Source: Candidatus Altimarinota bacterium (GTDB taxonomy: Bacteria; Patescibacteriota; Gracilibacteria; BD1-5; UBA6164). From it: a stretch of 64,000 bases of DNA. The stretch lies in NCBI GenBank assembly GCA_020631485.1, contig JAHDHC010000003.1, positions 10,792 to 74,791 on the forward strand, written 5' to 3'. The position numbers and the translations under genes were made by a program. Below the pieces are notes generated by a model. That model did not search any database, had not been told where the DNA came from, and was given only the letters and a program-made list of their open reading frames with translations. How positions within the stretch are numbered: the first letter of the stretch is position 1; each line of letters begins with the position of its first letter. Positions 1-64,000 of this stretch are shown here, one piece after another.

Positions 1-406
1 CAAGAGCTGATATAATAAGGCCATCTATAGATATTCACTGAATCAGGAGGAGTCAAAAAAAGACAAAGGACTGCAATAAAACAATTAACAATATGGTAGC
101 TGAAAAACCAAAGAATTTTCCCAATATGAAATCTGCTCTTTTCAGTGGCTTACTGAGAATCAGAAAAATCGTTTTTCACTCTATTTCATTGAACAAGAGC
201 TGACTCCCAACAAAAAGAACTCCTAAGAGTCAAAAGATCTCAATCATAGCAAGACCAAAGTCAACTATTACCTTTTCAGAATTTCCCAAAGAAAGAGCTC
301 AGAGAGAAAGACTAAAGAGTATAAATAAAACGGCAAAAATAACGATGAGATACAAGAATTTATTTCTTGTAACTTCTCGAAATGTATTTATAGCGATATT
401 AAGCAT
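1..406 (-). CDS. ABC-2 type transporter permease, N-terminal part (gene runs off the left edge)
   Basis: The ATG at 404-406 overlaps the fmt stop (ATGCTTAA). Table-25 translation MLNIAINTFREVTRNKFLYLIVIFAVLF...ILSKPLKRADFILGKFFGF is hydrophobic and has the SKPxxRxxxxLGK signature of ABC-2/NosY-like permeases. No TAA/TAG in frame down to position 2. Confidence 0.6.
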
Positions 407-1340
407 CTTGAAATACGTATCAAATAAAATCAGGATTTCCTCGAATAAAATCAAGTATATTCATAGCCTTTTTTCATTCAAGTTTTATCTCTTGAAGAAC
501 AAGTATTTTTTTGTCAGCACATACAACTCATATTTTATCTTCATTGAATTTTAGAACTTCTCATACTTTCACTCACTCATTTCATATATCTACATGACAG
601 CGGAGAATATCTAATTTTTTTCAATTGAAAAAACCATATATTCAGGGCCATCCATAATACGCTCTGTAGTAGTTATAAATACTCTCAGCTGATGTGTTAA
701 AATCAATCAATCAATCTGATTTTGTGATCTTGTGACAGTATGTAGCGTTTAAATCATCTTGTGCTTTTGCTTCAATACTATTTGTTAGAAGTCCTTCTAT
801 CGTTTTTTGAAGAAGTGCTGGTCAAATCTGTTGAAACTTCTCAAAGACATCTTTTTGGGTCATGTCAGGATCGAGGTCTATTACATGTTTTAAAAGCATG
901 TCTCACTCATCCATTCACTCTGACATATGCATCGTTGTAAGGCCTGTCTGTGTGTCCCCGTTTTTGAGAGCAGCCTGAACTGGACTTGCTCCTCTATATA
1001 AAGGAAGAAGGCTTCCATGAAGATTTATACAGGCATGTTTCGGGATATCTAAAATACGCTTGGGAATAATTTTCCCATATGCTACTACGACGAAAAAATC
1101 TATATCACTACGTGCAGAGGCAATTGTCGTGTCATTCTTAAGAGATGAGGGCTGAAGTACAGGAATGTTCTTTTCCTCAGCGAGCATCTTGAGTGCTGTT
1201 TTTTTGAGCTCTTTTTTACGTCCCACGTACTTATCTTCCTGAGATACAACAAAGCTGCACTCAAGGCCTTTGTATTCTAGAAGTCAACGCAAGACTTCTG
1301 CACTAAAGTCAGCTGTTCAAAAATATGCTATTTTTATCAT
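399..1340 (-). CDS. fmt: methionyl-tRNA formyltransferase
   Basis: MIKIAYFGTADFSAEVL...[65 protein letters not shown]... These are classic Fmt motifs (HxSLLPxxRG). 313 aa once in-frame TGAs are read as Gly. Stop TAA at 399-401. Confidence 0.9.
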
Positions 1341-1381
1341 TGTGGAATCTGTCTTTTACGTATTAATATCTGTTTGTTTGA

Positions 1382-2446
1382 CTATAGTGAATCATGCGTT
1401 TTTCAAAATTTCTCGACAATCTTATTTATAAAAATGACGATAAAGGCAATAAGAAAGAAAACAAGTATTTTTCCAGTTTTTTCCAGAAAGAGCGCCGTAA
1501 GTCAGAAAAAAAAGCTAAGTGAATATACAAATATAAGAAACTGTGTTTTTGAGAGTCATGTTCGCATGAGTCTATGATGAAGGTGAGTAAAATCACCCTT
1601 TAATGGGTTTTTATGAGACAAAATTCTCTTAGTCACTACATATACAGCGTCAACACTATATATCCCAAAAACAACAAGCACTGTTGCTATTTTTCCTCCT
1701 GAAATAATAGCGATGGTTGCGAGCATAAATCACAAAAACATCGTTCCACTATCTCACATCAAAATCTTTTCTTTGATGTCATAATACCAAAAAGGTATAA
1801 GTATTCACACAAGGATGATACAAAGTTTCATAATAAAAATTGCATTATCCCTTCATCACTGATAGGTATCCCTCTCAAATAAAATATATCCTAGCAAAAA
1901 GAGTATAAAAAATGAGATAATAGAAAGACCAGATGTATTTCCACTGAGTCCATCAGTCCAATTGAGGGTATTAAATATAAATACATACCACAAAATGGTA
2001 AATACAAAAGGTATGATATAAAAAGTATAATCTCCTACCATGATAAATACTGTTTCTAGCTCAACTATTCCTCAAAATATATTGCTCACGTATCATATTT
2101 TTATGGAACTCAGAGCAATAATACCTCCTATACATATCTGTAAAGCCAGTCGGATTTTTGCGCTGACATTCAATCGATCATCTACAAAACTTACAAGACT
2201 AATTATTCAACCAAAAATCCATATAAGTCCAAGTTTATAACTATAATCTATAAATAAAAAGCTCAGTATAAAAAAAGAGATAAAAAAAGTAATTCCCATA
2301 CTATATGGTATAGGAGCCCTTTTTTTTCAGTATTTTTCTGGATTATCTACGATTCAAAATCGAAAAAAAGCTTTTGAACAGAGTGCTATGAGCAGATAAG
2401 AAAGAATTCATGAACAAAAAAGTAGGAAAAGAAGATTTTGAAGCAT
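1382..2446 (-). CDS. glycosyltransferase family 4 polyprenyl-phosphate sugar-1-phosphate transferase (WecA/TagO/MraY-like)
   Basis: Polytopic membrane protein with FVDDRLNVSAKIRL, NWTDGLSG, GDSGTMFLGF and HLHHRL motifs, typical of WecA/TagO-type transferases. 354 aa. Stop TAG at 1382-1384. Confidence 0.85.
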
Positions 2447-2464
2447 ATATAGTATGGTATGTAC

Positions 2465-3709
2465 TTAGGCATAAAGAGGAAAATCCTTACACAGAGCAAT
2501 AACTCTTTTTCTTTGTTCGTCTAGCACGCTTTCGTTATCGTGATTATTTACAGCGAGTACAAAAATATCCGCTATCTCCTCCATTTGCTCCTCGCGCATA
2601 CCTCTTGTGGTAGCTGCAGGAGTTCAGAGTCTGATTCATGATGGATCCATAGGAGGTCTAGTATCATACGGAACCATATTTTTATTTGCTGAGAGACCCA
2701 CTTTTTCGAGGGCATGCTCTGCGTCTTTTCCACTTACTCACAGGCTTCCAAAGGTATCTACAAGCATCAGGTGATTATCTGTTCAACCTGATACGATTTT
2801 TACTCCAGCATCTTGGAGTTTCATAGCGAGTGTTTGGGCATTTTTCACCACTTGTATTTGATATTCTTTAAACTCTGGCTTTAGTGCTTCTCAAAAAGCA
2901 ACAGCTTTTCCTGCAATGAGATTTTCGTGAGGTCATCATTGAAGTCATGGAAATACTGCTCTATCTATAGCTTTTGCATATTTTTCACGACACATAATAA
3001 TCCCTCATCTCGGTCATCTCAAAGTTTTGTGAGTAGTACTTGTGACAACGTCACAATAGGGAACTGGATTTTCAATGATTCCAGCGGCTATGAGTCCTGC
3101 AATGTGCGCTATATCAGCGAGTAAAATCGCATCACAAGCATCAGCTATTTTTCTAAATCTTTTCCAATCAAGATCACGTGAGTACGCAGAAAAACCTGCG
3201 ATAATCATCTTTGGTTTTGTTTCAAGCGCTATCTTTTCAAGTGCATCCATGTCCATTAGTTCTGTTTCTTTATCAAGAAAATATGGAACTATTTCGTACA
3301 AAATTCATGAAAAGTTCATCGGATGCCCATGACTCAGATGCCCTCATTGATCTAAAGAAAATCAAAGAACTTTGTCTCCTGGTTGTAAAAGTCACATATA
3401 AACAGCCATATTTGCTGGACTTCCTGAAAGTGGCTGGACGTTGACATGCTCTGCTCAGAACAGTTCTTTTGCTCTATGTATAGCAAGTGTTTCAACTTCG
3501 TCAATTATTCCACATCATCCATAATACCTCCTTCCCGGGTATCATTCTGAGTATTTATTTGTGAGAATAGATCCGTTAGCCTCAAGTACTGCTTGAGATA
3601 CATAGTTTTCTGATGCTATCATCTCTATTTCCATTTCTTGCCTTTGAGTCTCGTTTTTTATAAGATTTGCAAGTTGTTCGTCTTGTTTTTGTAAATGTGT
3701 TAGCTCCAT
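2465..3709 (-). CDS. glyA: serine hydroxymethyltransferase
   Basis: [65 protein letters not shown]...[13 protein letters not shown]. 414 aa, in frame with track ORF 3014..3301. Confidence 0.95.
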
Positions 3710-3899
3710 AGATTTAGGGTGTTTAGGTGTATAAAAATAAATAGGTTATTAAAAATTTATTTTTTCTAAACGATGAGCATATATTCGTATTTATAATTCA
3801 TAATCACATAGCTAGGGATAATGTGTATACTATATCTTTTTTACAAAGACTTTCTAGTATATTGTACTAAATTTTGTTAAAAAAATGTGCGTTTCTTTT

Positions 3900-5192
3900 T
3901 TAGTTTAGTTCTCTAGATTCGTTATAGCTATCTATAACAAAACCTTTAGAGTTATTAGACTTGTAGATTTCTAATATTTTTTTTGCTTCTTCAAGCTGTC
4001 TATCGTACTTTTCTTCATAATCAATGTCTTCAAACAGTATTTCTATATCGGGACTAATTCCTTCTTTGTCTATATCTCTTCATTTTGGGGTTAACCATTT
4101 TGCAATAGTAATCTTGAGAAGGGCACCGTTGTCGAACTCAAATGGCTGCTGAACAGATCACTTACCATAACTTTTTTCTCATACGAGAATAGCTTTGTTG
4201 TAGTCGCTCAAAGCTCAGGCAACTATCTCTGAAGCAGAAGCACTATTTCCATTTATCAGAATCACTATTTTGTTTTCATATATTCTTCCATCATTTCTAC
4301 TTTTGTAACTGAAATTATTTTCTTGATTTTTATATTGTGTTTTTACGATGACTTCACCATTTTCTATAAACTTACTCAGTATCTCAACGGCACTTTCAAG
4401 ATATCCTCATCCATTATCACGGAGATCAATAATAAGTCAGTCATATTGCTTTGATTCCTCAAGTGCTTTTAAAAATTCTTCTGAAGAGTTGTCTCAAAAC
4501 ATATTGAGCGCTATGTAAAAATTATTTGTTCATTCTATGACTTCTGATTCAACAGAAGGAATAGTAATTTTTTGACGAATCACCTCAATTTCAAGAAAAT
4601 CTTTTTCTCAGGTTCTCAAAATTTTGAGAAGTACCTTTGATCACGCTGGTCCTTTTATTTTTTCGACAGCTTCATATAAATCGAGCTCTACCAGTTTTTC
4701 TCCGTTGGCCTCGAGAATTATATCACCATTTCTGATTCAAAATTCTTTTGCGGGGCTTCATTTTAAAACTCTTTCTACCACGATTCCAATATCTACACTA
4801 TCAACTACTGCTCATATTCATTCAAAATCTCATGACAGTACTTTTGTAAACTGCTCTGTTTCCTCTGGATCTAAATATTCAGAATGTATATCTCCAAGAG
4901 CATCAACCAGTCACTTTACAGCACCTTGTTCGAGACTTTCTTTTTCTACAAAATCACTCTCTATATAATTCGCACGAATCAGATTATAAGTATCCCAAAA
5001 GTTCTCTAAGTTCAGATCTTTTCTCCCAAATACATCCAAGGCTTCGTTAAAAACTATCGTATTTTCTGATTGATTTAATACATTTTTAACATAAAGATCC
5101 TTTACTTTATCAGCAAAAAACACTCAAAGTAAGAAAAATGTTAAAATGCTTGTGAAAAAGATTATAAAAGATGTGAATTTATTAAATTTCAT
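3900..5192 (-). CDS. S41 family C-terminal processing peptidase (Ctp/Prc-like) with N-terminal membrane anchor
   Basis: N-term MKFNKFTSFIIFFTSILTFFLLGVFF. PDZ-like KGSPAKEFGIRNGDIILEANGEKL. LIIDLRDNGGGYL, NGNSASASEIVAGAL and SYGKGSVQ catalytic Ser/Lys motifs. Stop TAA at 3900-3902. Confidence 0.85.
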
Positions 5193-5538
5193 ATATTTTC
5201 ATGTTATAAATTGTCTCCGTATTTTTCAACAAGTATTATTATATTTCCTCAGTGTAAAAAACAAGTCAATAATTTTTTATATTTTACATCGAAAATATGT
5301 TAAAAAAAAATATTGGGTTCTAGACTTGCTGAAAAATGAGTTTTTAAATTTTTCATTTTATTACAAAATCTCATCTTCCCTTCATAAAGGGATTATAGCT
5401 TTTTTACATGCTTTACTATTACTACTACTATTTAATTAAATTAAATATATATATTTATAACTACAAGGAGATTTCAAATATTTGTTTGTTTGAAAAGTAT
5501 ATGATATACTTATGTCATATACTTCGTTATAAATTATT

Positions 5539-5850
5539 ATGATTTCAAGTTTTTTAGGAAAACAAAAAGATATCAAGAGAAAAAAGAAGCTCATTCGTAT
5601 TATGATAGACTCTCTTAATATCCCAGAAAAACAAAAGTATTTATACATCGAATCTCTTGATGTACTTGATACACAATGACTCGATAAACTGTATGAAAAC
5701 ATGAAAGTTTTTGTAGAGTCTCTTGAAAAAAAAGAAAAGGAAGAAATAAGTTTTTCAAACTTTGCAAGTATATGAGGTCTGACAAAAAAAGAACTCAAAG
5801 AAAAGAAAAAAGAAGAAAATGCCTTTTCTTTTCTCATAAATAACATGTAA
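5539..5850 (+). CDS. hypothetical small Lys/Glu-rich protein (103 aa)
   Basis: ATG..TAA open frame with 2 in-frame TGA. MISSFLGKQKDIKRKKKLIRIMIDSLNIPEKQKYLYIESLDVLDTQGLDKLYENMKVF... No recognisable family. Confidence 0.45.
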
Positions 5851-5854
5851 AACT

Positions 5855-6187
5855 ATGACAAAAACAATAGCTCTTAATAACCCTGTTTTAGATATGATAA
5901 GCCATATGAATTACTCACAAAGAGTTGCAAAGATATTTTGAGAAAATACAAATACTCTTGAAATGCAAGATCGCTCTACGACTAAGTTGATAGATAAAAA
6001 AATGGATTTTTTAGCATATAATCTTGAAAGAATGATAGATCTGCCTAAGATACCAAACTTCAATAGAATAGAAGCAACTTCAACAGCTCTAAATCTCGAC
6101 AAAATACGTCAGGAGTTTTGAAGTCTCTCAAAAGATGACTTAAAAAAGCTACTGAATATTTTAGAAGTATTGAGAGAAGGAAAATAA
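5855..6187 (+). CDS. hypothetical protein (110 aa)
   Basis: ATG 4 nt after the previous stop. MTKTIALNNPVLDMISHMNYSQRVAKIFGENTNTLEMQDRSTTKLIDKK... No recognisable family. Confidence 0.45.
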
Positions 6188-6220
6188 AAAAGGACTTTTA
6201 GTTTTTAGTAGAATAGACCA

Positions 6221-7591
6221 GTGCCAAAATACAAGGTTCAGGTTTCAAAAAACCAGAAAAAATACTCGATTGTAATACACTCTCAAAGCCCAAAAGAAGC
6301 AAGAGAGAAAGTTCATCGTGAGTGATATTCTGTACTAAATATTGAAGAGTTTCAGGAAAACTATGAGTGAAACAATAGATTTTACTTTAGTGTTGAAAAA
6401 AATGGGAAAATCAAATCATGATCAACCTTTTGAAAAGATATATTTAAGATATACCTCAAACTGAGAAATGATCTTGGATATACGGTTTTAGAGCTTTACA
6501 AAAACAAAGATGATACAGATGACAAAAAGCAAAGCCTTCTAAAAAACATAGAGGATGCATATAGAATATATGAGAAGGGTCAAAAAAAGAGTGGTATAAA
6601 AAGAAGAAACGAGCCAGTAAAAGAAGAAACAATCGATGATTTCTATATGAAAAAGGAGCTTGAAACAACCTACAAGCTCATAGATTTTGTAATTGCAAAA
6701 ACAGAAACAGTTTTGCAATCAAAAAATCTTGGAAAAATTGATGAGGAAAAAAGAAAAAAAATAGAACAAGTCTATCAAAACATTATTCAGATCAAGAGTT
6801 CTACAAATATATCAAAACTCAAAGAGATATGAGAGCTAGCGCTTTTACGCATAGGACAAGTTGAGCTTGAGATAGTAGAAAAAGAAAAAAATATATATGC
6901 AAAAGAGTTTCTCAAAGAAACAAATAAACTCTTGAAAAAGATTGGTTCAGATAAACACTTTGTAGAAAAACATAAAGATATAAAAGCACAGTTTCAAGGC
7001 TTTGTTACAAAAATCCAAAAGTGGATTCATGAGCAAAAAAAGCATAGAGAAAATGCAAAAAAGCACATGATAGATAAGACAAGTTATGATTATCTTAGAA
7101 CAGTAGCGCTTCTCAATAGATATAAACTGAGAAATAAGCAAGTTCAAAAATATATTATTACGCATTTTTGGGAGTATTTTATGCCTTCAAAAAAAGAGGA
7201 TTTCTCAAAAACACTGATGATGCGTACGGTTTTGCGTCAAAATATTATTATTATGAAGGCAAAAAAATCTGGAAAGATATATTCGTATACAAAACTCATA
7301 AAATGATATGAAAAAATATTTCTGTTTATTGAAAACATGATTAAGAACTTCAACGCATATTTATTTGCGGTAATAGCCATATTTTCCTGTATTTTTCTTT
7401 TCGTAATATCTTTCAATTACTTTTTTAGATCAGACTTCCAAGCTCTTCATTTTAACTACAAATGATTGTATGGTATTATTTTTATTATACTCTTTGTTGT
7501 TATCTCAAAAAATATAAAAGGTTTTTGGTCACTCTGACTCAGCACAGTATTATTTTTAAGCTTTGTGTTTATTTGATCTGTGAACTTTTAA
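6221..7591 (+). CDS. hypothetical membrane-anchored protein: two PilC/GspF-N-terminal-like modules, a Lys-rich helical region and C-terminal TM helices
   Basis: Frame checked 6221-7591: no TAA/TAG. GTG start, which is the first start-like codon after the in-frame TAG at 6209. N-term PKYKVQVSKNQKKYSIVIHSQSPKEAREKVHREGYSVLNIEE, with a second copy FYFSVEKNGKIKSGSTFGKDIFKIYLKLRNDLGYTVLELYK. C-term hydrophobic LFAVIAIFSCIFLFVISF and IIFIILFVVIS. Confidence 0.55.
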
Positions 7592-7648
7592 AAATAATTG
7601 CTCTCACACGAAAAGCTATTATAATTTTTGCAAATAATAGCTTTTTTT

Positions 7649-8896
7649 ATGAGATATCTATTTCCTCTTATATGTCTTGGTTATGCGAGTATTTTTTGAG
7701 TATTTTACTATTTTTTTCAGATACCTCTCAACTCATTATTTCCAAGTATTCTTTTTAGTATTTTCCTCTTTATCTTTTTTGCTGTTTTTTTCTTGTTTTC
7801 ATTTTCAGATTACTCTCATAAACTTTTTGCAGAGACTTCGATTCAGATTTTTGAAAAACGCGATGCTTGATACTATAAAAAACTCTTTAAAACAGTTCTT
7901 ATACAGTATTCTCACTATATCAGTTATGTATTTTTTTATATCTGAGCCTACATAGTGACACAGTTTTTCCCATGATCATATTTTTCTTACAGTCTTTTGG
8001 GAATAAACATATTTGTTATTTTGTTTTTTTTAAGTTTCAAAAAGCTGAGTTTTGCTCTCGATTTTTTGAGAATAAACCAAATTATATTTTCACTGATTTA
8101 TGTCTGATCATATATTTATATCCTATTTTCTGGGAATAATTTTTTTGGATTTATAGATTTTGTAAACTCTTTTATTATTATCCTTTCTTTTTTATTGATA
8201 CTTAAGGTGTCTCCAGTATTGGTCTGAGATAAATTTTTTATTGCAAATTTCTATCTCTACATTTACTTTTTCATCATGTTTTATCTGAGTTTCATGTTTG
8301 AAAGTAATTATATGTTTTTTACGATTACAAACATCGGTCTTTCAGTCATTTTTTTATACCTCTCAGAAAGCTCATATCTCGACATACTTCATACACCAAG
8401 TGTCAGAGCAAGTGCATTATTGTTGTGATATCTTGGAATATGAGTAGGACTATTTTACCTCATGTTTCATGAGCAAAATATGTTTATCTATATGATGATA
8501 ATAATCTGAACTATATCTAACTTTTTATTTCATAAAAAATATCAAAACTATATATCCTTTTTCTGTGCAATTGTTGCTTTTTCTCTTCTATTATTTATCC
8601 CAAGTTTTTGAAATATAAACGGGGCCTATAACTATATATTTATCTTTTTTCTTTCATATTTTCTCATACTCTATACTTATTTTTTGGAAAACATGCATAG
8701 TTATGACAGCTTTTTTATACATTGTATGAGCTACATTTATAACTTTATTGGAATAGGTTTCTTTCTAGTTTTTTATTCTCCATCACACTTACAAATCGCA
8801 ATACTTATGTTTTTTGAGTTTTTATACTTTTTTTGTAGCTACTACAAACTCACAGAGCAAAAACATCTTCTAAAATCAACTGAAAGTCTTGAATAA
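7649..8896 (+). CDS. polytopic integral membrane protein (415 aa), unknown function
   Basis: Same frame as the previous gene but separated from it by three in-frame TAA codons. Frame checked to 8896. Very hydrophobic, Phe/Ile/Leu/Tyr-rich, about 10 predicted TM stretches. Ends at track ORF 8684..8896. Confidence 0.55.
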
Positions 8897-8949
8897 TACT
8901 TTCTTTTTAGTACTCTCATATTCAAGATTATTTTTTTAAATATAGATAG

Positions 8950-9933
8950 ATGACAAAAACATTAAATATCCAGGAAATATTTGATATCTGAATAACAAAA
9001 TGAAGAGCTTGTGATCCTCGCTGAGAAGCTGAGGTGCAAAAATACCTAGCCCAACTCAAAAAAGAATATGATCTTTTATCTCCAGAAGAAAAAAGTGTTT
9101 ATAATCCAGAACATCTAGAGCATCCCTATCATGACTCTACTATTTACTATGGTAAGCCAGAAACACAGGTAGCAAGGCTTATTGTAGGAATAGATGTAGA
9201 AGGACCTGAGTTTCTTCTTGTTCATGAACTCAATAAAAATCCAGAGAAAGCTATCGATCTAGTTGTTTGACACCACCCAGAATGAAGTGCTCTTTTGTGA
9301 ATCGCAAAGTTACAAAAAGGAATAGCTCCAGCTATATGACTCAAAGCATGAGTTCCTATAAATGTTTGTGAAAAAGTAGAGTTCCCGAGAGTATGAGAAG
9401 TAGCACAAAGGTTTTCCCCGATGAATCATAGTAGGGCACTTAGCTTTCCAAAAATGCTAGATATTCCATATATGTGAATACACACTCCTGCAGACAATTG
9501 TTGTCAGGCATACTTTGAAGAAATTGTAGAAAAAAATGAAAAAAAATTAGAGTGCCTTCAAGATATAATAGACCTACTCATGAAAGAACCTGAAATGCAA
9601 GAAGCTGCGAGATTATGATGCGGTCCTCAAATCTGGAACGGAGAAAAATCAAGTAGATGTTGAAAAATTGCTGTTACCGGTATAACATGAGGTACAGAAG
9701 GATCAAAAGATATTTATGCAGAATATGCAGCTGCTGGAGTAGGAACTATTCTCGAGATGCATATGTCAGCAGAGCATTTAAAAGAAGCGAAAAAACACAG
9801 GCTCAATGTAATTATGACAGATCATATGGCATCAGATTCTCTATGAATGAACCTTATATTTGATGAAGTAGAAAAGCAGTGAGTTGAAGTACTCGCATTC
9901 AGTGGTTTTACAAGATATAGTAGAAATCGTTAA
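8950..9933 (+). CDS. NIF3 (YbgI/YqfO) family dinuclear-metal-centre protein
   Basis: LIVGIDVEGPEFLL...DLVVGHHPEG...IPYMGIHTPADN...MTDHMASDSLGMN. This matches the His/Asp metal-ligand pattern of the NIF3 family. 327 aa. Confidence 0.7.
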
Positions 9934-9934
9934 T

Positions 9935-10174
9935 ATGAAAGTCTGAATATATAGACACTATAAAAACAAGTTATATGAAGTTTTATGACATGTAAGACAT
10001 AGTGAAACACTTGAAGAACTGGTTTTATATAAGGCATTGTATGACAGTGAAGAGTTTTGAGAAAAAGCACTTTGGGTCAGACCAAAAGAAATGTTTGAGG
10101 AAAGTGTTATCGTGGATTGAGTGGATAAGCCAAGATTTGAATATGTTTGAGATAAAAAGTATGAAAATCTTTAA
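9935..10174 (+). CDS. DUF1653 family protein
   Basis: MKVGIYRHYKNKLYEVLGHVRHSETLEELVLYKALYDSEEFGEKALWVRPKEMFEESV. YRHYKG..Y.V...a.HSET.E..VvY..LY....WVRP..MF is the DUF1653 signature. Confidence 0.75.
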
Positions 10175-10856
10175 GCTCTTAAAAGATATTCTCGCTCCAA
10201 AAAAGTGTTATTCTTGTAAGAAAGAATGACACTTTCTTTGTAATGATTGCCGATACAGAGTCGCAGAATATGAGTCATCTTGTTTTATATGTAAGGAAGA
10301 ATCTGATGATTATAAAATACATAAAAACTGTAAAAATGATTGAGTGTATTATGATAAAATGCTCATAAAATACCATTATGATTGATACTATATTTCTAAA
10401 ATGATCAAGGATGCAAAATACTACCAAAAAAAAGACATTTTAGAGGACTTTTGAAAGGAGATGGGTGAGCTACTAGAGCAGCATTGTATGAATCTCGAAA
10501 AGAGTATCCTTATGCCAGTTCCTATGTATTTTTTGAGGAGATGGAAGAGATGATATAACCAATCGGAAGTTCTTGCAAAAGCTATTTCACAAGAACTGAA
10601 AATTCCTTGTTACAATAATATATTATACAGAAAATATAACACTAGACAACAAAGTAAATTATCGAAAAAAGATCGTATGAAAAATCTTAAAAATTGCTTT
10701 GCGATACGTAGCAAGCATATAGACATTCTAGACAAAAAACAAATTATTTTGGTGGATGATGTTGTATCAACTGCTTCTACACTCAATGAAATCTCGAAGC
10801 TTTTAAAGTCCCAAGGTGTAGAAAAAATTGTGTGCGTGTGTATTGCCTCAAATTAG
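10161..10856 (+). CDS. comF: ComF family protein (ComFC-type phosphoribosyltransferase-like, Cys-rich N-terminus)
   Basis: Starts 14 nt inside the previous gene. CYSCKKEGHFLCNDC...CFICKEE zinc-finger-like N-term. C-term IILVDDVVSTASTLNEISKLLKSQGVEKIVCVCIA PRTase motif. Frame checked codon by codon. Confidence 0.8.
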
Positions 10857-10933
10857 CCGAATATAATTTTTGTTAAGTTTCATTTAATGATATTATATAC
10901 CATAATTACTATTAATTTATCAATACAGAAAAT

Positions 10934-12196
<1,263 letters not shown>

Positions 12197-12206
12197 TATA
12201 ATTTTT

Positions 12207-12620
12207 ATGAAAGCAATAAATACTTGATCTTATGTTAAAAGTTTCCCAAGCAATTCTCCTAGTAATGATAACATACAAAAGAGAGTTGAAGACGCACTAA
12301 AAGCTGCAGCAAATGATGAAGAACAACCTTTTATAGATATATTGTGAGCGAAAGTTAAAGAAGGTACAATAGAAATATCAGAAACTACTTTTTCAGTTAC
12401 AATGAAGATCTCTTGAAAAACCTACTATGTCATATGAAACTATTCTATCTTTCATGATAATATGAATTCAGTGAATTGAGTGAACCCACAAAGTGTAGAT
12501 ATAACTCATTGTACACCAGCTTTCAAGGGTAAAGCTGACAGATTAAAAGAATGTGTACATAGTTTTCTCACTTCTCCTCGATGTAATCCATACTTGGAAT
12601 CAAAAACAGATATTGTTTAG
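12207..12620 (+). CDS. hypothetical protein (137 aa)
   Basis: Open frame checked (5 in-frame TGA). MKAINTGSYVKSFPSNSPSNDNIQKRVEDALKAAANDEEQPFIDILGAKVKEG... No family recognised. Confidence 0.45.
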
Positions 12621-12713
12621 TGAATTATAGTTATCGAAAAATTATTCAAAAATTTTGAATAATTTTTTTTATTCATAAAATAGATTAGATTTACTATTTA
12701 CATATAAAATTCT

Positions 12714-15554
12714 ATGTCAGAATATTTGGAAGTGTTTGGGGCAAAGACTCACAACCTGAAAAACATCGATGTAAAAATTCCAAAAAATAAGATCACCGTC
12801 ATAACTGGTGTTTCAGGTTCAGGAAAATCGTCTCTGGCATTTAACACTATCTACTCTATCGGACAGCAAAAATACCTTGAGAGTCTTTCAAGCTATGCCC
12901 GTATGTTTATAGGATGAATGCAAGAGGAAGCAGAGGTAGGAGAGATAATAGGACTCTCTCCTACTATCTCTATAGATCAAAAGACGACTTCAAAAAATCC
13001 ACGTTCGACCGTAGGGACTATAACGGAGATTTTCGATTATTATAAGCTCTTATATCTCAACGTCTGAGAAAGAAGGTGTATAAAATGTTGAACTGTTGTG
13101 AAAAAAGATTCTATCGGTTCAGTTATTACATATCTTTCTACAAAAGAAGCAGGCGCTAAGTTTCTTGTAAAATCCCCTGTTACTGAAAAATATGAAAATT
13201 TTGAGCTATTGAAAAAAGATATTTTAGAGTCATGATTCATCAGGTTTTCTATAGGTGGAACTATCTATACCGTAAATGATGATATAGAAGTTACGGATCT
13301 TTCTCAGATAGACATAGTTGTAGACAGACTTCTGATAAAAGACTACTCAGACGATGCTTCTCCTGATACAAAGAGGCTTAAAGACAGTTTAGAACTTGCT
13401 TTTAAACAGTCATGAGGGATTCTTAAAATAGAGATGCTCGACGATGAAGAACATCAATTTTCCAATGTATTTGTCTGTTCAGCGTGTGGACATGTGCCTG
13501 AAAAACTCAACATATCAAGTTTTTCCTTTAATTCTCACCAATGAGCTTGCCCAAGTTGTCATGGTCTTTGAGTTAAAAAAGTATTTTTAGAAGAAAATAT
13601 TATAAATCCTAAACTTACTCTTTTAGAGTGAGCAGTAACTGCTCCGTGATTTTGAGGAGACTATTTTTTCTCACAAATAGAAAAGGTATGACGAGAAAAC
13701 GATATTTCCCTCAATACTGTCTATAGCAAACTCACACAACGAGAGAAAGATATAGTTTTATATTGAACTGGGAAAAAGGTATACAAGATAAGTTATAAAA
13801 ACGATTCAGGTATTCAAAATACCTATAATTCTCGCTTTGAAGGAGTTATCAATACCCTTTCTAGAAGGTATTTTGAATGAGGCGCAGAAAAATGACATTA
13901 TGACGATTATGTAGTAGATGTTGAATGTCCAGATTGTCATTGAAAACGTTTAAAAGAAGAGTCACTTTCTGTGTATCTCAATGATAAAGATATATGAGAT
14001 CTTGCGAGTCTTTCGGTTGAAAAAGCTCTTGATTTTCTCAGGACACTCGAGTTTAATCAAGCGGAAGCTAAGATTGTTCAAAAGGTTTTGAAAAATGCTA
14101 TTGAAAGACTCGATTTTCTTGCAGGTGTATGACTCAATTACATGACTATTTCTCGTAGAGCTGGGACACTCTCTGGATGAGAAGCACAGAGAATACGACT
14201 CGCGACGCAAATAGGGACAAAGCTTGAGTGAATTATATATGTTCTAGATGAGCCATCCATAGGTCTTCATGCAAGAGACAACAATATGCTTATAGACAAT
14301 CTTAAAAAACTCAGAGATATCTGAAATACGCTTATCATAGTAGAGCATGATGAAGATATCATGAAAAATGCTGATCATATAATAGACATATGACCATGAG
14401 CCTGAATTCACTGAGGGACACTTATTTCAGAGTGAACACTTACACATATCATCGATGATCCAAAGTCAGTGACAGGTCCCTATCTCAGTCATACGAGGCA
14501 AGTTCTTACAGAAAAATGATCAAGACCATCATTTAAGGATCTCAAAAAAAATAAAAAAGTTATAGAGATACTCTGAGCAGAAGAAAATAATCTTAAAAAA
14601 GTTGATATTACTATTCCCCTTTCAAATCTCGTAGTTGTTACCTGAGTCTCATGATCATGAAAGTCAAGTCTCGTAAATGAGATTCTCTCTAACTATCTTG
14701 CAAACTCTTTAAACAGGGCCAAAAGAAGTGTTGGGAAATTTGAGAGTATCAAGTGACTGGAAAATCTTGATAAAGCTGTAATTATCGATCAGTCTCCTAT
14801 AGGAAAGACTCCACGTTCTAACCCAGCAACCTATACATGAGTCCTCACTCACATACGTGAAGTATTTTCTATGACAGAGGAAGCACAGATTCGTTGATAT
14901 GCTCCATGAAGGTTTAGTTTCAATACTCGTCAAGGAAGATGTGAAGAGTGTGATGGTGATGGAGTAAAAAAGATAGAAATGCATTTTCTCCCACCGGTAT
15001 ATGTCGAGTGTGAGTGATGTAAATGAAAAAGATACAACAAAGAAACACTCCAGATAAAGTACAAGTGAAAAAATATTTCCGATGTACTCAATATGACAGT
15101 AGAAGAATGTCTTGATTTTTTCGCAAATCATCCAAAAATTGTCAAAGTCCTCAAAACTATAGAAAATGTATGACTTGGCTATATCAAATTGTGACAATCA
15201 AGTACTACCCTTTCAGGTTGAGAAGCCCAGAGAGTGAAGCTCTCAACTGAACTTTCTAAAAGGTCTACAGGAAAAACCTTTTACATCCTTGATGAGCCAA
15301 CAACCTGACTTCATTTTCAAGATGTTGACAGACTCTTGAAGATTCTCCATTCACTTGTAGACTCTGGAAACTCTGTACTTGTTATAGAGCACAATATGGA
15401 TGTCATAGTAAACGCGGATTACATAATAGACATGTGACCAGAATGAGGAGACAAATGATGACAACTCATGGCAACCTGAACCGTTCAAGATATCTCCAAA
15501 GAAAAAAACAGCTTCACCTGAGAAGCTATCAGGGATTATATGAGTAAGTTCTAA
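12714..15554 (+). CDS. uvrA: excinuclease ABC subunit A
   Basis: [43 protein letters not shown] at the N-term. The second Walker [10 protein letters not shown] (14643-14669), uses three TGA codons for Gly. [13 protein letters not shown]-type signatures. 946 aa. Stop TAA at 15552-15554. Confidence 0.95.
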
Positions 15555-15560
15555 TGACAG

Positions 15561-16442
15561 ATGCATTTCTTACAAAAAAATATCGACATATCTCAGTATT
15601 CAAATTTTAAAACGCCTGCGAGGGCTGAGTATTTTTTTGAGTTAGAAGATGAATCTCATGTAGAGAGACTCAAGGAAATATATGACTATGCTGAGGAAGA
15701 ATGACTCAAGATTCTCATAATCGGAGGAGGGACGAATATGCTTTTTGCCTTTGATGAGTATAAGTGAATAGTTATAAAAAATAGTCTATGATGATGGACA
15801 TATGATAAATCAACACAGACTCTTGAGAGCTATTCAAATGAGCATATCCGGGAAATAGCCCAGAGTCTAGAACTTGACTATGGACAAAATCTCTGGCATA
15901 GATTTATAGGTCTTCCCGGAAGTATTTGATGAGCGCTTTTTTGAAATGCCTGATGTTTTGGCTTAGAGATAGAAAACAATTTTTTAGAAGTAGAAGCTCT
16001 AGATCTAAAATCATGAGAAAAGAAAACATTGAAAAAACAAGATATGAATTTTTCCTATAGGTCTTCTCGACTCAAAGAGGAAGATGGACAATGGTTTATT
16101 ATAAAGATAAAATTTGATCTCAGTAAAAAAATTGAGAAATACCACTCTGATGTAGACAATATTGACTTCAGAGAAAATAAGCAACCAAAGTGAAATAGTT
16201 GTGGAAGCTTTTTTAAAAATCCAAATAGGGAGCAGTCAGCTGGGGCTCTTATAGAAGCTGTTTGACTCAAATGATTTCAGTATTGAGGAGCCTTTTTTTC
16301 TGAAAAACACGCAAATTTTCTGATGCATGAAGGAGCAGGAAAATGGCAAGATCTTGTCTATCTCATTGAGCTTGCACAAAAAAAGGTAAAAGAAGAATTT
16401 CAGCTTGATTTAGTGAATGAAGTTCGTATCATTCGCAACTAA
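15561..16442 (+). CDS. murB: UDP-N-acetylenolpyruvoylglucosamine reductase
   Basis: YSNFKTPARAEYFFEL...LKILIIGGGTNMLF...GLPGSIGGALFGNAGCFG...NSCGSFFKNP...SAGALIEAVGLKG. Frame checked line by line. 293 aa. Confidence 0.88.
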
Positions 16443-16452
16443 TCCTATTACT

Positions 16453-16473
16453 CCCTCTCCTGCCAGGAGAGGG
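16453..16473 (+). terminator. GC-rich hairpin between murB and tRNA-Thr (terminator or processing structure)
   Basis: CCCTCTCCTG-C-CAGGAGAGGG is a perfect 10-bp palindrome 11 nt after the murB stop. No clean T-run follows, so its function is uncertain. Confidence 0.35.
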
Positions 16474-16491
16474 CTAGGGTGAAGTTTTATT

Positions 16492-16567
16492 GCCGTTGTA
16501 GCTCAGTTGGTAGAGCACTCCCATGGTAAGGGAGGGGTCACGGGTTCAAATCCCGTCAATGGCTCCA
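16492..16567 (+). tRNA. tRNA-Thr (anticodon GGT), CCA encoded
   Basis: GCCGTTGTAGCTCAGTTGGTAGAGCACTCCCATGGTAAGGGAGGGGTCACGGGTTCAAATCCCGTCAATGGCTCCA folds as a cloverleaf. Anticodon stem CTCCC/GGGAG, loop ATGGTAA. Confidence 0.9.
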
Positions 16568-16574
16568 TGTATTA

Positions 16575-18020
16575 TTAAATCTTGATAGTCTCTCTAGGGA
16601 CTTGGTTTTTGAGCTTGAGCTTGTCTTGAAGCAAGCTTGCTCAGAGGATAATATTCTCAAATCTTATAATGACTTGTCCAGAAGAACAGTTTTGACACTG
16701 TTCTTCTTTTATATGGAGATCTTTTCAAGTTCTAAATAGCTCTGCTTCTTCTATATTTTGTAGTTCAACTATATTGTTTTGAGCGTATTTTCAGAATAGT
16801 TGTGCTGCGTAAAAGGAGAAATAAAAATTATTGTCTATAAGCTCTCAAAAAGGGATTCAGATATTTTGTATCATCGCATATTGAGAAAACTGTTTTGATT
16901 GCTTTGTGCGTATTTCTAGATGATTTCATTTTCTGACTATGAGATTTTCTTTAAATATGTCTGTTGTTATATCAAATCTTTTTTGTATATGTGAGAATAG
17001 GGCTTTAAGCTCTTTTCATTTCAAGACTACTTCATCTGTTTTTGCAGTGTAGTAGGGTTTTGTTTCATATATTTGAGTTGCTGATTTTTTTATAATCTTT
17101 GCTACAAAAAATCCCTCAGTGTCATTTGTATGTGGCCATATTTTTTGAGCATTGTGTACTTGCTTGTTGTAGTCAGTTCATTGCCAAGCTGTCTGTCAAT
17201 TATGTGATACGAGTCAAGGGAGTTCCCATGGGACTATTTCAATTGCGTCTCATAGTTCTTGCAAAGCATAGTCTAACACCTCCTCATCTTCTTCTGGTGT
17301 CATTGTACATGTTGAGTAGACAAGTGTGCCTCATACTTTGAGTGCTTCAATCGCAGACAATATAAGTTTTTTTTGGAGTTTAGAAAGTTCTAGTATGCTT
17401 GACAGTGACCATTTTATCTCATCTTTTCTCATAGTTCCTTCCCCTGAACATGGTGCATCAAGAAGTATGGCGTCGAAGCTCTCTTTAAAATATCTTCAAA
17501 AATCTCTCCCATCAAGTTTAGATATAGCACAGTTAAAAAATCATTGGTAATTTATATTTGTCTTAAGTGCTTTAAGTCTTGTTGGTACTATGTCGTTTCC
17601 AATTATAAGTCCTTTGTTATTTTTATAATTAGCGATTTGCGTTGTCTTACTTCCTGGTGCTGCTGAGACATCAAGTATTATAGATTCACTAGTTTGTTCC
17701 TTTAAAAGCATGGGAGGAATCATACTTGATGTCTCTTGTATGTAAAAGAGTCAAGCGAAGTACTCTATGCTTTTTCATAATGGAATTGATGTATCTTCCC
17801 TGTCTATGAAATATCAATGATCAATGTATGCTATCTTTGTGAGTTTCCATTTGTTTTTTTCAGCTCTTTTGAGAAAATCACTTTCAGATATTTTAAGTGT
17901 GTTAATTCGTATAGCTTTTCTCAGTGGTCTTTGGCAAGAATCTAAAAAGTCCAAAAATTCTTTTTCTGAAAAAAGTGGACGATATCTGTCTATAAAGTCT
18001 GGATGAAAATCTTGTTTCAC
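16575..18020 (-). CDS. RsmB/RsmF (NOL1/NOP2/Sun) family RNA cytosine-C5 methyltransferase with C-terminal extension
   Basis: [65 protein letters not shown]. Frame checked 16575-18020 with no TAA/TAG. GTG start at 18020 is preferred over ATG 18107, because the latter would overlap the divergent pseudouridine synthase gene. Confidence 0.85.
16680..16712 (+). terminator. rho-independent terminator for the murB/tRNA-Thr transcript, embedded in the 3' coding end of the convergent methyltransferase gene
   Basis: AGAAGAACAGT-tttgac-ACTGTTCTTCT followed by TTTAT on the plus strand. On the minus strand the same bases encode ...[11 protein letters not shown]. Confidence 0.5.
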
Positions 18021-18086
18021 AATGATCTTGCTATATTGATAATTTCCTTTATTATTTCCACAATTTTTAAATAGGCAAAACTTTAT

Positions 18087-18794
18087 ATGGAAAAAGTACG
18101 AATACAAAAATACTTGTCACAAGCAGGTATATGCTCAAGAAGAAAATGAGAAGAATATATAGAAAGGTGATTAGTGGAGGTAAATGGAAAAGTGGCAAAA
18201 ATTTGAGAATCAATTATTCCAAATATAGACAAAGTCGAACTTAAAAAGCAAGCTGTACATGAACAAAAAAATCTTGTGTATTATAAGATGAATAAGCCAA
18301 GATGAATAGAAACTACCTGTGCACAAAATGGACATTCTATCCTCGATATTATAGACATAGAAGAAAGAGTCTTTCCTATCGGAAGACTTGATATGGAAAC
18401 TACAGGTTTGATTTTGCTGACAAATGATGGTCGACTTGCAAACTATCTCATGCACCCAAGATATGAGCATGAAAAAGAGTATTTTGTGGAAGTATTTGGT
18501 CCTATTGATGACGTGGCTTTAGATACAATGAGCAAATGAGTAGATGTATTGTGAAAACTGACAAAAAAAGCAAAAGTACAAAGAGTTGCCTCTTGAAAGT
18601 TTAAAATTACTATTACTGAATGAAGAAATAGACAGATACGTCGTATGGTCGAAAAGGTATGACATCAAGTGAAAAAACTCAAAAGAATACGAATAGAGTC
18701 AGTAGTTTTATGAAACCTAGAAGAATGAGAATATAAAAGACTTTCAGTAAAAGAAAAACAGCAACTTTTTGATATTCTGAATCTTTCAAATTAA
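18087..18794 (+). CDS. RsuA/RluB family pseudouridine synthase with S4 domain
   Basis: MEKVRIQKYLSQAGICSRRKGEEYIERGLVEVNG (S4 domain). VFPIGRLDMETTGLILLTNDG catalytic Asp motif. GRNRQIRRM. 235 aa. Confidence 0.88.
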
Positions 18795-18800
18795 AATACT

Positions 18801-19502
18801 CTATGTATTTTTTAAAATAGCTTGAATGGTATAGAGTTCTCTTTTTATGTTTCTTATGCTATTATTGTAAGAATCGTCTAAATGACGAAGTGAACTATAT
18901 TCTTTTGAGGAAAAAAGGATAAGCTTTGATGCTTCCTTGTTTATATTTGTCAGCGAGAGAAGAATAAGGCGCTTTTTTTCGGTATTTTTTAGCTTTCGTA
19001 TTTTTGGGGTAAAGCTTGCGACAAAGCTCGAGAACCTTTTCCCTATCTTGTTAGCAACTTTTCACTTCGTTTGAATCTTTTGCTCTAGGAGAAGTTTGCT
19101 ATCTTTGAGTTTTGTTTTGAGTATTTTTCGAGTTTCATTTTTATTTGTTTTAAGCCTGAGAATAGAACTTTCGATAATTGAGTCTGCATGATGTTTTTCT
19201 ATGTTAATGGTCTGGATATTTTTGAGCTCTTGAGACATTATACGGAGTTCAAATGCCCTGCTTTCTAGTGCCTCACTTTCGATATAATGATCATTTTTGA
19301 AAACGCGTATTTCTTTTTCTAGAGTGTCAACGAAATTTGTAAGAAGCTTTGCTCTTTGTATATTATAATTCGTATTTCTCTCGACTATTTCTTGTCATGG
19401 AATTATCTGAGAGCTGTATTCTATGTCGTGTGCATATGAATACGCACTAAAGAAAAAAGTTACAATGATGTAGAGGGATATTTTTCTTCTTATAGCTGTC
19501 AT
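18801..19502 (-). CDS. hypothetical secreted coiled-coil protein (233 aa)
   Basis: Frame checked. MTAIRRKISLYIIVTFFFSAYSYA signal peptide followed by Lys/Glu/Leu-rich helical sequence. No family recognised. Confidence 0.5.
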
Positions 19503-19566
19503 TTTTTTTTGTTATGTTCTGTTTTAAAAGTATTATACATTTCATTGATAATTGGCAAGAATTTAT

Positions 19567-22224
19567 ATGAAAAAAATACAGGAATTTGTCGCTCTGGATT
19601 TAGAGACAACTTGACTTGATGCAAAGAAAGACAAGATTATTGAAATAGCAATTGTGAAGTTTGATATAGAAAGCTTCGAAATCATAGATGAGTATGCAAC
19701 TATTGTAGATCCAGAAATCCCTATTCCCAGTCTCAACTCAAGTATTACTTGAATTTTTGATGCTGATGTTCGTGAAGCTCCAAAATGGAGAGAAATACTT
19801 TTAGAAGTATCAGAGTTTATAGGAGATTCTCCAATAGTGTGACATAATGTGTTTTTTGATATAGGCTTCTTATTGGAAAAATGAGTTTCAATAGAAGATA
19901 ATATGGTCCTTGATACGTTTTTGATCGCAAATTTCCTCGTCTTGTGAGAAAAATCGCTGAGTTTAGAGTATTTGTGTAAATATTTTGAGATAGATCTACT
20001 CTGAGCTCATAGAGCTTTAAATGATACAAAAGCAAGCATTAAGCTTCTTGAGGTCCTCATAAAAAAGATACTTAAACTTCCAAAATATAAACAAGATATT
20101 TTTTGATATGTACTCGAAAAATCTACAGATTCATGAATGAACTATATAGCAAAGCATATACTTCCAAATCAAGATTCAACAATCTCAAAAGATGATTTTT
20201 TGAAACTTTTTGAGAAATGTATTCCCAAGTTTCCAAAAAAAATAAAGATAGAAACAGTATCATCAAAGAGTGATTTTGCTTTTTCAGAATATATTAACAA
20301 AGAGAGCTTAAAAGAAAAGCGTGTGAATCAAGAAAAGATGTGAAATATTGTCTACACGACTATGAAAGACCAAAAATTTTCCGTGGTAGATGCTCCTACT
20401 TGAATAGGAAAAACATATGCCTATTTGATTCCGAGCGTATTTCATTCTATACATTCATGAGAGCAAGTTTTTGTCTCTACTACTACTAAAACACTACAAG
20501 ATCAAATCTTTTATAAAGATTTAGAGTCACTTCAAAATGAATCATGAATGAAGTTTAGTTATGCAAAACTCAAATGAAAGCGAAACTATATATCTATAGC
20601 GAGTTTTGTTCACTTTTTTGAGAGTGATGAGCATTATTCTCTTCAAAAGACAAGTTTTCTCTTAAAAATACTTATGTGGATGTCTTTCACTGCACATTGA
20701 GAGCTTGATGAACTCGAGTACTATGGACAAGAATTTTCTTTCTTATACGAGATTAACGCAGATGATTTATACACTTTTTCAAAGGAAAATGTCTACCTAG
20801 ACAGCGAATTTGCTGTCCAGGCACGAAGACAATCAAGAAAGGCGAACATAGTAGTTATAAACAACAACATACTTTTTCAAGATTTGGATCAGGAAGGAGC
20901 GATTCTCTCAAAAGTAGAAAATCTCGTACTAGATGAGGCACATAATCTTGAAGATGTGCTGACACAATCGCTTCAGAAATCATTTTGTCTAGAAGATCTT
21001 GAAAAAAGTTTCTGAAGACTGGAAAAGAAACTCCTTTCAGAAAAGCAGTGAATTCCACAGCTTTCCCTTATTCAAGAAAAGATACTTTTTGAACTTGCTC
21101 TAGTGTTTGATATGTGTCGCGACTATCTATATCAGAAAGTTTCAGCAAGCTCAAAATATAAAACAAGTCTCTTAAAAAAAGATTTTTTCCAATGAGTATG
21201 ACAAAAAATACAAAAATGACAAAACTCTCAAAAAATCCAAATCTTATTTATAGAGTATTTTGACCTTTTACAGTCTCTTGATGATAAAGTATATAATCTT
21301 ATCTCTCGAGAAATCGCACATTTAGAATTGTGTCTCGATGTATTGTCTGTGTGTTTATATGAGTCGTCATCTGAGAATTACATTTGTTATACGCAAGAAT
21401 CATGATCAAAATGAATAGTGCTTGAATATACGCTTTTGCATCCATGAGTGTATTTGAAAAAACACTTATGGACAAAGTTGTCTAGTTGTCTTCTCACTAG
21501 TGCTACCATTAAAATATGAGAGAGTTTTGAATACATTCAAAATATGCTCTGCCTTGAAAACTTTGACCTTTATTCTCTCAAAACGGATTTTGATTATAAA
21601 AAGCAAGCTTTATTATTTGTGCCAAATGATATAGGGAGTATCAAAAACAATGAAATTGCTATTATACAATTCCTGTGAGATTTTATGAAAATAGTAGGAG
21701 GGAAGACACTTTTTCTCTGTACCTCATTTCATATGATACAACAAGTATTTTCATGACTTGAAAGAGACTTACACAAAGAAGGTATTTCGATGTATGCTCA
21801 ATCAATTGGGTGATGAAAAAAGAAACTGATAGATGCATTCGAAGAACATGCAGAAAATTCTCTTTTAGTAGGAACAAATACATTTTGGGAATGAGTAGAT
21901 ATTCCCTGAGAGAAGCTCCAGTATCTTATAATTCATAAAATCCCATTTATGGTTCCAACTGATCCAATATTTCAAGCAAGAGCAGCGCTATTTGATGATC
22001 AATTTCAAGACTATGCTATTCCAAAAGCAGTACTAAAACTCAAGCAATGATTCTGAAGATTGATCCGTAAAAAAGATGATTCATGAATCGTAGTATTTCT
22101 TGATGATAGAATTTATTCTACATGATGGGGACAAGAGATATATGGGGCTTTTCCTACTGATATGAAAAAGAAGATCGCGAGTTCTGAGAATTTTTTCTCA
22201 ATTTTGAAAAACTTTAAGAAATAA
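19567..22224 (+). CDS. dinG: DinG-type ATP-dependent helicase fused to an N-terminal DnaQ-like 3'-5' exonuclease domain
   Basis: N-term FVALDLETTGLD...IVGHNVFFDIGFL...AHRALNDT (exo I-III). Helicase APTGIGKTYAYLIP (Walker A, first Gly is TGA at 20401-20403), LVLDEAHNL (DEAH box), C-term FWEGVDIPG. Whole frame checked. 885 aa. Confidence 0.85.
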
Positions 22225-22240
22225 TATATCTTTTTGTAAA

Positions 22241-22269
22241 GAGAGGAAAGTTGTTTCTCTCTTTTTTTT
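22241..22269 (+). terminator. rho-independent terminator after dinG
   Basis: GAGAGGAAA-gttg-TTTCTCTC followed by T8. Confidence 0.55.
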
Positions 22270-23226
22270 ATGTTAGGATATGTGTATGTAAGAAATACCT
22301 TCATAAAACTAATTGCAAAATCCATGTTTTCACTCTTTAAAAAAACAGAAAAAAATATTGATCCTGCAAAAATTGCAGCAGATAAAGAAAAAAAAGTTAC
22401 AACAGATAATATATTGGAAGTTTTTTCTCGTGATATGATGAATGAGAAGAAAAAGGAGCTCACAGAAAGTATTGGCTGAAAAGATCCGATCCCATATCTC
22501 AATAAGCTTATTAGTTTCTTCAAGTTCGGCTTTTTTGTATGTGTATTTTTCTCAATTATTATGTTTTCCTACGCTTCTTTTCAAGAAAGTGAGGACATGT
22601 GAAACATATCAGTATTAGAGCCTATTTGTTTTTTGTTTTTAGGTTCTGAGATTTCATCAAAATATGATGGTTGTAGTTCTGTTACTGTGGTACAGTCAGA
22701 ATATAGAAATAATCTTGAAAATATAGAAGAAAAACAAACACGTAAGATACTCTCAATTCTAGAAAAAGTATATTCAATTGAGAATTTTCTCTTTAGTGAA
22801 GATATAGCCTTCATCTTAGAAAAATCAAACTCGAAACTTCCGGTAATTGCCATGCTAACAGAGTTCAATGATCTAAAAGATAGCTTTGAGCCCAACAAAA
22901 AAGTATATGCAATAGAATGCAATAATCTCAATATAAACCAAGATATGGAACTTCAAGTTTCGTGTTCTGCCTACAGTTCTGATTGGTCTGATTCAAATAT
23001 TGTATGATTTACAGGTCAAAAAACGTCAAAGAAAATAAGTGGAACAAGTATATCTGTAGCCTCATCATTTCTCAACTATATAGCACGTAAATCACAAAGT
23101 TTTCAAATCGTTGAATCAACGAAAGTTTTCACGTATTCTGATCAGCTCGAAGAATGAAAGGAAAGGTATACTAGAAAAACGGATTTTGATATTCGTTTAA
23201 AGTACATGAATAATCTCTCACAATAA
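22270..23226 (+). CDS. bitopic membrane protein, candidate pilus-assembly component (PilN-like topology)
   Basis: About 85-aa Lys-rich cytoplasmic N-term, one TM (FFKFGFFVCVFFSIIMFSYA), about 215-aa external domain. Lies directly upstream of a PilO-like gene and pilB/pilC. The start could instead be ATG 22324, because the dinG terminator abuts 22270. Confidence 0.45.
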
Positions 23227-23230
23227 AAAA

Positions 23231-24574
23231 ATGGATACAGATATTTATAACAACATGGTTAAAAGAACAGTGCTTTATACTGTTGGACTTTGGTTTACAC
23301 TTTTTTCGCTTTGAGTCTTTTGATCTTATTATAGTTACTGAGAATTTTCGAGAATACAAGAAAAAAAAGATTTGCTTTTAGCCCTGTCAGAGGATATAGG
23401 AGACTTGGAAAAAGAGTGAATGCTTCTCAATGAATTTAAATCAAATTGAAAAAAGGTTGCGAAAGAAGAAAAAAATCTCTTGAGTATTATTGAAGTGCTG
23501 GATGAAGAATTTTTTAAAAATCATTTCTCTAATGATACAGATTCCATGTATGCTGACTTTATAGATAAAAAGATTAAGCAAGTGCAAGAAAAAGAATCAT
23601 CTGAAGAGTATGCTAAACTTGAGGAAATCTCGTCAACCGTTCTGCCTTCATATATTGATTCGACAATAGATATTGATTGAGAAGAAGCATTTTCAGAACT
23701 ACACTTCATAAACTACGTAGAGAGAATCATGCAAACTTTTAATCTTGAATACACAGGTGATTTATGAATCGGTGATATCTTGCCGATTGAAGAAAAGGGC
23801 ACTACTCTGAATAAAAATAAAAATTCGAAAAAGACAGAATCTCTCGTAAATCGTATATTTTACATCCCTCTTTCATTTACTGTCTCATGAAGTAAATGAT
23901 CAATTATGGATTTCATATATTTTATTGAGAATGTATGACGCGTAGAATCATCAGAAGGGATGCTCAAAGTCGTAGAAAGTGACTTTTTTGAAAAATCAGA
24001 AGATTTCTCAAGATCGTCTAGAACAATACTAGAATGAGATATTGCAAAAACTTGATACAATATATTTCTAAATCAGATAGCCGACATAGAAAATATTGTA
24101 TTTGAAGAATATGTCTATGAAAAGAGAAATGGTGATGAAGCAGGGGAATTTTTGAAAAACATTCGTAAAGTCCCACAAGGACTTGAAAAATATGAAATAG
24201 ACATAACGCTTAATTTCTATGTAAAAGGACTTTCGGAATATAAAATATCAAAAAAATACGAAGAAATAGCCCAGTCTCTTATTGCCTACAAGGCAAATGT
24301 TAGCCAAGCAGAAAAACAGCTAAATGCTATGAAAACGTCAGAAAAGACACCAGAAAATTATATCATCCTCAAGCGTCTTGTGATCTATGAATCATACATA
24401 AAATCTGTAGAAGAAGCGCTAAAAAAACAGAATACTTTAGAAACTGATAAAGTCTACTCAGACATACTCAATATGCTTGAGGTTGAAAGAAAAATTTTAG
24501 CAGATTTGCAACTCGTTACAAACATAACAAAAACAAATATCGTTGTTGACGAAGAAGATACTAATAACAATTAA
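23231..24574 (+). CDS. PilO-like pilus assembly protein (N-terminal TM, coiled coil, PilO-type core)
   Basis: TM VLYTVGLWFTLFSLGVFGSYY, coiled-coil segment, then IPLSFTVSGSKGSIMDFIYFIENVGR. This resembles the PilO core motif (ip..l.v.G.y..l..Fl..le.l.R). Frame checked. 447 aa. Confidence 0.5.
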
Positions 24575-24580
24575 AAAATT

Positions 24581-25846
24581 ATGAAATACAAAGAGGTAGT
24601 TGAACAACTGAAGGATCTCATATACACATGAGATAATATACAAAAAGTATGTGATTATATCATCCTTTGAGCGGTATTATGAGGAGCATCAGATATACAT
24701 ATAGAGCCACTCAGTTCCTATGTACGTTTGAGATATAGAATAGATGGTGATTTGAAAGGTATTTTAGAATATCAACCATTTCTTCACCAAGGAATCGTTG
24801 CCCGTTTTAAGATATTATCAGATTTAAAAATTGATGAATCCCGTATCCCACAAGATGGGAGAATTAGTCAAACGATTGATAAAAAATCTCTTGATCTCAG
24901 AGTTTCTACACTCCCAACAGTACATGGAGAAAAGATTGTTATGAGAATAGTAGACAAGTCTAAGAAAATCCCAGAATTATGAACCTTGTGAATAGAGTGA
25001 AAAAATAAGCGCTTAGTTCTCTCTGCTATTGAACTCCCAAATGGTATTATATTGACAAGTGGACCGACAGGATCATGAAAATCAACGACACTTTATTCTG
25101 CTCTCACGCTCATGAATAAGATTGATATAAATATAATGACTCTTGAAGATCCAGTAGAAAATCAGGTTGATGGGATCAATCAGTCTCAAGTAAAACCAGA
25201 TATTTGATATACCTTTGCATATGGTATTAGAACCGCTCTTAGACAGGATCCAGATATTATTATGGTATGAGAAATGAGAGATAAAGAAACAGTAGATATT
25301 GCAATCGAAGCATCATTGACATGACACTTAGTATTGTCTACTATCCATACAAACTCTGCGGCTGAGACGATTACAAGACTCTTAAACATGTGAGTACAGC
25401 CATTTTTGCTTCCAGCAACTATGAATATCGTAATAGCTCAAAGATTGATAAAGCGTCTATGTTCGTGTAAAAAACCTATCCCATTAAAGGATTTGTGAAA
25501 AGAGGCTATCAAAAATGTCACAAATGCTATCAAGCTCACTCCACGTGAAGAACTTGCCGAAAGAGTTGCAGATAAACTTAAAAATCCTGTTTTTTATGAA
25601 CCAGGATGATGTGAGAAATGTGAGAATACTGGATATAAATGAAGACTTGGTTTATATGAAGTACTTGAAATTACTCCATGAGTAAAAGATATGATATTAA
25701 ATAACCAGTCAGCTTTTAACATAAACAGAGAAGCGATTAAAGAGTGAATGATTTCATTAGAACAAGATGGTATACTCAAAGCGCTCAACGGTGATACTTC
25801 ACTCGAAGAAGTATATTCAGCTGCAAAAACACAAAGTGAAACATAA
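24581..25846 (+). CDS. pilB: type IV pilus assembly ATPase (GspE/PilB family), short form without N-terminal GSPII domains
   Basis: ASDIHIEP, RLRYRIDG, Walker A GPTGSGKSTT (third Gly is TGA at 25076-25078), DPDIIMVGEMRD, TGHLVLSTIHTN, tetracysteine CSCKK...CEKCENTGYKGR. 421 aa. Confidence 0.92.
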
Positions 25847-25859
25847 CTAATATAGATCC

Positions 25860-26981
25860 ATGGAACACGAAAATACAGAAAATACCCAAAACTGGGAAAA
25901 AAGAAAAACATTCTTTGATTCTTTTAACGAATCAATGGCTATAAAACAAAAGATGCGACTTAAATCAAAACTTATGTTTTATAGATTTATGTCTACCATG
26001 GTCGATTCAGGTATGTCTCTTATAAAATCAGTAGAAGTTATCAGATGACAAGAAAAGAATAAGACAGTACAGATTATGCTGGAGGATGTTATTGCAAATC
26101 TTCGAGCTTGACAGACACTCTCAGCCTCTTTGTGAAAATATTATAATACTTTTTGAAGTTCAGAAGTGGCAATTTTAGAATCAGGAGAAAAAACATGAAA
26201 GCTGAATTCTGTGTTAAAGGATCTTGCAAATCAAATAGAGAAAGTATCCAGTATTTCATGAAAGATAAAAGCAGCCCTGATTTACCCTGTTGCGGTTATA
26301 CTGATAGCATTTGCAGTTGTAGTGGTTATGATGGTGTTTGTTGTGCCGAAGTTATTAGAATTATTTACAGATGCAAATGATCTTCCAGCTGTTACACGTG
26401 CACTTATAGCTACCTCTGATTTTTTTATCAATTCATGGTATCTTATAATTATTGGTTTTTTTCTCATAGTCGTTTTTACAAAAGCGTGGTGAAAAACTAA
26501 AGAGTGAAGATATTATCTTGATTATATTATGCTTAAGCTTCCTATTTTTTGATGACTTACAAAAAAGGTAATTCTCTCAAAGTTTGCGAGAATTCTTTCA
26601 GGGTTGCTCTGAAGTTGAGTTTCTGTTGTTGAGTCTTTAAAAATCGTTTCAGAAGCTTTATGAAATGAAGTATATAGGCAGAGAATAATGCTTTTACAAA
26701 TGGATATAAAAAAATGAATTAAGATATGGGAGTCTTTAGATGGTGATAAACTTTTTCCCCCTATGTTAGTGCAAATGGTTCAGATATGAGAGCAGACAGC
26801 AAAACTTGATTCAACTATTGTGAAGATTGCAGATTTTTATGATGAAGAAGTCGATAATGTTGTTTCTATAATAAACAAGCTCCTGGAGCCAATAATAATC
26901 GTTTTTATTGCAATGGTTGTTTTGTTTATAGCATTATGAGTAATGCAGCCGATAATGTCCCTAACTGAGCAGATTCAGTAA
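25860..26981 (+). CDS. pilC: type IV pilus platform protein (GspF/PilC family)
   Basis: Two T2SSF-type repeats: FYRFMSTMVDSGMSLIKSVEVI...ILESGEKTGKLNSVLKDLA and FARILSGLLGSGVSVVESLKIV...MVQIGEQTAKLDSTIVKIADFY, plus three TM segments. 373 aa. Confidence 0.9.
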
Positions 26982-26984
26982 GCT

Positions 26985-27030
26985 AAAAACAATAAAAAGT
27001 GTGCATATATGCACACTTTTTATTGTTTTT
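26985..27030 (+). terminator. strong terminator after pilC (23-bp perfect palindrome)
   Basis: AAAAACAATAAAAAGTGTGCATA/TATGCACACTTTTTATTGTTTTT. A-run and T-run on either side suggest it can work in both directions. Confidence 0.7.
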
Positions 27031-27299
27031 GATATACCAGGATGCATCAAAATATTTAAATAATTAACCATGTGTATTTGTGAAGATTCTGTGAAATGGC
27101 TGTCACGTTCTTTGACATAGTGCGTTATAGTCAATATACTTTGACCGTTAAATTTTACTTGTGGTTCTTGGTTGCAAATAAATGTAACACAACAAGTTCT
27201 AATAATAAGTTAAAGTTTGCTCATTAACATTTTCCGACTACATTTAAAATGTGTATTGAGTTACAAAGTTTTGAAACTATAAGTTTGTATTGTATTGAT

Positions 27300-27355
27300 A
27301 CAACTTAGGGAAAAAGTAAATTCTGTTTTCAGTGTTTATTTTTTCCCTAAGTTGT
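27300..27355 (+). repeat. 16-bp perfect inverted repeat (hairpin with 24-nt loop) inside a 380-nt non-coding region
   Basis: ACAACTTAGGGAAAAA-(24 nt)-TTTTTCCCTAAGTTGT. A related CAACTTATGGG lies 10 nt downstream. Confidence 0.6.
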
Positions 27356-27413
27356 GCACAACCAACTTATGGGTTAAGGCTTTAACCATAGTATTTCTTA
27401 AAAAGCACTTTTG

Positions 27414-28502
27414 GTGAAAGAAGTATCTTCCAAAAATATAGTTTCTATTTTACATCCTCAAATTAAGGTTGTATGAGGAGCTATGAAACAAATGCTGCAC
27501 ATGGCAGATTATTTGGCGAAAAATAATAGTGTTTCCTTTTATGTGTTTGAAAAAAGTAGTGTACATGTAGATAAAGACTTTGGGTTTCCAATTATAAGTT
27601 TCTACTCTACATATCCTATGAAATTTCTAAGCTTTATTTTAATTGCTTGGCACATTCGAAAAAGTGATATTATTATATGCTGAAATTCTCCAATGCATTT
27701 TGTTGCAATTCTTTCAAAAATTATATTTTGATCGAAAGCGAAAATTATTTGGTGGCATCATCATTTCCCATGGTACTTTCAAGAAAATACTGGTATTACG
27801 ACATATTTTAAAAAAATAATTGAACTTCGTTGTATAACGAATATCGATACTATAGTTTGAAATAGTAGATTTTTGCAAACCCAACTACAAAGTATATACA
27901 AGAGAAAAATCTGATGTATTTTTCCTAGAATTGAAGATATATATTTTGAAACTTCAACAACAATAAAAAACAAAGCGAAAAAAACAAAGCGATTGTTTGC
28001 AGTGTCAAGGTGGGACTCCTGAAAGTGACTGACTGATATATTTAATGTATACGAATCACTTAAAAACAATTTTGATATAGAGCTTTATATATGATGAACT
28101 TGAAAAGACCTAGACAAGTATAAAAAGAAACACGAGAGTGATCCAAATATCAGCTTTTTGTGATATTGTGATTCAAGAACAGTGCGAGATAATCTTTTAG
28201 AGACAGATGTATTCTTATTTCTCTCAAAAATTGATTCTTTCTGACTCGTTATTCTTGAGTCGCTCTTGACTTGAGTTCCAGTCATATCTTACGATAAAGG
28301 AGAAGCGTCATATATTATCAAAAACTGAATAAATTGATATGCACAAGAAAGCATTGAATGATGTATATCAATGCTAGATACCTTACTGCGAGACAGAGAA
28401 CTACTCGCTTTTATGAAAAATCAATCAAGAAAATCTGTTATTTCAAACTATAGTAAAGACATATTCGAAAAACAACTGGAACACATTATTTTTGAGAAAT
28501 AG
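27414..28502 (+). CDS. GT4 family (GT-B fold) glycosyltransferase
   Basis: C-terminal DVFLFLSKIDSFGLVILESLLTGVPVISYDKGEASYIIKNGINGY matches the E-x7-E GT1/GT4 motif. The N-terminal KNIVSILHPQIKVVGGAMKQMLHMADYLAKNN only appears if the start is moved upstream of track ATG 27483, to GTG 27414 or TTG 27411. Frame checked. Confidence 0.8.
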
Positions 28503-28534
28503 TCATTATTTTTATTTCTTAAATATTGTTTCAA

Positions 28535-31500
28535 ATGAACGTATTTAAAAAGATCGTTGCTGGTGCATCTATCTTCGCTGTTGCTGTAGTTTCTACTGCT
28601 TCAGGAGTTAGTGCATACACGAACGCTCAACTAGATGCAGCCAATGGGCTTGCATGAATGGGGATCATCGTTGATCACTCAAACGATCCAATGGCTTACA
28701 ACATGGATCAAACCGTTTTGAGACAAGAAATCGCTGCAGTTGCAAGAGGTGTCTACGAAGTAGACAACTCTATGGCAGTAAATGCTGCAAAAGCAGATTC
28801 TTGTACAAACGCGTTTGCTGACGTATCAGCTACAAACCCAAATACTTGGGCTTGTTATACAGTTGAAGGATTATTAAACAATAACCTTATTGCTGCTAAC
28901 CCTAACTTTAGACCAGAAGAAAACATCACGAAAAGTGAAGCTCTCGGTATGGTTGTAAAAGCTGCTTGTGGAAATGATTATTCATATGATCCATCAGCTA
29001 CAGGTACTTGGCAAGCACAACTTGGAATGTATGCTACTGCAAAAGGTATTGCTACATTCTCAGACTATAATACTGCTGCTACAAGAGGATTTACTTTTGA
29101 AGCTGCTGTAAATGCTATGAATGCTTGTGGAGATTCATCAGATGATACTGATAGTCTTCTCGATGATCTATTAAATGATCTTGGAGGTGACAGTAGTACT
29201 GATACAGGAACTGGAACTACAGGAACTGGAACTACTACAGGAACTGGAACTACAGGTACTACTCCTACTACTCCTGTTGTTACAGGTGGTACTCTTGAAG
29301 TAATGCTTTCTCCAGATACTCCAGCTTCTGCTACTATTCCAGGAGGAGTTAATGGTCTTCCAGTTGCTTCTTTTGATTTCACTGCTGGTGATTCAGATGT
29401 TACTATTTCACAAGTTACAGTAAAAAGAACAGGGCTATCTGATAGCGCAACTATTGAATATATTGCTGCATTTACTGAATTAGGAAGAGCTTCTAATCAA
29501 AAAAATGACAACCAAGAGAACAATACTGAAGCTCAACTAAACCTTTCAGGAGGATGAGTAGTTGTTCAGGCAGGTCAAACAAGAACAATTACCTTTGTTG
29601 TTGATATTCCTTGTGTAAATGGTACTGGTTGTGATCCTACAGTTGAATCAGATGAATTTGCACTCGAACTTGTTGAAGTACAAGCTTCTGCTACTGTTAA
29701 TGCAGTATGAGGACTTGAGGCAAATCTTATGAGAGTAGGTTCTGTAGATGCTCCTGAAATTACTATCAACACAGGTGGAGGATCTCCTGATCCAAAAATT
29801 GGTGAAGAAGGAGCTGAAATATTTGAGTTTGAAATAGATGGTTCTAACAACGAAGATGTTATTCTTAAAGCTATTACATTCGAAGGAAATGGAAACGCTG
29901 AAGATGATCTCATGAACTTCGAACTATACTATGAAAATACTCTTGTAGCTACTACTGCATCTATGAACGATGATTACCTTACTTTCAACCTTGGAAACGG
30001 AGTAACTATCGAAGAAGATAAAACAGAAGATTTTACAGTAAGAGCTGACGTTATTGAGGGTGCTGGTGATACTATCCAATTTAAGATAGACGCTGCACTT
30101 GACGTAACTGCACAGTCAACATCATTTGGATATGGAGCTGCTGTTGATATCAGCAACGTAACTGGATCAAACAACTTTGGTTCTATTACTATCGAAGCTG
30201 GTGAGCTTACTCTCGTAGAAGTTGAACCAGAATTTGACGAAATTAGAGAAGACAAAGACAACATTACTCTTGGTGGAGTAAAAATTACTAACGTAGCTGG
30301 ACAAAACCTAGAATTACAAGAATTTGGTGTAAAAATTACTATGGACCCAAATACTGCAATGGTTGGATCTAATCCAGCTGTACCTGCTACTGTATTTGAA
30401 GATGTAGAACTATACTCTGAAGACACAGGTTCATCATATGAACTTTCTTCTACGAGTACTGGTCTTTCTGCAGTATACTCTGATACTGGTATAGATGTTA
30501 TCATACCACAAGGTACGACTGAATGGTCTATAAGAGCAGATACTGTTGAAGATATAACTGATTTTGATAATGTTAGATTTACTCTCTCTTTCGTTACTGG
30601 AAGTGTAGGTGCTAACGGTGGTTTTTATGTAGAAGAAACTGAAGATAATACTCCAGTTACTGATATAACTCCAAGTTCAATAACTTTCAACTCTATTGAT
30701 GGTTCTGAATCAGGAGTACAAGTATCACTTACTCCACTTGCTGATACTGATGTAGTAAGAGGTGCTGATGAAGTAGTTGCTCTTCAATTCGAAGTAGAAG
30801 CTGAAGAAACAAGTGATGTTGTTATTGATGAAGTTACTGTAAAAGTTGCTTCTGCTACAGCAGCTAGTGGTGTTGCTTCTAACCAAGAAGTAGCTGAAGT
30901 TAAACTTTACCAAGGATCTGTTGCTCCAGGTAACCTCCTTGATTCTGAATCTGGTTCAAACATTAACACTACTTCTGGAGAAGTAAGTTTTGATGATATG
31001 GGTGAAATTATGATTGACGCGAACACTACTGAAACATTTGTAGTAGTTGTATCTTTCGTAGATAGCACAGATGCTGTAACAAATAGTGACTATGTTGTTT
31101 CACTTACTGGACTTGATGTTGAAGATGATGAAAATGATACTATTACAGTTACAAACCTTCCACTTGTTTCTGCAAGAGATATAACTGTAAACAACGCTGG
31201 TACTATTATTCAACTTGCATTTGACGCTGCAAACGCTGATAACGAGTTTAATAAACAAGGACTTGCTGGTGATAACATTGTTATTGCATCTTACGACGTA
31301 AGAGCTGATAATGAAGAGGTTGATGTTGAAACAGTTACATTTACAATCGCTGGTGCAACTAATCTTGCTGATGCTGTTGTAAACGCAACTCTTCTTCTTG
31401 ATGGAGTAGCACTAGAGACTAACTCTAACTCTGATATTACAGGTTCTACAATTGTATTTGATGACCTTACAAACCTTATCATTCCTACTACTACTTCTGA

Positions 31501-32107
31501 ACTAGCTTTGAGACTTAACACTGCAAACATCGGTGACGGATTTGTATGAGTTGCTCAAACTGGACTTACAGTTTCTAACGTAGTACTTTCAGATGCTGAG
31601 GGTGTTGATTCAGGAAAAAACCTTGCTGTTGCTGATATAGCTGCACAAACTGGTGGATCTTCTAAAACACTTGATATCGTAAGTGCTATAGTTACTCCTG
31701 CTGTTACTGACGAATTTGGAACTGATGACTCAACTGCTGAGCTTAGACTTGTTGTTGACGGTGGAATCAATACAGATTCAACTGGTAACTCTGTACAAGC
31801 TGAACTTACAGGTCTTACATTCGAAGTAACAACTGTTACAGGAACTGTTCCTGCTACAATTACTGTATTAAACTCTAATGATGTAGTTGTAGGTAGTAAC
31901 AACTTCAGTGCCGCTGGTACTGTTACAGTAGCTGTTTCTTCTGATTCAATCGGGAACGATGACGAAACATATACTATAGAAACTACAGGTGAAGCTATCT
32001 TCAGATTAACAAGTAACGGTGTTGCTTATACAATCAATGGAGGAGGTTCATTTACTACTCAACTTGATAATAACCTAGACCTTGGTCAAAATGCTAACTC
32101 TAACTAA
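28535..32107 (+). CDS. S-layer-type cell-surface protein (1190 aa): signal peptide, SLH-like region, Thr/Gly linker, many beta-sandwich-like repeats
   Basis: MNVFKKIVAGASIFAVAVVSTASGVSA signal peptide. FADVSATNPNTWACYTVEGLLNNNLIAANPNFRPEENITKSEALGMVVKAA fits the SLH consensus (F.DV...WA....L...gii.g...F.P...iT..EA). Linker DTGTGTTGTGTTTGTGTTGTTPTTPVV. Repeated modules of the type ...FEIDGSNNEDVILKAITFEGNG.... Strongly biased GCT/ACT/GGT/GTA codon use. Only 4 in-frame TGA. Followed by tandem terminators. Confidence 0.8.
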
Positions 32108-32135
32108 TACTTAGTTTGAAATCATTTCCCAAGAT

Positions 32136-32201
32136 CGAGACATATCTCGTTTTGTAATCAAAAAAACCCTTCTTTCTCTTTGAGAAAGTAAGGGTTTTTT
32201 T
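32136..32201 (+). terminator. two tandem rho-independent terminators after the S-layer-type gene
   Basis: CGAGA-cata-TCTCG+TTTT (32136-32153) and AAAAAACCCTTCTTTCTC-ttt-GAGAAAGTAAGGGTTTTTTT (32161-32201). Confidence 0.7.
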
Positions 32202-32270
32202 GTGCCCTAATTATTTATTGCATAAATAGCTGACTTTTGTAGTATAAGCAAAACCAAATTTTAAATACTG

Positions 32271-33104
32271 ATGAAAAAACAAGACTTACAAAACAAAGGA
32301 AAAGCATTTGGCCTTTCAAACTATGAAATAGATACATTGATTATGTATCATTGTAGTATATCAAAAAAGGAATATTTTTTACTAGACATCCTAGACAACT
32401 TTCAAAATATATTAGATGATTTTCAGAGAATATCAGATGGATATCCTCTTGAATATATTACATCAGTATGCGACTTTTATGGGAGAGAATTTTATGTGGA
32501 CAAAAGAGTACTTATTCCAAGAATCGATACAGAATGTATGATTCAGAGGATAAAAAATAAAAATTATCAGACTCCTCTTCAGCATATAGATATATGAACT
32601 GGTTCATGAATAATTCCAATTACATTGAATCTCGAAGGAGTAATCTGTTCATCCCAGTATGCTCTGGATTTATCTTTTGATGCTTTGGAAGTGTGCCAGA
32701 AAAATCTAGAAAAATACAATTTAGAAAAGAGTGTCTTTGTGTACAATCATGATCTTTTGAGCCATTTTGATGCGCTAAATCTTCATCGATCACCAAAGAC
32801 TATGATTACAGCAAATCTTCCATATATAAAAAATAATGATCATGATAATATGTGACTCTCTACTATTGTACATGAACCTGATATAGCTTTATATTGATGA
32901 AAATGTAGTTGATTTGAAATCTATGAGAGACTTATCATGCAGTGTAAAAAAATTGCAGAAAATTGATACTCAATAGATCTTTTTATAGAAATATGATTTG
33001 ATCAAGCGAATCTCGCTCAATTATTTTTAGAGAAACAACAACTAGATTTTGAATTTTATAGAGATAGTGCTACAATACAAAGAGGTATAGAAATACACTT
33101 TTAA
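32271..33104 (+). CDS. prmC: release-factor glutamine N5-methyltransferase (PrmC/HemK)
   Basis: GYPLEYITSVCDFYGREFYVDKRVLIPRIDTE, DIGTGSGIIPI (SAM-binding site, with Gly residues encoded by TGA), ITANLPYI (an NPPY-type motif). 277 aa. Confidence 0.85.
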
Positions 33105-33113
33105 ATACAAAAA

Positions 33114-33776
33114 ATGGGTTTAGAAGATTTTATTCCTCAGGAATCTTGAGAACAATGATCTCAATCTGCTGAAATTGCTGAAAAAATACGTGAATGAATA
33201 AAGCGATGAGCAGCCTGAGGGAAAAGAGTGCGTAAGGACGAAAAAAAAGCAAAGCAATATGATATGTCGCTTGCGAGCTTTTTAGTGAAAATTCTTCTAG
33301 AAAAAAAATATGATACCCTTTTTGACTCTATGTTTGGAAGTATCCACTCGGGAATTCCTTCAAATCTTGTAATGGGAGTTCTTTCTCTCATATATCCAGA
33401 TATAAGTAATTATATCCGTGAATTTTCAAAAAAAGAGATATTGGATTTTCATTTTGCAGCTACAGAGACTATTAACTTTTCTGATGCAGATCTTCCAGAA
33501 GAAATAAAGCAGCGAATTAATGATTGGATAGAAGATATTATAGATATACTCAGGCATGACCCTTCAACAATTCTTGTTCAGAAAACAATTGATGCAATCC
33601 ATCATTCAGAAGAAATATATATATTTTGAACGAAAGTCTTTGTGTACTTTATGAACGAATCAAATATTTATATCCGTGATTCGAAAGCAAGAGATTATGT
33701 AAATTTTATATTCAAACAAGTTATCCTCAAAAAAATAGAAAACAAAGCCTTCAAGCAAGGTCTTGATAAGCTATAA
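33114..33776 (+). CDS. hypothetical protein (220 aa)
   Basis: In frame with track ORF 33228..33629. MGLEDFIPQESGEQGSQSAEIAEKIREGIKRGAAGGKRVRKDEKKAKQYDMSLASFLVKILLEKKYD... No family recognised. Confidence 0.5.
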
Positions 33777-33781
33777 TAAAT

Positions 33782-33809
33782 TTGACTTTATATAGTGAAT
33801 CAATAGAAT
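33782..33809 (+). promoter_or_regulatory. candidate sigma70-type promoter upstream of fusA
   Basis: TTGACT (33782-33787), 16-nt spacer, TAGAAT (33804-33809). This is pattern matching only, in an AT-rich genome. Confidence 0.3.
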
Positions 33810-33844
33810 CTTCGCGCGAGAGAATATCTCACGAAGATTTTTTG
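33807..33844 (+). terminator. hairpin plus T-run between the hypothetical gene and fusA (terminator or leader structure)
   Basis: AATCTTCG-(17 nt)-CGAAGATT followed by TTTTT. It overlaps the putative -10 element. Confidence 0.4.
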
Positions 33845-33879
33845 TTATAGGCAAAAATTTAATTAATAATTGAAATCAA

Positions 33880-36024
33880 ATGAGTAAAAAAACACCACTC
33901 AATATGGTGAGAAATATCGGTATCATTGCCCACATTGATGCGGGTAAAACGACGACAACAGAGCGTATATTGTATTATACAGGGAAGATTCATAAGATTT
34001 GAGAAACTCATGATGGTGAAGGAACAATGGACTGGATGGATCAAGAAAAAGAAAGAGGTATTACTATTACTTCAGCAGCTACAACAGCTTTTTGGAAAGA
34101 TCACCAAATCAATATTATTGATACTCCAGGGCACGTTGATTTTACTATAGAGGTTGAAAGATCACTCAGAGTTCTTGATGGGGGAGTTGCAGTATTTGAT
34201 GGGTCACAATGAGTAGAACCACAATCAGAAACAGTATGGAAACAAGCAGATAAGTACAGTGTACCAAGAATCTGTTTTGTAAACAAGATGGATAAAATGG
34301 GTTGAGACTTTGACATGTCAGTAGACACTATCAAAAAAAGACTTGCTGGAAACAAAGTAGTTGCGATTCAATATCCAATAGGTGCATCAGAAACATTTGA
34401 GGGTATTGTTGATATCATCGAAATGAAAGCCTATCACTTTGAAGGAGACAGTTGAGAAAAAGTAACAGAAATCGATATCCCAGCTGATATCAAAGATAAG
34501 TGTGAAGCGCTAAGACTTGAGCTCATGGAAAAAGTAGCAGAGCAAGATGAAGCACTCATGGAAAAATATTTTGAAGAATGAGAGCTATCAGTAGACGAGA
34601 TCAAAAAAGGACTCAGAGCGTGAGTATGTAAGAACGAACTCTATGCTGTAACATGTGGATCAGCACTTCAAAATATATGAGTACAGATGGTAATAGATGC
34701 TGCTGTAGATTTTCTTCCTTCTCCAGTAGATGTAAACGAATGAAATCTCACAGTTAAGGATGAAAATACAAAAGAAGAACTCAAAACATTTCAAATAGGT
34801 GATGATACATCACTCGCTGCTATTGCTTTTAAAGTAGCAACTGATCCATTTGTCTGAAAATTGATATTTACAAGAGTATATTCTGGTACTTTGAAAGCTG
34901 GATCATATGTGTATAACGCAACTTCAGGGAAAAAAGAAAGAGTTTGAAGACTCCTACAAATGCACTCAAACTCAAGAGAAGAAATCCAAGAAATTTCTAC
35001 ATGATGTATTGGGGCTATAGTTGGTCTTAAAGATACAAAGACATGAGATACTCTCTGTGATATGAATGATAAATTTCTCGTAGAATCAATAGAGTTTCCA
35101 GAGCCTGTTATTTCTATCTCAGTTGAACCAAAAACAAAAGCTGATCAAGAAAAAATGTGAGTTGCCCTCAATAAACTCGCAGAAGAAGATCCGAGTTTTA
35201 GAGTAAGATCAGACGAAGAAACAGGACAAACGATCATATCAGGTATGGGAGAACTCCACCTTGATATTATTGTTGATAGAATGAAACGTGAATTCTCAGT
35301 TGAGTGTAATGTATGAAATCCACAGGTTGCCTACAGAGAGACGATTAAAAATACTGCAACAGATGTAGAACATAAGTATTCAAAGCAATCAGGTTGAAGA
35401 TGACAATATGGACATGTAGTTGTCACTTTTGAGCCGTATACGTTTATGGACGAGGAGGACGAAAAAGCTGAACTCGCCGAGAAACCTACAAACAAGTTTG
35501 TAAATAAGATTACAGGATGAGTTATCCCAAAAGAATATATCCCTGGTGTAGAAAAAGGACTGAATGAAGCATACAAAAGATGATTTGTGGCATGATACCA
35601 AATGGTTGATATCAAAGCAACACTTACATTTGGTTCATTCCATGATGTTGATTCTTCTGAATTGGCCTTCAAAATAGCTGCTTCAAAAGCATTTCAAGAA
35701 GCTTGTAAAAAAGCTCAAGCTACTATACTTGAACCAATCATGAAAGTAGAGGTAAATACTCCAGAAGAGTATATGGGTGATATAATAGGACAGATCAATT
35801 CAAAAAGAGGAAGAATCGAAGAAATGGGACAAAGATGAATGGCAAAAATTGTAAATGCATTTGTACCACTATCTGAGATGTTTGGATACTCTACAGAACT
35901 TAGATCTGCGTCTCAATGAAGAGCAACATACGCGATGGAATTTGATCACTACAGTGATGTGCCTTCAAATATAGCAACACAAATACGTGAAGAAAGAGGT
36001 TTTGTACTCCCAGATGACGAATAA
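33880..36024 (+). CDS. fusA: translation elongation factor G
   Basis: [36 protein letters not shown] (the Gly of KIGE is TGA at 34000-34002), [44 protein letters not shown]. 714 aa. Stop TAA at 36022-36024. Confidence 0.97.
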
Positions 36025-36037
36025 TCTGTATTATAAC

Positions 36038-36077
36038 ACAACAAAAAAAAGACTCATTAAAGTCTTTTTTTTGTTGT
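36038..36077. terminator. bidirectional terminator between convergent fusA and the giant adhesin gene
   Basis: ACAACAAAAAAAAGACT-cattaa-AGTCTTTTTTTTGTTGT, a 17-bp stem. Confidence 0.7.
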
Positions 36078-36086
36078 GAAAAGGTA

Positions 36087-39000
36087 TTACATATCAACAA
36101 CGATTTTTGCAACATATTCAAGTTTTTTGAGTATGGCTTCATTATCAAGGTTTTCTTTTTGAAGTTGATATACACGCTCGAAGAGTTTGTCTTTTGCTTC
36201 TTCTTTATTTTCTTCATCGATTTCACTAAAGAATTTTGCTATAACGAGTCTTAGTCTTTTTTCAGCTACTTTCGTGAGTTCTTGTGTTACTTTTTCCTTG
36301 TTTTGTGTTTTGTTAGAACTACTTTTGAGTTTCGCTTGTACTATCCATCTTCCTGCAATTCCTCAGATTGGAGTACAGGTAAAGAGTGTGAGATGAGGAA
36401 CAGCAAATCCTTCTTGGCTTAAAACTTGTGTATCATCTGGAGTAGTATTATAGGTCTTTGTGATCGTATGCTTTCTTAGATCATATTCTCACTTTTTCCC
36501 TGAAGTACTAAGATTTTTATTTTTTCTGGTAAATACCCATATTTCTTCTCCTTGATCAAGGGTAGGAAGAAGTCCAAATATAGTATCGTATTTCCCATTA
36601 TTTTCTTTCCAGTAACTTGAGTGCCCAAATATAACAGAGTTTCCAGTATATTCTTTTCATTTTCCAGCACTGAGTCCTACAGGAAGAGTTCCAGGATACT
36701 GCATTACTCACTCATTGAGATATCTCAAGTAGTTTTTTCATCCCTGAAGACTAAAGTCTTTTATCTGTGTTCCATCATTTACGATATCTTCATAATCACT
36801 TGTATTTTTAGGAACATATTTTAATGGTACAACAACTCAAAGACTTGGTATTACGATATACTCATCTTCATTTCTATCTTCGCTGTATGGAAGTACTGTA
36901 TTTTTCCAGTAATCAATATCTTCGCTCATTCCAGGTTTTGCCCATTTTGGTGGTGTAATATTTATCCTAGGGTGAAGAATAATACTTGTTCTCTGTGTGA
37001 GAGGAGTTCCACTTTGTGGGAGCATTTTTGGAAACTTGAAGAGGTTTGGAAACGGTATATACATAGGTGGAGTTTCCTTTTTTATAGGATCTGGCATAAC
37101 AGGAAGTATTGGAAGCTCAGGCTCTACCTCAGGTTCTGCAATAGAAGGAATAATGTAGACCGTTGGGTCCTCAGTTGTACCAGTTGTATCTGGATTTTCA
37201 ATAGTTTCTGGTTCTATAATAGTTTCTGGTTTATTTTCTGTATCATTGTTTGGAGAAGTACTCGCATCAGAAACATCTCCGACTATTACCCCATCTGGAC
37301 TTTTTCAAGAAACACTTGCAGTGTTTTCTATTCCACCCATATCCATATCTTCTTGTGTTAGGATATAGCTCGCAGAATAACTTGTTGTATCTGTTTCTCC
37401 CGGAGCAAGACTTGCGATTGTTTCTCAAGTCACTTGTACTCATGGAAGTGAAGTATCACTAAGAGTTATATCTGTAAGTACAACATCTCATGTATTTATG
37501 ATTTCAAATTCAAAATTTACGGTATCTCATGCTCCTATTTCTCCATCATTATTTGTATCTTCTACACTACTCACTCATTTGTAGAGTTTCATCGAAGGAT
37601 TCTCTTCAGGTTCTGGCATTGGTGGGATACTTGTTCATCCTCCTCCTCATCCTCCACCAGATCATCCTGTGCTTGGTGGTTCAGGGATTATAAGAACTGT
37701 TGGGTCATTGGTTGGATCTGTATCAGTTCCACCAGTAGCATCTGGTGTCTCTTCAAGGTCATTTCCATCATCTGATACATCACTTACTTCTTCACCTTGA
37801 GGAGAAGTACCTTCAGTGATCGCAGTGTTTTGGAGATATCATTGATCTACATCAGCTTGAGTGATTTGGTATCTAACTTCACATGTTGCTGTTTGCCCTG
37901 GAGTGAGTCCAGTTGCAGCATTTACAGGAAATGTACATGATGATGTTATATCTCATCTAAACATAGGATCATTGAGTGTGATGTCTGAAACAGTAACATT
38001 TCAAGTATTTGTAATCACAAAAGTATAATCTACAAGACTTCCATTTCTTGGAGTTTGATCCAGAAATAATTCGTCTGTTTTATACAGTTGGAGTCTTGGC
38101 ATAGGAGGGATAGTGTATTCTGTTGGATCACTTGGTCCTCCAGTCTCAGGTGGATTATTTACTGGATTATTTTCTGGATCAGTACTGGTATCAGAAGTAT
38201 CTTCAACTACTGTTCCACTTGGATCAGTTCCAGAAGTAGTAGCAGTATTTTCAATTCATCCAGCATCAACATCAGCCTGTGTGAGCACATATGACGCTGA
38301 GAAGTTTGTTGAATCAATTTCACCAGGAGCGAGGCTTGCAATAGGATCACCTGTGAGAACAATTCCAGTAAGAGAAGTATCACTGAGAGTGATGTTTGTA
38401 AGAGTAACGTTTCCAGTATTTTCAACAACAAATTCGTAATTCACTGTATCACCTGCACTGATCATATCGTTGTTATCAGTATCTTCTATGCTACTAATTC
38501 ATTTAAATAGTTGAATAGCTGGCATAGGAGGGATAGTGTATTCTGTTGGGTCATTTGGTCCTCCAGTTTCCGGTGGGTTATTTACTGGATTATTTTCTGG
38601 ATCAGTACTGGTATCAGAAGTATCTTCAACTACTGTTCCACTTGGATCAGTTCCAGAAGTAGTAGCAGTATTTTCAATTCATCCAGCATCAACATCAGCC
38701 TGTGTGAGCACATATGACGCTGAGAAGTTTGTTGAATCAATTTCACCAGGAGCGAGGCTTGCAATAGGATCACCTGTGAGAACAATTCCAGTAAGAGAAG
38801 TATCACTGAGAGTGATGTTTGTAAGAGTAACGTTTCCAGTATTTTCAACAACAAATTCGTAATTCACTGTATCACCTGCACTGACCATATCGTTGTTATC
38901 TGTATCTTCTATGCTACTAATTCATTTAAATAGTTGAATAGCTGGCATAGGAGGAACAATAAATGTTGTTGGATCTTCTGTTGGATCAGTATCATCGTTT

Positions 39001-41792
39001 GGATTTTCTCCTAATGGATTTTCTGTTTCTGTTCCGTCAGGATTATTTATTTCATTATTGTTTGAATCAGTATTAGCGTCGGATACATCTTCAACTATTG
39101 TTCCATTTGGATCAGTTCCTGAGACACTTGCTGTATTTTCTATTCCTCCAGCATCTAGATCAGCTTGTGTGAGGACATAGGTCGCGCTATATGTGCTAGT
39201 ATCTACTTGGTTTGGGGCAAGTGTTGTTATTGGTCCTCAGCTTACTGTGATACCCGAAAGAGATGTGTCTGTGAGTGTGATGTTTGTCAGTGTGACATTT
39301 CATGTGTTTTCGATACTGAACTCATAGCTTACTGTATCTCATGCTTCTACAACACCATCGTTATCATTGTCACTCACGCTGCTTACTCATTTGTAGAGTT
39401 TAATTGCTGGAGTTGGTCCTATTGGTTTCGTAACCTCATCTTCAGCATCTTCAAGTGTTCCATCAGTTGGAGTTCCACTTGCACTTGCAAAATTGTAGAC
39501 TTCACCATCATCTGCTTCTGTTTGTGTTACAGGGATAGATGTACAGGTATATGTCCATGTTTCGTTCGGACTTAATATACTGTCACTATTTGTATCTGTT
39601 GAACTATCAAGTGCTGGAGCACTTGCACACTTCGCATCAGTGAGGGTGATAGCTGATATATCTGTATCTCAAGTATTTTCAAGCTCAAAAACATAATCGA
39701 GCGTGTCTCCTGCTTCCATTGGGGTAGAATTGGTAGTTTTTTCAAGAGACCAGCTTGGCGCAAGAAGTGTTATAAGCGCATCATTTGATCAGCTTATATT
39801 ATCACCATCTTGTATAGCTTGTATAGGAGTTCTTCCGGTGCTTGTGTCTACATCAGAATCGAGATCTGGATCACTTCCTTGAGAACTTGGAGAAAAAGCA
39901 TATCATGCAGGAAGATCAAACTCTACATAGTAGTTTCCAGGAGTAATATCTGAGAAAACGTAGTTTCCATTTGCATCTGTTGTTGTAGTGTCTATAAGTG
40001 TTCCTGTAGAGTCATAGAGCTCTACCGTTGATCCACTAAATCCATTTTCACCAGCATCTTGAATCCCATTTCCATTGGTATCTATCCAGAGGTCATCACT
40101 GATCGTTCAAGCGGGGATTGGAACTATGAGTGCATCATTTGCTCCTGTAACTGTTCATCAAGAAATAGCTTGAACAGGAGTTGCTGCTGTAGTTCCGTCT
40201 ACATCAGAATCTAGATCAGAATCAGATCCTTGACCACTTGGTGCAAAAGTATATCATGCAGGAAGATCAAACTCTACATAGTAGTTTCCAGGAGTGACCC
40301 CTAAGAAAACATAATTTCAATTTGAATCGGTTGTTGTTGTATCTACGAGATTTCCGAGAGAATCACGTAACTCTACTGTAGATCCACTAAATCAACTCTC
40401 ACCAGCATCTTGGATTCCATTTCCATTGGTGTCTATCCAGAGCTCATCAGTGATAACTGCTAGTTCGCTGAATGGGAAGTCTACATCCGTGACATTTGCT
40501 CAGTCTACATCAGCTTCAAGTGGATTTGTCCCTGAAAGGCTAAATCATGCAGGGATATCAGTATCGCTAGTGTCTACTTGTATGAGATAGTTTCCACTTG
40601 CTGCATTGAACATATAGCTTCCATCTGGTGCGGTATCTGTCGTAGCAATAACCATATCTGCACCATCTATGATTCCATTATTGTTGTTATCTGTGTAGAG
40701 TGAGAGTCTCACGCTTCCTATTCCTGTTTCACTATCCTCTACTCCGTTTCCATTGGCATCTTCAAATACTTCACCAGTAATAGTATAATTAAAACTGAAG
40801 AATCCAGCTGTACCCCCATATATGTCGGCATCAGCTACGTCACCTGAGGCTGATGTATTGGTTGGATAAGTTGTATAGTCAACCACATCTACTCACGCGA
40901 GGAGATTATTTGGCTGCGTATCATCATAGAGGTCTTGAGACATATATGAAAATCCATAATAGGTTTGTCATGGAGACAGTCAAAGATCATCTGCCGTTAC
41001 AAACACCATTCATAAAGATTCTTCTAACGAATAGTCAAATACTGGTCATGTCTGAGGGGGATTTTCCTCATTGTCTAGAAAACCATTATCACTCGAGAAA
41101 CTCGTAATAGCATATCTGATTGGTTCACTAGTCTGAGAGGCTTGCCATATCTTTGTAAGTGGTCCATATGATGCAGGATCTCCATTTGAATCAAGACTGA
41201 GAATAGGAGATATGATCATATTATTGTTTCATGATTTCTCTGTTACTAGATGCCCTGAATTTTGAAAGTCGGTAGTATTTGCAGAGAGATTGATTCCATC
41301 GTTGAAAATAAAATCTATTCTTTCTATATTATTTTCATTTCATTCTTTACCGGGAGTTTCCAAATTTGCAAATACGTCAAGCGCTCAGATGTTTATGATT
41401 CTTCATGAAACAATTTTCGCAATGTCACAATTATCTCAAGCTCCTTGAGGATAACTTGGTCAATATGTGTAATCATCACCATTCAACTCAACAAAGAGTC
41501 TACATCTTTCTCACGTTACTTGCGCGTTATCTACCCTTCTAACAAGTACTTCATCTGCTACTATAGAGGGAGAAAATGTCCCCGATGCAGTAGTAAAAGT
41601 ATCGAGATGCACATCGACTCATGTTCACCAGTTATATGTCTGACCTCATACTGTATATGAAGTTGGAACTCATGGTGTGGTAAAAGTAGTAATACTTGTT
41701 ACTCATTGGCTGGAACCATATACGGGGCTTGTTAGAGGTCCAAATACCAAAAAGAATAGTAATATCATACTTATTATTTTTTTCGTATTCAT
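36087..41792 (-). CDS. giant secreted adhesin-like protein (1901 aa) with a C-terminal sortase domain in the same reading frame
   Basis: Minus-strand frame checked triplet by triplet from 41792 to 36090: no TAA/TAG, about 54 in-frame TGA, stop TAA at 36087-36089. [26 protein letters not shown] signal peptide. About 330-aa N-terminal domain. Three SdrD-B/Cna-B-like modules ([27 protein letters not shown]...; [29 protein letters not shown]...[15 protein letters not shown], twice). Six DUF11-type repeats (LYKGVSS..GDTV.YEF...[13 protein letters not shown]...YVLTQAD.DAG). Pro/Gly linkers. Sortase domain and a Lys/Glu-rich helical tail. Confidence 0.85.
36327..36863 (-). other. sortase catalytic domain (part of the giant CDS)
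   Basis: [14 protein letters not shown]...[12 protein letters not shown]...[12 protein letters not shown] (His codon 36621-36623)...GEEIWVF...[12 protein letters not shown] (Cys codon 36375-36377)...GRWIVQAKL (Arg codon 36348-36350). Order and spacing match the sortase His-Cys-Arg triad. Confidence 0.8.
38097..38942 (-). repeat. near-identical 423-bp tandem duplication (2 copies, in frame, one DUF11 repeat of 141 aa each)
   Basis: 38097-38519 and 38520-38942 differ at only a handful of positions. Track ORFs repeat exactly at a +423 offset: 38113/38536, 38207/38630, 38256/38679. Confidence 0.9.
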
Positions 41793-42082
41793 AAAAAAAA
41801 GTAAATAATGTAAAAATAAACATACAGTAAAATTGTATCATATAGATTTATGAAGTTCTATAATATGAATCTTGCTATTTTTATAATTTATTTAATAGAA
41901 TATTTTTTACGAATTAAAGAATATATATTTTTACTTTCTTAAAAAAAGGATTACACTTCATACTACACTTATCTAAAAAATGAGTGCGATACAACACAAT
42001 ATAAAACTTGATTTTCTTCATCACACAGCCATTTCTACACAAGTGGAGTGTGATATTCACTTAGTTCAATAAAAATAAAATT

Positions 42083-43606
42083 ATGTCAATTATTTACCCT
42101 ATAATAGGGGCAATTTTTGGGGCATCAGTGGCCTCAGTATTTTTCTTTATTTGGGAAAATAGAAAATTCACGCAAAAAAAGCAAAAATGAGATGATATAT
42201 TGGAAAATGCAAAAAAAGAAGCAAAAACTATATTGCAGGATGGGAAACAAGAGGCATCTAAGATAACTCGTGACGCAAAAAAAGAAGCACACCAATTAAT
42301 GCAAAAAAATGAAAAAATAGAGCAAAAACTCTTAGATAGAGAGGATAGACTTGAGAAAAAAATAGAAGAGATAGAACAGAAAAAAGATGAGCTGAAAGGA
42401 AAAGAAGATGCAATAGAACAAGAAAAATCTGAACTTCACAGGAAACAAGTGGATTTAGATGGAAAACTCTGAGAGATAGCAAAACTGTCAGAAGAAGAAG
42501 CAAAAGAGATTTTCATAAATGACATCAAAAAGAGATACGCAAAAGATGGAGTTACAGCGATTCAAAGATATAAAAAAGAGCTTGAGAAAAACAAAAAAGA
42601 AGAAGCAAGAGAAATAGTACTTCGTGCCATACAACAATATGCCTGAGATGTGACAAATGAGGTGACAAACACCATGATAGAGCTCCCGTGAGATGAGATA
42701 AAGGGAAAACTCATAGGAAAAGAGGGAAGAAATATCACAGCATTTGAAAGAGCAACCGGAGTAGCACTTATAATTGATGATACTCCAGGATCAGTATTTA
42801 TCTCAGCTTTTGATCTTTTTAGAAGGTATGTCGCAAAAAAATCACTTGAAAAGCTTATAGAAGACGGAAGAATCCAGCCAGCACGTATAGAAGAAGTCGT
42901 TGAAGCAACCACAAAAGAAGCTGATGTCTTGCTCAGAGAACTTTGAGAAAAAGCATTAAATGACCTTTGACTATGAGGAAAAGTTCCAGAAGAGATTATT
43001 CCAATTATTTGAAAACTGAGATTTAGAACAAGCTATGGTCAAAATATGCTCAGACACTCTCTAGAGGTAGCTATCATTGCAGAAAATATAGGGAGAGAAC
43101 TTGGGATGAAAGATCTTTCAACACTCCGTTTGTGAGGATTATTGCATGATATAGGAAAGGCTTTGGATCAGGATTTGGAAGGAGGACATCCAGAGATATG
43201 AGCGAATCTCTGAAGAAAATACAAACTCCCAGAAAAGGTCATAGATATGATAGAAAATCATCATGGAGAGTCTTTTTCTATCAGTTTAGAGTCTTCCATT
43301 ATACAAGTAGCTGATGCTATAAGTTCTGTGAGACCATGAGCGAGAAGAGAAAACATAGAACTCTACATAAAGAGAATTCAAGAAATGGAATCTTTAGTAC
43401 AAAGCTTTTCAGGTGTTTCAAAAGCATTTGCCATAAGTGCAGGAAGAGAGATACGTGTCTATGTAGACTCAGCGACAACTACTGATCTAGAAGCCGAAGA
43501 GATGGCTTCAAATATAGCCTGAGAGATCGAAGCAAAACTTCAATACCCAGGAGAGGTAAAAGTAAACTTGATTCGTGAGATGAGAGTGATAGAATATGCT
43601 AAGTAA
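42083..43606 (+). CDS. rny: ribonuclease Y
   Basis: N-terminal [24 protein letters not shown], Lys/Glu coiled coil, KH domain [31 protein letters not shown] domain [11 protein letters not shown]...HPEIGA...ENHHG. 507 aa. Confidence 0.92.
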
Positions 43607-43626
43607 AATTTAAAAGTAACAAAACC

Positions 43627-44184
43627 ATGTACAACGCAAGTGATTTAAAAGTAGGAAAAAAATTTATTATGGACAATGCTCCATATGAAGTAGTGAGCTA
43701 TGCTCAGAAAGTAATGGGAAGATGAGGTTCTATCATAAATATAAAAGCGAAAAACCTAATAACAGGATCGAATGTTCCAAAAACTTTTTCTGATCATGAT
43801 AAATTTGAGCCAGCTGATATAGCAACAAAAAATTATGATTATTTGTACAATGATGGGACTGATTATTATTTTATGTCTCAAGAAAGCTATGAACAAGTAT
43901 CACTTCCAAAAGAAACTCTCGATGGAGCTGAGTACTTCTTAAATGATGGAGACAAAGTGATGTTGCAGGAATATAACGGACAAGCTATAAATGTGAATCT
44001 CGAGCCTACTGCAATTCTTGAGGTGACTGAAACTCCTCCATGAGAGAAAGGTGATACCGCAACCGGATGAAGAAAGCCCGCAACTATGTCTACTTGACTC
44101 GTTGTCCAGGTGCCATTATTTGTAAATATAGGAGATAGATTAAAGATTGATACAAGAACGAAAGAGTATCAATCGAGAGCTTAA
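43627..44184 (+). CDS. efp: translation elongation factor P
   Basis: MYNASDLKVGKKFIMDNAPYEVVSYAQKVMGRGGSIINIKAKNLITG...[33 protein letters not shown]. 185 aa. Confidence 0.93.
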
Positions 44185-44200
44185 ATTATAACTATATATT

Positions 44201-44998
44201 GTGTTTCCACGCTTTGAAATATTTGATACTGGTATTATCGTGTATGTTTTCTGACTTACGCTTGCTGTCTGTTTTTTCCTATTTACTTGGATGCTCAAAA
44301 AGCTTTCATGAAAAGTATGAGTAAATGCTTCATTTTTCTTTACAAGAACTTTGTGGTATTTTTTGAGTATTGTTGTTTTTTCAAGAATACTCTATGTTAT
44401 ATCAGATTGGGATGATATGAGACATATAAAAAATCCACTTGAGTTTTTTGTTATGAGTGAATACAATTTTTCTCTTTATGGTGCGTTAATTTGATTCTTT
44501 TTCGTCCTTTTATACTCATTAAAGTCTTATAAGCTCAAGCTAGATAAATATATAGATATTTCTGTACTGTCATTTTTGTTTATGATAAGTGTCTGATTCG
44601 TTGGTGCCTTTTTGGGATGACAGATATATGGGAAACCAACAGACCTATGAATAGAAGTATTATATAACCATCCTTTTACCATAGTACCTTCTGAAGTTCC
44701 ATTGTTTCCGCTTGCATTAGTATATGCTATCTGAGCATTTATCCTCTTTTCTATATCATATAGTGTATTTCTCTTCGTGAATACACGTTGAATTATTGGA
44801 TATATAGCTTTTATAGCTTTTAATGCTATGATGCTCGTTGGAGAAGTATTTACTTGAAAATATGATATACTCAAAACGACCTATTTAGATATAAATATAA
44901 ACCAGATTCTTGCTGTGTTTTTTATCATCGTCTCCTTATATAAACTTATACAACTCATTCAGAGGCAGCCCACTAAAACTGAGGTCATCTCAAGTTAG
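44201..44998 (+). CDS. lgt: prolipoprotein diacylglyceryl transferase family protein
   Basis: GTG start. IIVYVFGLTLAVCFF, FSRILYVISDW, FSLYGALIGFF, FVGAFLGGQIYGKPT and PLFPLALVYA align by eye to the Lgt blocks (YG, R.gyV, hGgliG, G.iyG.pt, P.qLYE), but they are divergent. 265 aa. Confidence 0.65.
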
Positions 44999-45007
44999 AT
45001 TACAGAG

Positions 45008-46498
45008 ATGAAAAATAGACTTACACTCCATATACTATTTATTGCATTTTTATTTACATTTTTGTTGTGAATATATGTTTTTAATACTCTAAAAGACCTA
45101 TTAATGTGTCTTTTTTTGTGAGGCTGAATCTTTCTTGTATATTTACAGTATTATATATATGGGAAAAAGTTTTTCCAACTATGACTTACGATATGTCTCT
45201 GATTTTTATCTTGAGTTTTCGTCTGATATTATAATTTTCAAGATATTGACTCCAAAAGGAGTATCATATGACAATATAATACTAATCAAGAATATCTTGT
45301 CAGTTTTATGATACAAGATGTATATAAAAAGATCGATTTTGATATAGATTATAAGGTCAAAATATTAAAAATATCCAATCAAGACATAGACAAAAATATA
45401 TATGCACTCCTCAAGACAAAGAAAAATTTCTCATTTATGCACTGAGATATATTAGAAGTAACAACTCCAATTAAATCTATAGATAACTTCTCTGAAACTT
45501 TTGACTATGAAGGATATATGAATTCAAGAAATATATACACTATCTTTTATGCGCATAATTTTGACAAAATTTGATATGAAGAGCCTCATGAAATTTTGAA
45601 AATACTCTGAAAATTTAGATCTCAGATGCTTCTGATGATTCATAAGCTCTACCCCAAAAATGAGGCAGTTTTTCTTTGATGAATACTCATATGAGCAAGA
45701 GAAGCAATTCCTGACTGACTGAGTGATTCTTTCAATAATTCATGACTGACTCATCTGATAGCAGTAAGCGGATATAATATAACTATAATTATAGTCTTTT
45801 TAAGCTATATTCTTGCTCTTGTGCCCAAAGCTTTGAGAGTATGTATTATAACGATATGTGTTGTATTGTACTTATTTATTGTATGATACGGGGCTGCAGT
45901 CTTGAGAGCTACGATCATGTGACTCGTCGGCTACTATGTTTTGATGTCGGGGAGGAAATGAGATAGTCTTGCGATACTTCTCTTTTCTGCGTGATCTATG
46001 CTTGTATTTAATCCTTTTCTCATAAATTATGATATAGGTTTTCAGCTGAGCTTTCTCGCAGTTTTTGGGCTTTTGTATACACAAAAATTTTTTGAAAAAA
46101 TCTTCTTTTTTCTCCCAAAAAAATTTGCGATACAAGAGAGCTTTGTCCTGACATTGTCAGCATTTGTCTTTACTGTCCCTATTATGATTTATAACTTTGG
46201 ACAGATATCGATTCTTGCCCCTATTGCAAATATGATAGTATGATGGACAATTCCTTTTGCTATGGCATTTTGATCTCTTTCACTTCTTGTTTTCTCAGTA
46301 TCAGAATCACTATGATATCTTGTAGGATTAATAGCTTATGCATTTTTAAAGTGGACAACATCTGTCGCGACATATTTTGGATCTATCGATCTTGCTCTGC
46401 TCAAGATTGATCTCTGAGAAGGATGAATATATTTTCAAATTGTATACTTTCTTCTTGTGATTTTTTGTCTTTTATTTTTTTCAAAAAAAGAAGCTTAA
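45008..46498 (+). CDS. comEC: ComEC/Rec2 family DNA-uptake channel protein (competence domain only)
   Basis: FFNNSGLTHLIAVSGYNITIIIVFL, AAVLRATIMG, NYDIGFQLSFLAVFGLL, polytopic. N-terminal part frame checked. 496 aa. No metallo-beta-lactamase domain. Confidence 0.8.
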
Positions 46499-47841
46499 TC
46501 TGCTCCTTTTTCTCTATCTCAAACTATTTGAGAGTCAGCTCATATTGTCTCAGAATCATGATACGGGATATCTCCTGCTTGTATATCTAGATTTGCTATT
46601 TCTGTATCATTTGAATAAGCGTCTTCTCAATTATTTTGAGGAGTTTCAGCTTGTTTTTCTCATTGATTATCAATTTTTTCAGCTTGTTGTATGGACTGTA
46701 CTTTTTTTTGTTTCTCAACTTGCTTTTCTTCTCATAGCTGATGATTTTTTCTGAGAAGCTGTTCTATTTGAGTAAAATTTTGCTGTCAGACTTTTTCATA
46801 TATTCATAACTGTATTCATTGTAGATAGACGAGCGCTTGGAGTCATTTTTCTTGTACACGTGTATCTGGAGATGCGAGATTATGTATGGCAACAGCAAAA
46901 GTTTCACTTTTCCTGTTGATACTATAATTGTTTTTGAGTAAGCGCTTTGCAGCAACCTGTATAGCAACACTTAGATCAGCTTCTATATCGATACTTCCAT
47001 CTTTTTTCGTAATGTTAATATAATTTTTTGATGTCAGAATATTTGCTTGAGTTCTTATGTGCTCTTGTATGTTCATTCAAGGGAATATTTCTATTCCAGA
47101 GTTAGGGAAATCTTTTTGGAACTTTTCTTGATTTTTCCTTTGTGTGCCTGCTTCTTCACTGAGTCATAGAAGAAGATAAGGTTCAATGACTGTATGTTTT
47201 GGAATTTCAGCTAAATCATGAAAGCCTCAGTCTCTAATATATATCTGATTCAGTGCTCTAAAATCTTGACTGTCTATGATTCATTCATCTAAAAGTCTAA
47301 AAAGTATAGGATAGGCTGGATCATCTATAAAAGAAACTTGTGTTTCATTGGTCTCGATATCTTTCTCTTGAGTATAAGAGATACTGAGAGATAGTTCATC
47401 AAGAATGAGCTGACAGAGCTTATTTGAATCATTTTCATCAAGTGCTATTATTGTAGGATCATGACTCGCTTCGATAATTGCGAGTTGTATAAGTATTTGT
47501 TCTTTTGAATCTTCTGACACACTATCAAATGTATGTCATCAAAAACTCGATGCGTATTTTTCAAAAGACAGTGCAACTCAAGCTTCTGACCTTTTGAATT
47601 TTGTATAGTTTGATACTATTCTATCGCAGAGTGCTATATTGGTTACAAGAGGGCATTCATGCTCTCAAACATCAAGTTTTGACGGGATAATTGATCTCAA
47701 TTTTTTGCACTCGTTTGTATTTTCAAAATGATCTTGTATTTCACGAGATTCTATTGAAGCATTTTCTTGTGACTGAGCCTCAGGAAAAACTTCTTGTGCT
47801 ATGTTGCGAGTTCAATCTTTATTTTTTGGATCTTTATACAT
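46495..47841 (-). CDS. hypothetical acidic protein (448 aa)
   Basis: Frame checked 46498-47841. In frame with track ORFs 47281..47520 and 46843..47076. Its stop overlaps the comEC stop (TTAA). No family recognised. Confidence 0.55.
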
Positions 47842-47896
47842 AAAAAGCTATTAATATGATACTAGTATATCGTATTAATAGCCCTTTATCAAAAAA

Positions 47897-49351
47897 TTAG
47901 TCTTCAAATCCAGGAGGAGTCATTTTGTCCTTCCATCAGGCATTTTTCTCAAATACATGAGCAATTTTTAAAAGTTTTTCTTCTTCTAAGCGAGGAGCGA
48001 GCATTTGAAGTCATACAGGAAGAGTTTCTTTTTCGGCGTCTTCACTTTGAGCGAAACCACACGGAACTGATATACCAGGAAGTCAAGCAAGTGCAGAAGG
48101 AACTGTATACATATCTGCAAGGTACATTTTGAGAGGATCTTCTGCACCATCTCAGAGTTTCCAAGCAACGCTTGGTGATGCAGGTCCAACTATAATATCT
48201 ACTTCTGAAAATACTTTTTCAAAATCTTGTGTTATAAGCGTTCTGACTTTTGCAGCTTTCATAAAATAGGCATCATAAAAACCTGATGAGAGAACATGGC
48301 TTCCAACAACTGACCTTCTTTGCGATTCTTCTCACAGGCCTTCTCATCTATTGTTATGATATAGTTGATCCATACTTTCATATGCTTTTTGTGAATGTTT
48401 TCCGTAACGGATTCCATCAAGTCTCGCGAGATTCGTAGAAACTTCTGCAGGGACAATGATATAATATGCTGCAATTGCATATTTTGTCATTGGAAGCGAG
48501 ACTTCTTGTATCTCAGCTCAGAGTGATTGGAGCTGTTTTATGGAAGCATCTATCGCTTTTTTTACGCCACTATCTAATCCTTCATCAAAATATTCTTTTG
48601 GGACTCATATTTTTATTCATGAGAGAGAGTTGCTTGTCCATATTTCAGGATTGAGTATATGTTTCCCTGGGAGAGAGGTATTTTCTTTATCATCTTCTCA
48701 GTTCATGATTTCATATAAAAGACCAGCATCACGAACAGTTTTTGTGATAGTTCAAGGACAATCAAAGCTTGAGGCCATTGGAAATACTCAAAAACGAGAG
48801 TTTCTTCCATAACTTGGGCGAAACCCTACAACTCCACATAGACTTGCAGGTTGCCTGAGGCTTCCTCAGGTATCAGTTCCTAGTGATGCTGGACAGAGTC
48901 CAGCTGCAACTGCTGCGGCTGATCATCCTGATGATCAACCAGGAATTCTGTTATTTCCCCAAGGGTTGACTGTATTTTTTTGAGTAGAATTTTCTGTTGT
49001 ACTTCCCATTGCAAATTCGTCCATATTGAGTTTCCCAAGAGAGCTCATTCCTGCGCTTTTAAGTTTATGGATAATCGTTGCATCATAAGGAGGACAAAAG
49101 TCTTGGAGGATAGCACTTGCTCAACTTGTTTTTTTGTCTTTCTGTGCAAAAATATCTTTTATTCAAATAGGGGCTCATGCAAGGGTATCTTCAAAATGAG
49201 TATCTGAGTTAAAGTCATGAGTTGTGAGAAATGAATTCACCTGAGAATCATATTTTTTGATTCTTCCCAAAAAGTAGTTATGGACTGTTTCTGCTGAATC
49301 TTTTCCAGTTTTAATTCTTTCGATTATTTCTCTGAGACTAAGGTCTTTCAT
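47897..49351 (-). CDS. gatA: Asp/Glu-tRNA amidotransferase subunit A
   Basis: [42 protein letters not shown]..., amidase signature [45 protein letters not shown]. 484 aa. Confidence 0.93.
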
Positions 49352-49485
49352 ATAAATATTTGTAATGTGCAAATAAAAAAAATTATAGTTATAAATTTCT
49401 AATTTGAAAATCAAATATAAAAAAACTTCCTTGAGTTTTTCTATATTCTTACTAGTATATATATAATATTTTTTTATATGTATTG

Positions 49486-49686
49486 ATGAATAAAATAGGT
49501 GTCGTAAGTCTGATTATCGGACTCATAATTGTGATTTTTCCAAAGATCATAGCATATGTAATTGGAGGAATTTTTATATTCATAGGTATTTCTTCACTTG
49601 CTTCAGGAAGAGTATTTTCGAAATCTTCACAGAATAATGATTATTTTAGATTTTGAGACTACAAGATCTATAAAAATGGGAAATAG
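49486..49686 (+). CDS. small membrane protein (66 aa)
   Basis: MNKIGVVSLIIGLIIVIFPKIIAYVIGGIFIFIGISSLASG gives two TM helices. Its stop directly abuts the next gene's ATG. Confidence 0.45.
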
Positions 49687-50685
49687 ATGTCATATATCAA
49701 TTCCTTTTTTACATTTCTCAGTCTTATCATAAGTTGTTGAATCCCCATAGTTTTTTGGGGTTATTTTTTTTCTTTTTCATGACCTAATCAGGGGTCAAAA
49801 AATATGTACTTCTATGGTATATGAGCCTGAATGATTAGTACTTTTGTCCTAGTATGACTCAATAAATTTGCAGAAAATATTCCTCATATATTTCAGTTAT
49901 TTCCCCAACTTCACTGACTTACTTACTGAGCCTCATATTTTCAACTATTTCTCTCCTTCCAGGTTTTTTTTATTATACTTCTTCTAATGTTCTTCTTATT
50001 ATCACGCATAATATCTTCAGAGCAAAAGAATAGTTTTTTTATATTTTTACTGAGTTTTATTTCACTCAGCTGCATAGTATTATTGTTTCTTGGAGTATTT
50101 TATATATTTCATATATGAGAATCTTTTGGCAATTGACTTCTATGATCTGCAGTTCAAGGGCCTATTTTTTTGAGTTATGCTTTCAATACTATAGGTCTCC
50201 TACTTATGTACTATATAAGTATCGCAATACTCGAAGAGTGATCAAAGTATTTTGCTTTCCTTGCCTGAAACAAGTATTCATTCTGATCAATAAAAGAAGG
50301 TGTTTTATTTGCTATTTTCATAGCGCTTGGTTTTTCATTTTTTGAAAATCTGCTCTATGTTTTTCGAGTATATGAAGAAGTATGATATTCAAGTATTTTG
50401 TGAGAAACGATTGTACTTCGTTCGATTTTTTCGCTTTTTGTTCATAGTTTCTGTGCTGCGATTTTTTGATACTTTTTTGCAAAAATTTATTCAGGAAGTA
50501 ATATGAAAAGTATAAAAATACTCTCTCAATTAGTATTGAGTCTGAGTATAGCTATTATTGTCCATGCAAGTTATGATATATCTATGACATTGTTGTGATG
50601 AATGGTTGCAATAGTATATTTTATTTTTTGATATCTGTATATATCAAAATTACTATTTAGTGAAGCTATTGAATGAAAAAATTAG
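49687..50685 (+). CDS. PrsW family intramembrane metalloprotease
   Basis: Polytopic. ILEEGSKYFAF (an EExxK-type motif), ALGFSFFENLLY, RSIFSLFVHSFCAAIFG, HASYD. Frame checked line by line. 332 aa. Confidence 0.7.
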
Positions 50686-51569
50686 ATTTAGCAGATGTCA
50701 TATGAGAGGAAGACAATAGTTCATGCGTTCAGAAAAAAGTATGATATGTCGCTATTATTGGTAGACCAAATGTAGGGAAATCGACTTTTTTAAATACTCT
50801 TATAGGAGAAAAGGTATCTATAACTTCGCAAATCCCGCAAACAACGCGTAATAAGATCCTTGCCATTCATAATACTCAAACGGCACAAATTATTTTTCTA
50901 GATACTCCATGAATCCACAAATCAGAAAAGAAGTTTAATGAAGAAATAGTTTCACAAGCACTTTCTGCGATATGAGATGCTGATCTCGTTTTGTATTTTA
51001 TTGATGGATCAAGGCCGAGCGGAGAAGAGGAAGCATATGTCTGAGATATACTTTCAAAAACTGATACTCCTATTATTCATGTTATCACAAAAAGTGATCT
51101 AAATCAGAAGATAAACTTTGATAATCAGGCTATGCGTATATCTTCAAAAGATAAGGCAGGGTTTGAAGAACTTCTTTTAAAAATTGAATCATATTTTTGT
51201 ACTGGACCACTTTTGTACCCAGAAGAAATATATACACAACAAAAAATACTCTTTCGAATATCAGAAATTATACGAGAAAAAGCCTTTATGCATGCAAGAC
51301 AAGAACTTCCTCATAGCATATATGTGCATGTAGAAGATATAGAAGAAACGGAGAAGATGTATAGAATATCGTCATATATTTATACAGAGTCAGAAAGCCA
51401 AAAGTATATCATAATAGGCAAGTGAGGAACATGTATAAAAGATATCTCTACTGAATCAAGAAAAGAGCTCGAGCAAGTTCTTCAAAAAAAAGTATTTTTA
51501 ACTGTTCGAGTAAAAGTACGAAAAAATTGGCGAAAAGACGAAAATTTTATCAAAAAATTGCTTAAATAG
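50673..51569 (+). CDS. era: GTPase Era
   Basis: [38 protein letters not shown] (G1/G2), FLDTPGIH (G3), TKSDL (G4), KH domain [23 protein letters not shown]. Starts 13 nt inside the previous gene. 298 aa. Confidence 0.9.
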
Positions 51570-51570
51570 A

Positions 51571-51600
51571 AAAGGAAGAAAAATATATTTTTCTTCCTTT
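51571..51600. terminator. bidirectional terminator between era and the DsbA-like gene
   Basis: AAAGGAAGAAAAATA/TATTTTTCTTCCTTT perfect palindrome. Confidence 0.65.
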
Positions 51601-51617
51601 TCTATTTAATTTCAAGC

Positions 51618-52700
51618 TTATGAATTTCCAAGGAGTTTATTCACAGTTTCTATAAACTTGTCTGCAGGATATGCTCCTGATACTATTTCGTATTCTCAAG
51701 TTTCGTTGTTTATAAGGACATTTCCTGGTGTTCCAGTGATTCCAAATGTTTCAGCTCAAGTAGCAAACTTTTGAGCGACTATGTCTTTTGTTTCTCCGTT
51801 ATCAAGACATGACTTTATCGTATCTCTGTCTGCTCATTGCTCTGCAGCAAAAGCAAGCATAGCTTCTTCACTGTTATCTCAATCAGTCAATACTTGTGAA
51901 ATCATCGAGTTAAAGAGTTCAGCTCATCAGAGTTTTCCTGCACATTCGAGTATTTCTGCTGCTTTTTGTGTTGCAGCTCCTCCCACTCATACGTAGTTTG
52001 AAGATGTTTTATTGAGTTCTTCAGGAAATTTTGCAAGTACCGCGTTTGCTGTCCCGTCAGTTTCCATTTTTTTACAATAACCACAATTGACATCAGTATA
52101 TTCAACCCAAGTGATCTTTGCATCATCTGGTCATTTAAAGTAGGCTGTTTCTTTTATCTCAGTAAGTACTTCAGGTTCAGCTATAAGGAAACCATTGTCA
52201 CTTCTTTCTACAAAAGGGTTGTGTGATGCTCAGAGTGCAAGAGAGAATTCACCAGAGTCGAGCGGACTAAGATACTGGGCGAGTTCAGATCATACATTGT
52301 TTGTTGAAAAGATTGCAGCTGGAAGTGCCGTAATTCCATTTGTTTCGAGAAACTCTGAAACTCCATCTTCAGAAAATTCTCTTTCTATAAAATTAGCAGC
52401 AGCAAGTACTGGGACTCATTTAAGTTGTTCAAGTACTACATCAGTTTGACAATCAGTACACCTCTTGTCATCATAGATTGTAACAGTTATATCTGTTGCT
52501 ATCGGGCTTGTTTGAGTTGTTCCTGTACTTGTTTGCACTATTGTTTGCACGGGAGCGTTTGTTTTTCCGAGTTGCATTCATAAAAAGAATCCTCAAATCG
52601 CGATTATAATAAGTAGAATAATTATTATAATGTAGAGTAAATTTTGGTTTCCAGCATTTGTAACTTCTACTATTTCTTTTTCTTCACTTTTTTTAGACAT
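51618..52700 (-). CDS. membrane-anchored DsbA-family thiol:disulfide oxidoreductase
   Basis: N-terminal TM LLYIIIIILLIIIAIGGFFLG. Thioredoxin-fold active site WVEYTDVNCGYCKKM (CxxC). C-terminal FGITGTPGNVLIN (cis-Pro loop). Frame checked. 360 aa. Confidence 0.75.
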
Positions 52701-52791
52701 TGTTCCAATTATTGTTTAGGAGATAAAATCAAAAGAAAAATATTCAAATACTTTTATACACTTTTCTCTTAACTTTATCTTAAGTGTGACA

Positions 52792-52865
52792 TGGTGTTCC
52801 CAGCTGGAATTGAACCAGCGTCTACCCCTTAGGAGGGGGTTATTCTTCCACTGAACTATGAGAAC
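52792..52865 (-). tRNA. tRNA-Arg (anticodon CCT), CCA encoded
   Basis: GTTCTCATAGTTCAGTGGAAGAATAACCCCCTCCTAAGGGGTAGACGCTGGTTCAATTCCAGCTGGGAACACCA. Anticodon stem ACCCC/GGGGT, loop CTCCTAA. Confidence 0.85.
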
Positions 52866-53464
52866 TAAATACTATTTACCCAAAAATAAAATGCAACTAT
52901 AAATAGGAGTATAGACATAATCGCAAAAATAAACTTTACCTGCTTTTCGTATTGGAGGTCTTGAGAAAGTTTATCCTTTTGGTTTTTTACTGATTCAAGT
53001 TCCGAATTGAGAGCACTTTTAGATTCTTCTAAGAGAAATTGTGACTTTTTGAAATCATTGATAGAAATACTATTTTTTGCGATTTCCTCAGCTTTTCACA
53101 CACGAACTGCAAGATTTTGTATGATTTCATCTTTTTTTCATATTTCATCACGTAAATCTGCGTATATGAGAGAAAGTGAATGTTTTTCATTTCAAGTACT
53201 GAGCTCTTTTTCTTCTGGAATAGTTTGCCTTGTTGCGTAAGTATTTGTATGAGAAAAATCTGAATTTTTAGCTGTACTATTGTTGATAATAACATGATGT
53301 TTTGACTTTCATCAGTTCTTCATGTTTTCAATATCAGCTGAATGAATAGCGATATTTTTTCATTCTTTTTTGATTCTAAGTTTCCCTGATTTAATGTATC
53401 TGTCAACACTTCTAACTGATATTTGAAGCATATCTGCGGCATCTTGTCTAGTCACTGTGTACAT
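52865..53464 (-). CDS. excisionase/MerR-like HTH protein with coiled coil and C-terminal TM anchor
   Basis: MYTVTRQDAADMLQISVRSVDRYIKSGKLRIKKEGKNIAIHSADIENM is an HTH_17-like N-terminus, followed by coiled coil and then FIFAIMSILLFIVAFYFWV. A TTG at 53554 would extend the ORF by 30 aa, but it lies inside the inverted repeat. The stop TAG shares 1 nt with the 5' end of tRNA-Arg. Confidence 0.55.
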
Positions 53465-53546
53465 ATTTTTGTCTATTTGTTTGTAAATCAAAAAAAGGAT
53501 ATCGATAAAAGCTGCTTTGTCTAGTTTTTCAAGGTTTACATTCTTT

Positions 53547-53614
53547 AAATACAAATTCTAAATTAAAAGTAACAGATTATTTTTTCTGTTACTTTTAATT
53601 TAGAATTTGTATTT
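53547..53614. repeat. 29-bp perfect inverted repeat (10-nt loop) abutting the 3' end of the initiator tRNA
   Basis: AAATACAAATTCTAAATTAAAAGTAACAG-attatttttt-CTGTTACTTTTAATTTAGAATTTGTATTT. Confidence 0.9.
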
Positions 53615-53689
53615 TGGTTGCGGAGGATGGAATTGAACCATCGACCTCCAGGTTATGAGCCTGGCGAGATACCACTTCTCCACTCCGCG
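53615..53689 (-). tRNA. initiator tRNA-fMet (anticodon CAT), CCA encoded
   Basis: CGCGGAGTGGAGAAGTGGTATCTCGCCAGGCTCATAACCTGGAGGTCGATGGTTCAATTCCATCCTCCGCAACCA. The C1:A72 mismatch and CGCGG start are typical of bacterial initiators. Confidence 0.85.
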
Positions 53690-53697
53690 ATAAAAAT

Positions 53698-53772
53698 TGG
53701 TACGGCCACGGAGAATCGAACTCCGGTTGCGTGGATGAAAACCACGAGTCCTAACCACTAGACGATGGCCGC
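53698..53772 (-). tRNA. tRNA-Glu (anticodon TTC), CCA encoded
   Basis: GCGGCCATCGTCTAGTGGTTAGGACTCGTGGTTTTCATCCACGCAACCGGAGTTCGATTCTCCGTGGCCGTACCA. Anticodon stem CGTGG/CCACG, loop TTTTCAT, Glu-type D-arm GTCTAGTGGTTAGGAC. Confidence 0.8.
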
Positions 53773-53890
53773 ATATGCTTATATAAAAGCAGACAGATTA
53801 TATATATATTTTAGAAGAGTCAAATTTTTTATTTGATTTCTGGAGTAACTCTACTAGAGTACAATATAGTTAAATAATATCCACATACTC

Positions 53891-55870
53891 ATGAAAACAG
53901 AAATATATAAAAAACTCAAAGCCGCATACCCAGATCTTCGTTTTTTTGCACAAGCCGATCTGATGCAATACTTTCCTGAATTACTGAATGAACTCCTTGA
54001 AAAAGAAAAAGACTATTTTAGTGCTCTTTTAGAAACAAAGAATAGTGATATTTGTTTTGAAACTTTTGATTATAGATCTGAGCTCTCATATTTTTTTGGA
54101 ATAATTGAACATATCAACTCAGTTCACTGATCAGACATATCTAGAAAAATTATCCAAGATTTTGAGCCTGAATATATGAAGTTTTCAAATGAACTTGCTT
54201 ATTCAAAGAGATATTATGAGATGCTCAAAATCTGTCAAGAGACGGACTCTCTTGATACTGAACAGTCAAAGATCATTTCCGATGCGATCGAAGCATATGA
54301 ACTCCGTTGAATCCACCTTGAAGAAATAGAACAGAGCCGTTTAAAGAAAATAAACGAAGATATTTCAGAGCTACGTCGCATGTTTTCTGTAAATGCACTA
54401 AAAAGTGAGGAGGCACTTTCTTGTCATATAAAAGATACTGAAGTTATACATGAAATGCCAGAAGCACAGAGGAAATCAGCAAAATTAGCAGCAGAAGATA
54501 GGGATCTTGATGGTTATTATTTTTGATCTTCAATCTCAGAATTTATAAACTTGATGAAATATTGTTCCGATTCTCAGATAAGAAAAAAAATATCACAAGA
54601 GCGTAATAGTGTTGCATCAAACTGAGAATATGATAATAGGGATATTATTTTTAAGATATTATCACTCAAGAAAGAAAAGGCTCAGATATTGTGATACAAA
54701 AATTACGCAGAGCTATCACTTCAAACAAAAATGGCTCAAGATCCTGAGCAAGTTCTTGATATGCTTGATAAGATATCCCAGAGAGCAAGACAAAAAACCG
54801 AGAAAGAAATAGAAACTCTAAAACAGTATTTCAAACTTGATGCTCTGGAGGCTTGGGATACCAGTTATTATTTCAGAAAGTACAAAGAAGAAATATATGA
54901 TTTCGATGAAGCAGAACTCAAAAAGTATTTTGAGTATGAAAAAGTACTCTCAGGAATGTTTACAATTATGCAGAAACTCTATGACTTTGAAGTAAAAAAA
55001 ATAGAGAGTTCTCAAATATACGGTAAGCAGATAGATTATTATGAAATACACAAAGGCTGAGAACTTCTCAGTTATTTTATGGTTGATCCATATTATTCTC
55101 CTGAAAAACGTTCAGGTGCGTGGGCAAATATGATTCAAGAAAGAGACTCAGCTCATACTCCTTTTGTCGTGAATGTTTATAATATCAAAAAAGAAGCTTC
55201 GTGACCAACACTTCTCACAATGGGGGAGGTGGAAACGATGTTTCATGAGTTTTGACATGCGATGCATGCGATATTTTCGAGTTCAAAGTATAGTGAACTG
55301 AATTGATTTCAAGTAGAACGGGATTTTGTAGAACTTCCTTCTCAGTTCCATGAACATTATTGTCGTGAGAGAGAGTGATTAAAACTATTTGCAAAGCACG
55401 TAGATTCTTGAGCATCTATCCCTGAGGAACACCTAGCGACACTTGAGTCTATCGAGCACATGAGTTCAGGAAATATGACTTTGTGACAGTGTGTGTATGC
55501 CTCACTTGACATGAAATTGCATAGTATAGATCAAATACGAGATATTGCTCATATGGATGAACTCATCCTCTGACTGGTAAATGAAATTTCGTATTTTAAA
55601 AAAGAGGATGAATATAAGATGTATTGTGCCTTTTCACATATATTTGATGGTGGATACGCTGCATGATATTATAGCTACATGTGGTCAGAAATACTAGAGC
55701 TTGATATTTGGTCGAGATATAAAAAAGAATGAATTTTTTCTGATATTAGTAATGAGTTTTACAATACGATACTCTCACAATGATCAAAGAAAAAGGCGCA
55801 GGACTTGTTTTATGATTTTATGAAAAGAGATATATCGCTTGATGGTTTTTTTGCATACAAGCAACTCTAA
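53891..55870 (+). CDS. M3 family oligopeptidase (oligopeptidase A / dipeptidyl carboxypeptidase-like)
   Basis: Zinc site TMFHEFGHAMHAIF (HExxH). VELPSQFHEHY and FDGGYAAGYYSYMWSEIL blocks typical of M3A peptidases. In frame with track ORFs 53891.. and 54731... 659 aa. Confidence 0.9.
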
Positions 55871-56202
55871 AATTGCATCTCTTTAATTTTCTGTATTGTT
55901 TCTTTTTGGGAAATAATTCTATTAGAGTAGAAGCATATAATTTCTCTTTCTGTACAGTAGACAAATACTTCATGACAGAGTGTTCATAACTGTATTTTTT
56001 TGTTAATTCAGTATAGTGTACTATAGTGAATTCCATACTTTTTAGATATCCTTCGCCAGCTGCGTCTGAGAAGATAGTGTTCCATGAGACACTTTGTGAT
56101 GAGCATCGGAGCATAAGAAAAGTGAACTTGATGTTTTGAAAAAAGTTTCGATATCCTGTTGTAGTCTTTTGTTTGGATTTTGTGAGATTGAATAATCCAC
56201 AT
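55867..56202 (-). CDS. small HTH protein (111 aa), transposase-N-terminal-like
   Basis: LLRRSWRRISKKYGIHYSTLYGINKKI resembles the HTH of IS/transposase or resolvase N-termini. Starts 2 nt after the glmS stop. Its stop overlaps the peptidase stop. No catalytic domain and no terminal repeats seen. Confidence 0.4.
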
Positions 56203-56203
56203 C

Positions 56204-58036
56204 TTATTCTACTGTTACACTCTTAGCGAGATTTTGAGGTTTGTCTATATCTTTTCAGAGTTTTTTTGCAACTCATACGGCAAAAAGCCATGCAGGTACC
56301 AGTGAGCTAAAAGGAGAGAGTTGATCATGTGTTTCTTCAAGCGTTATAACATGATCGTAGATATCTTGGTGTTTGCTATTTTCATATACTATTCCTACAA
56401 CAGGAGATTTTCTTGCTTTTATCTCTTTGACGTTTGAGATCGTTTTTTCGTATATGTAGCTTGTAGCTCCAAATACAAAACAAGGGAAATCAGGTCCTAC
56501 AAGTGCGAGTGGTCAGTGCTTCAGTTCTCAGGTTGCATATGCTTCACTATGTAAATAGCTGAGCTCTTTGAGCTTGAGACTTGCTTCTTGTGCGGTTCCA
56601 TTAAGGAGTCCTCTTCCTAAGAAAAAGAAGTTTGAAAACTGAGAATATTTGTCGATAACATCTTTTAGCTTCTCTTGGTTTTCTAGCTGTCTTTGAATAA
56701 GTGCTGGGAGTTTCTCAAGTGCCTCAATGAGTTCTTTTGTTTCAGATCTTTGAAGATCTTTTTTTATACCGAGGCTTATACTTATCATAAGTAATACTGC
56801 AAGTTGTGCTATGACATTTTTTGTAGAAGCGACTCATACTTCTACTCATGCATGTGTATACATTCACGCGTCACACATCCTAGCTATAGTTGAACCAACG
56901 GTATTTACAACTCAAAAAGTATGACATCATTTCTCTTGTACTCTTTTCACTGATTCGCGTACATCAGCTGTTTCTCATGATTGAGACATAAAGATATACA
57001 AGACATCATTTTTTGGTATAAAGGTATTGTATAAGAACTCACTACTTACATGTACGCAGGCATCAATTCAAGCTATTGATTGGAGCCAGTTAACTCATAC
57101 TTGTCAAGCAAAATAGCTCGATCAACTTGCGATAATCTCCACTTTTGCATAATTTGATTCAGAAAGCTGTTCGAGAGTTTCGCTTGTAATAGTCTTTTCA
57201 GAAAAATTAATCCTTCCCGTACAAACATTTTTGAGAATCTCTGGGATTTCGTGAATCTCTTTTTCTGTAAAAGTCTCAAAGTCTCATTTGTCTGCTATAC
57301 AAAAATCCTCATCTACTTTTTCTATGTCTTTTTTTACATAGTCTCAATCACTGGTGCTAAAGATCTTGTAGTTAAGTGTATCTATTTTTATTATTTCTCT
57401 ATCATCGAGACTCACAAACTCAGGCGCATATTTTGATACAGTATTTATGTCACTTGAAATAATTAAACCATCTTCTGCGATTCAGAGTATCATAGGACTT
57501 CCGAGTTTCATTCCATATATTTCTTGTGGTTTTTGTGTATCGATAACGACGATTGAGTACGCTCCTACGATTTTTTTTGCAGCTATTTCAAGAGTTTCAA
57601 GCATATTTCCGTTGAAGCAGTCTTCGATCAATTTTATAAGTACTTCACTATCTGTATCACTATAAAAACTGTATCACTTTTTTATAAGATATTCTTTTAT
57701 ACCCAGATAATTCTCTATTATACCATTATGAACGAGATAAAATTGACTATTTTGAGATACGTGAGGATGAGTATTTTCTAGAGTTACTTCTCCGTGAGTA
57801 GCCCACCTTGTATGAGCAATTCCTCGTGCATATGTTTGAGTCGACTCAATTTCTTCTTCGATTTTGCGTGTTAAAACACTGACTTTTCCAACTGCTTTTT
57901 CTAAAAATATATCATCGGTACTATTGATAGCTACAAGTCCTGCACTATCATATCATCTATATTCAAGACTTTGAAGTCCTTCGAGTAATAGAGGAATAGC
58001 ATTTTGCTTCCCTGAATATGCAAAAATTCAACACAT
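56204..58036 (-). CDS. glmS: glutamine--fructose-6-phosphate aminotransferase
   Basis: MCGIFAY N-terminus (Gly3 is TGA, 58028-58030), RGYDSAGL, HTRWATHG, SIS domains SQSGETADV and [41 protein letters not shown], C-terminal KSVTVE. 610 aa. Confidence 0.95.
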
Positions 58037-58165
58037 ATATCCGTATTAAAAAATATTGAATGTATAGTATGATTTTGAAAACATGAGTCAATAAGCTTGA
58101 AGAAAAAGTGTTTTTTTCTTTTCCTTATAAATATGATCCTAAAGACCTAAAAAGAAGTGAAGATT

Positions 58166-58942
58166 TTATGAATTCGTACATCAAGTCCCTGTACAGCTAC
58201 AATTCACAGATACGAGTGTACCTGTATTGTCAAGTACTTGATATTCCCCTGTTCCGATAGATTTTCCAGATTCATAAATCTCTCCACAAGTCCTGTAGTC
58301 ACTATTTTGCCAAAACTCTATAAGAGGATCATTTATGAGACTGTTAAAGGTAGTACCATTTGATTGAGATGTTTCGCTTACAAAGTCATATGGTATATTG
58401 TGTCTTCCTCAATCAAATATAAATAAGTTTCTATTTGTCGAGCTTCCTCAGATCTCAAGATCTGTTGTAGAGTTTGTAGCAAGCATAATAGTTGGAAGAA
58501 TATTTTTTGCTACAGAAGAATAGTCTCATTTTAAAATAGCAATTGGATTATCTGCATTTTCTAGGCTTCAGGCTATTTGGAACTCCTGTCTTGTTGAAGT
58601 TGTAGAATAGTGATACGGTTTTTTAGTTTTAGGGTCATATACGAGCTGATCAAGAGTACTTAAAGGAACACTCTCATTCATAAGCCCCTGACTTGCTACA
58701 GCTTGTGTGTTGTGAAGAAGGGAAATACTTGATCATGGTCTTGGAAAAACTCATCTTTTTTGTTTGTAGAGTTTGAGCCCTGATGAAAGTTTTGCCACAT
58801 CGGCTTTTCTTGCTGAGTCACGAGAATCCTGGAGATTTCAGACATAAGAGTAAAATCAAATAGATGTGAGTATTACAAGGATTGTTGCAACAACAACAAG
58901 TTCCACGAGGGTGAATCAGCGAATATTTTGTACTTTTAGCAT
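58166..58942 (-). CDS. type IV pilin (prepilin with class III signal peptide), 258 aa
   Basis: MLKVQNIRG/FTLVELVVVATILVILTSIGFYSY is the canonical G-FTLxE cleavage/methylation motif. The Cys-rich C-terminus (CGEIY...NCSCTGTGC) suggests a disulfide-bonded D-region. Frame checked. Confidence 0.8.
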
Positions 58943-59052
58943 GGGGAAATATTTTTACAGTATATAAATGTGGGATTTTTGACTATTTTTTTTCAATGTG
59001 CTATTCTATAGTTTAGTATAGTGTTTTTAACTATTATTGTACAAAATCATAT

Positions 59053-59727
59053 ATGAAAAATACAAAAATAAAAAAGTTTTTTAGATTCAAACTGTGATTA
59101 TTCATTATATTAGCTTCTCTTTGAACAGTTTATGCTTCTGATTTTTTTTCATGAACTATCTTAAGTCAAAACGCAAGTTCTGTGGGGTCAAACGGATCAA
59201 ATATACAAATTATAAGTGGAGAAGAACCATGATATTGGAATGCCTGAAACAATTCTACAGTTATTTGAAACTATTTTAGATGATTTTATTACGATTCTGT
59301 TTTTTGATATTTTCAACTTGATTGGTCAGGACAAAAAGATGAAAATGTAAGTGTCGTATGATCAACAACAGCATGTTGAAACTGATACTGATATAAACTA
59401 TGAGGTTTTGCTTATAGTCCATATTATGGATTCATAGACTTTGATTATAGCAATAATATATTTGTATATTATTGTGTTGATGATAGTTCCCTTCATGGTT
59501 ACGCCTACAATGAAAATATCTGATTTCAAAACTTTGAGGGAATAGGTTTTGAGATAATAGGAGAAGTCGGAACAGTTTCTGAGGATGTTTCTGATGGGAT
59601 ATTTGTAAACGACTCTACAAAGATCAATCTAGAAAACTTCTGGGACTGAAATATTAGATCATACCTTTGATGAGATCTCATTCAATGAGAAGATGATAAA
59701 GAATCTATTTTCTACATTATTAAATAA
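59053..59727 (+). CDS. secreted aromatic/Gly-repeat protein (224 aa)
   Basis: Signal peptide MKNTKIKKFFRFKLGLFIILASLGTVYA. Repeats of the type GFYYDSVFGYFQLDW, GGFAYSPYYGFIDFDY, HGYAYNENIGFQNFEG. 18 of 30 Gly codons are TGA. Frame checked. Confidence 0.55.
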
Positions 59728-59842
59728 GACAGACATTCTAGAGCCTGCACACAGCAAATAAAAGATAGATGATCGGTTTTTTTACTTTATTTTATATTTG
59801 TGATAGTGTATATAAAAGTACATATTTTTATAAAAAATTATT

Positions 59843-62800
59843 ATGCAAATAAGGAGCCATACAAAGATAGTATCAAGTATTTTATTTTTAAGTTTCATAT
59901 TTCAGATATCAGGAATAACCTACGCGAGTGATCTTCAGGATCAAGAGGATGTGAGGACGAGAGTATTGCAACTACAACAAGTAGATGCTAATCTTCCGTG
60001 AGGAGTAGCTGAGCAGAAGTGAAAAGTTGGGACAATACTTGCAAAGCTTTTTGACGCTAATGGAAAGGTGAAACAGATATTTTTACATGAGATATTTGAT
60101 GGTCTTACATGATGAGAGTTGGTATACTACGATGATGCGAACAAGAGATTTATGAGTTCTGTTATCCGAGGAACGAATAGTGCGGTATGAATCTGAGGTT
60201 GAATACTCGCGTCATACATAGCGAATTTTACCTGAGATGTAAACATCACATGAGATCTTGATGTGGGTGGAAATATTACGGCTTCAGCACCAACTGCGAA
60301 TAACCATGTAGCGACGAAAGACTATGTAGATTCTAACTCTGGACTTTGGACAAGAAATGGCTCAAATGCGGTATATAACTATTCAGCAACAGATAGAACC
60401 ACAGTATGAGTATGAATAAATCACAATGTAAATACAACAGGATGATGGGCGAGAGAACTAAGCTTCTCAAGCAATGGAGGAAAAAGAGGAGTACTCTGAG
60501 CCTATGGATGAAATAATACCCTTAGTTATGTGTATCTCGATTCAAGATGAGGAACAGCTTCTTACAGTAACGCTCAATTTGTCCTTAGGCCTAGTGGGAA
60601 TGTCGGTATAGGAAATACCGCACCAGACACCAAACTTGAAGTAGCAGATGCAGTGAAGATCTCAGGAAATGGAGATGCGACACTCATCCTCGAAGCAGAT
60701 CAAGATAACGTAACAGAAACGGATAATCCAAGTATAGCATTTATCCAAGATGCATGAGGAGTAAACGGAAGAATCTGATATAGATCTGGGACAAATCAAA
60801 TGGAACTCATGAATCAGTTTAATGATAGTCTTCATCTTGGTACAGCAAATAATACCAGAATGACTATTGGTTGAGATGGAAATGTAGGTATTGGAATGAC
60901 GAATCCGTGAGAGAGATTGAGTGTTTCTTGAAGAATCGCGGTAAGTACAGATCCAAACTCAGATGATGATATTGGTGACAGATGATATAACGACGGACGT
61001 TATGTAAACGTCTGAGAAGCTGTAAACGGTGACACTATCACAGATGGGACAATTGATAGTTCAGAGATCCAAGATAATACTCTTACGTCAAGTGATCTCG
61101 CAAATGGATCTGTAAACTCAGCTGAAATAGTTGATGGATCAGTAAGAACTCAAGAAATACGTGATGGTACTATTACAAATACTGACATCAATAGTTCCGC
61201 AGGAATTTCTGGTACAAAAATCAATCCTGATTTTTGAACTCAGTCAATCGTAGCGAGAAACCCAAATAACTCTAATGCCTCAGCTGCATTAAATTTCGAT
61301 TGAGATGTTGCAAGAATAAGAGTATGAGGTTCAGGAGTTTGAGCTTCAAATTGACTTGATATCCAATGACCTGGTAATTCGAGTTTATTAAGAATAGAAA
61401 ATAATGGAAATCTTACTACTTGATGAACCATCCAAGCAGCAGCTCCTACGACATGAAATCATGTAACTACAAAAAGTTATGTTGATAATTTGGTACAGGG
61501 ACTTGTATGGAAAGAACCATCAGCAACAAGTGCATCAGGAACGCATGGAACTTGTACCAGTGCAAAAGAATGATGGGCTACATATAATAGAGCAGACAAT
61601 GTCATCTATGTATGTAATGGAAGTTGATGGGTAAATATCTGAACAACAGCAGCAATTCCCTACGCAACAACTACGACTGCATGAAGGATTCAGTTGAGTG
61701 GAGTATTATGAGGAACTTGGAACAACATCACACTTGATGATAACTCAATCAACAGTGAGAAAGTTCAAAACAATACGCTCACAGCAAGTGATCTTGCGAC
61801 AAATAGTGTCGGAACAAGTGAGATCGTAAATAATACGATTACAGAAACAGATATATCAGACAGTTTTGTAGCGAGAAATTCTCAGCTCCTTGATGGGATT
61901 GACAGTTCAAATTTTGTGAGAGATTCATGAAATGAAACAATAGGATGAGTGAAGACATTTTCAGAAAGTACAATTATATCTAAAAATGGTACTTCATGTT
62001 CTGGATCAAACTGTGTTACCAATTCTGCTTGAATAGCTCTAAAAGATGCATCAAATAATCAAAACGTAGAAATAGTTCATGATGTCTTTGATTCTTCACT
62101 TCCTGCTGCAGGATATGGTGTAAGAATTAGAAAAACAACTGATAACGTTCAGCAGTGAAATAACGCTATGCTTGTTGTTGAGTGAGACATATATGCCAAC
62201 AACACATCAAGAGTACTTACTAGTTGATTTAGTGGTGATGACATCCAAGACAATACCGTAGATTCTTCTGAAATCCAGGACAATACACTCACAGCAAATG
62301 ATCTTGCAAATGGATCAGTAAACTCAGCTGAGATCGTAGATGGTTCAGTTAGAACTCAAGAAATAGCAAATAATACGATTACAGAAACGGATATATCAGA
62401 CAGTTTTGTAGCGAGAAACTCACAACTCCTTGATGGAAGAGATTCAACGGAATTCGCCCAGAGAGATAATACTTCAAGCACATCTATTGGAGCTGCAGGA
62501 TGGTATACGATAGCGAGAATTCCGAGCGGAAGAGCAAGTGCAAAATTCGTAATCAGAGATACAACAAGTGGAAGACATGGAACAGTACACTTTTATGCGC
62601 AACACCACTATGGAAACGGAAATGTCATCAATGTCGTAGCAGATTCAAACTATGGAGGAAATGGTATTTTTAGATATTTGAGAATAAAAGACGCTTCTAC
62701 CTATGATGGTGCAGTGCTACAAGTATATGTAGATCAAGCAGGTTCTGTATATGGACAGATGTTTGAAAATATTCAATGACCAGGTTGGACGATTGTAGAT

Positions 62801-64000
62801 TGGGCAGCTGATGGAGCACAGACGGCTCCAAGTGAAGGATCACTCAGTGAAGCTGTGAGAATTGATCTCGATCACAATAATGGTTTCCAAACAACTGACT
62901 CACTCAATGCAAATAGTGGAATCAAGGTTGATGGAACGACTATCATAAATGGTAGTGGGAACATCGGAGGAGATGTTATCACAGATGGAACCATAGACAG
63001 TTCAGAGATCCAAGATAATACTCTCACAGCATCTGATCTTGCGGCTAATTCGGTAGGAACTTCAGAAGTTGCTAACAATTCCCTTACAGCAAATGATCTC
63101 GCGGCAAACTCTGTTTGAACTTCAGAAGTTGCTGATAATACTCTCACAGCAAATGATCTTGCGGCGAACTCTGTAGGAAACAGTGAACTTATAGACGTGC
63201 CAACTGTTGCACAGCTGAATGTAGTGGCGTGAGATAATAACGGCTTAAGGTTTTGGGGTTCAGACAATTATGAGATATCTATGGGAAATACATCAGAATA
63301 TCATTATTGACCTGTTACATGATATTCTATTAAGAATAAAATGAATAGTGATTCAACGAGATGATGGACCTGGTGAGTTGCTGGCGCTACTCCTACGGTA
63401 GCATTTAATACTCAATGAAACGCTCAGTTTGCAGGAACAATTACTGCTGCGACTCCTACTGCTGCAAACCATCTTGCGACAAAAGCATATGTAGATTCTA
63501 ACTCTGGTCTATGGTCTCAAAACGGATCTGGTGAAGCATACTATACGGCTAATGTAGGTATAGGAAATACGGACCCATGAGAGAGACTTAGTGTTACCGG
63601 AAGGATCTCAGTGACAGCTGATCCAAACAGTAATGATGATATATGAGATAGAGGCTACAACGATGGAAGATATATTAATGTATGAGAATCAGGTGATTCT
63701 ATAGCTGATAATACGATAGATGGTTCTGAGATACAAAATGATAGTATTACAGCAGCTGACCTTGCTGTAAACTCAGTTGGAAATAGTGAATTAATAGATA
63801 CACCAACATTTACGAATATACTTACGGGAAACACATGAATAAACATTATTTGAGGTTCACCAATTATGAGATATACCGATTCTTGAGCAGAGGATGATTT
63901 TTGGACACATGTAAATTCTAATAACTTTTATGTGCTGGCTGATAGAAATGATGATAGTGCTTGGGATGGACCTCATCCACTACAATTAGAAGCAGATACA
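59843..64000 (+). CDS. giant tail-fibre-like repeat surface protein, N-terminal 1385 codons (runs off the right edge)
   Basis: Frame checked 59843-64000 with no TAA/TAG. Signal peptide MQIRSHTKIVSSILFLSFIFQISGITYA. Recurrent modules PTA.NH(V/L)ATK.YVDSNSGLW and GNVGIG.T.PGERLSV.GRI (tail-fibre-type motifs), plus runs of ITDGTIDSSEIQDNTLT.SDLA.GSVNSAEIVDGSV. Confidence 0.75.

Follow-up and report, generated by a model that had tools for sequence, protein, structure and literature searches.

Evidence for UGA as a Glycine Codon and CGG as a Probable Tryptophan Codon in a BD1-5-type Gracilibacterial Genome

What does the codon UGA mean in the 64,000-nucleotide stretch of DNA analysed here (positions 1 to 64000, hereafter the window), and does its meaning account for the whole of the organism's genetic code? 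Under the standard code (NCBI table 11), the window offers only four open reading frames of at least 150 amino acids. When TGA is instead treated as a sense codon, 40 non-overlapping genes emerge that cover 91.8% of the window, with TAA and TAG as the sole stops. The assignment of UGA to glycine has been textbook knowledge for this clade since 2013, and the recoding is already catalogued as NCBI table 25. The initial annotation of the window had named this table as its code. We find that the glycine assignment is well supported, but that table 25 probably does not capture the full code, in that the rare codon CGG very likely specifies tryptophan.

UGA at conserved glycine positions

Five genes on which the initial annotation had relied are each broken by table 11 into 17 to 48 pieces, with median lengths of 15 to 30 amino acids and longest pieces of 67 to 104, and a table 11 annotation of this contig is consequently useless, much as had been claimed. 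With TGA read as glycine, these genes are uvrA (946 aa, positions 12714 to 15554, plus strand, 47 in-frame TGA codons), fusA, which encodes EF-G (714 aa, 33880 to 36024, plus strand, 21 TGA), glmS (610 aa, 56204 to 58036, minus strand, 20 TGA), a DinG-like helicase gene with an N-terminal exonuclease domain (890 aa, 19552 to 22224, plus strand, 33 TGA) and a PilB-type ATPase gene (421 aa, 24581 to 25846, plus strand, 16 TGA). All seven TGA codons cited in the initial annotation lie in frame and within the motifs given for them. Three fall in the second Walker A motif of UvrA (T[TGA]VS[TGA]S[TGA]KSS, at 14643, 14652 and 14658), and the other four supply the glycine of the N-terminal M-C-G-I of GlmS (M-C-[TGA]-I, 58028 to 58030), of HKIGE in EF-G (HKI[TGA]E, 34000 to 34002), and of the Walker A motifs GPTGSGKST of the PilB-type protein (GPTGS[TGA]KST, 25076 to 25078) and APTGIGKT of the DinG-like protein (APT[TGA]IGKT, 20401 to 20403).

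All 39 complete genes in the window run to full length and terminate at TAA (31) or TAG (8), and the set of 40 contains 657 in-frame TGA codons. The same usage extends through the 1.2 Mb genome (approximately 34% GC): each of the 27 contigs carries TGA at a frequency of 19 to 41 per 1000 codons. TGA is the single commonest glycine codon genome-wide, at 33.3 per 1000 compared to 36.7 for all GGN codons combined. If these codons were true stops, then pseudogenes, sequencing errors, selenocysteine insertion or programmed read-through would have to explain 657 of them in 40 genes, on conserved glycine positions that show the same pattern in relatives. Moreover, although the first TGA lies, at the median, 4.8% of the way into a gene, alignments over the full length still reach the C-termini of homologues. 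A comparison of open reading frame ends with homologue C-termini found a median overshoot of three amino acids, and TGA occupied the expected stop position in none of the 44 genes compared.

To decide between glycine and tryptophan, we masked TGA (as X in UvrA), aligned the products with standard-code homologues, and tallied strongly conserved columns, using the set of longest non-overlapping genes for the final counts. A reading of UGA as tryptophan (table 4, the Mycoplasma-type code) opens the same frames as table 25, and other lineages in which UGA encodes tryptophan likewise have small, AT-rich genomes. However, conserved TGA columns genome-wide correspond to glycine in 123 of 139 cases and to tryptophan in none, a rate equal to that of GGA codons treated in the same way as a control (117 of 132 glycine). 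For window genes, the corresponding counts are 21 glycine and no tryptophan among 25 columns. In UvrA, 38 of the 47 masked positions align with glycine in the solved structure 9gxk_A and none with tryptophan, where the gene's own GGN codons align with glycine at 29 of 38 positions. Among orthologues in relatives, TGA swaps with GGN and stands opposite TGG in only 13 of 5020 pairs. Table 4 would also place tryptophan at approximately 3.3% of all residues and leave glycine, without TGA, at an abnormal 3.7%. These column tallies refute the tryptophan reading, as the initial annotation had anticipated, and we regard it as extremely improbable.

The best matches to the fusA product are seven loci of 75 to 82% identity, all named Candidatus Gracilibacteria, six of which carry between 1 and 15 in-frame TGA codons each; 50 of these 52 codons stand opposite glycine. 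Among 73 more distant orthologues, only one (L035) has an in-frame stop, and it has a single one.

One gene in the window is unlike its neighbours in its use of UGA. An S-layer-like gene (1193 aa, 28526 to 32107, plus strand) nearly avoids the codon, with 4 TGA to 105 GGN. Its orthologue in the closest relative, a genome designated G001, has 1 TGA to 96 GGN, so the avoidance of UGA is conserved in this gene.

The decoding apparatus for UGA

The initial annotation had proposed that the genome be searched for a glycine tRNA with a UCA anticodon and for prfB, the gene for release factor 2 (RF2). A tRNA(UCA) is present at C17:2827-2905(-), and it carries G1:C72, C2:G71, G3:C70 and U73, which are glycine identity elements by the published standard (Shulgina and Eddy, 2021; PMC8629427). 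Of 41 relatives, 40 retain this tRNA, and compensatory changes in the stems are evident in the sequences that were read, which come from 20 of these genomes. By comparison, the sole tryptophan tRNA of the genome has the anticodon CCA with G73 and A1:U72. The UCA tRNA differs from it in U73 and in its G1-C2-G3 acceptor stem, which further argues against table 4.

ARAGORN labels the UCA tRNA 'SeC', which might be taken to favor UGA as a stop that is read through as selenocysteine, but this label derives from the anticodon. With its 7-bp acceptor stem and short variable loop, the tRNA lacks the 8-bp stem and long variable arm of a selenocysteine tRNA. A search of the genome for SelA gave no match, and the SelB model found only other GTPases, below its cut-off. 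Pseudogenization and selenocysteine insertion are refuted by the distribution of TGA codons, the structure of the tRNA and the absence of SelA and SelB, and the view that in-frame TGA codons are true stops is even less credible than the tryptophan reading.

A single class-I release factor locus was found (C26:25059-26111). It scores 462 bits with the prfA model, above the cut-off, and 268 bits with the prfB model, below the cut-off of 370. RF1 is therefore the only release factor of this class found, and RF2 was not found in a genome that is 93% complete, such that its absence is not absolute. Taken together, the column tallies, the tRNA(UCA) and the missing RF2 support UGA as a glycine codon rather than a tryptophan or stop codon, and no substantive evidence against this assignment was encountered.

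These observations suggest a mechanism. The tRNA(UCA), with the acceptor-stem identity set of bacterial glycine tRNAs, would be charged by GlyRS. RF2, the factor that would terminate at UGA, is apparently absent, and RF1 would terminate at UAA and UAG. UGA has since risen to be the most used glycine codon. What the data show directly are the matches between codons and residues, the tRNA genes with their conservation and the release-factor complement; the assignment of tRNAs to their synthetases and the lack of ambiguity in decoding in vivo are inferred.

CGG and CGA in the arginine codon box

CGG is rare in this genome, at about 0.3 to 0.4 per 1000 codons, and its orthologous partners are not those expected of an arginine codon. 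When the CGG codons of this genome are compared with G001, 14 of 21 sites stand opposite TGG and 1 of 21 opposite an arginine codon. In the reverse direction, 12 of 24 CGG sites of G001 stand opposite TGG and 1 of 24 opposite an arginine codon. Both directions together give 26 CGG/TGG pairs and two pairings of CGG with an arginine codon, both CGG to CGT, although just about 0.7% of codons are TGG. For comparison, of 3207 sites with the arginine codon AGA in the same genome pair, only 10 have TGG as the partner. Two genes outside the window bear on the same point. A CGG falls on the conserved tryptophan of E. coli PriA, and a CGG in the RF1 gene occupies a site where 7 of 10 standard-code homologues have Phe, the others have Ile, Met or Leu, and none has Arg.

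Three CGG codons lie within the window. The first (15849 to 15851, plus strand; amino acid 97 of a MurB-like gene at 15561 to 16442) stands opposite TGG in the G001 orthologue and is probably tryptophan rather than arginine, and the site is variable in an alignment of PDB MurB proteins and uninformative on the choice. The second (55319 to 55321, plus strand; amino acid 477 of an M3 zinc peptidase gene at 53891 to 55870, in the context VE[CGG]DFVELPSQ) is also opposite TGG in G001 and probably encodes tryptophan. Because solved homologues are split at this position, with Trp in oligopeptidase A and Arg in Dcp and thimet oligopeptidase, the site alone is not decisive. The third (5217 to 5219, minus strand; amino acid 16 of the gene at 3900 to 5264) is unaligned in G001 and may lie 5′ of the true start.

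The candidate decoder of CGG is a tRNA(CCG) at C8:44795-44871. The features sought as evidence of tryptophan identity were G73 and the lack of A20, with A1 or G1 paired to U72 as supportive, and both A1:U72 and G73 are invariant in the 15 genomes of this tRNA family. The D-arm, however, is Arg-like, the D-loop is unusual, A20 is probably kept, and G73 is also tolerated by ArgRS, such that the identity of the tRNA is ambiguous from its sequence. The window provides a tRNA for comparison, namely a canonical tRNA-Arg(CCU) with A73 (52792 to 52865, minus strand).

Perhaps, then, UGA is the only reassigned codon, CGG still encodes arginine as in table 25, and the CGG/TGG pairs are merely chance Arg-Trp substitutions one base apart. 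The Arg-like features of the tRNA(CCG) are consistent with this explanation, as are the two CGG-to-CGT pairs, the '?' that Codetta returns for CGG in most BD1-5 genomes, and approximately 12 CGG codons in Arg-like contexts, which reside in a few TGA-free, higher-GC genes with a recently imported look. Yet chance substitution fits poorly with 26 pairs to TGG against two to arginine codons, with the rarity of AGA/TGG pairs, with the absence of any tryptophan signal for CGA (below), and with the residues found at the PriA and RF1 sites. We therefore consider an unmodified table 25 unlikely, although it is a far more serious contender than the alternatives for UGA discussed above. Judged on these alignments, CGG very probably encodes tryptophan in this genome, presumably read by the conserved tRNA(CCG), with CGA, CGU, CGC, AGA and AGG remaining arginine codons. 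For this genome, table 25 probably falls short: the UGA part of the proposed code stands, but the table probably inserts arginine for tryptophan at about 0.3 to 0.4 per 1000 codons, which amounts to three codons in the window and includes the conserved tryptophan of PriA elsewhere in the genome.

CGA presents a different problem. In G001, 55% of the codons opposite it encode Arg and 16% Lys, and the CGA at amino acid 495 of UvrA falls on the invariant arginine of the UvrA signature. About 1000 CGA codons show Arg-like conservation, and neither this genome nor its closest relative has a cognate tRNA. Specifically, no tRNA with a UCG or ACG anticodon was found by ARAGORN and Rfam RF00005 in this genome or by ARAGORN in G001, and tRNAs with GCG and CCG anticodons are present in both. 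Two apparent anomalies in the tallies were set aside. Counts over open reading frames in all six frames produced CGA-Leu and TGG-Arg pairings, which are artefacts of conserved antisense and off-frame reading frames: on the opposite strand, TCG reads as CGA and CCA as TGG. Both pairings vanish with the longest non-overlapping gene set. Likewise, CGA opposite Ile in one conserved column was traced to the alignment of a LepA-like protein with EF-G paralogues.

An odd tRNA-like gene at C14:97657-97747 has an Arg-type D-arm and an insertion of approximately 18 nucleotides in the anticodon arm, and removal of the insertion would leave a UCG anticodon. No full-length homologue was found in 40 relatives, and the intron mode of ARAGORN gives an unconvincing Leu(CAG) call. 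We speculate, quite tentatively, that recoding of the arginine box is unfinished, wherein a partly Arg-like tRNA(CCG) has captured CGG for tryptophan and CGA is perhaps read by an unconventional decoder, for which the C14 gene is one candidate. If this doubtful scenario were true, then imported standard-code genes with CGG in arginine contexts would be mistranslated or ambiguously decoded.

Relation to known codes

Overall, we assign a probability of roughly 0.96 to the reading in which the window represents an ordinary piece of the chromosome of an uncultured BD1-5-type member of the Gracilibacteria (Patescibacteria/CPR), with the published SR1/Gracilibacteria assignment of UGA to glycine and, very probably, CGG as tryptophan. 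The EF-G matches and the Arg-like behavior of CGA point to Gracilibacteria of this type rather than Absconditabacterales, which bears out and narrows the Gracilibacteria/Absconditabacteria-like placement made initially.

Table 4, as used by Mycoplasmatales, Entomoplasmatales and insect endosymbionts, resembles the present case in its sense UGA, loss of RF2 and small AT-rich genomes. It differs in that the amino acid here is glycine and the decoder a Gly-type tRNA rather than a tRNA-Trp(UCA). Table 25, defined for SR1/Absconditabacteria and Gracilibacteria in work that PMC8629427 cites as Campbell et al. 2013 and Rinke et al. 2013, is matched by UGA at conserved glycines, by the acceptor-stem pairs and U73 of the tRNA(UCA), by the missing RF2, by TAA and TAG as sole stops, and by a low-GC CPR lineage. 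There is no difference with regard to UGA, but the arginine that the table assigns to CGG is probably incorrect here. An extended code in Absconditabacterales adds both CGA and CGG as tryptophan codons to UGA as glycine (Shulgina and Eddy, 2021; PMC8629427). This genome shares the UGA and, probably, the CGG assignment with that code, but its CGA is Arg-like and it has no tRNA(UCG).

A further counterpart is a low-GC subclade of BD1-5 (UBA5194 and UBA6489, for example), for which a Codetta screen reported UGA as Gly, CGA as Arg or '?', and CGG as Trp (Shulgina and Eddy, 2021, eLife, PMC8629427, Figure 4 source data). The CGG prediction there covers only a few BD1-5 genomes, and until now the case for this reassignment has depended on a small number of Codetta calls drawn from few columns. 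Two differences are evident. The subclade has a GC content of 0.21 to 0.29 compared to 0.34 here, and CGA is used at approximately 25 to 28 per 10,000 codons here (all open reading frames) compared to 0.8 to 6.7 in the subclade (Pfam-aligned columns), although these measures are not strictly comparable. This genome and G001 add the 26 CGG/TGG orthologous pairs and the conserved tRNA(CCG) family, and therefore lend modest independent support to a sense-codon reassignment in Gracilibacteria that lies outside all NCBI tables. In other respects the subclade and this genome agree: both have the same tRNA set (ACG and UCG absent, GCG and CCG present), depressed CGN usage with AGA as the main arginine codon, CGA behaving as arginine, and CGG most probably read as tryptophan.

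UGA as a sense codon

The initial annotation held that TGA encodes glycine across the window (table 25), such that annotation with the standard bacterial code (table 11) would miss the long genes. All seven TGA triplets on which it relied are in frame and lie within the motifs named: GlmS M-C-(TGA)-I, where TGA occupies the glycine (58028-58030, minus strand), EF-G HKI(TGA)E (34000-34002), PilB GPTGS(TGA)KST (25076-25078), UvrA T(TGA)VS(TGA)S(TGA)KSS (from 14643, 14652 and 14658), and DinG APT(TGA)IGKT (20401-20403). Under table 11, just four ORFs in the 64-kb window reach 150 aa, and the five genes fall into 17-48 pieces with a median length of 15-30 aa and a longest piece of 67-104 aa. Reading TGA as sense instead yields 40 non-overlapping genes that cover 91.8% of the window and include 657 in-frame TGAs, and every one of the 39 complete genes terminates at TAA (31) or TAG (8), as had been claimed.

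This usage extends across the assembly (1.21 Mb in 27 contigs, 93% complete), of which the window is C20:10792-74791; TGA is used at a uniform level on every contig (19-41 per 1000 codons). It is the commonest ‘glycine’ codon, at 33.3 per 1000 versus 36.7 for the GGN codons summed, and with it included glycine makes up 7% of residues, a normal share. We also compared the ends of 44 genes with standard-code homologues for which the alignment extends to the homologue's C-terminus. The ORFs ending in TAA or TAG overshoot that terminus by a median of 3 aa, in none of the 44 does the expected stop coincide with a TGA, and the first in-frame TGA falls at a median of 4.8% of gene length. These three observations show that UGA acts as a sense codon, not as a stop.

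Against the 40 real genes, table 25 opens 72 reading frames of 150 aa or more in the window. With just two stop codons left and a GC content of 34%, long spurious frames, antisense or out of frame with the gene, arise frequently. Relatives share these frames in conserved form, and they can give false signals of codon reassignment.

Glycine at UGA codons

To keep any assumed meaning of TGA from biasing alignments, it was masked as X. When UvrA (12714-15554, plus strand) is aligned with the best solved structure, 9gxk_A, Gly stands opposite 38 of 47 masked positions and Trp opposite none; for GGN codons of the same gene the Gly count is 29 of 38. We then made a Codetta-like tally against the 10 kb on either side of fusA in 72 standard-code genomes whose fusA has no in-frame stop. 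Genome-wide, in a cleaned gene set, strongly conserved TGA columns are Gly in 123 of 139 cases and Trp in none, with GGA columns scoring 117 of 132; inside the window the TGA count is 21 of 25. All 55 codons that have five or more conserved columns otherwise agree with table 11. In codon alignments with seven Gracilibacteria relatives, TGA is paired with TGA (48%) or GGN (32%), and among 5020 sites only 13 pair it with TGG. The proposal of glycine, not tryptophan, is thus borne out.

The translation machinery points the same way. ARAGORN finds 35 tRNAs, one of which has the anticodon UCA (C17:2827-2905, minus strand). Its normal 7-bp acceptor stem and short variable loop show that it is not a selenocysteine tRNA; SelA was not found in the 93%-complete genome, and the SelB model matches other GTPases only. 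The tRNA carries G1:C72, C2:G71, G3:C70 and U73, the features by which Shulgina and Eddy recognize tRNA(UCA) as a glycine acceptor (PMC8629427). The genome's tRNA-Gly(UCC) shares this acceptor-stem set, while its tRNA-Trp(CCA) differs (A1:U72, G73). Of 41 relatives, 40 have a tRNA(UCA), among them all 36 high-quality genomes, which span three families. The 20 sequences read keep the identity elements without exception, and compensatory substitutions occur in their stems. The predicted absence of prfB (RF2) also holds in this 93%-complete assembly: the sole class-I release factor locus is prfA, which scores 462 bits, above its cut-off, whereas the prfB model reaches 268 bits there against a cut-off of 370.

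Two features of the tRNA set deserve mention. The Rfam model RF00005 (E<=0.01) misses the UCA tRNA, which has an unusual D-arm (TAACATAAAAGAGTGAGTGTA), and covariance-model scans may therefore overlook the key tRNA of this code. The GGN box is served by tRNA-Gly(UCC) alone, anticodons GCC and CCC not being found, and the Ala, Val and Pro four-codon boxes likewise have a single UNN tRNA each, which implies extensive superwobble.

We conclude that UGA encodes glycine in this genome (probability about 0.98) and that the initial annotation was correct in both observation and interpretation. The finding itself is ordinary, since this reassignment is known in Gracilibacteria (NCBI table 25; Campbell 2013 and Rinke 2013, both as cited in PMC8629427), and its practical value lies in right annotation.

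Lineage and genes poor in UGA

The suggested placement agrees with a search of GTDB contigs, one genome per species, in which every one of the seven EF-G loci nearest to ours (75-82% identity) carries the name Candidatus Gracilibacteria. In six of these, fusA contains 1-15 in-frame TGAs, and 50 of the 52 in total face Gly in our EF-G. The closest (82% identity) has none, and UGA usage in this highly expressed gene varies strongly between close lineages.

An S-layer-like gene in the window (28526-32107, plus strand; 1193 aa) has 4 TGA versus 105 GGN codons and lacks CGA and CGG; its orthologue in G001, the genome of the closest relative, has 1 versus 96. Three other native, well-conserved genes are TGA-poor (C11:24168-24951, C16:1387-1828 and C25:20348-20906), suggesting selection against UGA in highly expressed genes. 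Seven more genes outside the window have 0-1 TGA: C18:6130-7276, C18:9469-11323, C18:15888-16398, C6:6223-7039, C11:15618-16686, C16:63-1242 and C19:32385-32967. They have higher GC content (0.34-0.48), no close G001 orthologue, TGA-rich native neighbors, and several CGA or CGG codons, in Arg-like contexts in the genes inspected. Their Pfam matches include a dihydroorotase-type amidohydrolase, an S8 subtilase, OMP decarboxylase and a DapD-like transferase. These genes are probably recent imports from standard-code donors, in which case their CGG codons would now be misread.

CGG as a probable tryptophan codon

The Arg tRNAs form an odd set, with anticodons GCG, CCU and UCU, plus a ‘tRNA-Arg(CCG)’; none with ACG or UCG was found in this set. 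The CCG tRNA resembles tRNA-Trp in having A1:U72 and G73; in the three ordinary Arg tRNAs, position 73 is A. It occurs in 15 of 41 relatives, all of one family, with A1:U72, G73, the anticodon and an unusual T-loop (GGTGCAATTCC) invariant and with compensatory changes in its stems. Its D-arm appears Arg-like, with A20 probably kept, and its identity is therefore ambiguous by sequence.

Across 399 reciprocal-best orthologues with the whole G001 genome (1.18 Mb; median identity 55%), our CGG codons face TGG at 14 of 21 sites and an Arg codon at one, and G001 CGG codons face our TGG at 12 of 24 and Arg at one. AGA faces TGG at only 10 of 3207 sites, and CGA is paired with Arg codons in 55% of cases and with Lys codons in 16%, a profile like that of CGT. 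The PriA CGG coincides exactly with the conserved Trp of E. coli PriA; of 10 standard-code homologues of RF1, 7 have Phe at the CGG site and none has Arg. Within the window, CGG at 15849-15851 (MurB-like gene, 15561-16442) and at 55319-55321 (M3 zinc peptidase, 53891-55870) both face TGG in G001, and the third of the three window CGG codons (5217-5219) is unaligned. These sites alone do not decide, because the MurB position is variable and the M3 position is W in oligopeptidase A and R in Dcp and thimet oligopeptidase. Overall, we consider CGG very likely to encode tryptophan here, and table 25 is consequently probably incomplete for this genome, with good support at the level of orthologues.

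Both codons fall at sites of the proposed residue (UGA at Gly, CGG at Trp), conserved dedicated tRNAs have matching anticodons, and RF2 is missing. In the mechanism we envisage, GlyRS would charge tRNA(UCA) through the acceptor-stem identity set despite A36, tRNA(CCG) would be charged by TrpRS and not ArgRS, and loss of tRNA(UCG) would let CGG differ in meaning from CGA, as Shulgina and Eddy argued for Firmicutes cases.

CGA itself (about 2.5-2.8 per 1000, roughly 1000 codons) behaves as Arg, for example at 14196-14198 (UvrA aa 495). Yet no tRNA with anticodon UCG or ACG was found in this genome or in G001. A tRNA-like gene outside the window (C14:97657-97747, minus strand) scores 56 bits with the Rfam tRNA model while ARAGORN is silent. 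Its D-arm, which includes A20, is of the Arg type; position 73 is A, CCA is not encoded, and the anticodon arm is extended by an insertion of ~18 nt. Removing AGGCAATCATTTCTGCTT would leave the loop ACUCGAC with anticodon UCG. No full-length homologue was found in 40 relatives.

Our addition to the known code, orthologue-level support for CGG as tryptophan, is modest, and published work had already predicted the pattern. In the Codetta source table (PMC8629427), a low-GC BD1-5 subclade lacks tRNA(ACG) and tRNA(UCG) and has tRNA(GCG) and tRNA(CCG); CGA is assigned Arg or ‘?’, and CGG is Trp in two genomes and ‘?’ in the others. In Absconditabacterales, by contrast, CGA is also Trp, whereas it is Arg-like in this genome.

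Follow-up and report, generated by a model that had tools for sequence, protein, structure and literature searches.

The gene at positions 28535-32107 (+ strand) of the window, i.e. the whole stretch of 64,000 nucleotides analyzed here, probably encodes the major wall-anchored S-layer-type protein of a Gracilibacterium with genetic code 25, and its high translation appears to have purged the reassigned codon TGA. Code 25 was used for this gene and for the genome, and that it is in use can be seen from EF-G (33880-36024), where 21 TGA must be sense codons. The encoded protein comprises 1190 amino acids with exactly the four in-frame TGA counted in the initial annotation (G41, G341, G392 and G1005 at nt 28655, 29555, 29708 and 31547). 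Its glycines are encoded by GGT (53), GGA (48), TGA (4) and GGG (4) but never by GGC. TGA thus amounts to 4/109 (3.7%) of glycine codons compared with 11682/24551 (47.6%) genome-wide, the background being a greedy ORF set of 1127 genes from the 1.2-Mb genome. Among 778 genes tested this is the strongest TGA depletion (binomial p about 1e-24). The comparators given initially were reproduced as well (18 TGA in the 224-codon gene at 59053 and 54 in the adhesin), and in the neighboring genes, pilC and a GT4 glycosyltransferase, TGA reaches 76-80% (16/20 glycine codons in the GT4 gene). All contigs have a TGA share of 0.35-0.53, so none of them is a contaminant.

The protein starts with a Sec-type signal peptide (MNVFKKIVAGASIFAVAVVSTASGVSA, then YT; 28535-28615, + strand) that is conserved in orthologs. 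Residues 1-25 have a pLDDT below 50. They are followed by a complete three-motif SLH domain (aa 29-200, 28619-29134, + strand), to which the SLH-consensus segment noticed originally belongs. A family profile matched SpaA-SLH (6cwc, 6cwm) over the whole domain (residues 4-172, E = 5e-11) and Sap-SLH (3pyw, E = 6e-7), and the motifs LRQE, TKSE and TRGF align with TRAE, TVEE and TRAQ of SpaA. The single segment reached 15.5 bits against Pfam SLH PF00395 (cut-off 20.8) and 21.0 bits in a six-frame genome scan; precomputed PF00395 hits are found on many homologs. The AF2 model of aa 1-215 (pLDDT 82) exhibits three helix pairs, and Foldseek retrieved for it SpaA-SLH and Sap-SLH only (target-normalized TM 0.63-0.76, probability 1.00), the next E being above 1. 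R63, E65 and E135 do not vary across orthologs, and R184 hardly does; TRAE-type Arg/Glu residues of SLH domains bind pyruvylated ManNAc. The genome encodes two putative CsaB-like pyruvyl transferases (PF04230; 120 bits at C24:23719-24540 and 76 bits at C16:15357-16325, both above the cut-off) and one putative TagA-like transferase (PF03808; 87.5 bits at C19:75977-76441), all matches being at family level only.

The anchor is followed by a predicted disordered acidic/Thr-Gly linker (aa 201-250, 29135-29284, + strand, pLDDT below 50). It includes the Thr/Gly tract described before (aa 224-249), which is encoded by an imperfect ACA-GGA-ACT repeat at 29203-29271. All orthologs possess a low-complexity linker of 34-64 aa with a DDLLGDLL-like motif at its start. 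From residue 253 the AF2 model is all-beta (mean pLDDT 86) and comprises about eight tandem beta-sandwich (Ig-like) domains (aa 253-1187, 29291-32095, + strand), the presumed lattice part. Internal repeats were not detected by BLAST. The mature protein has 120.5 kDa, a pI of 4.05, 6 Cys (0.5%) and 1.3% Met and is rich in T, V, A, G, D, N and S. Secretion signal, size, acidity and low Cys/Met content are within the range of S-layer proteins (about 40-200 kDa). Together with the SpaA/Sap profile and fold, this architecture and composition support the proposed SLH-anchored S-layer-type protein.

Judged by analogy, the domain build is that of Firmicute SLH S-layer proteins (B. anthracis Sap/EA1, Geobacillus SbsB, P. 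alvei SpaA), with a signal peptide leading into three SLH motifs, TRAE-type Arg/Glu residues kept, genes for CsaB-like and TagA-like enzymes, a beta-sandwich string in an acidic protein of ~120 kDa and strong terminators. Also in Sap, EA1 and SbsB an SLH anchor is combined with a beta-sandwich array. In contrast with these proteins the host is a CPR bacterium with code 25, a long disordered acidic/Thr-Gly linker connects anchor and array, the motifs deviate from the Firmicute TRAE, the beta-sandwich region resembles no solved S-layer protein in sequence, and the lattice is presumed.

The alternative has to be weighed that the protein is SLH-anchored and very abundant and yet no lattice protomer, e.g. 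a fibrillar adhesin or an episymbiont host-contact protein. Several other proteins of this genome carry SLH domains, and such domains also serve as anchors of many proteins outside the S-layer (bioRxiv 10.1101/2025.04.02.646754). For the beta-sandwich part Foldseek gave only generic matches (tandem Ig-like/MG-domain proteins, TM below 0.2) and no fold specific to S-layer proteins; as modeled, the array is compatible with a lattice and undiagnostic of one. Moreover, other large surface proteins are partly depleted in TGA (18% in a 2742-aa protein, 31% in the adhesin). On the other hand, the gene is the most TGA-depleted one and among the most codon-biased (rank 4/844), a single ortholog of about 1150-1300 aa can be detected in most members of the family, the size, the acidic character and the scarcity of Cys are typical of S-layer proteins, the domain plan is that of the known Sap, EA1 and SbsB structures, and the gene has its own conserved leader. 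We thus regard a non-lattice function as rather unlikely; if true, the codon argument would stay as it is.

This argument concerns the whole codon style. Ranked by a codon score that leaves out glycine codons, the gene takes position 4/844 beside EF-Tu and a pilin, and its preferences follow EF-Tu and are distinct from the genome average. The initially described style (GCT, ACT, GGT, GTA/GTT, GAA) is present, and GTG, GTC, CTG, AGG and CGN are as strongly shunned as TGA. With 0.16 its GC3 belongs to the lowest class of the genome. Low TGA shares of glycine codons are also found in EF-Ts (6%), L11 (7%), the pilin (9%), EF-Tu (15%), S2 (16%) and S1 (17%), and EF-G has 36%. The initial annotation had named ribosomal genes with an average TGA rate as evidence against selection. 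Here the outcome lies halfway, since the whole set of ribosomal-protein genes is only mildly depleted (36% vs 48% genome-wide). The S10-spc ribosomal-protein genes, classic representatives of high expression, have about 45%. Pooled by codon-score rank, the share is 26% in genes 1-20, 41% in genes 21-40 and 46-51% in the remainder, i.e. depletion is limited to roughly the top 40 genes. Genome-wide no correlation between TGA share and codon score was found (rho about 0; -0.18 after removal of GC3). This means that any selection is weak and visible at the extreme only. The tRNA set contains one copy each of tRNA-Gly(UCA), tRNA-Gly(UCC) and tRNA-Trp(CCA), and a search of the genome for RF2 gave no hit.

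An ortholog of the S-layer-type gene was detected in 42 of 61 related genomes. At about 20 full-length loci TGA represents 0-7% of glycine codons vs 25-94% in the flanks. Exceptional orthologs reach 20-37%, still well under their flanks (62-94%), and in a few relatives the ortholog contains 22-35 TGA. Across genomes the TGA share increases from the S-layer gene via EF-Tu and EF-G to the average, the S-layer gene being lower than or equal to EF-Tu (Wilcoxon p = 0.012 for S-layer gene < EF-Tu, 3e-4 for S-layer gene < EF-G and 5e-4 for EF-Tu < EF-G). The orthologs share 27-58% identity over ~30 genera, and the order pilC, GT4 (where present) and S-layer gene is kept.

These data also bear on a neutral or historical scarcity of TGA, according to which the gene predates the code change and glycine arises non-synonymously from GCT, GAT, GTT or AGT to GGT. 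Such a scenario would fit a protein rich in Ala, Asp, Val, Ser and Thr with NNT codons one step from GGT, an Akashi-type test in which preference did not depend significantly on site conservation, and the moderate depletion of other fast-evolving surface proteins. However, under code 25 a single synonymous change turns GGA (48/109) into TGA and yet only four TGA occur, whereas the neighboring GT4 and pilC genes reached their 76-80%. Moreover, the depletion persists across ~30 genera and in each genome scales with that of EF-Tu and EF-G, and the genes of EF-Tu, EF-Ts and L11, which evolve slowly, show it too. We consider neutral scarcity very improbable. A recent import from a donor with the standard code (TGA = stop), with TGA still to accumulate, is even harder to believe and largely refuted: a separate TGA-free class of foreign look does exist (DapD, PyrC, PyrF and a membrane protein; GC 0.43-0.47, GC3 0.34-0.39) and a homolog is annotated in Candidatus Peribacteria, but GC3 is 0.16, codon use resembles the host EF-Tu, synteny and leader are shared in ~30 genera, and at 27-58% identity synonymous sites should have equilibrated long ago. 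As far as sequence data tell, the gene is native and vertically inherited, not imported.

The initial annotation had suggested that TGA is selected against in the most highly expressed gene and that its decoding is slow or error-prone. The depletion in orthologs relative to their flanks and the order S-layer gene, EF-Tu, EF-G argue for the first part. The second part is supported in part only, and the cost may lie in speed or in accuracy. There is no sign of a cost peculiar to the reassigned codon, as other non-optimal codons are avoided as strongly, and the Akashi-type test (preference by site conservation) gave no accuracy signal for TGA avoidance. TGA behaves as a non-optimal codon that is purged from the very top expressed genes only. 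That translation selects among synonymous codons in highly expressed bacterial genes is known from the work of Ikemura and the CAI framework of Sharp and Li. As in these classic cases, EF-Tu, EF-Ts, S1, S2, L11, the pilin and the S-layer-type gene share preferred codons and shun those favored by mutation in this genome. In contrast with them, the largest absolute drop concerns a reassigned stop codon with a dedicated tRNA, and most ribosomal-protein genes barely take part. Reassigned stops are non-random and rarer in highly expressed genes in Blastocrithidia (PMC12153298) and in an oligohymenophorean ciliate (PMC10553269), which the authors ascribe to translational burden or inefficiency. These are eukaryotes with tRNA/eRF1 competition and measured expression, whereas here a bacterium without RF2 is concerned and expression is inferred. 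In the literature on code 25 we found no paper describing depletion of the reassigned codon in highly expressed genes.

The transcription unit has its own signals. A candidate sigma-70-type promoter (TTGACA-17-TATACT, 11/12 matches in a consensus scan; 27112-27140, + strand) sits between the pilC terminator and a conserved leader, promoter-like sites in this region being no more frequent than in shuffles. The leader contains a predicted hairpin P1 (27298-27355, + strand), in which arm A ATACAACTTAGGGAAAAA pairs with arm B TTTTTTCCCTAAGTTGT and the apical part is variable. P1 is kept upstream of the S-layer unit, with or without GT4, in 25 aligned genomes. RNAalifold revealed compensatory changes at 12/22 pairs, 89% of cells pair vs 77% in shuffles (0/500 reach 89%), the covariation score is 0.42 vs 0.20 in shuffles and 0.10-0.16 in slid controls, and many G-U pairs favor the + (sense) strand. 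The second hairpin, SL2 (GGTTAAGGCTTTAACC; 27372-27387, + strand), has 16 nt with a 6-bp stem and a GGCU loop and is nearly invariant. Its 15-mer occurs once in this genome. Of 37 genomes of the same family, 32 have SL2 in precisely one copy, and the reversed-pattern control gave none. It always precedes the S-layer gene, or the pair of GT4 and S-layer gene, at a short distance and on the same strand. The covarying P1 and the near-invariant SL2, one copy per genome, are an addition to the original observation, derived from alignment and predicted folding.

Long structured 5' leaders are known from S-layer gene mRNAs, e.g. Lactobacillus slpA. The element described here is likewise conserved, structured, single-copy and non-coding and directly precedes the S-layer transcription unit. 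In contrast with the slpA leader, to which its sequence is unrelated, it contains the invariant 16-nt hairpin, has no match in Rfam, and in half of the genomes is separated from the S-layer gene by a glycosyltransferase gene. Directly before the S-layer start codon an A/U-rich motif is found (ATTATTTTTATTTCTTAAAT; 28505-28524, + strand) but no visible Shine-Dalgarno sequence; similar motifs precede the ortholog start in L007, L003, L025 and L023. The two tandem terminators reported after the stop codon are indeed two hairpins, the first CGAGACATATCTCG followed by TTTTG (32136-32155, + strand), the second a long A-tract/stem/T-tract structure (AAAAAAACCCTTCTTTCTC...GAGAAAGTAAGGGTTTTTTT; 32159-32201), bidirectional in form. 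The fold of 32105-32230 has -33.6 kcal/mol (z = -5.75), and 0/200 shuffles were as good.

The GT4-family (GT-B) glycosyltransferase (27411-28502, + strand; 363 aa, cytoplasmic by appearance) was assigned by Pfam (Glycos_transf_1 5e-20, Glyco_transf_4 9e-8). NCBIfam yielded no specific family above cut-off, the best, SdgA and BshA, being far below theirs. Exactly 32 nt separate its stop codon (28500-28502) from the ATG at 28535, as noted at first. In about 15 of 29 related loci GT4 is directly upstream of the ortholog behind the same leader. Apart from this synteny, seen in only about half of the relatives, nothing supports the suggested glycosylation of the linker by the adjacent enzyme; the Thr/Ser content of the linker does not vary with GT4 (0.27 in loci with and 0.24 in loci without it, p = 0.52), and the enzyme matches no specific family above cut-off. 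It may equally well act in wall-polymer synthesis.

A periodic surface layer had already been predicted for Gracilibacteria on the basis of S-layer domains in their proteins (PMC6851277). In the metaproteome of groundwater Gracilibacteria an SLH-domain protein, which may not be an ortholog, had a summed count of 106, with 125 for AtpD, 88 for RpoB, 75 for HU, 2 for EF-G and 1 for a second SLH protein (PMC11452946 Table S8). For the present organism we infer high expression, with this count, the codon-score rank and the tandem terminators as proxies, and lattice formation. The protein would be exported via Sec and bind with its three-motif SLH domain to a pyruvylated secondary cell-wall polymer that the TagA-like and CsaB-like enzymes could build, while the flexible acidic/Thr-Gly linker would hold out the ~8 beta-sandwich domains to form the presumed coat. 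The gene is probably transcribed with the upstream GT4 where present, behind the P1 and SL2 leader, and its transcript would end at the two tandem terminators. TGA, decoded by its own single-copy tRNA-Gly(UCA), would be non-optimal, and under AT-biased mutation it may rise to as much as 48% of the glycine codons in ordinary genes. Since the S-layer-type gene would be among the most heavily translated ones, selection on synonymous codons would be strongest there and would retain the preferred set (GGT/GGA, GCT, ACT, GTT/GTA, GAA, AGA). TGA may have been purged from the top-expressed genes or may never have invaded them.

The genome (1.21 Mb in 27 contigs, approximately 33% GC) uses genetic code 25, in which UGA is read as glycine, and its EF-G gene (33880-36024) forms an open frame only when 21 in-frame TGA count as sense codons. 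In 1127 non-overlapping ORFs called under this code, TGA makes up 11682 of 24551 glycine codons (47.6%). The S-layer-type gene (28535-32107, plus strand, 1190 aa) is markedly different, since its glycine codons comprise 53 GGT, 48 GGA, 4 GGG, no GGC and only 4 TGA (at G41, G341, G392 and G1005), i.e., a TGA share of 3.7%. Among the 778 genes that contain ten or more glycine codons this is the strongest TGA depletion of the genome (binomial test, p = 1e-24); in the adjacent glycosyltransferase gene GT4 (27411-28502, plus strand) 16 of 20 glycine codons are TGA. The initial annotation had described this near-avoidance from the sequence, and the counts agree with it. Its comparators are exact (18 TGA in the 224-codon gene at 59053 and 54 in the adhesin), and the 32-nt gap to GT4, the tandem terminators behind the gene (z = -5.75) and the Thr/Gly tract are present as described. 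Immediately 3' of these terminators a PrmC/HemK release-factor glutamine methyltransferase is encoded (32271-33104; TIGR03534, 159 bits).

A contaminating contig or a foreign origin of the gene was rejected, since the TGA share lies between 0.35 and 0.53 on every contig and the codon style resembles that of the host EF-Tu. With a GC3 of 0.16 the gene falls into the lowest class in the genome. A codon score derived from ribosomal-protein codon preferences, with glycine codons left out, places it fourth among 844 genes, with only EF-Tu, a pilin and S3 scoring higher. Its preferences run parallel to those of EF-Tu (GCT, ACT, GTT/GTA, GAA, CTT, CCA and AGA at 100%) and ATA is avoided. There is a second class of TGA-free genes, encoding DapD-like, PyrC-like and PyrF-like proteins and a membrane protein (C11:15619-16689, C18:6128-7276, C6:6224-7042, C16:64-1245 and C18:15886-16398), with GC of 0.43-0.47 and GC3 of 0.34-0.39; these look like recent imports from standard-code donors. 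The S-layer-type gene is outside this class, and the low-GC3, highly expressed class is distinct from the imports. A secreted subtilisin-like protease of 618 aa (C18:9467-11323) has no TGA among 55 glycine codons and a GC3 of 0.20. In a giant protein of 2742 aa (C5:29794-38022) with a codon score in the top 10, TGA accounts for 48 of 263 glycine codons (18%); it may be another very abundant surface protein.

Orthologs were found in 42 of 61 related genomes, most of them with 0-4 TGA in approximately 1150-1300 codons. At about 20 loci with full-length ORFs the TGA share is 0-7% in the ortholog versus 25-94% in the flanking genes, and at four exceptional loci it is 20-37% versus 62-94%. Per-genome counts give the order S-layer gene ≤ EF-Tu < EF-G (Wilcoxon; p = 0.012 for S-layer gene versus EF-Tu, 3e-4 for S-layer gene versus EF-G and 5e-4 for EF-Tu versus EF-G). 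The genomes with most TGA in EF-Tu and EF-G are those with some TGA in the S-layer gene, and this covariation of TGA load among the three genes fits a mutation-selection balance. Most relatives keep a short paralog (about 215 aa) with no more than a signal peptide and the SLH part, in which TGA use is normal (7 in the own-genome copy), so the depletion belongs to the S-layer gene and not to SLH sequence as such. This own-genome copy (C13:19736-20314, minus strand) has a signal peptide and an SLH-type domain, is 56% identical to residues 15-216 of the long protein and may be its wall-bound partner or a competitor for the same polymer. That UGA is selected against in the S-layer gene, as proposed initially, is thus well supported by the depletion in the gene itself and in its orthologs.

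How far this selection extends to other genes was judged from ribosomal-protein genes, the comparison suggested in the initial annotation. A set of 31 such genes lies below the genome average (146 of 407 glycine codons, 36%), but the depletion is mild and the S10-spc cluster is near 45%. Individual shares are 15% in EF-Tu, 6% in EF-Ts, 7% in L11, 17% in S1, 16% in S2 and 9% in the pilin. Pooled by codon score, the best 20 genes outside the training set show 26%, the next 20 41% and the rest 46-51%. Genome-wide there is no simple correlation between TGA share and likeness to ribosomal-protein genes (rho -0.01); with GC3 removed, the partial correlation with the codon score is -0.18. TGA avoidance therefore shows up only among roughly the 40 highest-scoring genes or once GC3 is removed. 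Because GTG, GTC, CTG, AGG and CGN are avoided about as strongly, TGA can be regarded as an ordinary non-optimal codon, and it behaves as if under weak translational selection that takes effect only for the most strongly expressed genes.

ARAGORN detected 35 tRNAs, including one tRNA-Gly(UCA), one tRNA-Gly(UCC) and one tRNA-Trp(CCA). The scan of the whole genome detected no other glycine tRNA, in particular no tRNA-Gly(GCC), although the top-expressed genes favor GGT for glycine; either U34 decodes all four GGN codons or the gene for this tRNA falls within the 7% that the assembly lacks. RF2 was not found in the genome, its single release-factor homolog scoring below the RF2 cut-off. An Akashi-type accuracy test, of low power as it covered four orthologs with many TGA, gave no significant difference between conserved and variable glycine sites (27% versus 33% TGA; OR 0.74, p = 0.42). 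Rare peptides with UGA read as Trp were detected by proteomics in a BD1-5 bacterium (PMC4032931), and Shulgina and Eddy discussed a possible UGA/UGG ambiguity through U34 wobble (PMC8629427). Reassigned stop codons were likewise described as depleted from the highly expressed genes of Blastocrithidia (PMC12153298) and a ciliate (PMC10553269), but these organisms are eukaryotes whereas here the bacterial code 25 is concerned. The literature covered, which did not extend to Campbell et al. 2013, yielded no account of TGA avoidance in highly expressed code-25 genes.

Concerning the protein, a Pfam search reports a single and marginal SLH motif. A database search returned more than 145 homologs of approximately 1150-1200 aa, many of them with PF00395 matches and some annotated as "S-layer homology domain-containing protein" in Candidatus Gracilibacteria or Peribacteria. 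A family profile built from 52 homologs aligns with the three-motif SLH domain of Paenibacillus alvei SpaA over its full length (E = 5e-11) and also matches that of B. anthracis Sap. The PF00395 assignment thus holds for a full SLH domain at the level of the family profile, while Pfam alone sees little of it. The AlphaFold model of residues 1-215 (pLDDT 82) matches only the SLH structures of SpaA and Sap (target-normalised TM 0.63-0.76), the search with this model giving no further match at E < 1, so that profile and predicted fold both bear out the SLH segment recognized initially. In the full-length model (pLDDT 86) three parts can be distinguished, namely a helical SLH module (residues 30-200), a disordered linker (201-250) and about eight β-sandwich domains (253-1187). 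A fold search with the whole protein gave only generic tandem Ig-like/MG-domain matches with TM < 0.2 and no specific S-layer fold, and self-BLAST of the protein revealed no internal sequence repeats. The mature protein is predicted to have 120 kDa, a pI of 4.05 and six cysteines and is rich in Thr, Val, Ala, Gly, Asp, Asn and Ser. Its plan is that of SLH S-layer proteins of Firmicutes, with lattice formation only presumed here, and its assignment as a putative S-layer-type protein is well supported by sequence and model. Genes for two pyruvyl transferases of the CsaB type and one TagA/WecG-type transferase are present in the genome, and these enzyme classes make the pyruvylated polymer that is bound by SLH domains. 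A co-distribution of TagA and SLH has been described (bioRxiv 10.1101/2025.04.02.646754), and SLH proteins together with an expected surface layer were noted for Gracilibacteria (PMC6851277).

Codon bias, tandem terminators, a dedicated leader and one published metaproteome point to high expression of the gene. In this metaproteome of groundwater Gracilibacteria an SLH-domain protein, possibly orthologous to the family described here, reached a summed count of 106, compared with 2 for EF-G, 20 for S14, 75 for HU, 88 for RpoB and 125 for AtpD; for a second SLH protein the count was 1 (PMC11452946 Table S8).

GT4 is a generic member of the GT-B family, its best named matches (SdgA and BshA) being far below their cut-offs. 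At about 15 of 29 loci it immediately precedes the ortholog, a place that pilC takes at the others; this synteny suggests a functional link. All orthologs have a low-complexity linker of 34-64 aa; in that of the present protein the initial annotation proposed an O-glycosylation tract. This proposal finds no backing in the linker composition, as Thr/Ser content is not associated with the presence of GT4 (0.27 with versus 0.24 without, p = 0.52). GT4 might equally well act in O-glycosylation of the S-layer or in the synthesis of the wall polymer.

The 430-nt ORF-free stretch 5' of GT4 contains a segment that is conserved as DNA in nearly every related locus. Its hairpin P1 (27298-27355) shows compensatory changes in 13 of 17 pairs of the main helix and 89% paired cells versus 77% in shuffles (0 of 500 shuffles attain this value), slid controls score much lower, and frequent G-U pairs favor the sense strand. 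The second hairpin, SL2 (27372-27387, GGTTAAGGCTTTAACC), comprises 16 nt and is nearly invariant. Of 37 family members, 32 contain its 15-mer in exactly one copy, and this copy invariably lies shortly before the S-layer gene or the pair of GT4 and S-layer gene; no copy was found in two sister families (f2 and f3) or in a reversed-pattern control. In these sister families (G037-G060), of which some lineages may use the standard code, EF-Tu and EF-G contain 0-3 TGA in nearly all genomes, so neither TGA use nor the leader is uniform across the order. Two genomes without an ortholog by protein search (G017 and G007) still have the SL2 motif followed by an SLH S-layer-type ORF. In G017 (G017:C1:816500-822100, locus L031) this is a 1370-aa SLH protein with 2 TGA and a diverged C-terminal region (ORF 1253-5365, minus strand), and in G007 a contig-end fragment with no TGA. 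Leader and codon signature outlast recognizable similarity of the array domains in G017. An Rfam search of 26950-28600 gave no family match but only sub-threshold hairpin noise. Where GT4 is present it lies between leader and S-layer gene, and an A/U-rich motif is kept directly before the S-layer ATG; we infer a single transcription unit headed by a structured 5' leader. Such leaders are known for other S-layer genes. A switch by alternative pairing of P1 arm B (B:C) is not claimed, because this pairing is possible but without covariation support. Further upstream, a strong palindromic terminator at 26982-27060, with only sub-threshold hairpin matches in Rfam, closes the pilC operon and is followed by a near-consensus promoter-like site (TTGACA-17-TATACT) at 27112-27140.

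A more far-reaching joint reading, a lasting fitness cost of UGA decoding together with an S-layer operon governed by a lineage-specific leader RNA, is tentative and somewhat on the doubtful side. According to it, decoding of UGA by tRNA-Gly(UCA) would still be truly costly to fitness although the code changed long ago, be it by slow decoding or by Gly/Trp ambiguity, and the whole code-25 family would keep its most translated genes (S-layer gene, tuf, tsf) TGA-free or nearly so, as they were ancestrally. The S-layer operon would be under a previously uncatalogued leader RNA, with the invariant hairpin GGTTAAGGCTTTAACC possibly recognized by a specific factor that controls how much coat protein is made. 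The cause of the UGA cost, glycosylation and the abundance of the protein are points that we infer.

Being almost free of TGA, the S-layer gene is among the few long genes predicted nearly intact by standard-code gene callers, which can bias annotation and binning. With the single-copy leader as a marker, the S-layer locus can be located even when its protein is too divergent to be recognized easily (G017, G007). Gracilibacteria are uncultivated, host-dependent CPR bacteria whose envelope mediates host contact, and the protein is a concrete, lineage-wide candidate for their surface coat, usable as a handle for proteomics, antibodies or cryo-electron tomography. In bacteria with UGA as glycine the captured codon, spread by AT mutation pressure, is now the commonest glycine codon, yet no glycine codon is less tolerated in genes under the heaviest translation load. 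If UGA decoding is indeed costly, the S-layer gene would be a natural gauge of that cost.

Follow-up and report, generated by a model that had tools for sequence, protein, structure and literature searches.

The window, a 64,000-nucleotide stretch of contig JAHDHC010000003.1 from a Gracilibacteria genome, encodes a fibrillar adhesin that continues in frame into a sortase. We infer that this sortase processes its own chain, which would make the C-terminal end a self-contained covalent anchoring module, and we put the probability of this reading at roughly 55%. The C-terminal sorting signal would then consist of an LPXTG-type motif and a sortase, which replace the usual membrane helix and basic tail; we call such a protein a self-sorting adhesin. 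The motif, which lies at the junction and was overlooked when the sequence was first read, is the key feature of the protein.

The gene runs from an ATG at 41792 to a TAA at 36087 on the minus strand (5706 nt). A check of every codon found neither TAG nor an internal TAA in this frame, and the original count of about 54 UGA-glycine codons is exactly 54. We read UGA as glycine because TGA codons in the window's gene for EF-G (21 positions) align mostly with conserved glycines of a solved structure, PDB 3zz0 (for example, kiGeth, ervGrll, and qsGGrGqyg). Within the adhesin, the TGA of one repeat aligns with a GGN glycine codon in sister repeats. Furthermore, open reading frames of at least 100 amino acids in the window sum to 4,344 amino acids with table 11, versus 32,095 if only TAA and TAG are stops, which implies that TGA encodes an amino acid throughout the window. 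The features of the gene are:

36087..41792, minus strand: entire gene, genetic code 25; 1901 codons, of which 54 are UGA(Gly), plus a TAA stop
41715..41792, minus strand: signal peptide, aa 1-26 (MNTKK..TSPVYG/SS), the sole hydrophobic segment (KD 2.18)
40788..41714, minus strand: orphan N-terminal head, aa 27-335, putative adhesive tip, with homologues elsewhere
39804..40778, minus strand: three SdrD_B (CnaB-type) stalk domains, aa 339-435, 447-544, and 563-663 (Pfam)
37281..39761, minus strand: six DUF7507/CLIPPER_2 stalk domains, aa 678-779, 795-902, 950-1057, 1091-1198, 1232-1338, and 1398-1504, with Pro/Gly/Asp-rich spacers (Pfam)
38097..38954, no strand: tandem duplication of 423 bp (2.0 copies at 98% identity) that matches CLIPPER_2 repeats 3 and 4
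37023..37280, minus strand: Pro/Glu-rich linker, aa 1505-1590, ending ..FKFPKM (a conserved hydrophobic-Pro-x-x just upstream of the motif)
37008-37022, minus strand: LPQSG, aa 1591-1595, LPXTG-type sorting motif, with proposed cleavage between Ser and Gly
36327..37007, minus strand: sortase module, aa 1596-1822, with a conserved N-terminal segment; first strand YIVIPS at aa 1645
36621-36623, minus strand: His1724, sortase catalytic residue
36375-36377, minus strand: Cys1806 (in TLFTC), sortase catalytic residue
36348-36350, minus strand: Arg1815 (GRWIVQ), sortase catalytic residue
36090..36326, minus strand: Lys/Glu-rich helical tail, aa 1823-1901 (from the alignment and from models of relatives)

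The original prediction of a signal peptide, a domain of about 330 residues, three SdrD-B modules, and six DUF11 repeats was right about the first two and about both counts. The name DUF11 did not stand: Pfam does match DUF11, but the six repeats are better described as DUF7507 (4.7e-137; SdrD_B, 4.8e-65). DUF7507 has been renamed CLIPPER_2, and intramolecular isopeptide bonds are predicted for the family (bioRxiv 10.1101/2025.04.25.650565). The head had no match in sequence searches of Pfam or the PDB. Its homologues (36-48% identity, 91-100% coverage) are the N-termini of surface proteins from Sulfurovum, Granulosicoccus, and other bacteria, while more distant homologues (28-32% identity) belong to proteins that terminate in a T9SS sorting domain. 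The head is joined, in other phyla, to other C-terminal sorting modules.

The sole hydrophobic segment of the protein is at aa 6-24 (KD-19 = 2.18). All other hydropathy windows score at most 1.36 and nothing past residue 24 is hydrophobic, so the scan found no transmembrane segment before the sortase domain, as had been noted, or after it. The original prediction was that, if the N-terminal signal acts as an anchor, the sortase would be at the far end of the stalk. However, the cleavage site of our protein (..SPVYG/SSQG) fits the -3/-1 rule, as judged by eye, and 18 complete relatives have AXA-type sites (such as ..SVSA/AP, ..TYA/VD, and ..ARA/DD). These N-termini look like cleavable type-I signal peptides, which argues against anchoring at that end. 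Also, in some paralogues, SLH and PG_binding_1 wall-binding domains are added after the sortase. Because of these paralogues, the apparently cleavable signals, and the C-terminal sorting of the head's homologues, we reverse the placement: the sortase end would be beside the cell and the head would be distal.

As originally described, the protein's C-terminal domain has a true sortase fold, and its His-Cys-Arg triad is intact. Pfam's Sortase family (PF04203) matches aa 1715-1822 (1.1e-9; 38.5 bits versus a cut-off of 26.6). In family alignments of 28 and 93 sequences, the cysteine and the arginine are invariant and the histidine is nearly so. When the AlphaFold model of a 58%-identical relative (P0001) was compared to known structures with Foldseek, the best 50 matches were all sortases, with a probability of 1.00 and TM-scores (normalised by target length) of 0.51-0.71; these included pilus-polymerising class C sortases and SrtA from C. 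diphtheriae. None of NCBIfam's curated sortase classes A-F fits the domain (best score of 20 bits versus cut-offs of 140-165). The tail, which has no match in Pfam, is conserved within one subfamily that includes some stand-alone sortases (P0008, for example). It forms 3-4 helices, mostly with pLDDT above 90, in the AlphaFold models of two relatives, in agreement with the earlier reading of a helical tail.

LPQSG is the only LPX[TS]G among all open reading frames of at least 80 amino acids in the window. It lies 54 residues ahead of the first sortase strand, and only about 12 flexible residues separate it from the structured part. In a first census of related sortases, the motif was present in 35 of 44 long members but in none of the 19 short members whose N-terminus is hydrophobic (Fisher p = 1.1e-9). 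Furthermore, 8 of the 9 apparent exceptions have LLKTG, LIKTG, LAQTG, LGDTG, LLAVG, or LTDVG in the same place. In an extended census, 81 of 84 fused members had the motif (68 strict and 13 variant), versus 0 of 29 stand-alone members that have just a hydrophobic segment at the N-terminus. The distance to the first strand hardly varies (median 56 aa, interquartile range 55-58). Conservation extends to flanking positions, with a consensus of hydrophobic-P-K-x-L-P-[KQ]-T-G-[TA]-P-[IL]-x-x-[RK], and the stretch that follows the motif is conserved even in stand-alone members. The motif's glycine is present in all 82 unique contexts, if we read the W that the source printed in 21 of them as UGA translated with code 4. 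Our protein's variant is in the minority (serine at that position in 4/82 contexts). Across 399,000 amino acids of open reading frames, LPxTG occurs just 33 times, mostly as the junction motifs themselves. In this Gracilibacteria-type lineage, LPQTG acts as a genuine sorting signal: a canonical substrate (L028) has LPQTG, a transmembrane helix, and RRKKS, with a C-terminal end of ..NNLPQTGPENIVVIVLSFFLGIIIMLVLRRKKS before the stop.

The adhesin-sortase fusion is confirmed: it recurs in over 80 independent sequences from JGI, ENA, NCBI, and Logan assemblies, across dozens of related genomes, so it is not an artefact of assembly or frame. Species-representative genomes of Gracilibacteria/Absconditabacterales contain 24 loci with a long N-terminal extension, all with the motif; 18 loci are complete, encode 492-2400 aa, and include a signal peptide. 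The five short stand-alone sortases of these genomes lack the motif. Two genomes (CALLPL01 and PDRA01) have both kinds. In a neighbour-joining tree without support values, stand-alone clades are nested among fused clades, and three stand-alone members (P0011, P0014, and P0019) have a degenerate IPQKE, NPQKD, or IPLKE in the motif column. This suggests that motif and architecture changed together more than once, as it appears from these sequences. The cargo varies (MucBP, SdrG_C_C, SpaA, SdrD_B, CLIPPER, TSP3, or Bact_surface_Ig-like domains) and the C-terminal module is constant.

We propose that the adhesin is exported by Sec and that its signal peptide is removed. The sortase domain would then fold outside the membrane, with its own LPQSG as the nearest substrate because of the short distances given above; that it recognizes this motif is suggested by the strict co-occurrence of motif and fusion. 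By the established sortase mechanism, Cys1806 would attack the bond between Ser1594 and Gly1595, which would leave the adhesin attached to the enzyme as a thioacyl intermediate. This first cleavage might be intramolecular, or one copy of the fusion might cut another; the original suggestion that the sortase could act in cis appears to gain strong, if indirect, support from the conserved motif. Finally, an amine would resolve the intermediate. Gracilibacteria have no outer membrane, a complete peptidoglycan synthesis pathway, and S-layer proteins (PMC6851277; PMC11452946), and the likeliest acceptor is probably the cell's own peptidoglycan or its precursor. However, the sortase has no membrane anchor and is not placed beside lipid II, which makes the acceptor uncertain. 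The adhesin would end up covalently fixed by its C-terminus with its head outward, while the sortase and tail would either be set free or stay associated with the wall. As each molecule brings its own enzyme, it would not need a membrane-anchored sortase. Against this proposal, an enzyme of about 300 amino acids may be costly if it turns over just once per molecule. Also, adhesin anchoring does not account for minimal members of the family (P0181 and L010), which have almost no cargo, only a Gly/Ser/Tyr-rich spacer.

Alternatively, the junction motif could be cut by another enzyme, the separate stand-alone sortase encoded elsewhere in the genome. The lineage has a canonical substrate as well as stand-alone sortases from this subfamily, in some cases in genomes that also encode fusions (for stand-alone sortases, L024/P0008, L025, L029, and L036). 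The fused domain would then have another role: it might be co-secreted and released to act on other substrates, or it might be a folded stopper in place of the transmembrane helix and basic tail. AlphaFold leaves the motif undocked in its own domain in both of the models that we considered, but the segment has low confidence in both (pLDDT below 50 in P0001 and 41-67 in P0181), so the models say little about docking either way. We consider processing by another enzyme to be unlikely: it does not explain why the domain past the motif is a sortase with a conserved triad, why the spacing is fixed and conservation extends around the pentapeptide, or why the motif is lost in every stand-alone sortase. 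Moreover, because it is tethered, the motif is presented to its own active domain at a very high local concentration.

If the fused sortase does cleave its own chain, the thioacyl intermediate might still be resolved by an amine outside the cell's own wall, on another protein (adhesin fibres, an S-layer, or a pilus) or on the envelope of a host or prey cell. The adhesin would then be a membrane-independent covalent harpoon for an epibiotic or predatory lifestyle. The lineage has been described as host-dependent, with predatory cultured relatives (PMC11452946). An enzyme without a membrane anchor is free to act far from lipid II, class C sortases that polymerise pili are among the best structural matches, and the cargo domains are of adhesin types. 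Nevertheless, ligation elsewhere seems quite improbable to us. We saw no pilin-type lysine motif (YPKN) in the protein, as judged by eye; with the signal peptide gone, bridging two cells would need a second attachment to the adhesin's own cell; and the SLH and PG_binding_1 domains of the paralogues point to their own wall. None of our results indicates action on another cell's envelope.

In class C sortases and in SrtA from C. diphtheriae, N-terminal lids cover the active site. As these enzymes are among the best fold matches, and as stand-alone members also conserve the residues that follow the motif, the LPXTG-like segment might instead be an uncleaved pseudo-substrate that regulates a stalk-tethered sortase, which is near the original picture. 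We give this little credence. Stand-alone members would be expected to keep a regulatory lid, but the motif is missing from all 29; the motif matches the lineage's genuine sorting signal; the lid signature of class C (DP[FWY]) is absent from aa 1596-1645; and if the N-terminal signal is cleaved, as it seems to be, then nothing would hold the stalk.

It is scarcely credible that a missed stop, a frameshift, or a chimeric assembly joined separate genes: two relatives are interrupted (L001 copy 1 by a frameshift just past the motif and L002 by an in-frame stop upstream of its motif-plus-sortase reading frame) and the 98%-identical duplication in the stalk could mislead assembly, but the interrupted copies have intact counterparts (a 2388-aa paralogue in L001; P0038 and L026 for L002), the duplication is over 1 kb from the junction, and the same architecture is found across the family. 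On the minus strand, 36900-37400 contains neither a promoter-like site nor an ATG leading into a hydrophobic anchor.

In the searchable literature, we found no description of a natural adhesin-sortase fusion, in line with the original prediction, which knew of none, and only engineered analogues. In canonical cell-wall sorting, such as by SrtA of S. aureus, the enzyme fold, the triad with TLxTC, the type of pentapeptide, and the substrate's N-terminal signal peptide are similar to what we describe. In contrast, here a single polypeptide contains both enzyme and substrate, the enzyme lacks a membrane anchor and is outside classes A-F, and it is the enzyme that follows the motif instead of a transmembrane helix and basic tail. 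Comfort & Clubb are said to have described, in 2004, a "subfamily 6" in which Gram-negative bacteria pair each sortase gene with one dedicated substrate gene. In these pairs, as in the dedicated sortase systems of proteobacteria, the genes are separate and adjacent and the sortase is membrane-anchored. As in those pairs, there is one genetically-linked sortase per substrate, but here the two are fused in frame. Deletion of the stretch between the substrate's motif and the sortase's ectodomain would turn a gene pair into such a fusion. C-terminal domains of the Hedgehog/Hint type form a (thio)ester at their own N-terminal junction and pass the cargo to a nucleophile in a single turnover. This is an analogy only, as the fold and the chemistry are unrelated, and we do not claim homology.

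The overall plan of an N-terminal head, tandem SdrD_B and CLIPPER_2 domains, and a C-terminal anchoring module is that of fibrillar adhesins with CnaB/CLIPPER stalks (bioRxiv 10.1101/2020.12.07.414375; bioRxiv 10.1101/2025.04.25.650565). The anchors named in the methods of the fibrillar-adhesin survey (bioRxiv 10.1101/2020.12.07.414375) include Gram_pos_anchor, SLH, CHU_C, Por_Secre_tail, LysM, choline-binding, YadA_anchor, OMP beta-barrel, and others; the module of motif, sortase, and tail is not one of the anchors quoted from those methods. As described there, sortase motifs were sought only in the last 50 residues, so the survey would miss a motif at the junction. Finally, engineered self-cleaving sortase tags (the BISOP method, PMC2901362; also PMC10334657 and PMC10726597) put a sortase and LPXTG on one chain, so that the enzyme cleaves its own fusion, as we propose here. 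In these artificial chains the enzyme comes first (enzyme-LPXTG-target) and the target is released as the Gly-side fragment, whereas in the natural order of cargo-LPXTG-enzyme, the cargo would become the acyl donor, which is the fragment that is ligated.

The adhesin-sortase gene lies on the minus strand and runs from the ATG at 41792 to the TAA at 36087 (5706 nt). The original prediction described this frame as free of TAA and TAG and as containing about 54 UGA-glycine codons, and a codon check agrees: there are 54 in-frame TGA codons, no TAG, and no internal TAA. Across the window, open reading frames of at least 100 amino acids sum to 4,344 amino acids with translation table 11, versus 32,095 if only TAA and TAG are stops; TGA is a sense codon across the whole window. 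There is no suppressor tRNA-Gly(UCA) within the window, so we turned to homology for the meaning of TGA. Most TGA positions of EF-G in the window (33880-36024) lie opposite conserved glycines of PDB entry 3zz0 (for example kiGeth, ervGrll, tGtGdtl, and qsGGrGqyg), and within the adhesin itself, TGA codons of one repeat are GGN glycine codons in sister repeats. These comparisons indicate that the organism uses genetic code 25, with UGA read as glycine.

Parts of the 1901-aa protein (36087-41792, minus strand)
aa 1-26: probable signal peptide, the sole hydrophobic segment (KD-19 = 2.18; next best 1.36)
aa 27-335 (window 40788-41714): orphan head domain
aa 339-435, 447-544, and 563-663: three SdrD_B domains (Pfam)
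aa 678-1504: six DUF7507 domains (Pfam)
aa 1505-1590: Pro/Glu-rich linker
aa 1591-1595 (window 37008-37022): LPQSG motif
aa 1596-1822: sortase module
aa 1823-1901: Lys/Glu-rich tail

DUF7507 is named CLIPPER_2 in the current Pfam and is a stalk domain with a predicted intramolecular isopeptide bond (bioRxiv 10.1101/2025.04.25.650565). With three SdrD_B and six CLIPPER_2 domains in tandem and a distinct terminal head that has homologues elsewhere, the protein has the architecture of a fibrillar adhesin. Neither the head nor the helical Lys/Glu-rich tail could be identified by Pfam or PDB sequence searches. CLIPPER_2 repeats 3 and 4 are nearly identical, and the DNA has a 423-bp tandem duplication at 38097-38954 (2.0 copies, 98% identical), which is either a recent repeat expansion or a site where short-read assembly could miscount the copies.

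The Pfam Sortase family (PF04203) matches aa 1715-1822 with 38.5 bits (gathering cut-off 26.6; E = 1.1e-9). The catalytic set is His1724, Cys1806 (in LTLFTC, which is of the TLxTC type), and Arg1815. In alignments of 28 and 93 sequences, the cysteine and the arginine are invariant and the histidine is at least 90% conserved, which, together with the Pfam match, bears out the catalytic triad that had been claimed. A search of PDB sequences with the sortase module gave only marginal matches, to class D sortases (E = 0.2-0.6), so a search by fold was needed. We used the AlphaFold model of P0001, a relative that is 58% identical to the query (pLDDT 80), and its top 50 fold matches in the PDB were sortases only (probability 1.00). 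By homology to this model, the query is predicted to have the sortase beta-barrel fold, in support of the earlier claim of a complete domain. We also tried to place the query among sortase classes A-F using NCBIfam, but it is below every class cut-off: 20.1 bits for class E (cut-off 160), 17.0 for class D (165), 17.8 for SrtD (140), 16.1 for class C (160), and 17.3 for the generic model TIGR01076 (39.35).

Sortases typically have an N-terminal membrane anchor or signal anchor beside the catalytic domain, although this is not strictly defining. In the query, a hydrophobicity scan found no hydrophobic window past aa 24, and the domain comes after about 1590 aa of adhesin, so the sortase does lack an adjoining transmembrane segment, as predicted. 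We also considered that a separate, anchored sortase might be made from an internal promoter or start, and rejected this: there is no promoter-like site at 36900-37400 (minus strand) and no hydrophobic anchor past an internal Met.

LPQSG (aa 1591-1595) is the query's only LPXTG-type motif, 54 aa ahead of the first conserved sortase strand (YIVIPS) and near the C-terminal end of the cargo, as in Gram-positive cell-wall sorting signals. No other LPX[TS]G occurs in the 64-kb window among open reading frames of 80 aa or more. (The motif had been overlooked in the original prediction.) A single motif in one protein may arise by chance, so we tested whether its position is conserved. Starting from the C-terminal 326 aa, a first homology search gave 29 relatives, in many of which that alignment column reads LPQTG, LPKTG, LPQSG, LPKMG, or MPRTG. 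A profile search of 1.84 billion cluster representatives then gave 180 matches below 1e-30; among the best 150 of these, many are 850-3805 aa long with the sortase at the extreme C-terminus. A first census found the motif in 35 of the 44 members that have a long N-terminal extension, versus 0 of the 19 short members that have only a hydrophobic segment at the N-terminus (p = 1.1e-9, Fisher's exact test). Eight of the nine apparent exceptions have LLKTG, LIKTG, LAQTG, LGDTG, LLAVG, or LTDVG at the same place, and the ninth is really a membrane-anchored form.

In species-representative genomes we found 31 loci. Except for two that share an "uncultured bacterium" MAG, they are in MAGs labelled Gracilibacteria, Absconditabacterales, or Peribacteria, and a single genome often has several copies. 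Re-translation with code 25 yielded 18 complete fusions, 492-2400 aa long, whose N-terminal signal peptides have apparent cleavage sites such as SVSA|AP, TYA|VD, and ARA|DD. At these loci the motif is present in 24 of 24 proteins with long extensions and in none of 5 short stand-alone sortases. When the censuses are pooled, the motif position is kept in 81 of 84 fused relatives (68 strict and 13 variant motifs), and the motif is absent from all 29 stand-alone members, which have only an N-terminal hydrophobic segment before the sortase. Thus the motif strictly co-varies with the fused architecture and its position is fixed. The spacing to the first strand has a median of 56 aa (interquartile range 55-58), and the extended consensus is hydrophobic-P-K-x-L-P-[KQ]-T-G-[TA]-P-[IL]-x-x-[RK]. 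All 82 unique contexts have the motif's glycine; for 21 of them the source prints W, which we read as UGA translated with code 4. LPxTG is rare outside the junctions. A neighbour-joining tree built on the catalytic core nests the stand-alone clades among the fused ones, and three stand-alone members have a degenerate IPQKE, NPQKD, or IPLKE in the motif column.

The lineage also has a canonical sortase substrate, at locus L028 (13146-14885, plus strand), which ends in NNLPQTGPENIVVIVLSFFLGIIIMLVLRRKKS and then the stop codon. This implies that LPQTG is a real sorting signal of the lineage. The substrate (LPQTG, transmembrane segment, and RRKKS) is encoded about 2 kb downstream of a gene for a 2399-aa fused adhesin-sortase, in a Gracilibacteria MAG from the dolphin mouth. 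In the query, by comparison, no hydrophobic helix and basic tail come right after LPQSG; the 306 aa that follow are soluble sortase plus the helical tail. Its cargo is weakly similar to the cargo of three fused relatives, P0179, P0176, and P0174 (E = 5e-7 in a small local set).

In the original prediction, the sortase would sit at the distal tip of a long stalk if the N-terminal signal acts as an anchor. We favor the opposite orientation. The N-terminal signals of the query and its relatives look cleavable; in the query, the n, h, and c regions and a V-Y-G|S site were judged by eye, and relatives have AXA-type sites. Surface proteins of Sulfurovum, Granulosicoccus, and other bacteria begin with a homologue of the head (identity 36-48%, coverage 91-100%), and remoter homologues, at 28-32% identity, have a T9SS sorting domain at the C-terminal end. 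These pairings suggest that the head is a mobile adhesive module that is combined with lineage-specific C-terminal sorting modules. Some paralogues carry wall-binding SLH and PG_binding_1 domains after the sortase. Finally, genome descriptions of Gracilibacteria report no outer membrane, complete peptidoglycan synthesis, and S-layer proteins (PMC6851277; PMC11452946). Together, these observations argue that the sortase end is at the cell's own wall and that the head is distal. The nearest relatives of the head are from marine Campylobacterota (Sulfurovum) and Gammaproteobacteria (Granulosicoccus), which suggests that adhesin heads are exchanged horizontally and may also hint at habitat or host. 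The paralogues with SLH and PG_binding_1 domains form a sub-clade (P0003, P0006, P0048, and L003/L004 at 9215-11560) in which an acidic linker and these domains replace the helical tail; their genes adjoin other Bact_surface_Ig-like/SLH surface-protein genes.

What we observed is the fold (by way of P0001), the catalytic residues, and a motif that is fixed in position and co-varies strictly with the fusion. In the best-supported reading, the motif and the sortase together form a covalent sorting signal that is self-contained. Once the protein is exported, the fused sortase would cut its own LPQS|G bond, the adhesin would be held on the sortase as a thioacyl intermediate, and it would then be passed to an amine, most simply in the cell's own peptidoglycan. 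Here we infer the cleavage, whether within or between chains, as well as the acceptor. (Differences in the motif between copies within a genome cannot discriminate cis from trans action, as there are too few multi-copy genomes and the position that varies is X, which is non-specific.) Several features are puzzling: the serine before the query's scissile bond is a minority variant; an enzyme that perhaps works only once is costly; the fused sortase is distant from lipid II; and some "minimal" members have almost no cargo. These minimal members (P0181, P0184, and L010 at 9377-10876; 440-492 aa) have an N-terminal hydrophobic segment, a Gly/Ser/Tyr-rich spacer (GYGYGYG), LPQTG, the sortase, and the tail, and the model of P0181 has a confident helix about 15-35 aa upstream of the motif.

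Alternatively, the junction might be processed by a stand-alone sortase. Fused and stand-alone forms do occur together in genomes CALLPL01 and PDRA01. We consider this alternative unlikely, if worth keeping in mind. It is more doubtful that the acceptor of the adhesin is another protein or the envelope of a host, given the arguments for placing the sortase end at the cell's own wall. Just as doubtful is a broader idea, that the cassette is a portable, membrane-free ligation module, which would make its own thioacyl and weld the C-terminus to an amine beyond the reach of membrane-anchored sortases; candidate acceptors would be the outer wall or S-layer, another copy of the adhesin (forming covalent fibres), or the envelope of a host or prey. 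[quoted passage not shown] Still less probable is that the motif segment is an uncleaved lid: the class C lid signature DP[FWY] is absent from aa 1596-1645. Class C sortases match the P0001 model no better than classes A, D, and E do. In the AlphaFold models of both P0001 and P0181, the motif segment has low confidence, so they speak neither for nor against the motif docking in the active site.

The fusion is not an artefact, and we give that explanation almost no weight: two relatives are interrupted (a frameshift past the motif at L001 and an in-frame stop upstream of the motif at L002), but both have intact counterparts, and the same fusion is found in related genomes from JGI, ENA, NCBI, and Logan assemblies, including a 2388-aa gene called by JGI on a 218-kb contig. 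This contig (L001) has tandem adhesin-LPQ[TA]G-sortase paralogues at 992-4214 and 4458-11624. The second is the intact gene; the first has LPQAG and is frameshifted about 30 aa past the motif, so that the sortase part was annotated as a gene of its own (P0009, 261 aa). At L002 (7808-10981), a TAA/TAG stop separates a 618-aa cargo gene from an LPQSG-sortase reading frame in the same frame; its intact counterparts are P0038 (1050 aa) and L026 (1066 aa), and the interruption might reflect a pseudogene, variation between strains, or an error in sequencing.

In the textbook view, sortases are membrane-anchored enzymes that act on separately encoded substrates. We did not find a natural substrate-sortase fusion, or an analysis of Gracilibacteria sortases, in the full-text literature searched, which takes in few subscription journals. 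The literature did give passing mentions of "a sortase" in CPR bacteria and in a Gracilibacterium, and engineered self-cleaving sortase fusions, whose order (enzyme-LPXTG-target) is the opposite of the natural cargo-LPXTG-sortase order. In the source databases, the proteins are labelled only as "sortase", "LPXTG-site transpeptidase (sortase) family protein", or "hypothetical protein". The enzyme and the motif are known; what appears to be new is their conserved natural arrangement in a single chain with the cargo, in the order cargo, motif, enzyme. A survey of fibrillar adhesins sought sortase motifs in the last 50 residues only (bioRxiv 10.1101/2020.12.07.414375) and would therefore miss a signal at the junction; more generally, the sorting signal that we define escapes current predictors, which seek LPXTG only in the last ~50 residues. 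A conserved, lineage-wide family with substrate, sorting motif, and enzyme on one chain implies stoichiometric, possibly single-turnover, surface anchoring, and it suggests a route by which monoderm CPR bacteria display giant adhesins. One recombinant fragment could test self-cleavage in vitro and the acceptor of the cargo, and the natural cassette might be usable for self-ligating protein tags.

The adhesin gene is flanked by housekeeping genes (EF-G, RNase Y, EF-P, UvrA, GatA, and PilB-like and PilC-like type IV pilus genes). About 10 kb away, at 24581-26981 (plus strand), are a T2SSE ATPase gene (5.5e-123) and a T2SSF platform gene, of type IV pilus or type II secretion systems, preceded by two possible pilus-assembly reading frames. 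At 28526-32107 (plus strand) is a 1193-aa open reading frame with an N-terminus that resembles a signal peptide, Thr/Gly-rich spacers, and a higher local GC content (0.372). It had no match in Pfam or PDB searches and has just 4 UGA codons, versus 16-54 in neighbours of similar size; possible explanations are codon bias in a highly expressed S-layer or surface protein, or recent acquisition of the gene.

Follow-up and report, generated by a model that had tools for sequence, protein, structure and literature searches.

The 64,000-nucleotide window analyzed here, from a Candidatus Altimarinota genome, ends within a long gene, fiber gene A, whose product is probably a cellular homotrimeric adhesion fiber made of phage tail-fiber modules that, together with a paralogue, makes up the variable part of a surface module conserved in Gracilibacteria. 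On our best reading, the two proteins are cell-surface trimeric adhesion fibers analogous to the MAT (mosaic adhesive trimer) fibers of Bdellovibrio, and we infer that they recognize and hold host cells.

An earlier sequence-only reading of the window had reported an open frame of more than 1385 codons, truncated by the window end, and both points held. With TGA read as a sense codon, the frame is open from 59843 to 64000 on the plus strand (1,386 codons, 56 in-frame TGA), and the parent contig supplies the remainder, giving a complete product of 1,676 amino acids with 65 in-frame TGA codons. TGA encodes glycine in the source organism: the second Walker A motif of UvrA (GVSGSGKS) is spelled TGA GTC TCA TGA TCA TGA AAG TCA, and TGA also encodes the glycine of the GlmS MCGI motif and the GK glycine of the PilB Walker A motif, all of them invariant positions. 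When the fiber paralogues were aligned, TGA stood opposite glycine 100 times and opposite tryptophan 5 times. Translation with table 11 breaks fiber gene A into fragments, and table 4, in which TGA is tryptophan, was ruled out by the Walker A and GlmS glycines. Although 65 recoded TGA codons fall in fiber A and 55 in fiber B, both frames are unbroken. The 5′ part of the gene contains the following features.

59843 to 64000, plus strand: fiber gene A, first 1,386 of 1,676 codons; stop at contig position 75664, equivalent to window position 64873
59777 to 60357, plus strand: 582-nt block, −66 to +515 from the ATG, 99.7% identical to the start of fiber gene B (blastn)
59843 to 59926, plus strand: Sec-type signal peptide, aa 1 to 28, predicted cleavage after TYA (inspection by eye)
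59927 to 60181, plus strand: lineage-specific N-domain, aa 29 to 113 (HMMER search, 17-sequence alignment)

On the parent contig, a Peptidase_S74 domain was found at the C terminus of fiber A (PF13884, aa 1563 to 1614, scoring 53.7 bits and so above the gathering cut-off of 22; E value of 2.6e-14). Fiber gene B, which lies 1 kb downstream of fiber gene A and encodes 1,296 amino acids, likewise has an S74 C terminus (54.4 bits), and a six-frame search of the genome returned exactly these two S74 copies. Both domains contain a Ser-Lys dyad of the S-x4-K/SDxxxK type, S1563-DENL-K1568 in fiber A and S1177-SRRW-K1182 in fiber B. In the alignment with PDB entry 7dc3, the dyad falls on the ADLRAK site of myelin regulatory factor (MyRF). 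MyRF was also the sole match when the whole of fiber A was searched against PDB sequences (E value of 0.02). Its ICA domain has the same VGI-x4-P-x3-L ... SDxxxK arrangement as fiber A, but MyRF is a eukaryotic membrane-bound transcription factor, and the likeness is limited to the trimerizing, self-cleaving domain. Membership in this domain family suggests that the fibers trimerize and cleave themselves. Among relatives, those with the fiber N-domain terminate either in S74 or in alternative tips, such as ...CIGNCF, and S74 is present in 20 of 61.

At the other end of the protein, the signal peptide proposed from the sequence was recognized again, the N terminus MQIRSHTKIVSSILFLSFIFQISGITYA/SD displaying the n-, h- and c-regions of a Sec signal peptide by inspection. 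The hydrophobic stretch is kept in 17 of 17 aligned family members, and signal peptide plus N-domain are retained in the 17 aligned members and about 28 sampled homologues, none of which has a prepilin head. Across about 135 sampled homologues, we detected neither a prepilin motif (G/FTLxE) nor a prepilin-fused Rosetta-stone link, and a Pfam search of fiber A returned no PilY1-type beta-propeller. The N-domain itself is rare. An exhaustive HMMER search of 1.84 billion proteins yielded just 22 representatives, of which 20 carry it within approximately the first 140 residues; in full-length proteins, it follows the signal peptide immediately. It is present in 13 of 301 genomes of the class and is confined, among the genomes searched, to related Gracilibacteria-type genomes with UGA as glycine; a Bacteriovoracaceae homologue gave no match to it. 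A word-indexed homologue search with the N-domain alone matched only the paralogue, likely because the database entries are mistranslated, with tryptophan at TGA. A single-sequence AF2 model of aa 25 to 201 (pLDDT 34) was discarded in favor of a model based on the 17-sequence alignment, which has an alpha/beta fold (pLDDT 74.7). Foldseek found no significant match to this model in PDB or BFVD (best BFVD hit with an E value of 0.056 and a TM score of 0.31). We presume that the N-domain is the docking end of the fiber.

Between these two ends lies a shaft of repeated modules, for which the window contains the following features.

60287 to 60331, plus strand: collar motif APTANNHVATKDYVD, copy 1 (regex, self-BLAST)
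61442 to 61486 and 63452 to 63496: collar motif, copies 2 and 3 (copy 4 lies past the window end)
60878 to 61018, plus strand: module GNVGIGxTxPGERLSV...DPNSDDDIGDRGYNDGRYVNVGE, copy 1; copy 2 at 63548 to 63688 (sequence identity)
61028 to 61222, plus strand: decapeptide-repeat array 1, aa 396 to 460 (autocorrelation)
61715 to 61912, 62225 to 62452, 62960 to 63217 and 63689 to 63832: further decapeptide arrays (autocorrelation)
62372 to 62917, plus strand: nonrepetitive central domain, aa 844 to 1025, common to marine phage tail fibers (tblastn)

Two pairs of repeated motifs had been noticed in the shaft, and both are real and in frame: positions 60302 to 60349 and 63467 to 63514 share 85% of their nucleotides and 14 of 16 amino acids, while the 60878 and 63548 module copies are 72% identical in nucleotides and match at 38 of 47 amino acids (81%). 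Fragment self-BLAST of fiber A recovered internal repeats with E values as low as 1e-38. The complete protein has four copies of the collar motif, [AST]PTxxNHxxTKxYVD (aa 149, 534, 1204 and 1500; regex and self-BLAST), and VGIGxxxPxxxL motifs at aa 347, 1237 and 1536, spaced like the "capping loop" that PMC10769870 describes for MyRF and MAT proteins. The periodic arrays were found where they had been placed, beginning at about aa 396, 625, 795, 1040 and 1283, with a sixth at aa 1395, past the window end. However, the period of roughly 8 residues ascribed to them was not confirmed: the unit is a decapeptide, since four of the six arrays checked have their strongest autocorrelation at a lag of 10 residues. 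The Pfam Decapeptide family (PF25296) matched fiber A with an E value of 0.0039, under the family cut-off.

The likeness to tail fibers that had been read from these motifs was borne out by profile searches. Fiber A matched 11 and fiber B 17 PHROG tail-fiber families, with several regions covered and the best matches to phrog_8215 (E value of 3.8e-30) and phrog_892 (E value of 7.2e-30); phrog_2332 matched aa 135 to 165 of fiber A, around the first collar motif. At the level of individual phages, the likeness is mosaic and distant: 490 phage records match fiber A, but none of them spans more than 14% of the protein, and identity stays below 60% throughout. The central domain is 35 to 36% identical to tail fibers of Podophage Lau218 and Vibrio phages KIT04 and VF16 (tblastn E values of 1e-17 to 4e-14) and is a candidate ligand-binding module. 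Compared with named phage tail fibers and spikes (K1F endosialidase, T5 pb1/LTF and the distal long tail fibers of T4-like cyanophages), fiber A has in common the S74 domain with its dyad, shaft modules of the collar and decapeptide types and mosaic domain exchange. In contrast to them, it has a Sec signal peptide and a nonviral N-domain in place of a virion attachment domain, and it belongs to a conserved cellular pilin module instead of a phage genome.

Two genes of this module lie upstream of fiber gene A.

58166 to 58942, minus strand: type IV pilin-like gene, 258 aa (Pfam N_methyl, E value of 1.1e-5; T2SSG, E value of 1.8e-4)
59053 to 59727, plus strand: secreted Gly/aromatic-rich protein, 224 aa, usually encoded just upstream of an N-domain fiber gene

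These are the pilin and the secreted neighbor previously assigned with fiber gene A to a surface-structure island at 58166 to 64000. The island is indeed there but larger, extending about 8.4 kb past the window and recurring in other genomes. Its order is pilin 258(−), 224, A, 285, B, 93, 145(−), 209, 385 (numbers are protein lengths in amino acids), with N_methyl or prepilin signatures in the 258-, 145- (weak) and 209-aa proteins. Fiber gene B and the downstream minor-pilin genes lay outside the window and so were invisible to the sequence-only reading. The fiber genes are thus located among pilin-like genes, four of which frame the module, and this order is conserved in related loci. Across genera, the arrangement pilin(−), 224 aa, fiber(s), 145(−), 209, 385 recurs while the housekeeping flanks differ; orthologues of the 258-aa pilin (48 to 57% identity) occupy the same position in other Gracilibacteria loci, and elsewhere the module borders on T4P ATPase and platform genes. 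What varies is the fiber slot, which holds zero to three fibers of 299 to 2,311 aa. In one relative, the 299-aa mini-fiber is scarcely more than N-domain plus S74.

The 224-aa protein had no match in Pfam, PHROG or NCBIfam. A search with an alignment of this family found it in 16 Gracilibacteria MAG loci, with 42 to 54% identity between loci. Family and N-domain occur together in 12 genomes; the N-domain occurs alone in 1, the 224-aa family alone in 4, and neither in 284 (Fisher P value of 2.5e-17, calculated without phylogenetic correction and inflated by common ancestry). In the complete genome of a relative (CP060226), the pilin/224 module has an empty slot and the two N-domain fibers are encoded elsewhere, and physical linkage is therefore not obligatory. 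One N-domain fiber of a sister family (f2) is also encoded outside the pilin module.

Fiber genes A and B share more than their domain plan. Their 582-nt blocks differ by two mismatches and take in the promoter/RBS region and the first 171 codons, with signal peptide, N-domain and first collar motif, and identity collapses directly after ...YVDSNSGLWTR (blastn). Fiber 5′ ends are homogenized within the genome in four genomes, in one of which the copies are unlinked.

The closest counterpart among known systems is the MAT family of Bdellovibrio bacteriovorus. These proteins are located on the predator surface; their signal peptide precedes an N-domain that does not vary, and a trimeric shaft leads to a tip formed by S74 or another domain (PMC10769870). 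The S74 subgroup of MAT fibers (e.g., Bd3182; Caulton et al. 2024) and fiber A are both chromosomal and secreted. Their layout looks the same: the signal peptide is followed at once by a family-invariant N-terminal domain, then by a long shaft of phage-like modules with VGxG...P...L capping motifs and finally by a C-terminal S74 chaperone with an SDxxxK-type dyad; there are multiple paralogues whose distal parts differ, and the bearer lives on other bacteria. The N-domain of fiber A comprises about 85 aa and was modeled by AF2 as an alpha/beta fold, whereas that of MAT fibers, compared by description, is about 130 aa and beta-rich. Unlike MAT genes, the fibers described here are tied to the gene for the 224-aa partner and to a minor-pilin cluster. 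The bearer also differs, being a CPR bacterium whose relatives are described as single-membrane, as is the related CPR bacterium Vampirococcus (10.1101/2020.11.10.374967), whereas the envelope in the MAT case is diderm. The supplementary list of MATs from other predators in PMC10769870 names no CPR member, and we found no description of S74/tail-fiber proteins from Patescibacteria and Gracilibacteria in the literature searched. The sole mention is a passing note of a tail fiber-like gene beside the unrelated pam pilus operon in Saccharimonadia.

By these comparisons, a working sequence of events can be proposed. Fibers A and B would be expressed from their near-identical promoter/5′ regions and, as their sequences predict, exported by Sec with removal of the signal peptide. 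Outside the membrane, the S74 domain may act as an intramolecular chaperone that nucleates trimerization of the shaft and may then be cut off by Ser1563/Lys1568 autoproteolysis, baring the distal tip, as extrapolated from K1F endosialidase, T5 pb1, MyRF and Bd3182. The N-domain would keep the proximal end at the cell surface, and gene order and co-occurrence point, for its likely partner, to the secreted 224-aa protein, to the module's four pilin-like proteins or to both. The modular shaft, with its collar motifs, decapeptide arrays and phage-like globular inserts, and the tip would attach to surface structures of the bacterium that serves as host or prey. A homogenized 5′ block joined to diverged distal parts could maintain one docking interface while binding specificities are changed or multiplied.

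A different anchoring is possible, although we consider it rather less probable than not: the N-domain, perhaps via the 224-aa protein, would dock on a four-pilin priming/tip complex instead of the envelope, and the fiber would play the PilY1/PilC role of type IVa pili, so that retraction would pull the host cell in. In most related loci, fiber genes lie between pilin-like genes (258; 145, 209, 385 aa), as pilY1 does, and T4P ATPase and platform genes stand beside the module in other genomes. As with PilY1/PilC and modular pilins, a large non-pilin or modular adhesin gene sits among minor pilin genes, and a variable distal module is combined with a conserved proximal interface. Architectures in which a pilin is fused directly to S74 have been catalogued (IPR012902-IPR030392; Raynaud et al. 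2021, PMC8179133), and Caulton et al. raise a possible interplay of MAT fibers and type IV pili (PMC10769870). Moreover, the genome holds 25 or more prepilin-type genes, of which many are large and modular, and therefore already displays adhesion modules on pili. However, the sole tie of the fibers to a pilus is gene neighborhood, and this neighborhood is broken by the unlinked N-domain fibers of CP060226 and the one outside the module in the sister family. The fibers have a Sec signal peptide instead of a prepilin leader and, by Pfam, no PilY1-type propeller, and four different pilins offer no evident three-fold symmetric partner for a trimer. We propose only tentatively that Gracilibacteria may tip a type IV pilus with exchangeable, phage-type, S74-matured trimeric fibers, the N-domain and the 224-aa protein serving as adaptor on the four-pilin complex. 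If this is true, pilus retraction would reel the episymbiont onto its host, and the homogenized 5′ block would be a recombination handle for plugging in distal modules from the phage gene pool.

It is improbable that the trimer is instead shed or forms a fibrous coat or cell-to-cell spacer without specific host recognition. Vampirococcus does have a thick fibrous coat, with gaps of 20 to 100 nm containing fibrous material (10.1101/2020.11.10.374967), and no covalent anchor (LPXTG, lipobox) was seen in the fiber sequence. However, a structural coat protein is not expected to be as patchy and variable as these fibers are in S74 occurrence, slot occupancy and length; the conserved N-domain and homogenized paralogues indicate a specific docking interface; and the distal modules are those with which phages bind their receptors.

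Least probable by far, and largely refuted already, is the reading of fiber A as a tail fiber of a prophage, tailocin or phage remnant without cellular function: its building blocks are homologous to virion tail fibers and some S74 proteins of sister-family genomes occur in other contexts, but the locus is flanked by glmS, M3 peptidase, serS, AP endonuclease, trpS/tyrS and gmk and by pilin genes, and phage genes for structure or integration are absent from the surroundings; searches of the 93%-complete genome for TerL_ATPase (PF03354), Phage_capsid (PF05065) and Phage_sheath_1 (PF04984) gave no match; the Sec-type signal peptide precedes an N-domain without a viral structural match; pilin-gene synteny is kept across genera despite different housekeeping flanks; both heavily recoded frames are intact; and phage identity is low and confined to short stretches.

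Among the factors by which ultra-small CPR/Patescibacteria find and hold their hosts, only type IV pili are well supported so far (PMC11452946). Read as a cellular adhesion fiber system, the locus is a concrete candidate specificity determinant, in which phage-style receptor-binding fibers would be exported by the cell itself, and it combines a fixed docking end, a fast-changing distal end and a position in a pilin cluster. It would extend the principle of the Bdellovibrio MATs, a predator with phage-like fibers, to an unrelated phylum whose genetic code differs, and the 299-aa mini-fiber of the relative offers tractable material. Since distal domains are common to marine phage tail fibers, they might also help to predict the hosts of these uncultured bacteria.

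The standard bacterial code yielded only short ORFs across the fibre gene region of the Candidatus Altimarinota assembly (1.21 Mb in 27 contigs, 34% GC, 93% complete). When TGA was read as a sense codon, one frame ran from window position 59843 to the window end, with 56 TGA among its 1,386 codons, in agreement with the incomplete frame of more than 1385 codons described from the sequence alone. On contig JAHDHC010000003.1 (C20), of which the window spans positions 10792-74791, this gene, gene A, reaches its stop at C20:75664 and encodes 1,676 aa, 65 of them by TGA. The code is table 25 (TGA = Gly), and uvrA (window 12714-15554) provides a clear demonstration from within one gene: its second Walker A motif, GVSGSGKS, is written TGA GTC TCA TGA TCA TGA AAG TCA, with TGA at all three glycines, while the first Walker A motif uses GGT/GGA. 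TGA also encodes the glycine of MCGI in GlmS and the GK glycine of the PilB Walker A motif, and in fibre paralogue alignments it stands opposite Gly 100 times and opposite Trp 5 times. Table 4 was ruled out for this genome by TGA at the UvrA, GlmS and PilB glycines and by the paralogue alignments.

Once extended to its C-terminus, gene A proved to end in a Peptidase_S74 (S74) intramolecular chaperone domain at aa 1563-1614, which scores 53.7 bits for PF13884 (cut-off 22) and has the Ser/Lys dyad S1563-DENL-K1568. The genome contains exactly two S74 copies, both at this locus. The sole solved structure with a sequence match was the MyRF ICA domain (7dc3, E 0.02), in an alignment spanning the VGI...P...L element and the dyad. 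HMM similarity to fibre proteins was likewise found: 11 PHROG families matched fibre A, the majority annotated as tail fibre or baseplate, with phrog_8215 (3.8e-30) and phrog_892 (7.2e-30, over five stretches) the best. The nonrepetitive central domain (aa 844-1025) shows 35-36% identity to the tail fibres of Podophage Lau218 and Vibrio phages KIT04 and VF16, and the C-terminus resembles the distal long tail fibres of T4-like cyanophages. Because the matching phage records (490 of 50,697) were all below 60% identity and each covered at most 14% of the protein, fibre A is, judged by its sequence, a mosaic of phage-fibre modules and no recent copy of a phage gene.

Two long-range motif duplications had been proposed within the protein, and both pairs were present and in frame: a 48-nt pair (85% identity) and a 141-nt pair (72% nucleotide identity, 38/47 aa). 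Self-BLAST by fragments gave internal matches to E 1e-38. There are four copies of the collar motif [AST]PTxxNHxxTKxYVD (fibre A aa 149, 534, 1204 and 1500) and three of VGIGxxxPxxxL. The periodic arrays lay where they had been placed, with one more past the window end, but the proposed unit of about 8 residues did not hold; since autocorrelation peaked at a lag of 10 residues in 4 of 6 arrays, the unit is a decapeptide.

A paralogous fibre gene, gene B, lies downstream, followed by pilin-like genes (L001 denotes the stretch of C20 running past the window end; L011 and L073 are loci of relatives).

Features of the fibre locus and of a related mini-fibre
Start 20 nt past gene A: 285-aa secreted ORF
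L001:8646-12536 (C20:76646-80536), about 1.9 kb past the window end: gene B, 1,296 aa, S74 with dyad SSRRWK
L001:12921-15223 (C20:80921-83223): three pilin-like or minor-pilin-like genes closing the module, their order conserved in other Gracilibacteria
Within L001:12921-15223, minus strand: 145-aa pilin-like gene
Within L001:12921-15223: 209-aa gene with prepilin motif AFTLTE
Within L001:12921-15223: 385-aa gene with N-terminal membrane helix
L001:17518-18861 (C20:85518-86861), minus strand: modular pilin, 447 aa, with long leader, prepilin motif and Fibrinogen_C-like domain (E 1.6e-7)
L011:6588-7487, minus strand, equivalent to L073:10704-11603 (OZ245922.1): mini-fibre, 299 aa, in the module slot of a same-family genome

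Gene B starts 103 nt past the 285-aa ORF and is followed by a hairpin and then a T-run. Genes A and B have in common a 582-nt block (-66 to +515 from the ATG) with 2 mismatches (99.7%) and are thus near-identical in the promoter region, the signal peptide and the first 171 residues. Identity drops sharply just past the first collar motif (...YVDSNSGLWTR); the distal parts differ, and the remainder aligns only in scattered segments at 71-88%. Paralogue pairs in other genomes have 1,119 nt in common at 88.6%, 86 nt of it upstream of the ATG (locus L005), and 918 nt at 88.3% (locus L006), and CP060226, a closed genome, carries two fibres with near-identical N-termini some 37 kb from each other. 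From genome to genome, in contrast, the front region is just 22-39% identical. The front ends therefore evolve in concert within each genome and diverge among genomes, as expected if every fibre of a cell has to fit one docking partner. On one metagenome contig (L005:14172-17445), the middle fibre gene is broken into two overlapping ORFs (194 and 915 aa), which may reflect a frameshift, a repeat-driven assembly error or a decaying paralogue.

The signal peptide noted on fibre A was recovered as a predicted Sec-type leader, and a hydrophobic N-terminal stretch was kept in 17/17 aligned members. It is followed directly by a domain (N-domain) with the consensus ...V..(V/I)N.(I/L)Q..DP.LP.....KG..G.I....F...GKI...FL. 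An exhaustive HMMER run with aa 25-145 as query matched just 22 of 1.84 billion representative proteins, in 20 of them within about the first 140 residues. Many have W at an expected G, the mark of UGA-recoded genomes translated by the wrong table. In a sample of 301 genomes of the class, 13 had the true N-domain; they belong to the window's family, to a sister family and to one further family. Single-sequence AlphaFold2 gave nothing usable; with the 17-sequence alignment, it returned an alpha/beta model of moderate confidence (three helices then beta-hairpins, pLDDT 74.7). Searched with this model, neither the PDB (best E 4.2) nor a set of predicted viral structures (best E 0.056, TM 0.31) gave a significant hit, and a prepilin motif was present in none of about 135 sampled homologues; the proximal end is therefore no recognisable virion attachment domain and no pilin head. 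S74 proteins of the sister family (L008:8888-9955; L010:14165-15352, minus strand; L016:11862-12998) carry another conserved N-terminus, ...AVAFFGTLGILS[VT]GYSAY..., which looks like a membrane anchor or pseudopilin-like leader and not like the N-domain.

The fibre gene had been described as part of a surface-structure island of pilin and secreted-protein genes, and this arrangement repeats in metagenome contigs and same-family genomes: a 258-aa pilin (minus strand), a 224-aa secreted protein, the N-domain fibre(s), small secreted ORFs, the 145-aa pilin-like gene (minus strand), a prepilin of about 210 aa and a membrane-anchored protein of about 386 aa. Flanks vary (hisS/CNNM in one case versus glmS/serS here). 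The 224-aa protein, encoded just upstream of gene A, had no match in Pfam, PHROGs or NCBIfam. A search for its family found 16 loci labelled Candidatus Gracilibacteria, Candidatus Peribacteria or just "Patescibacteria group"; the N-domain fibre was the first or second gene downstream in 12, and the slot between the 224-aa and 145-aa genes was empty in 2. The number of fibres in the slot ranges from 0 to 3 and their length from 299 to 2,311 aa, and the frame genes are 30-57% identical. The smallest, the 299-aa mini-fibre, comprises little beyond a signal peptide, the N-domain, a single VGIG unit and S74, and is a natural minimal construct. Among the 301 genomes, 12 had both N-domain and 224-aa family, 1 the N-domain alone, 4 the 224-aa family alone and 284 neither (Fisher p 2.5e-17, a statistic that ignores kinship); the two genes were directly adjacent on the same strand in at least 10 contigs. 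In CP060226, the pilin/224/145/209/385 module (CP060226.1:577995-598678) has no fibre in its slot, and two N-domain/S74 fibres of 757 and 560 aa lie about 640 kb from it.

Examination of the neighbours for phage components found cellular genes on both sides: era, a DsbA-like gene, an M3 peptidase gene and glmS upstream, and serS, an AP endonuclease gene, the modular pilin, trpS/tyrS, gmk and a T2SSE ATPase gene downstream. Six-frame searches of the genome gave no match to TerL_ATPase, HK97-type Phage_capsid or Phage_sheath_1, which together with the housekeeping and pilin flanks makes a prophage very unlikely. The S74 end, the PHROG matches and these surroundings support a tail-fibre-like protein, for which host recognition would be the role by analogy. 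The genome has at least 25 prepilin-type genes in 1.2 Mb, twelve of 430-570 aa and one of 1,384 aa (C24:28128-32282), so pili that display adhesion modules are a prominent trait of this organism. The leader of the 447-aa pilin (roughly 40 residues, ...SSPDKGRLGGVIAFTLVELIVVVTILAILATIG) also opens at least four other large pilin genes; because two of the copies sit at contig ends (C9 and the start of C20), this repeat may break the assembly.

The locus holds two intact recoded genes with near-identical 5' regions, each reading as a Sec-type leader, a lineage-specific N-domain, a mosaic shaft and S74 with its dyad; linkage of the fibres to the 224-aa gene and four pilin-like genes is conserved. 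By analogy with studied S74 proteins (K1F endosialidase, T5 pb1, MyRF and Bd3182; PMC10769870), the S74 domain would drive trimerisation after export and then be released by self-cleavage at Ser1563, so that mature fibre A would have about 1,534 residues per chain. Scaled from Bd3182 (922-aa precursor, modelled at ~55 nm; PMC10769870), it might measure on the order of 100 nm, similar to the gap of about 100 nm, filled with fibres, that separates the related epibiont Vampirococcus from its host (10.1101/2020.11.10.374967). The N-domain would attach the proximal end to the cell surface, where gene order and co-occurrence make the 224-aa protein its prime candidate partner; the distal parts, like those of phage and Bdellovibrio fibres, may bind surface structures of the host cell. 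Candidate roots for the fibre are the envelope, as assumed for the mosaic adhesive trimer (MAT) fibres of Bdellovibrio (PMC10769870), and a PilY1-like position on a tip complex of the four pilin-like proteins. The pilin-gene neighbourhood and the already catalogued pilin-S74 fusion architecture (PMC8179133) speak for the pilus tip, but the Sec leader and the CP060226 fibres unlinked to the module count against it, and we regard it as rather unlikely.

The MAT superfamily is the closest described system: its fibres stand on the predator surface and combine a signal peptide and invariant N-domain with a trimeric phage-like shaft and an S74 or other tip (PMC10769870). The layout is the same as that of the fibres here; the likeness is one of layout, N-domain homology aside, and the fibre A N-domain was not detected in a Bacteriovoracaceae homologue. 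The supplementary MAT list for other predatory lineages includes no CPR organism (PMC10769870), and the Gracilibacteria and Vampirococcus literature searched does not mention such fibres. Some Patescibacteria homologues are labelled "tail fiber domain-containing protein" at NCBI, and a 2026 preprint mentions in passing a "tail fibre-like protein" co-localised with an unrelated pam pilus operon in Saccharimonadia (PMC13278184). We infer that the locus encodes a MAT-like, phage-derived adhesion fibre system of UGA=Gly Gracilibacteria, set apart by a putative docking domain of its own, by the 224-aa gene as dedicated partner, by a fibre slot that varies within a minor-pilin cluster and by the concerted evolution of its front ends.
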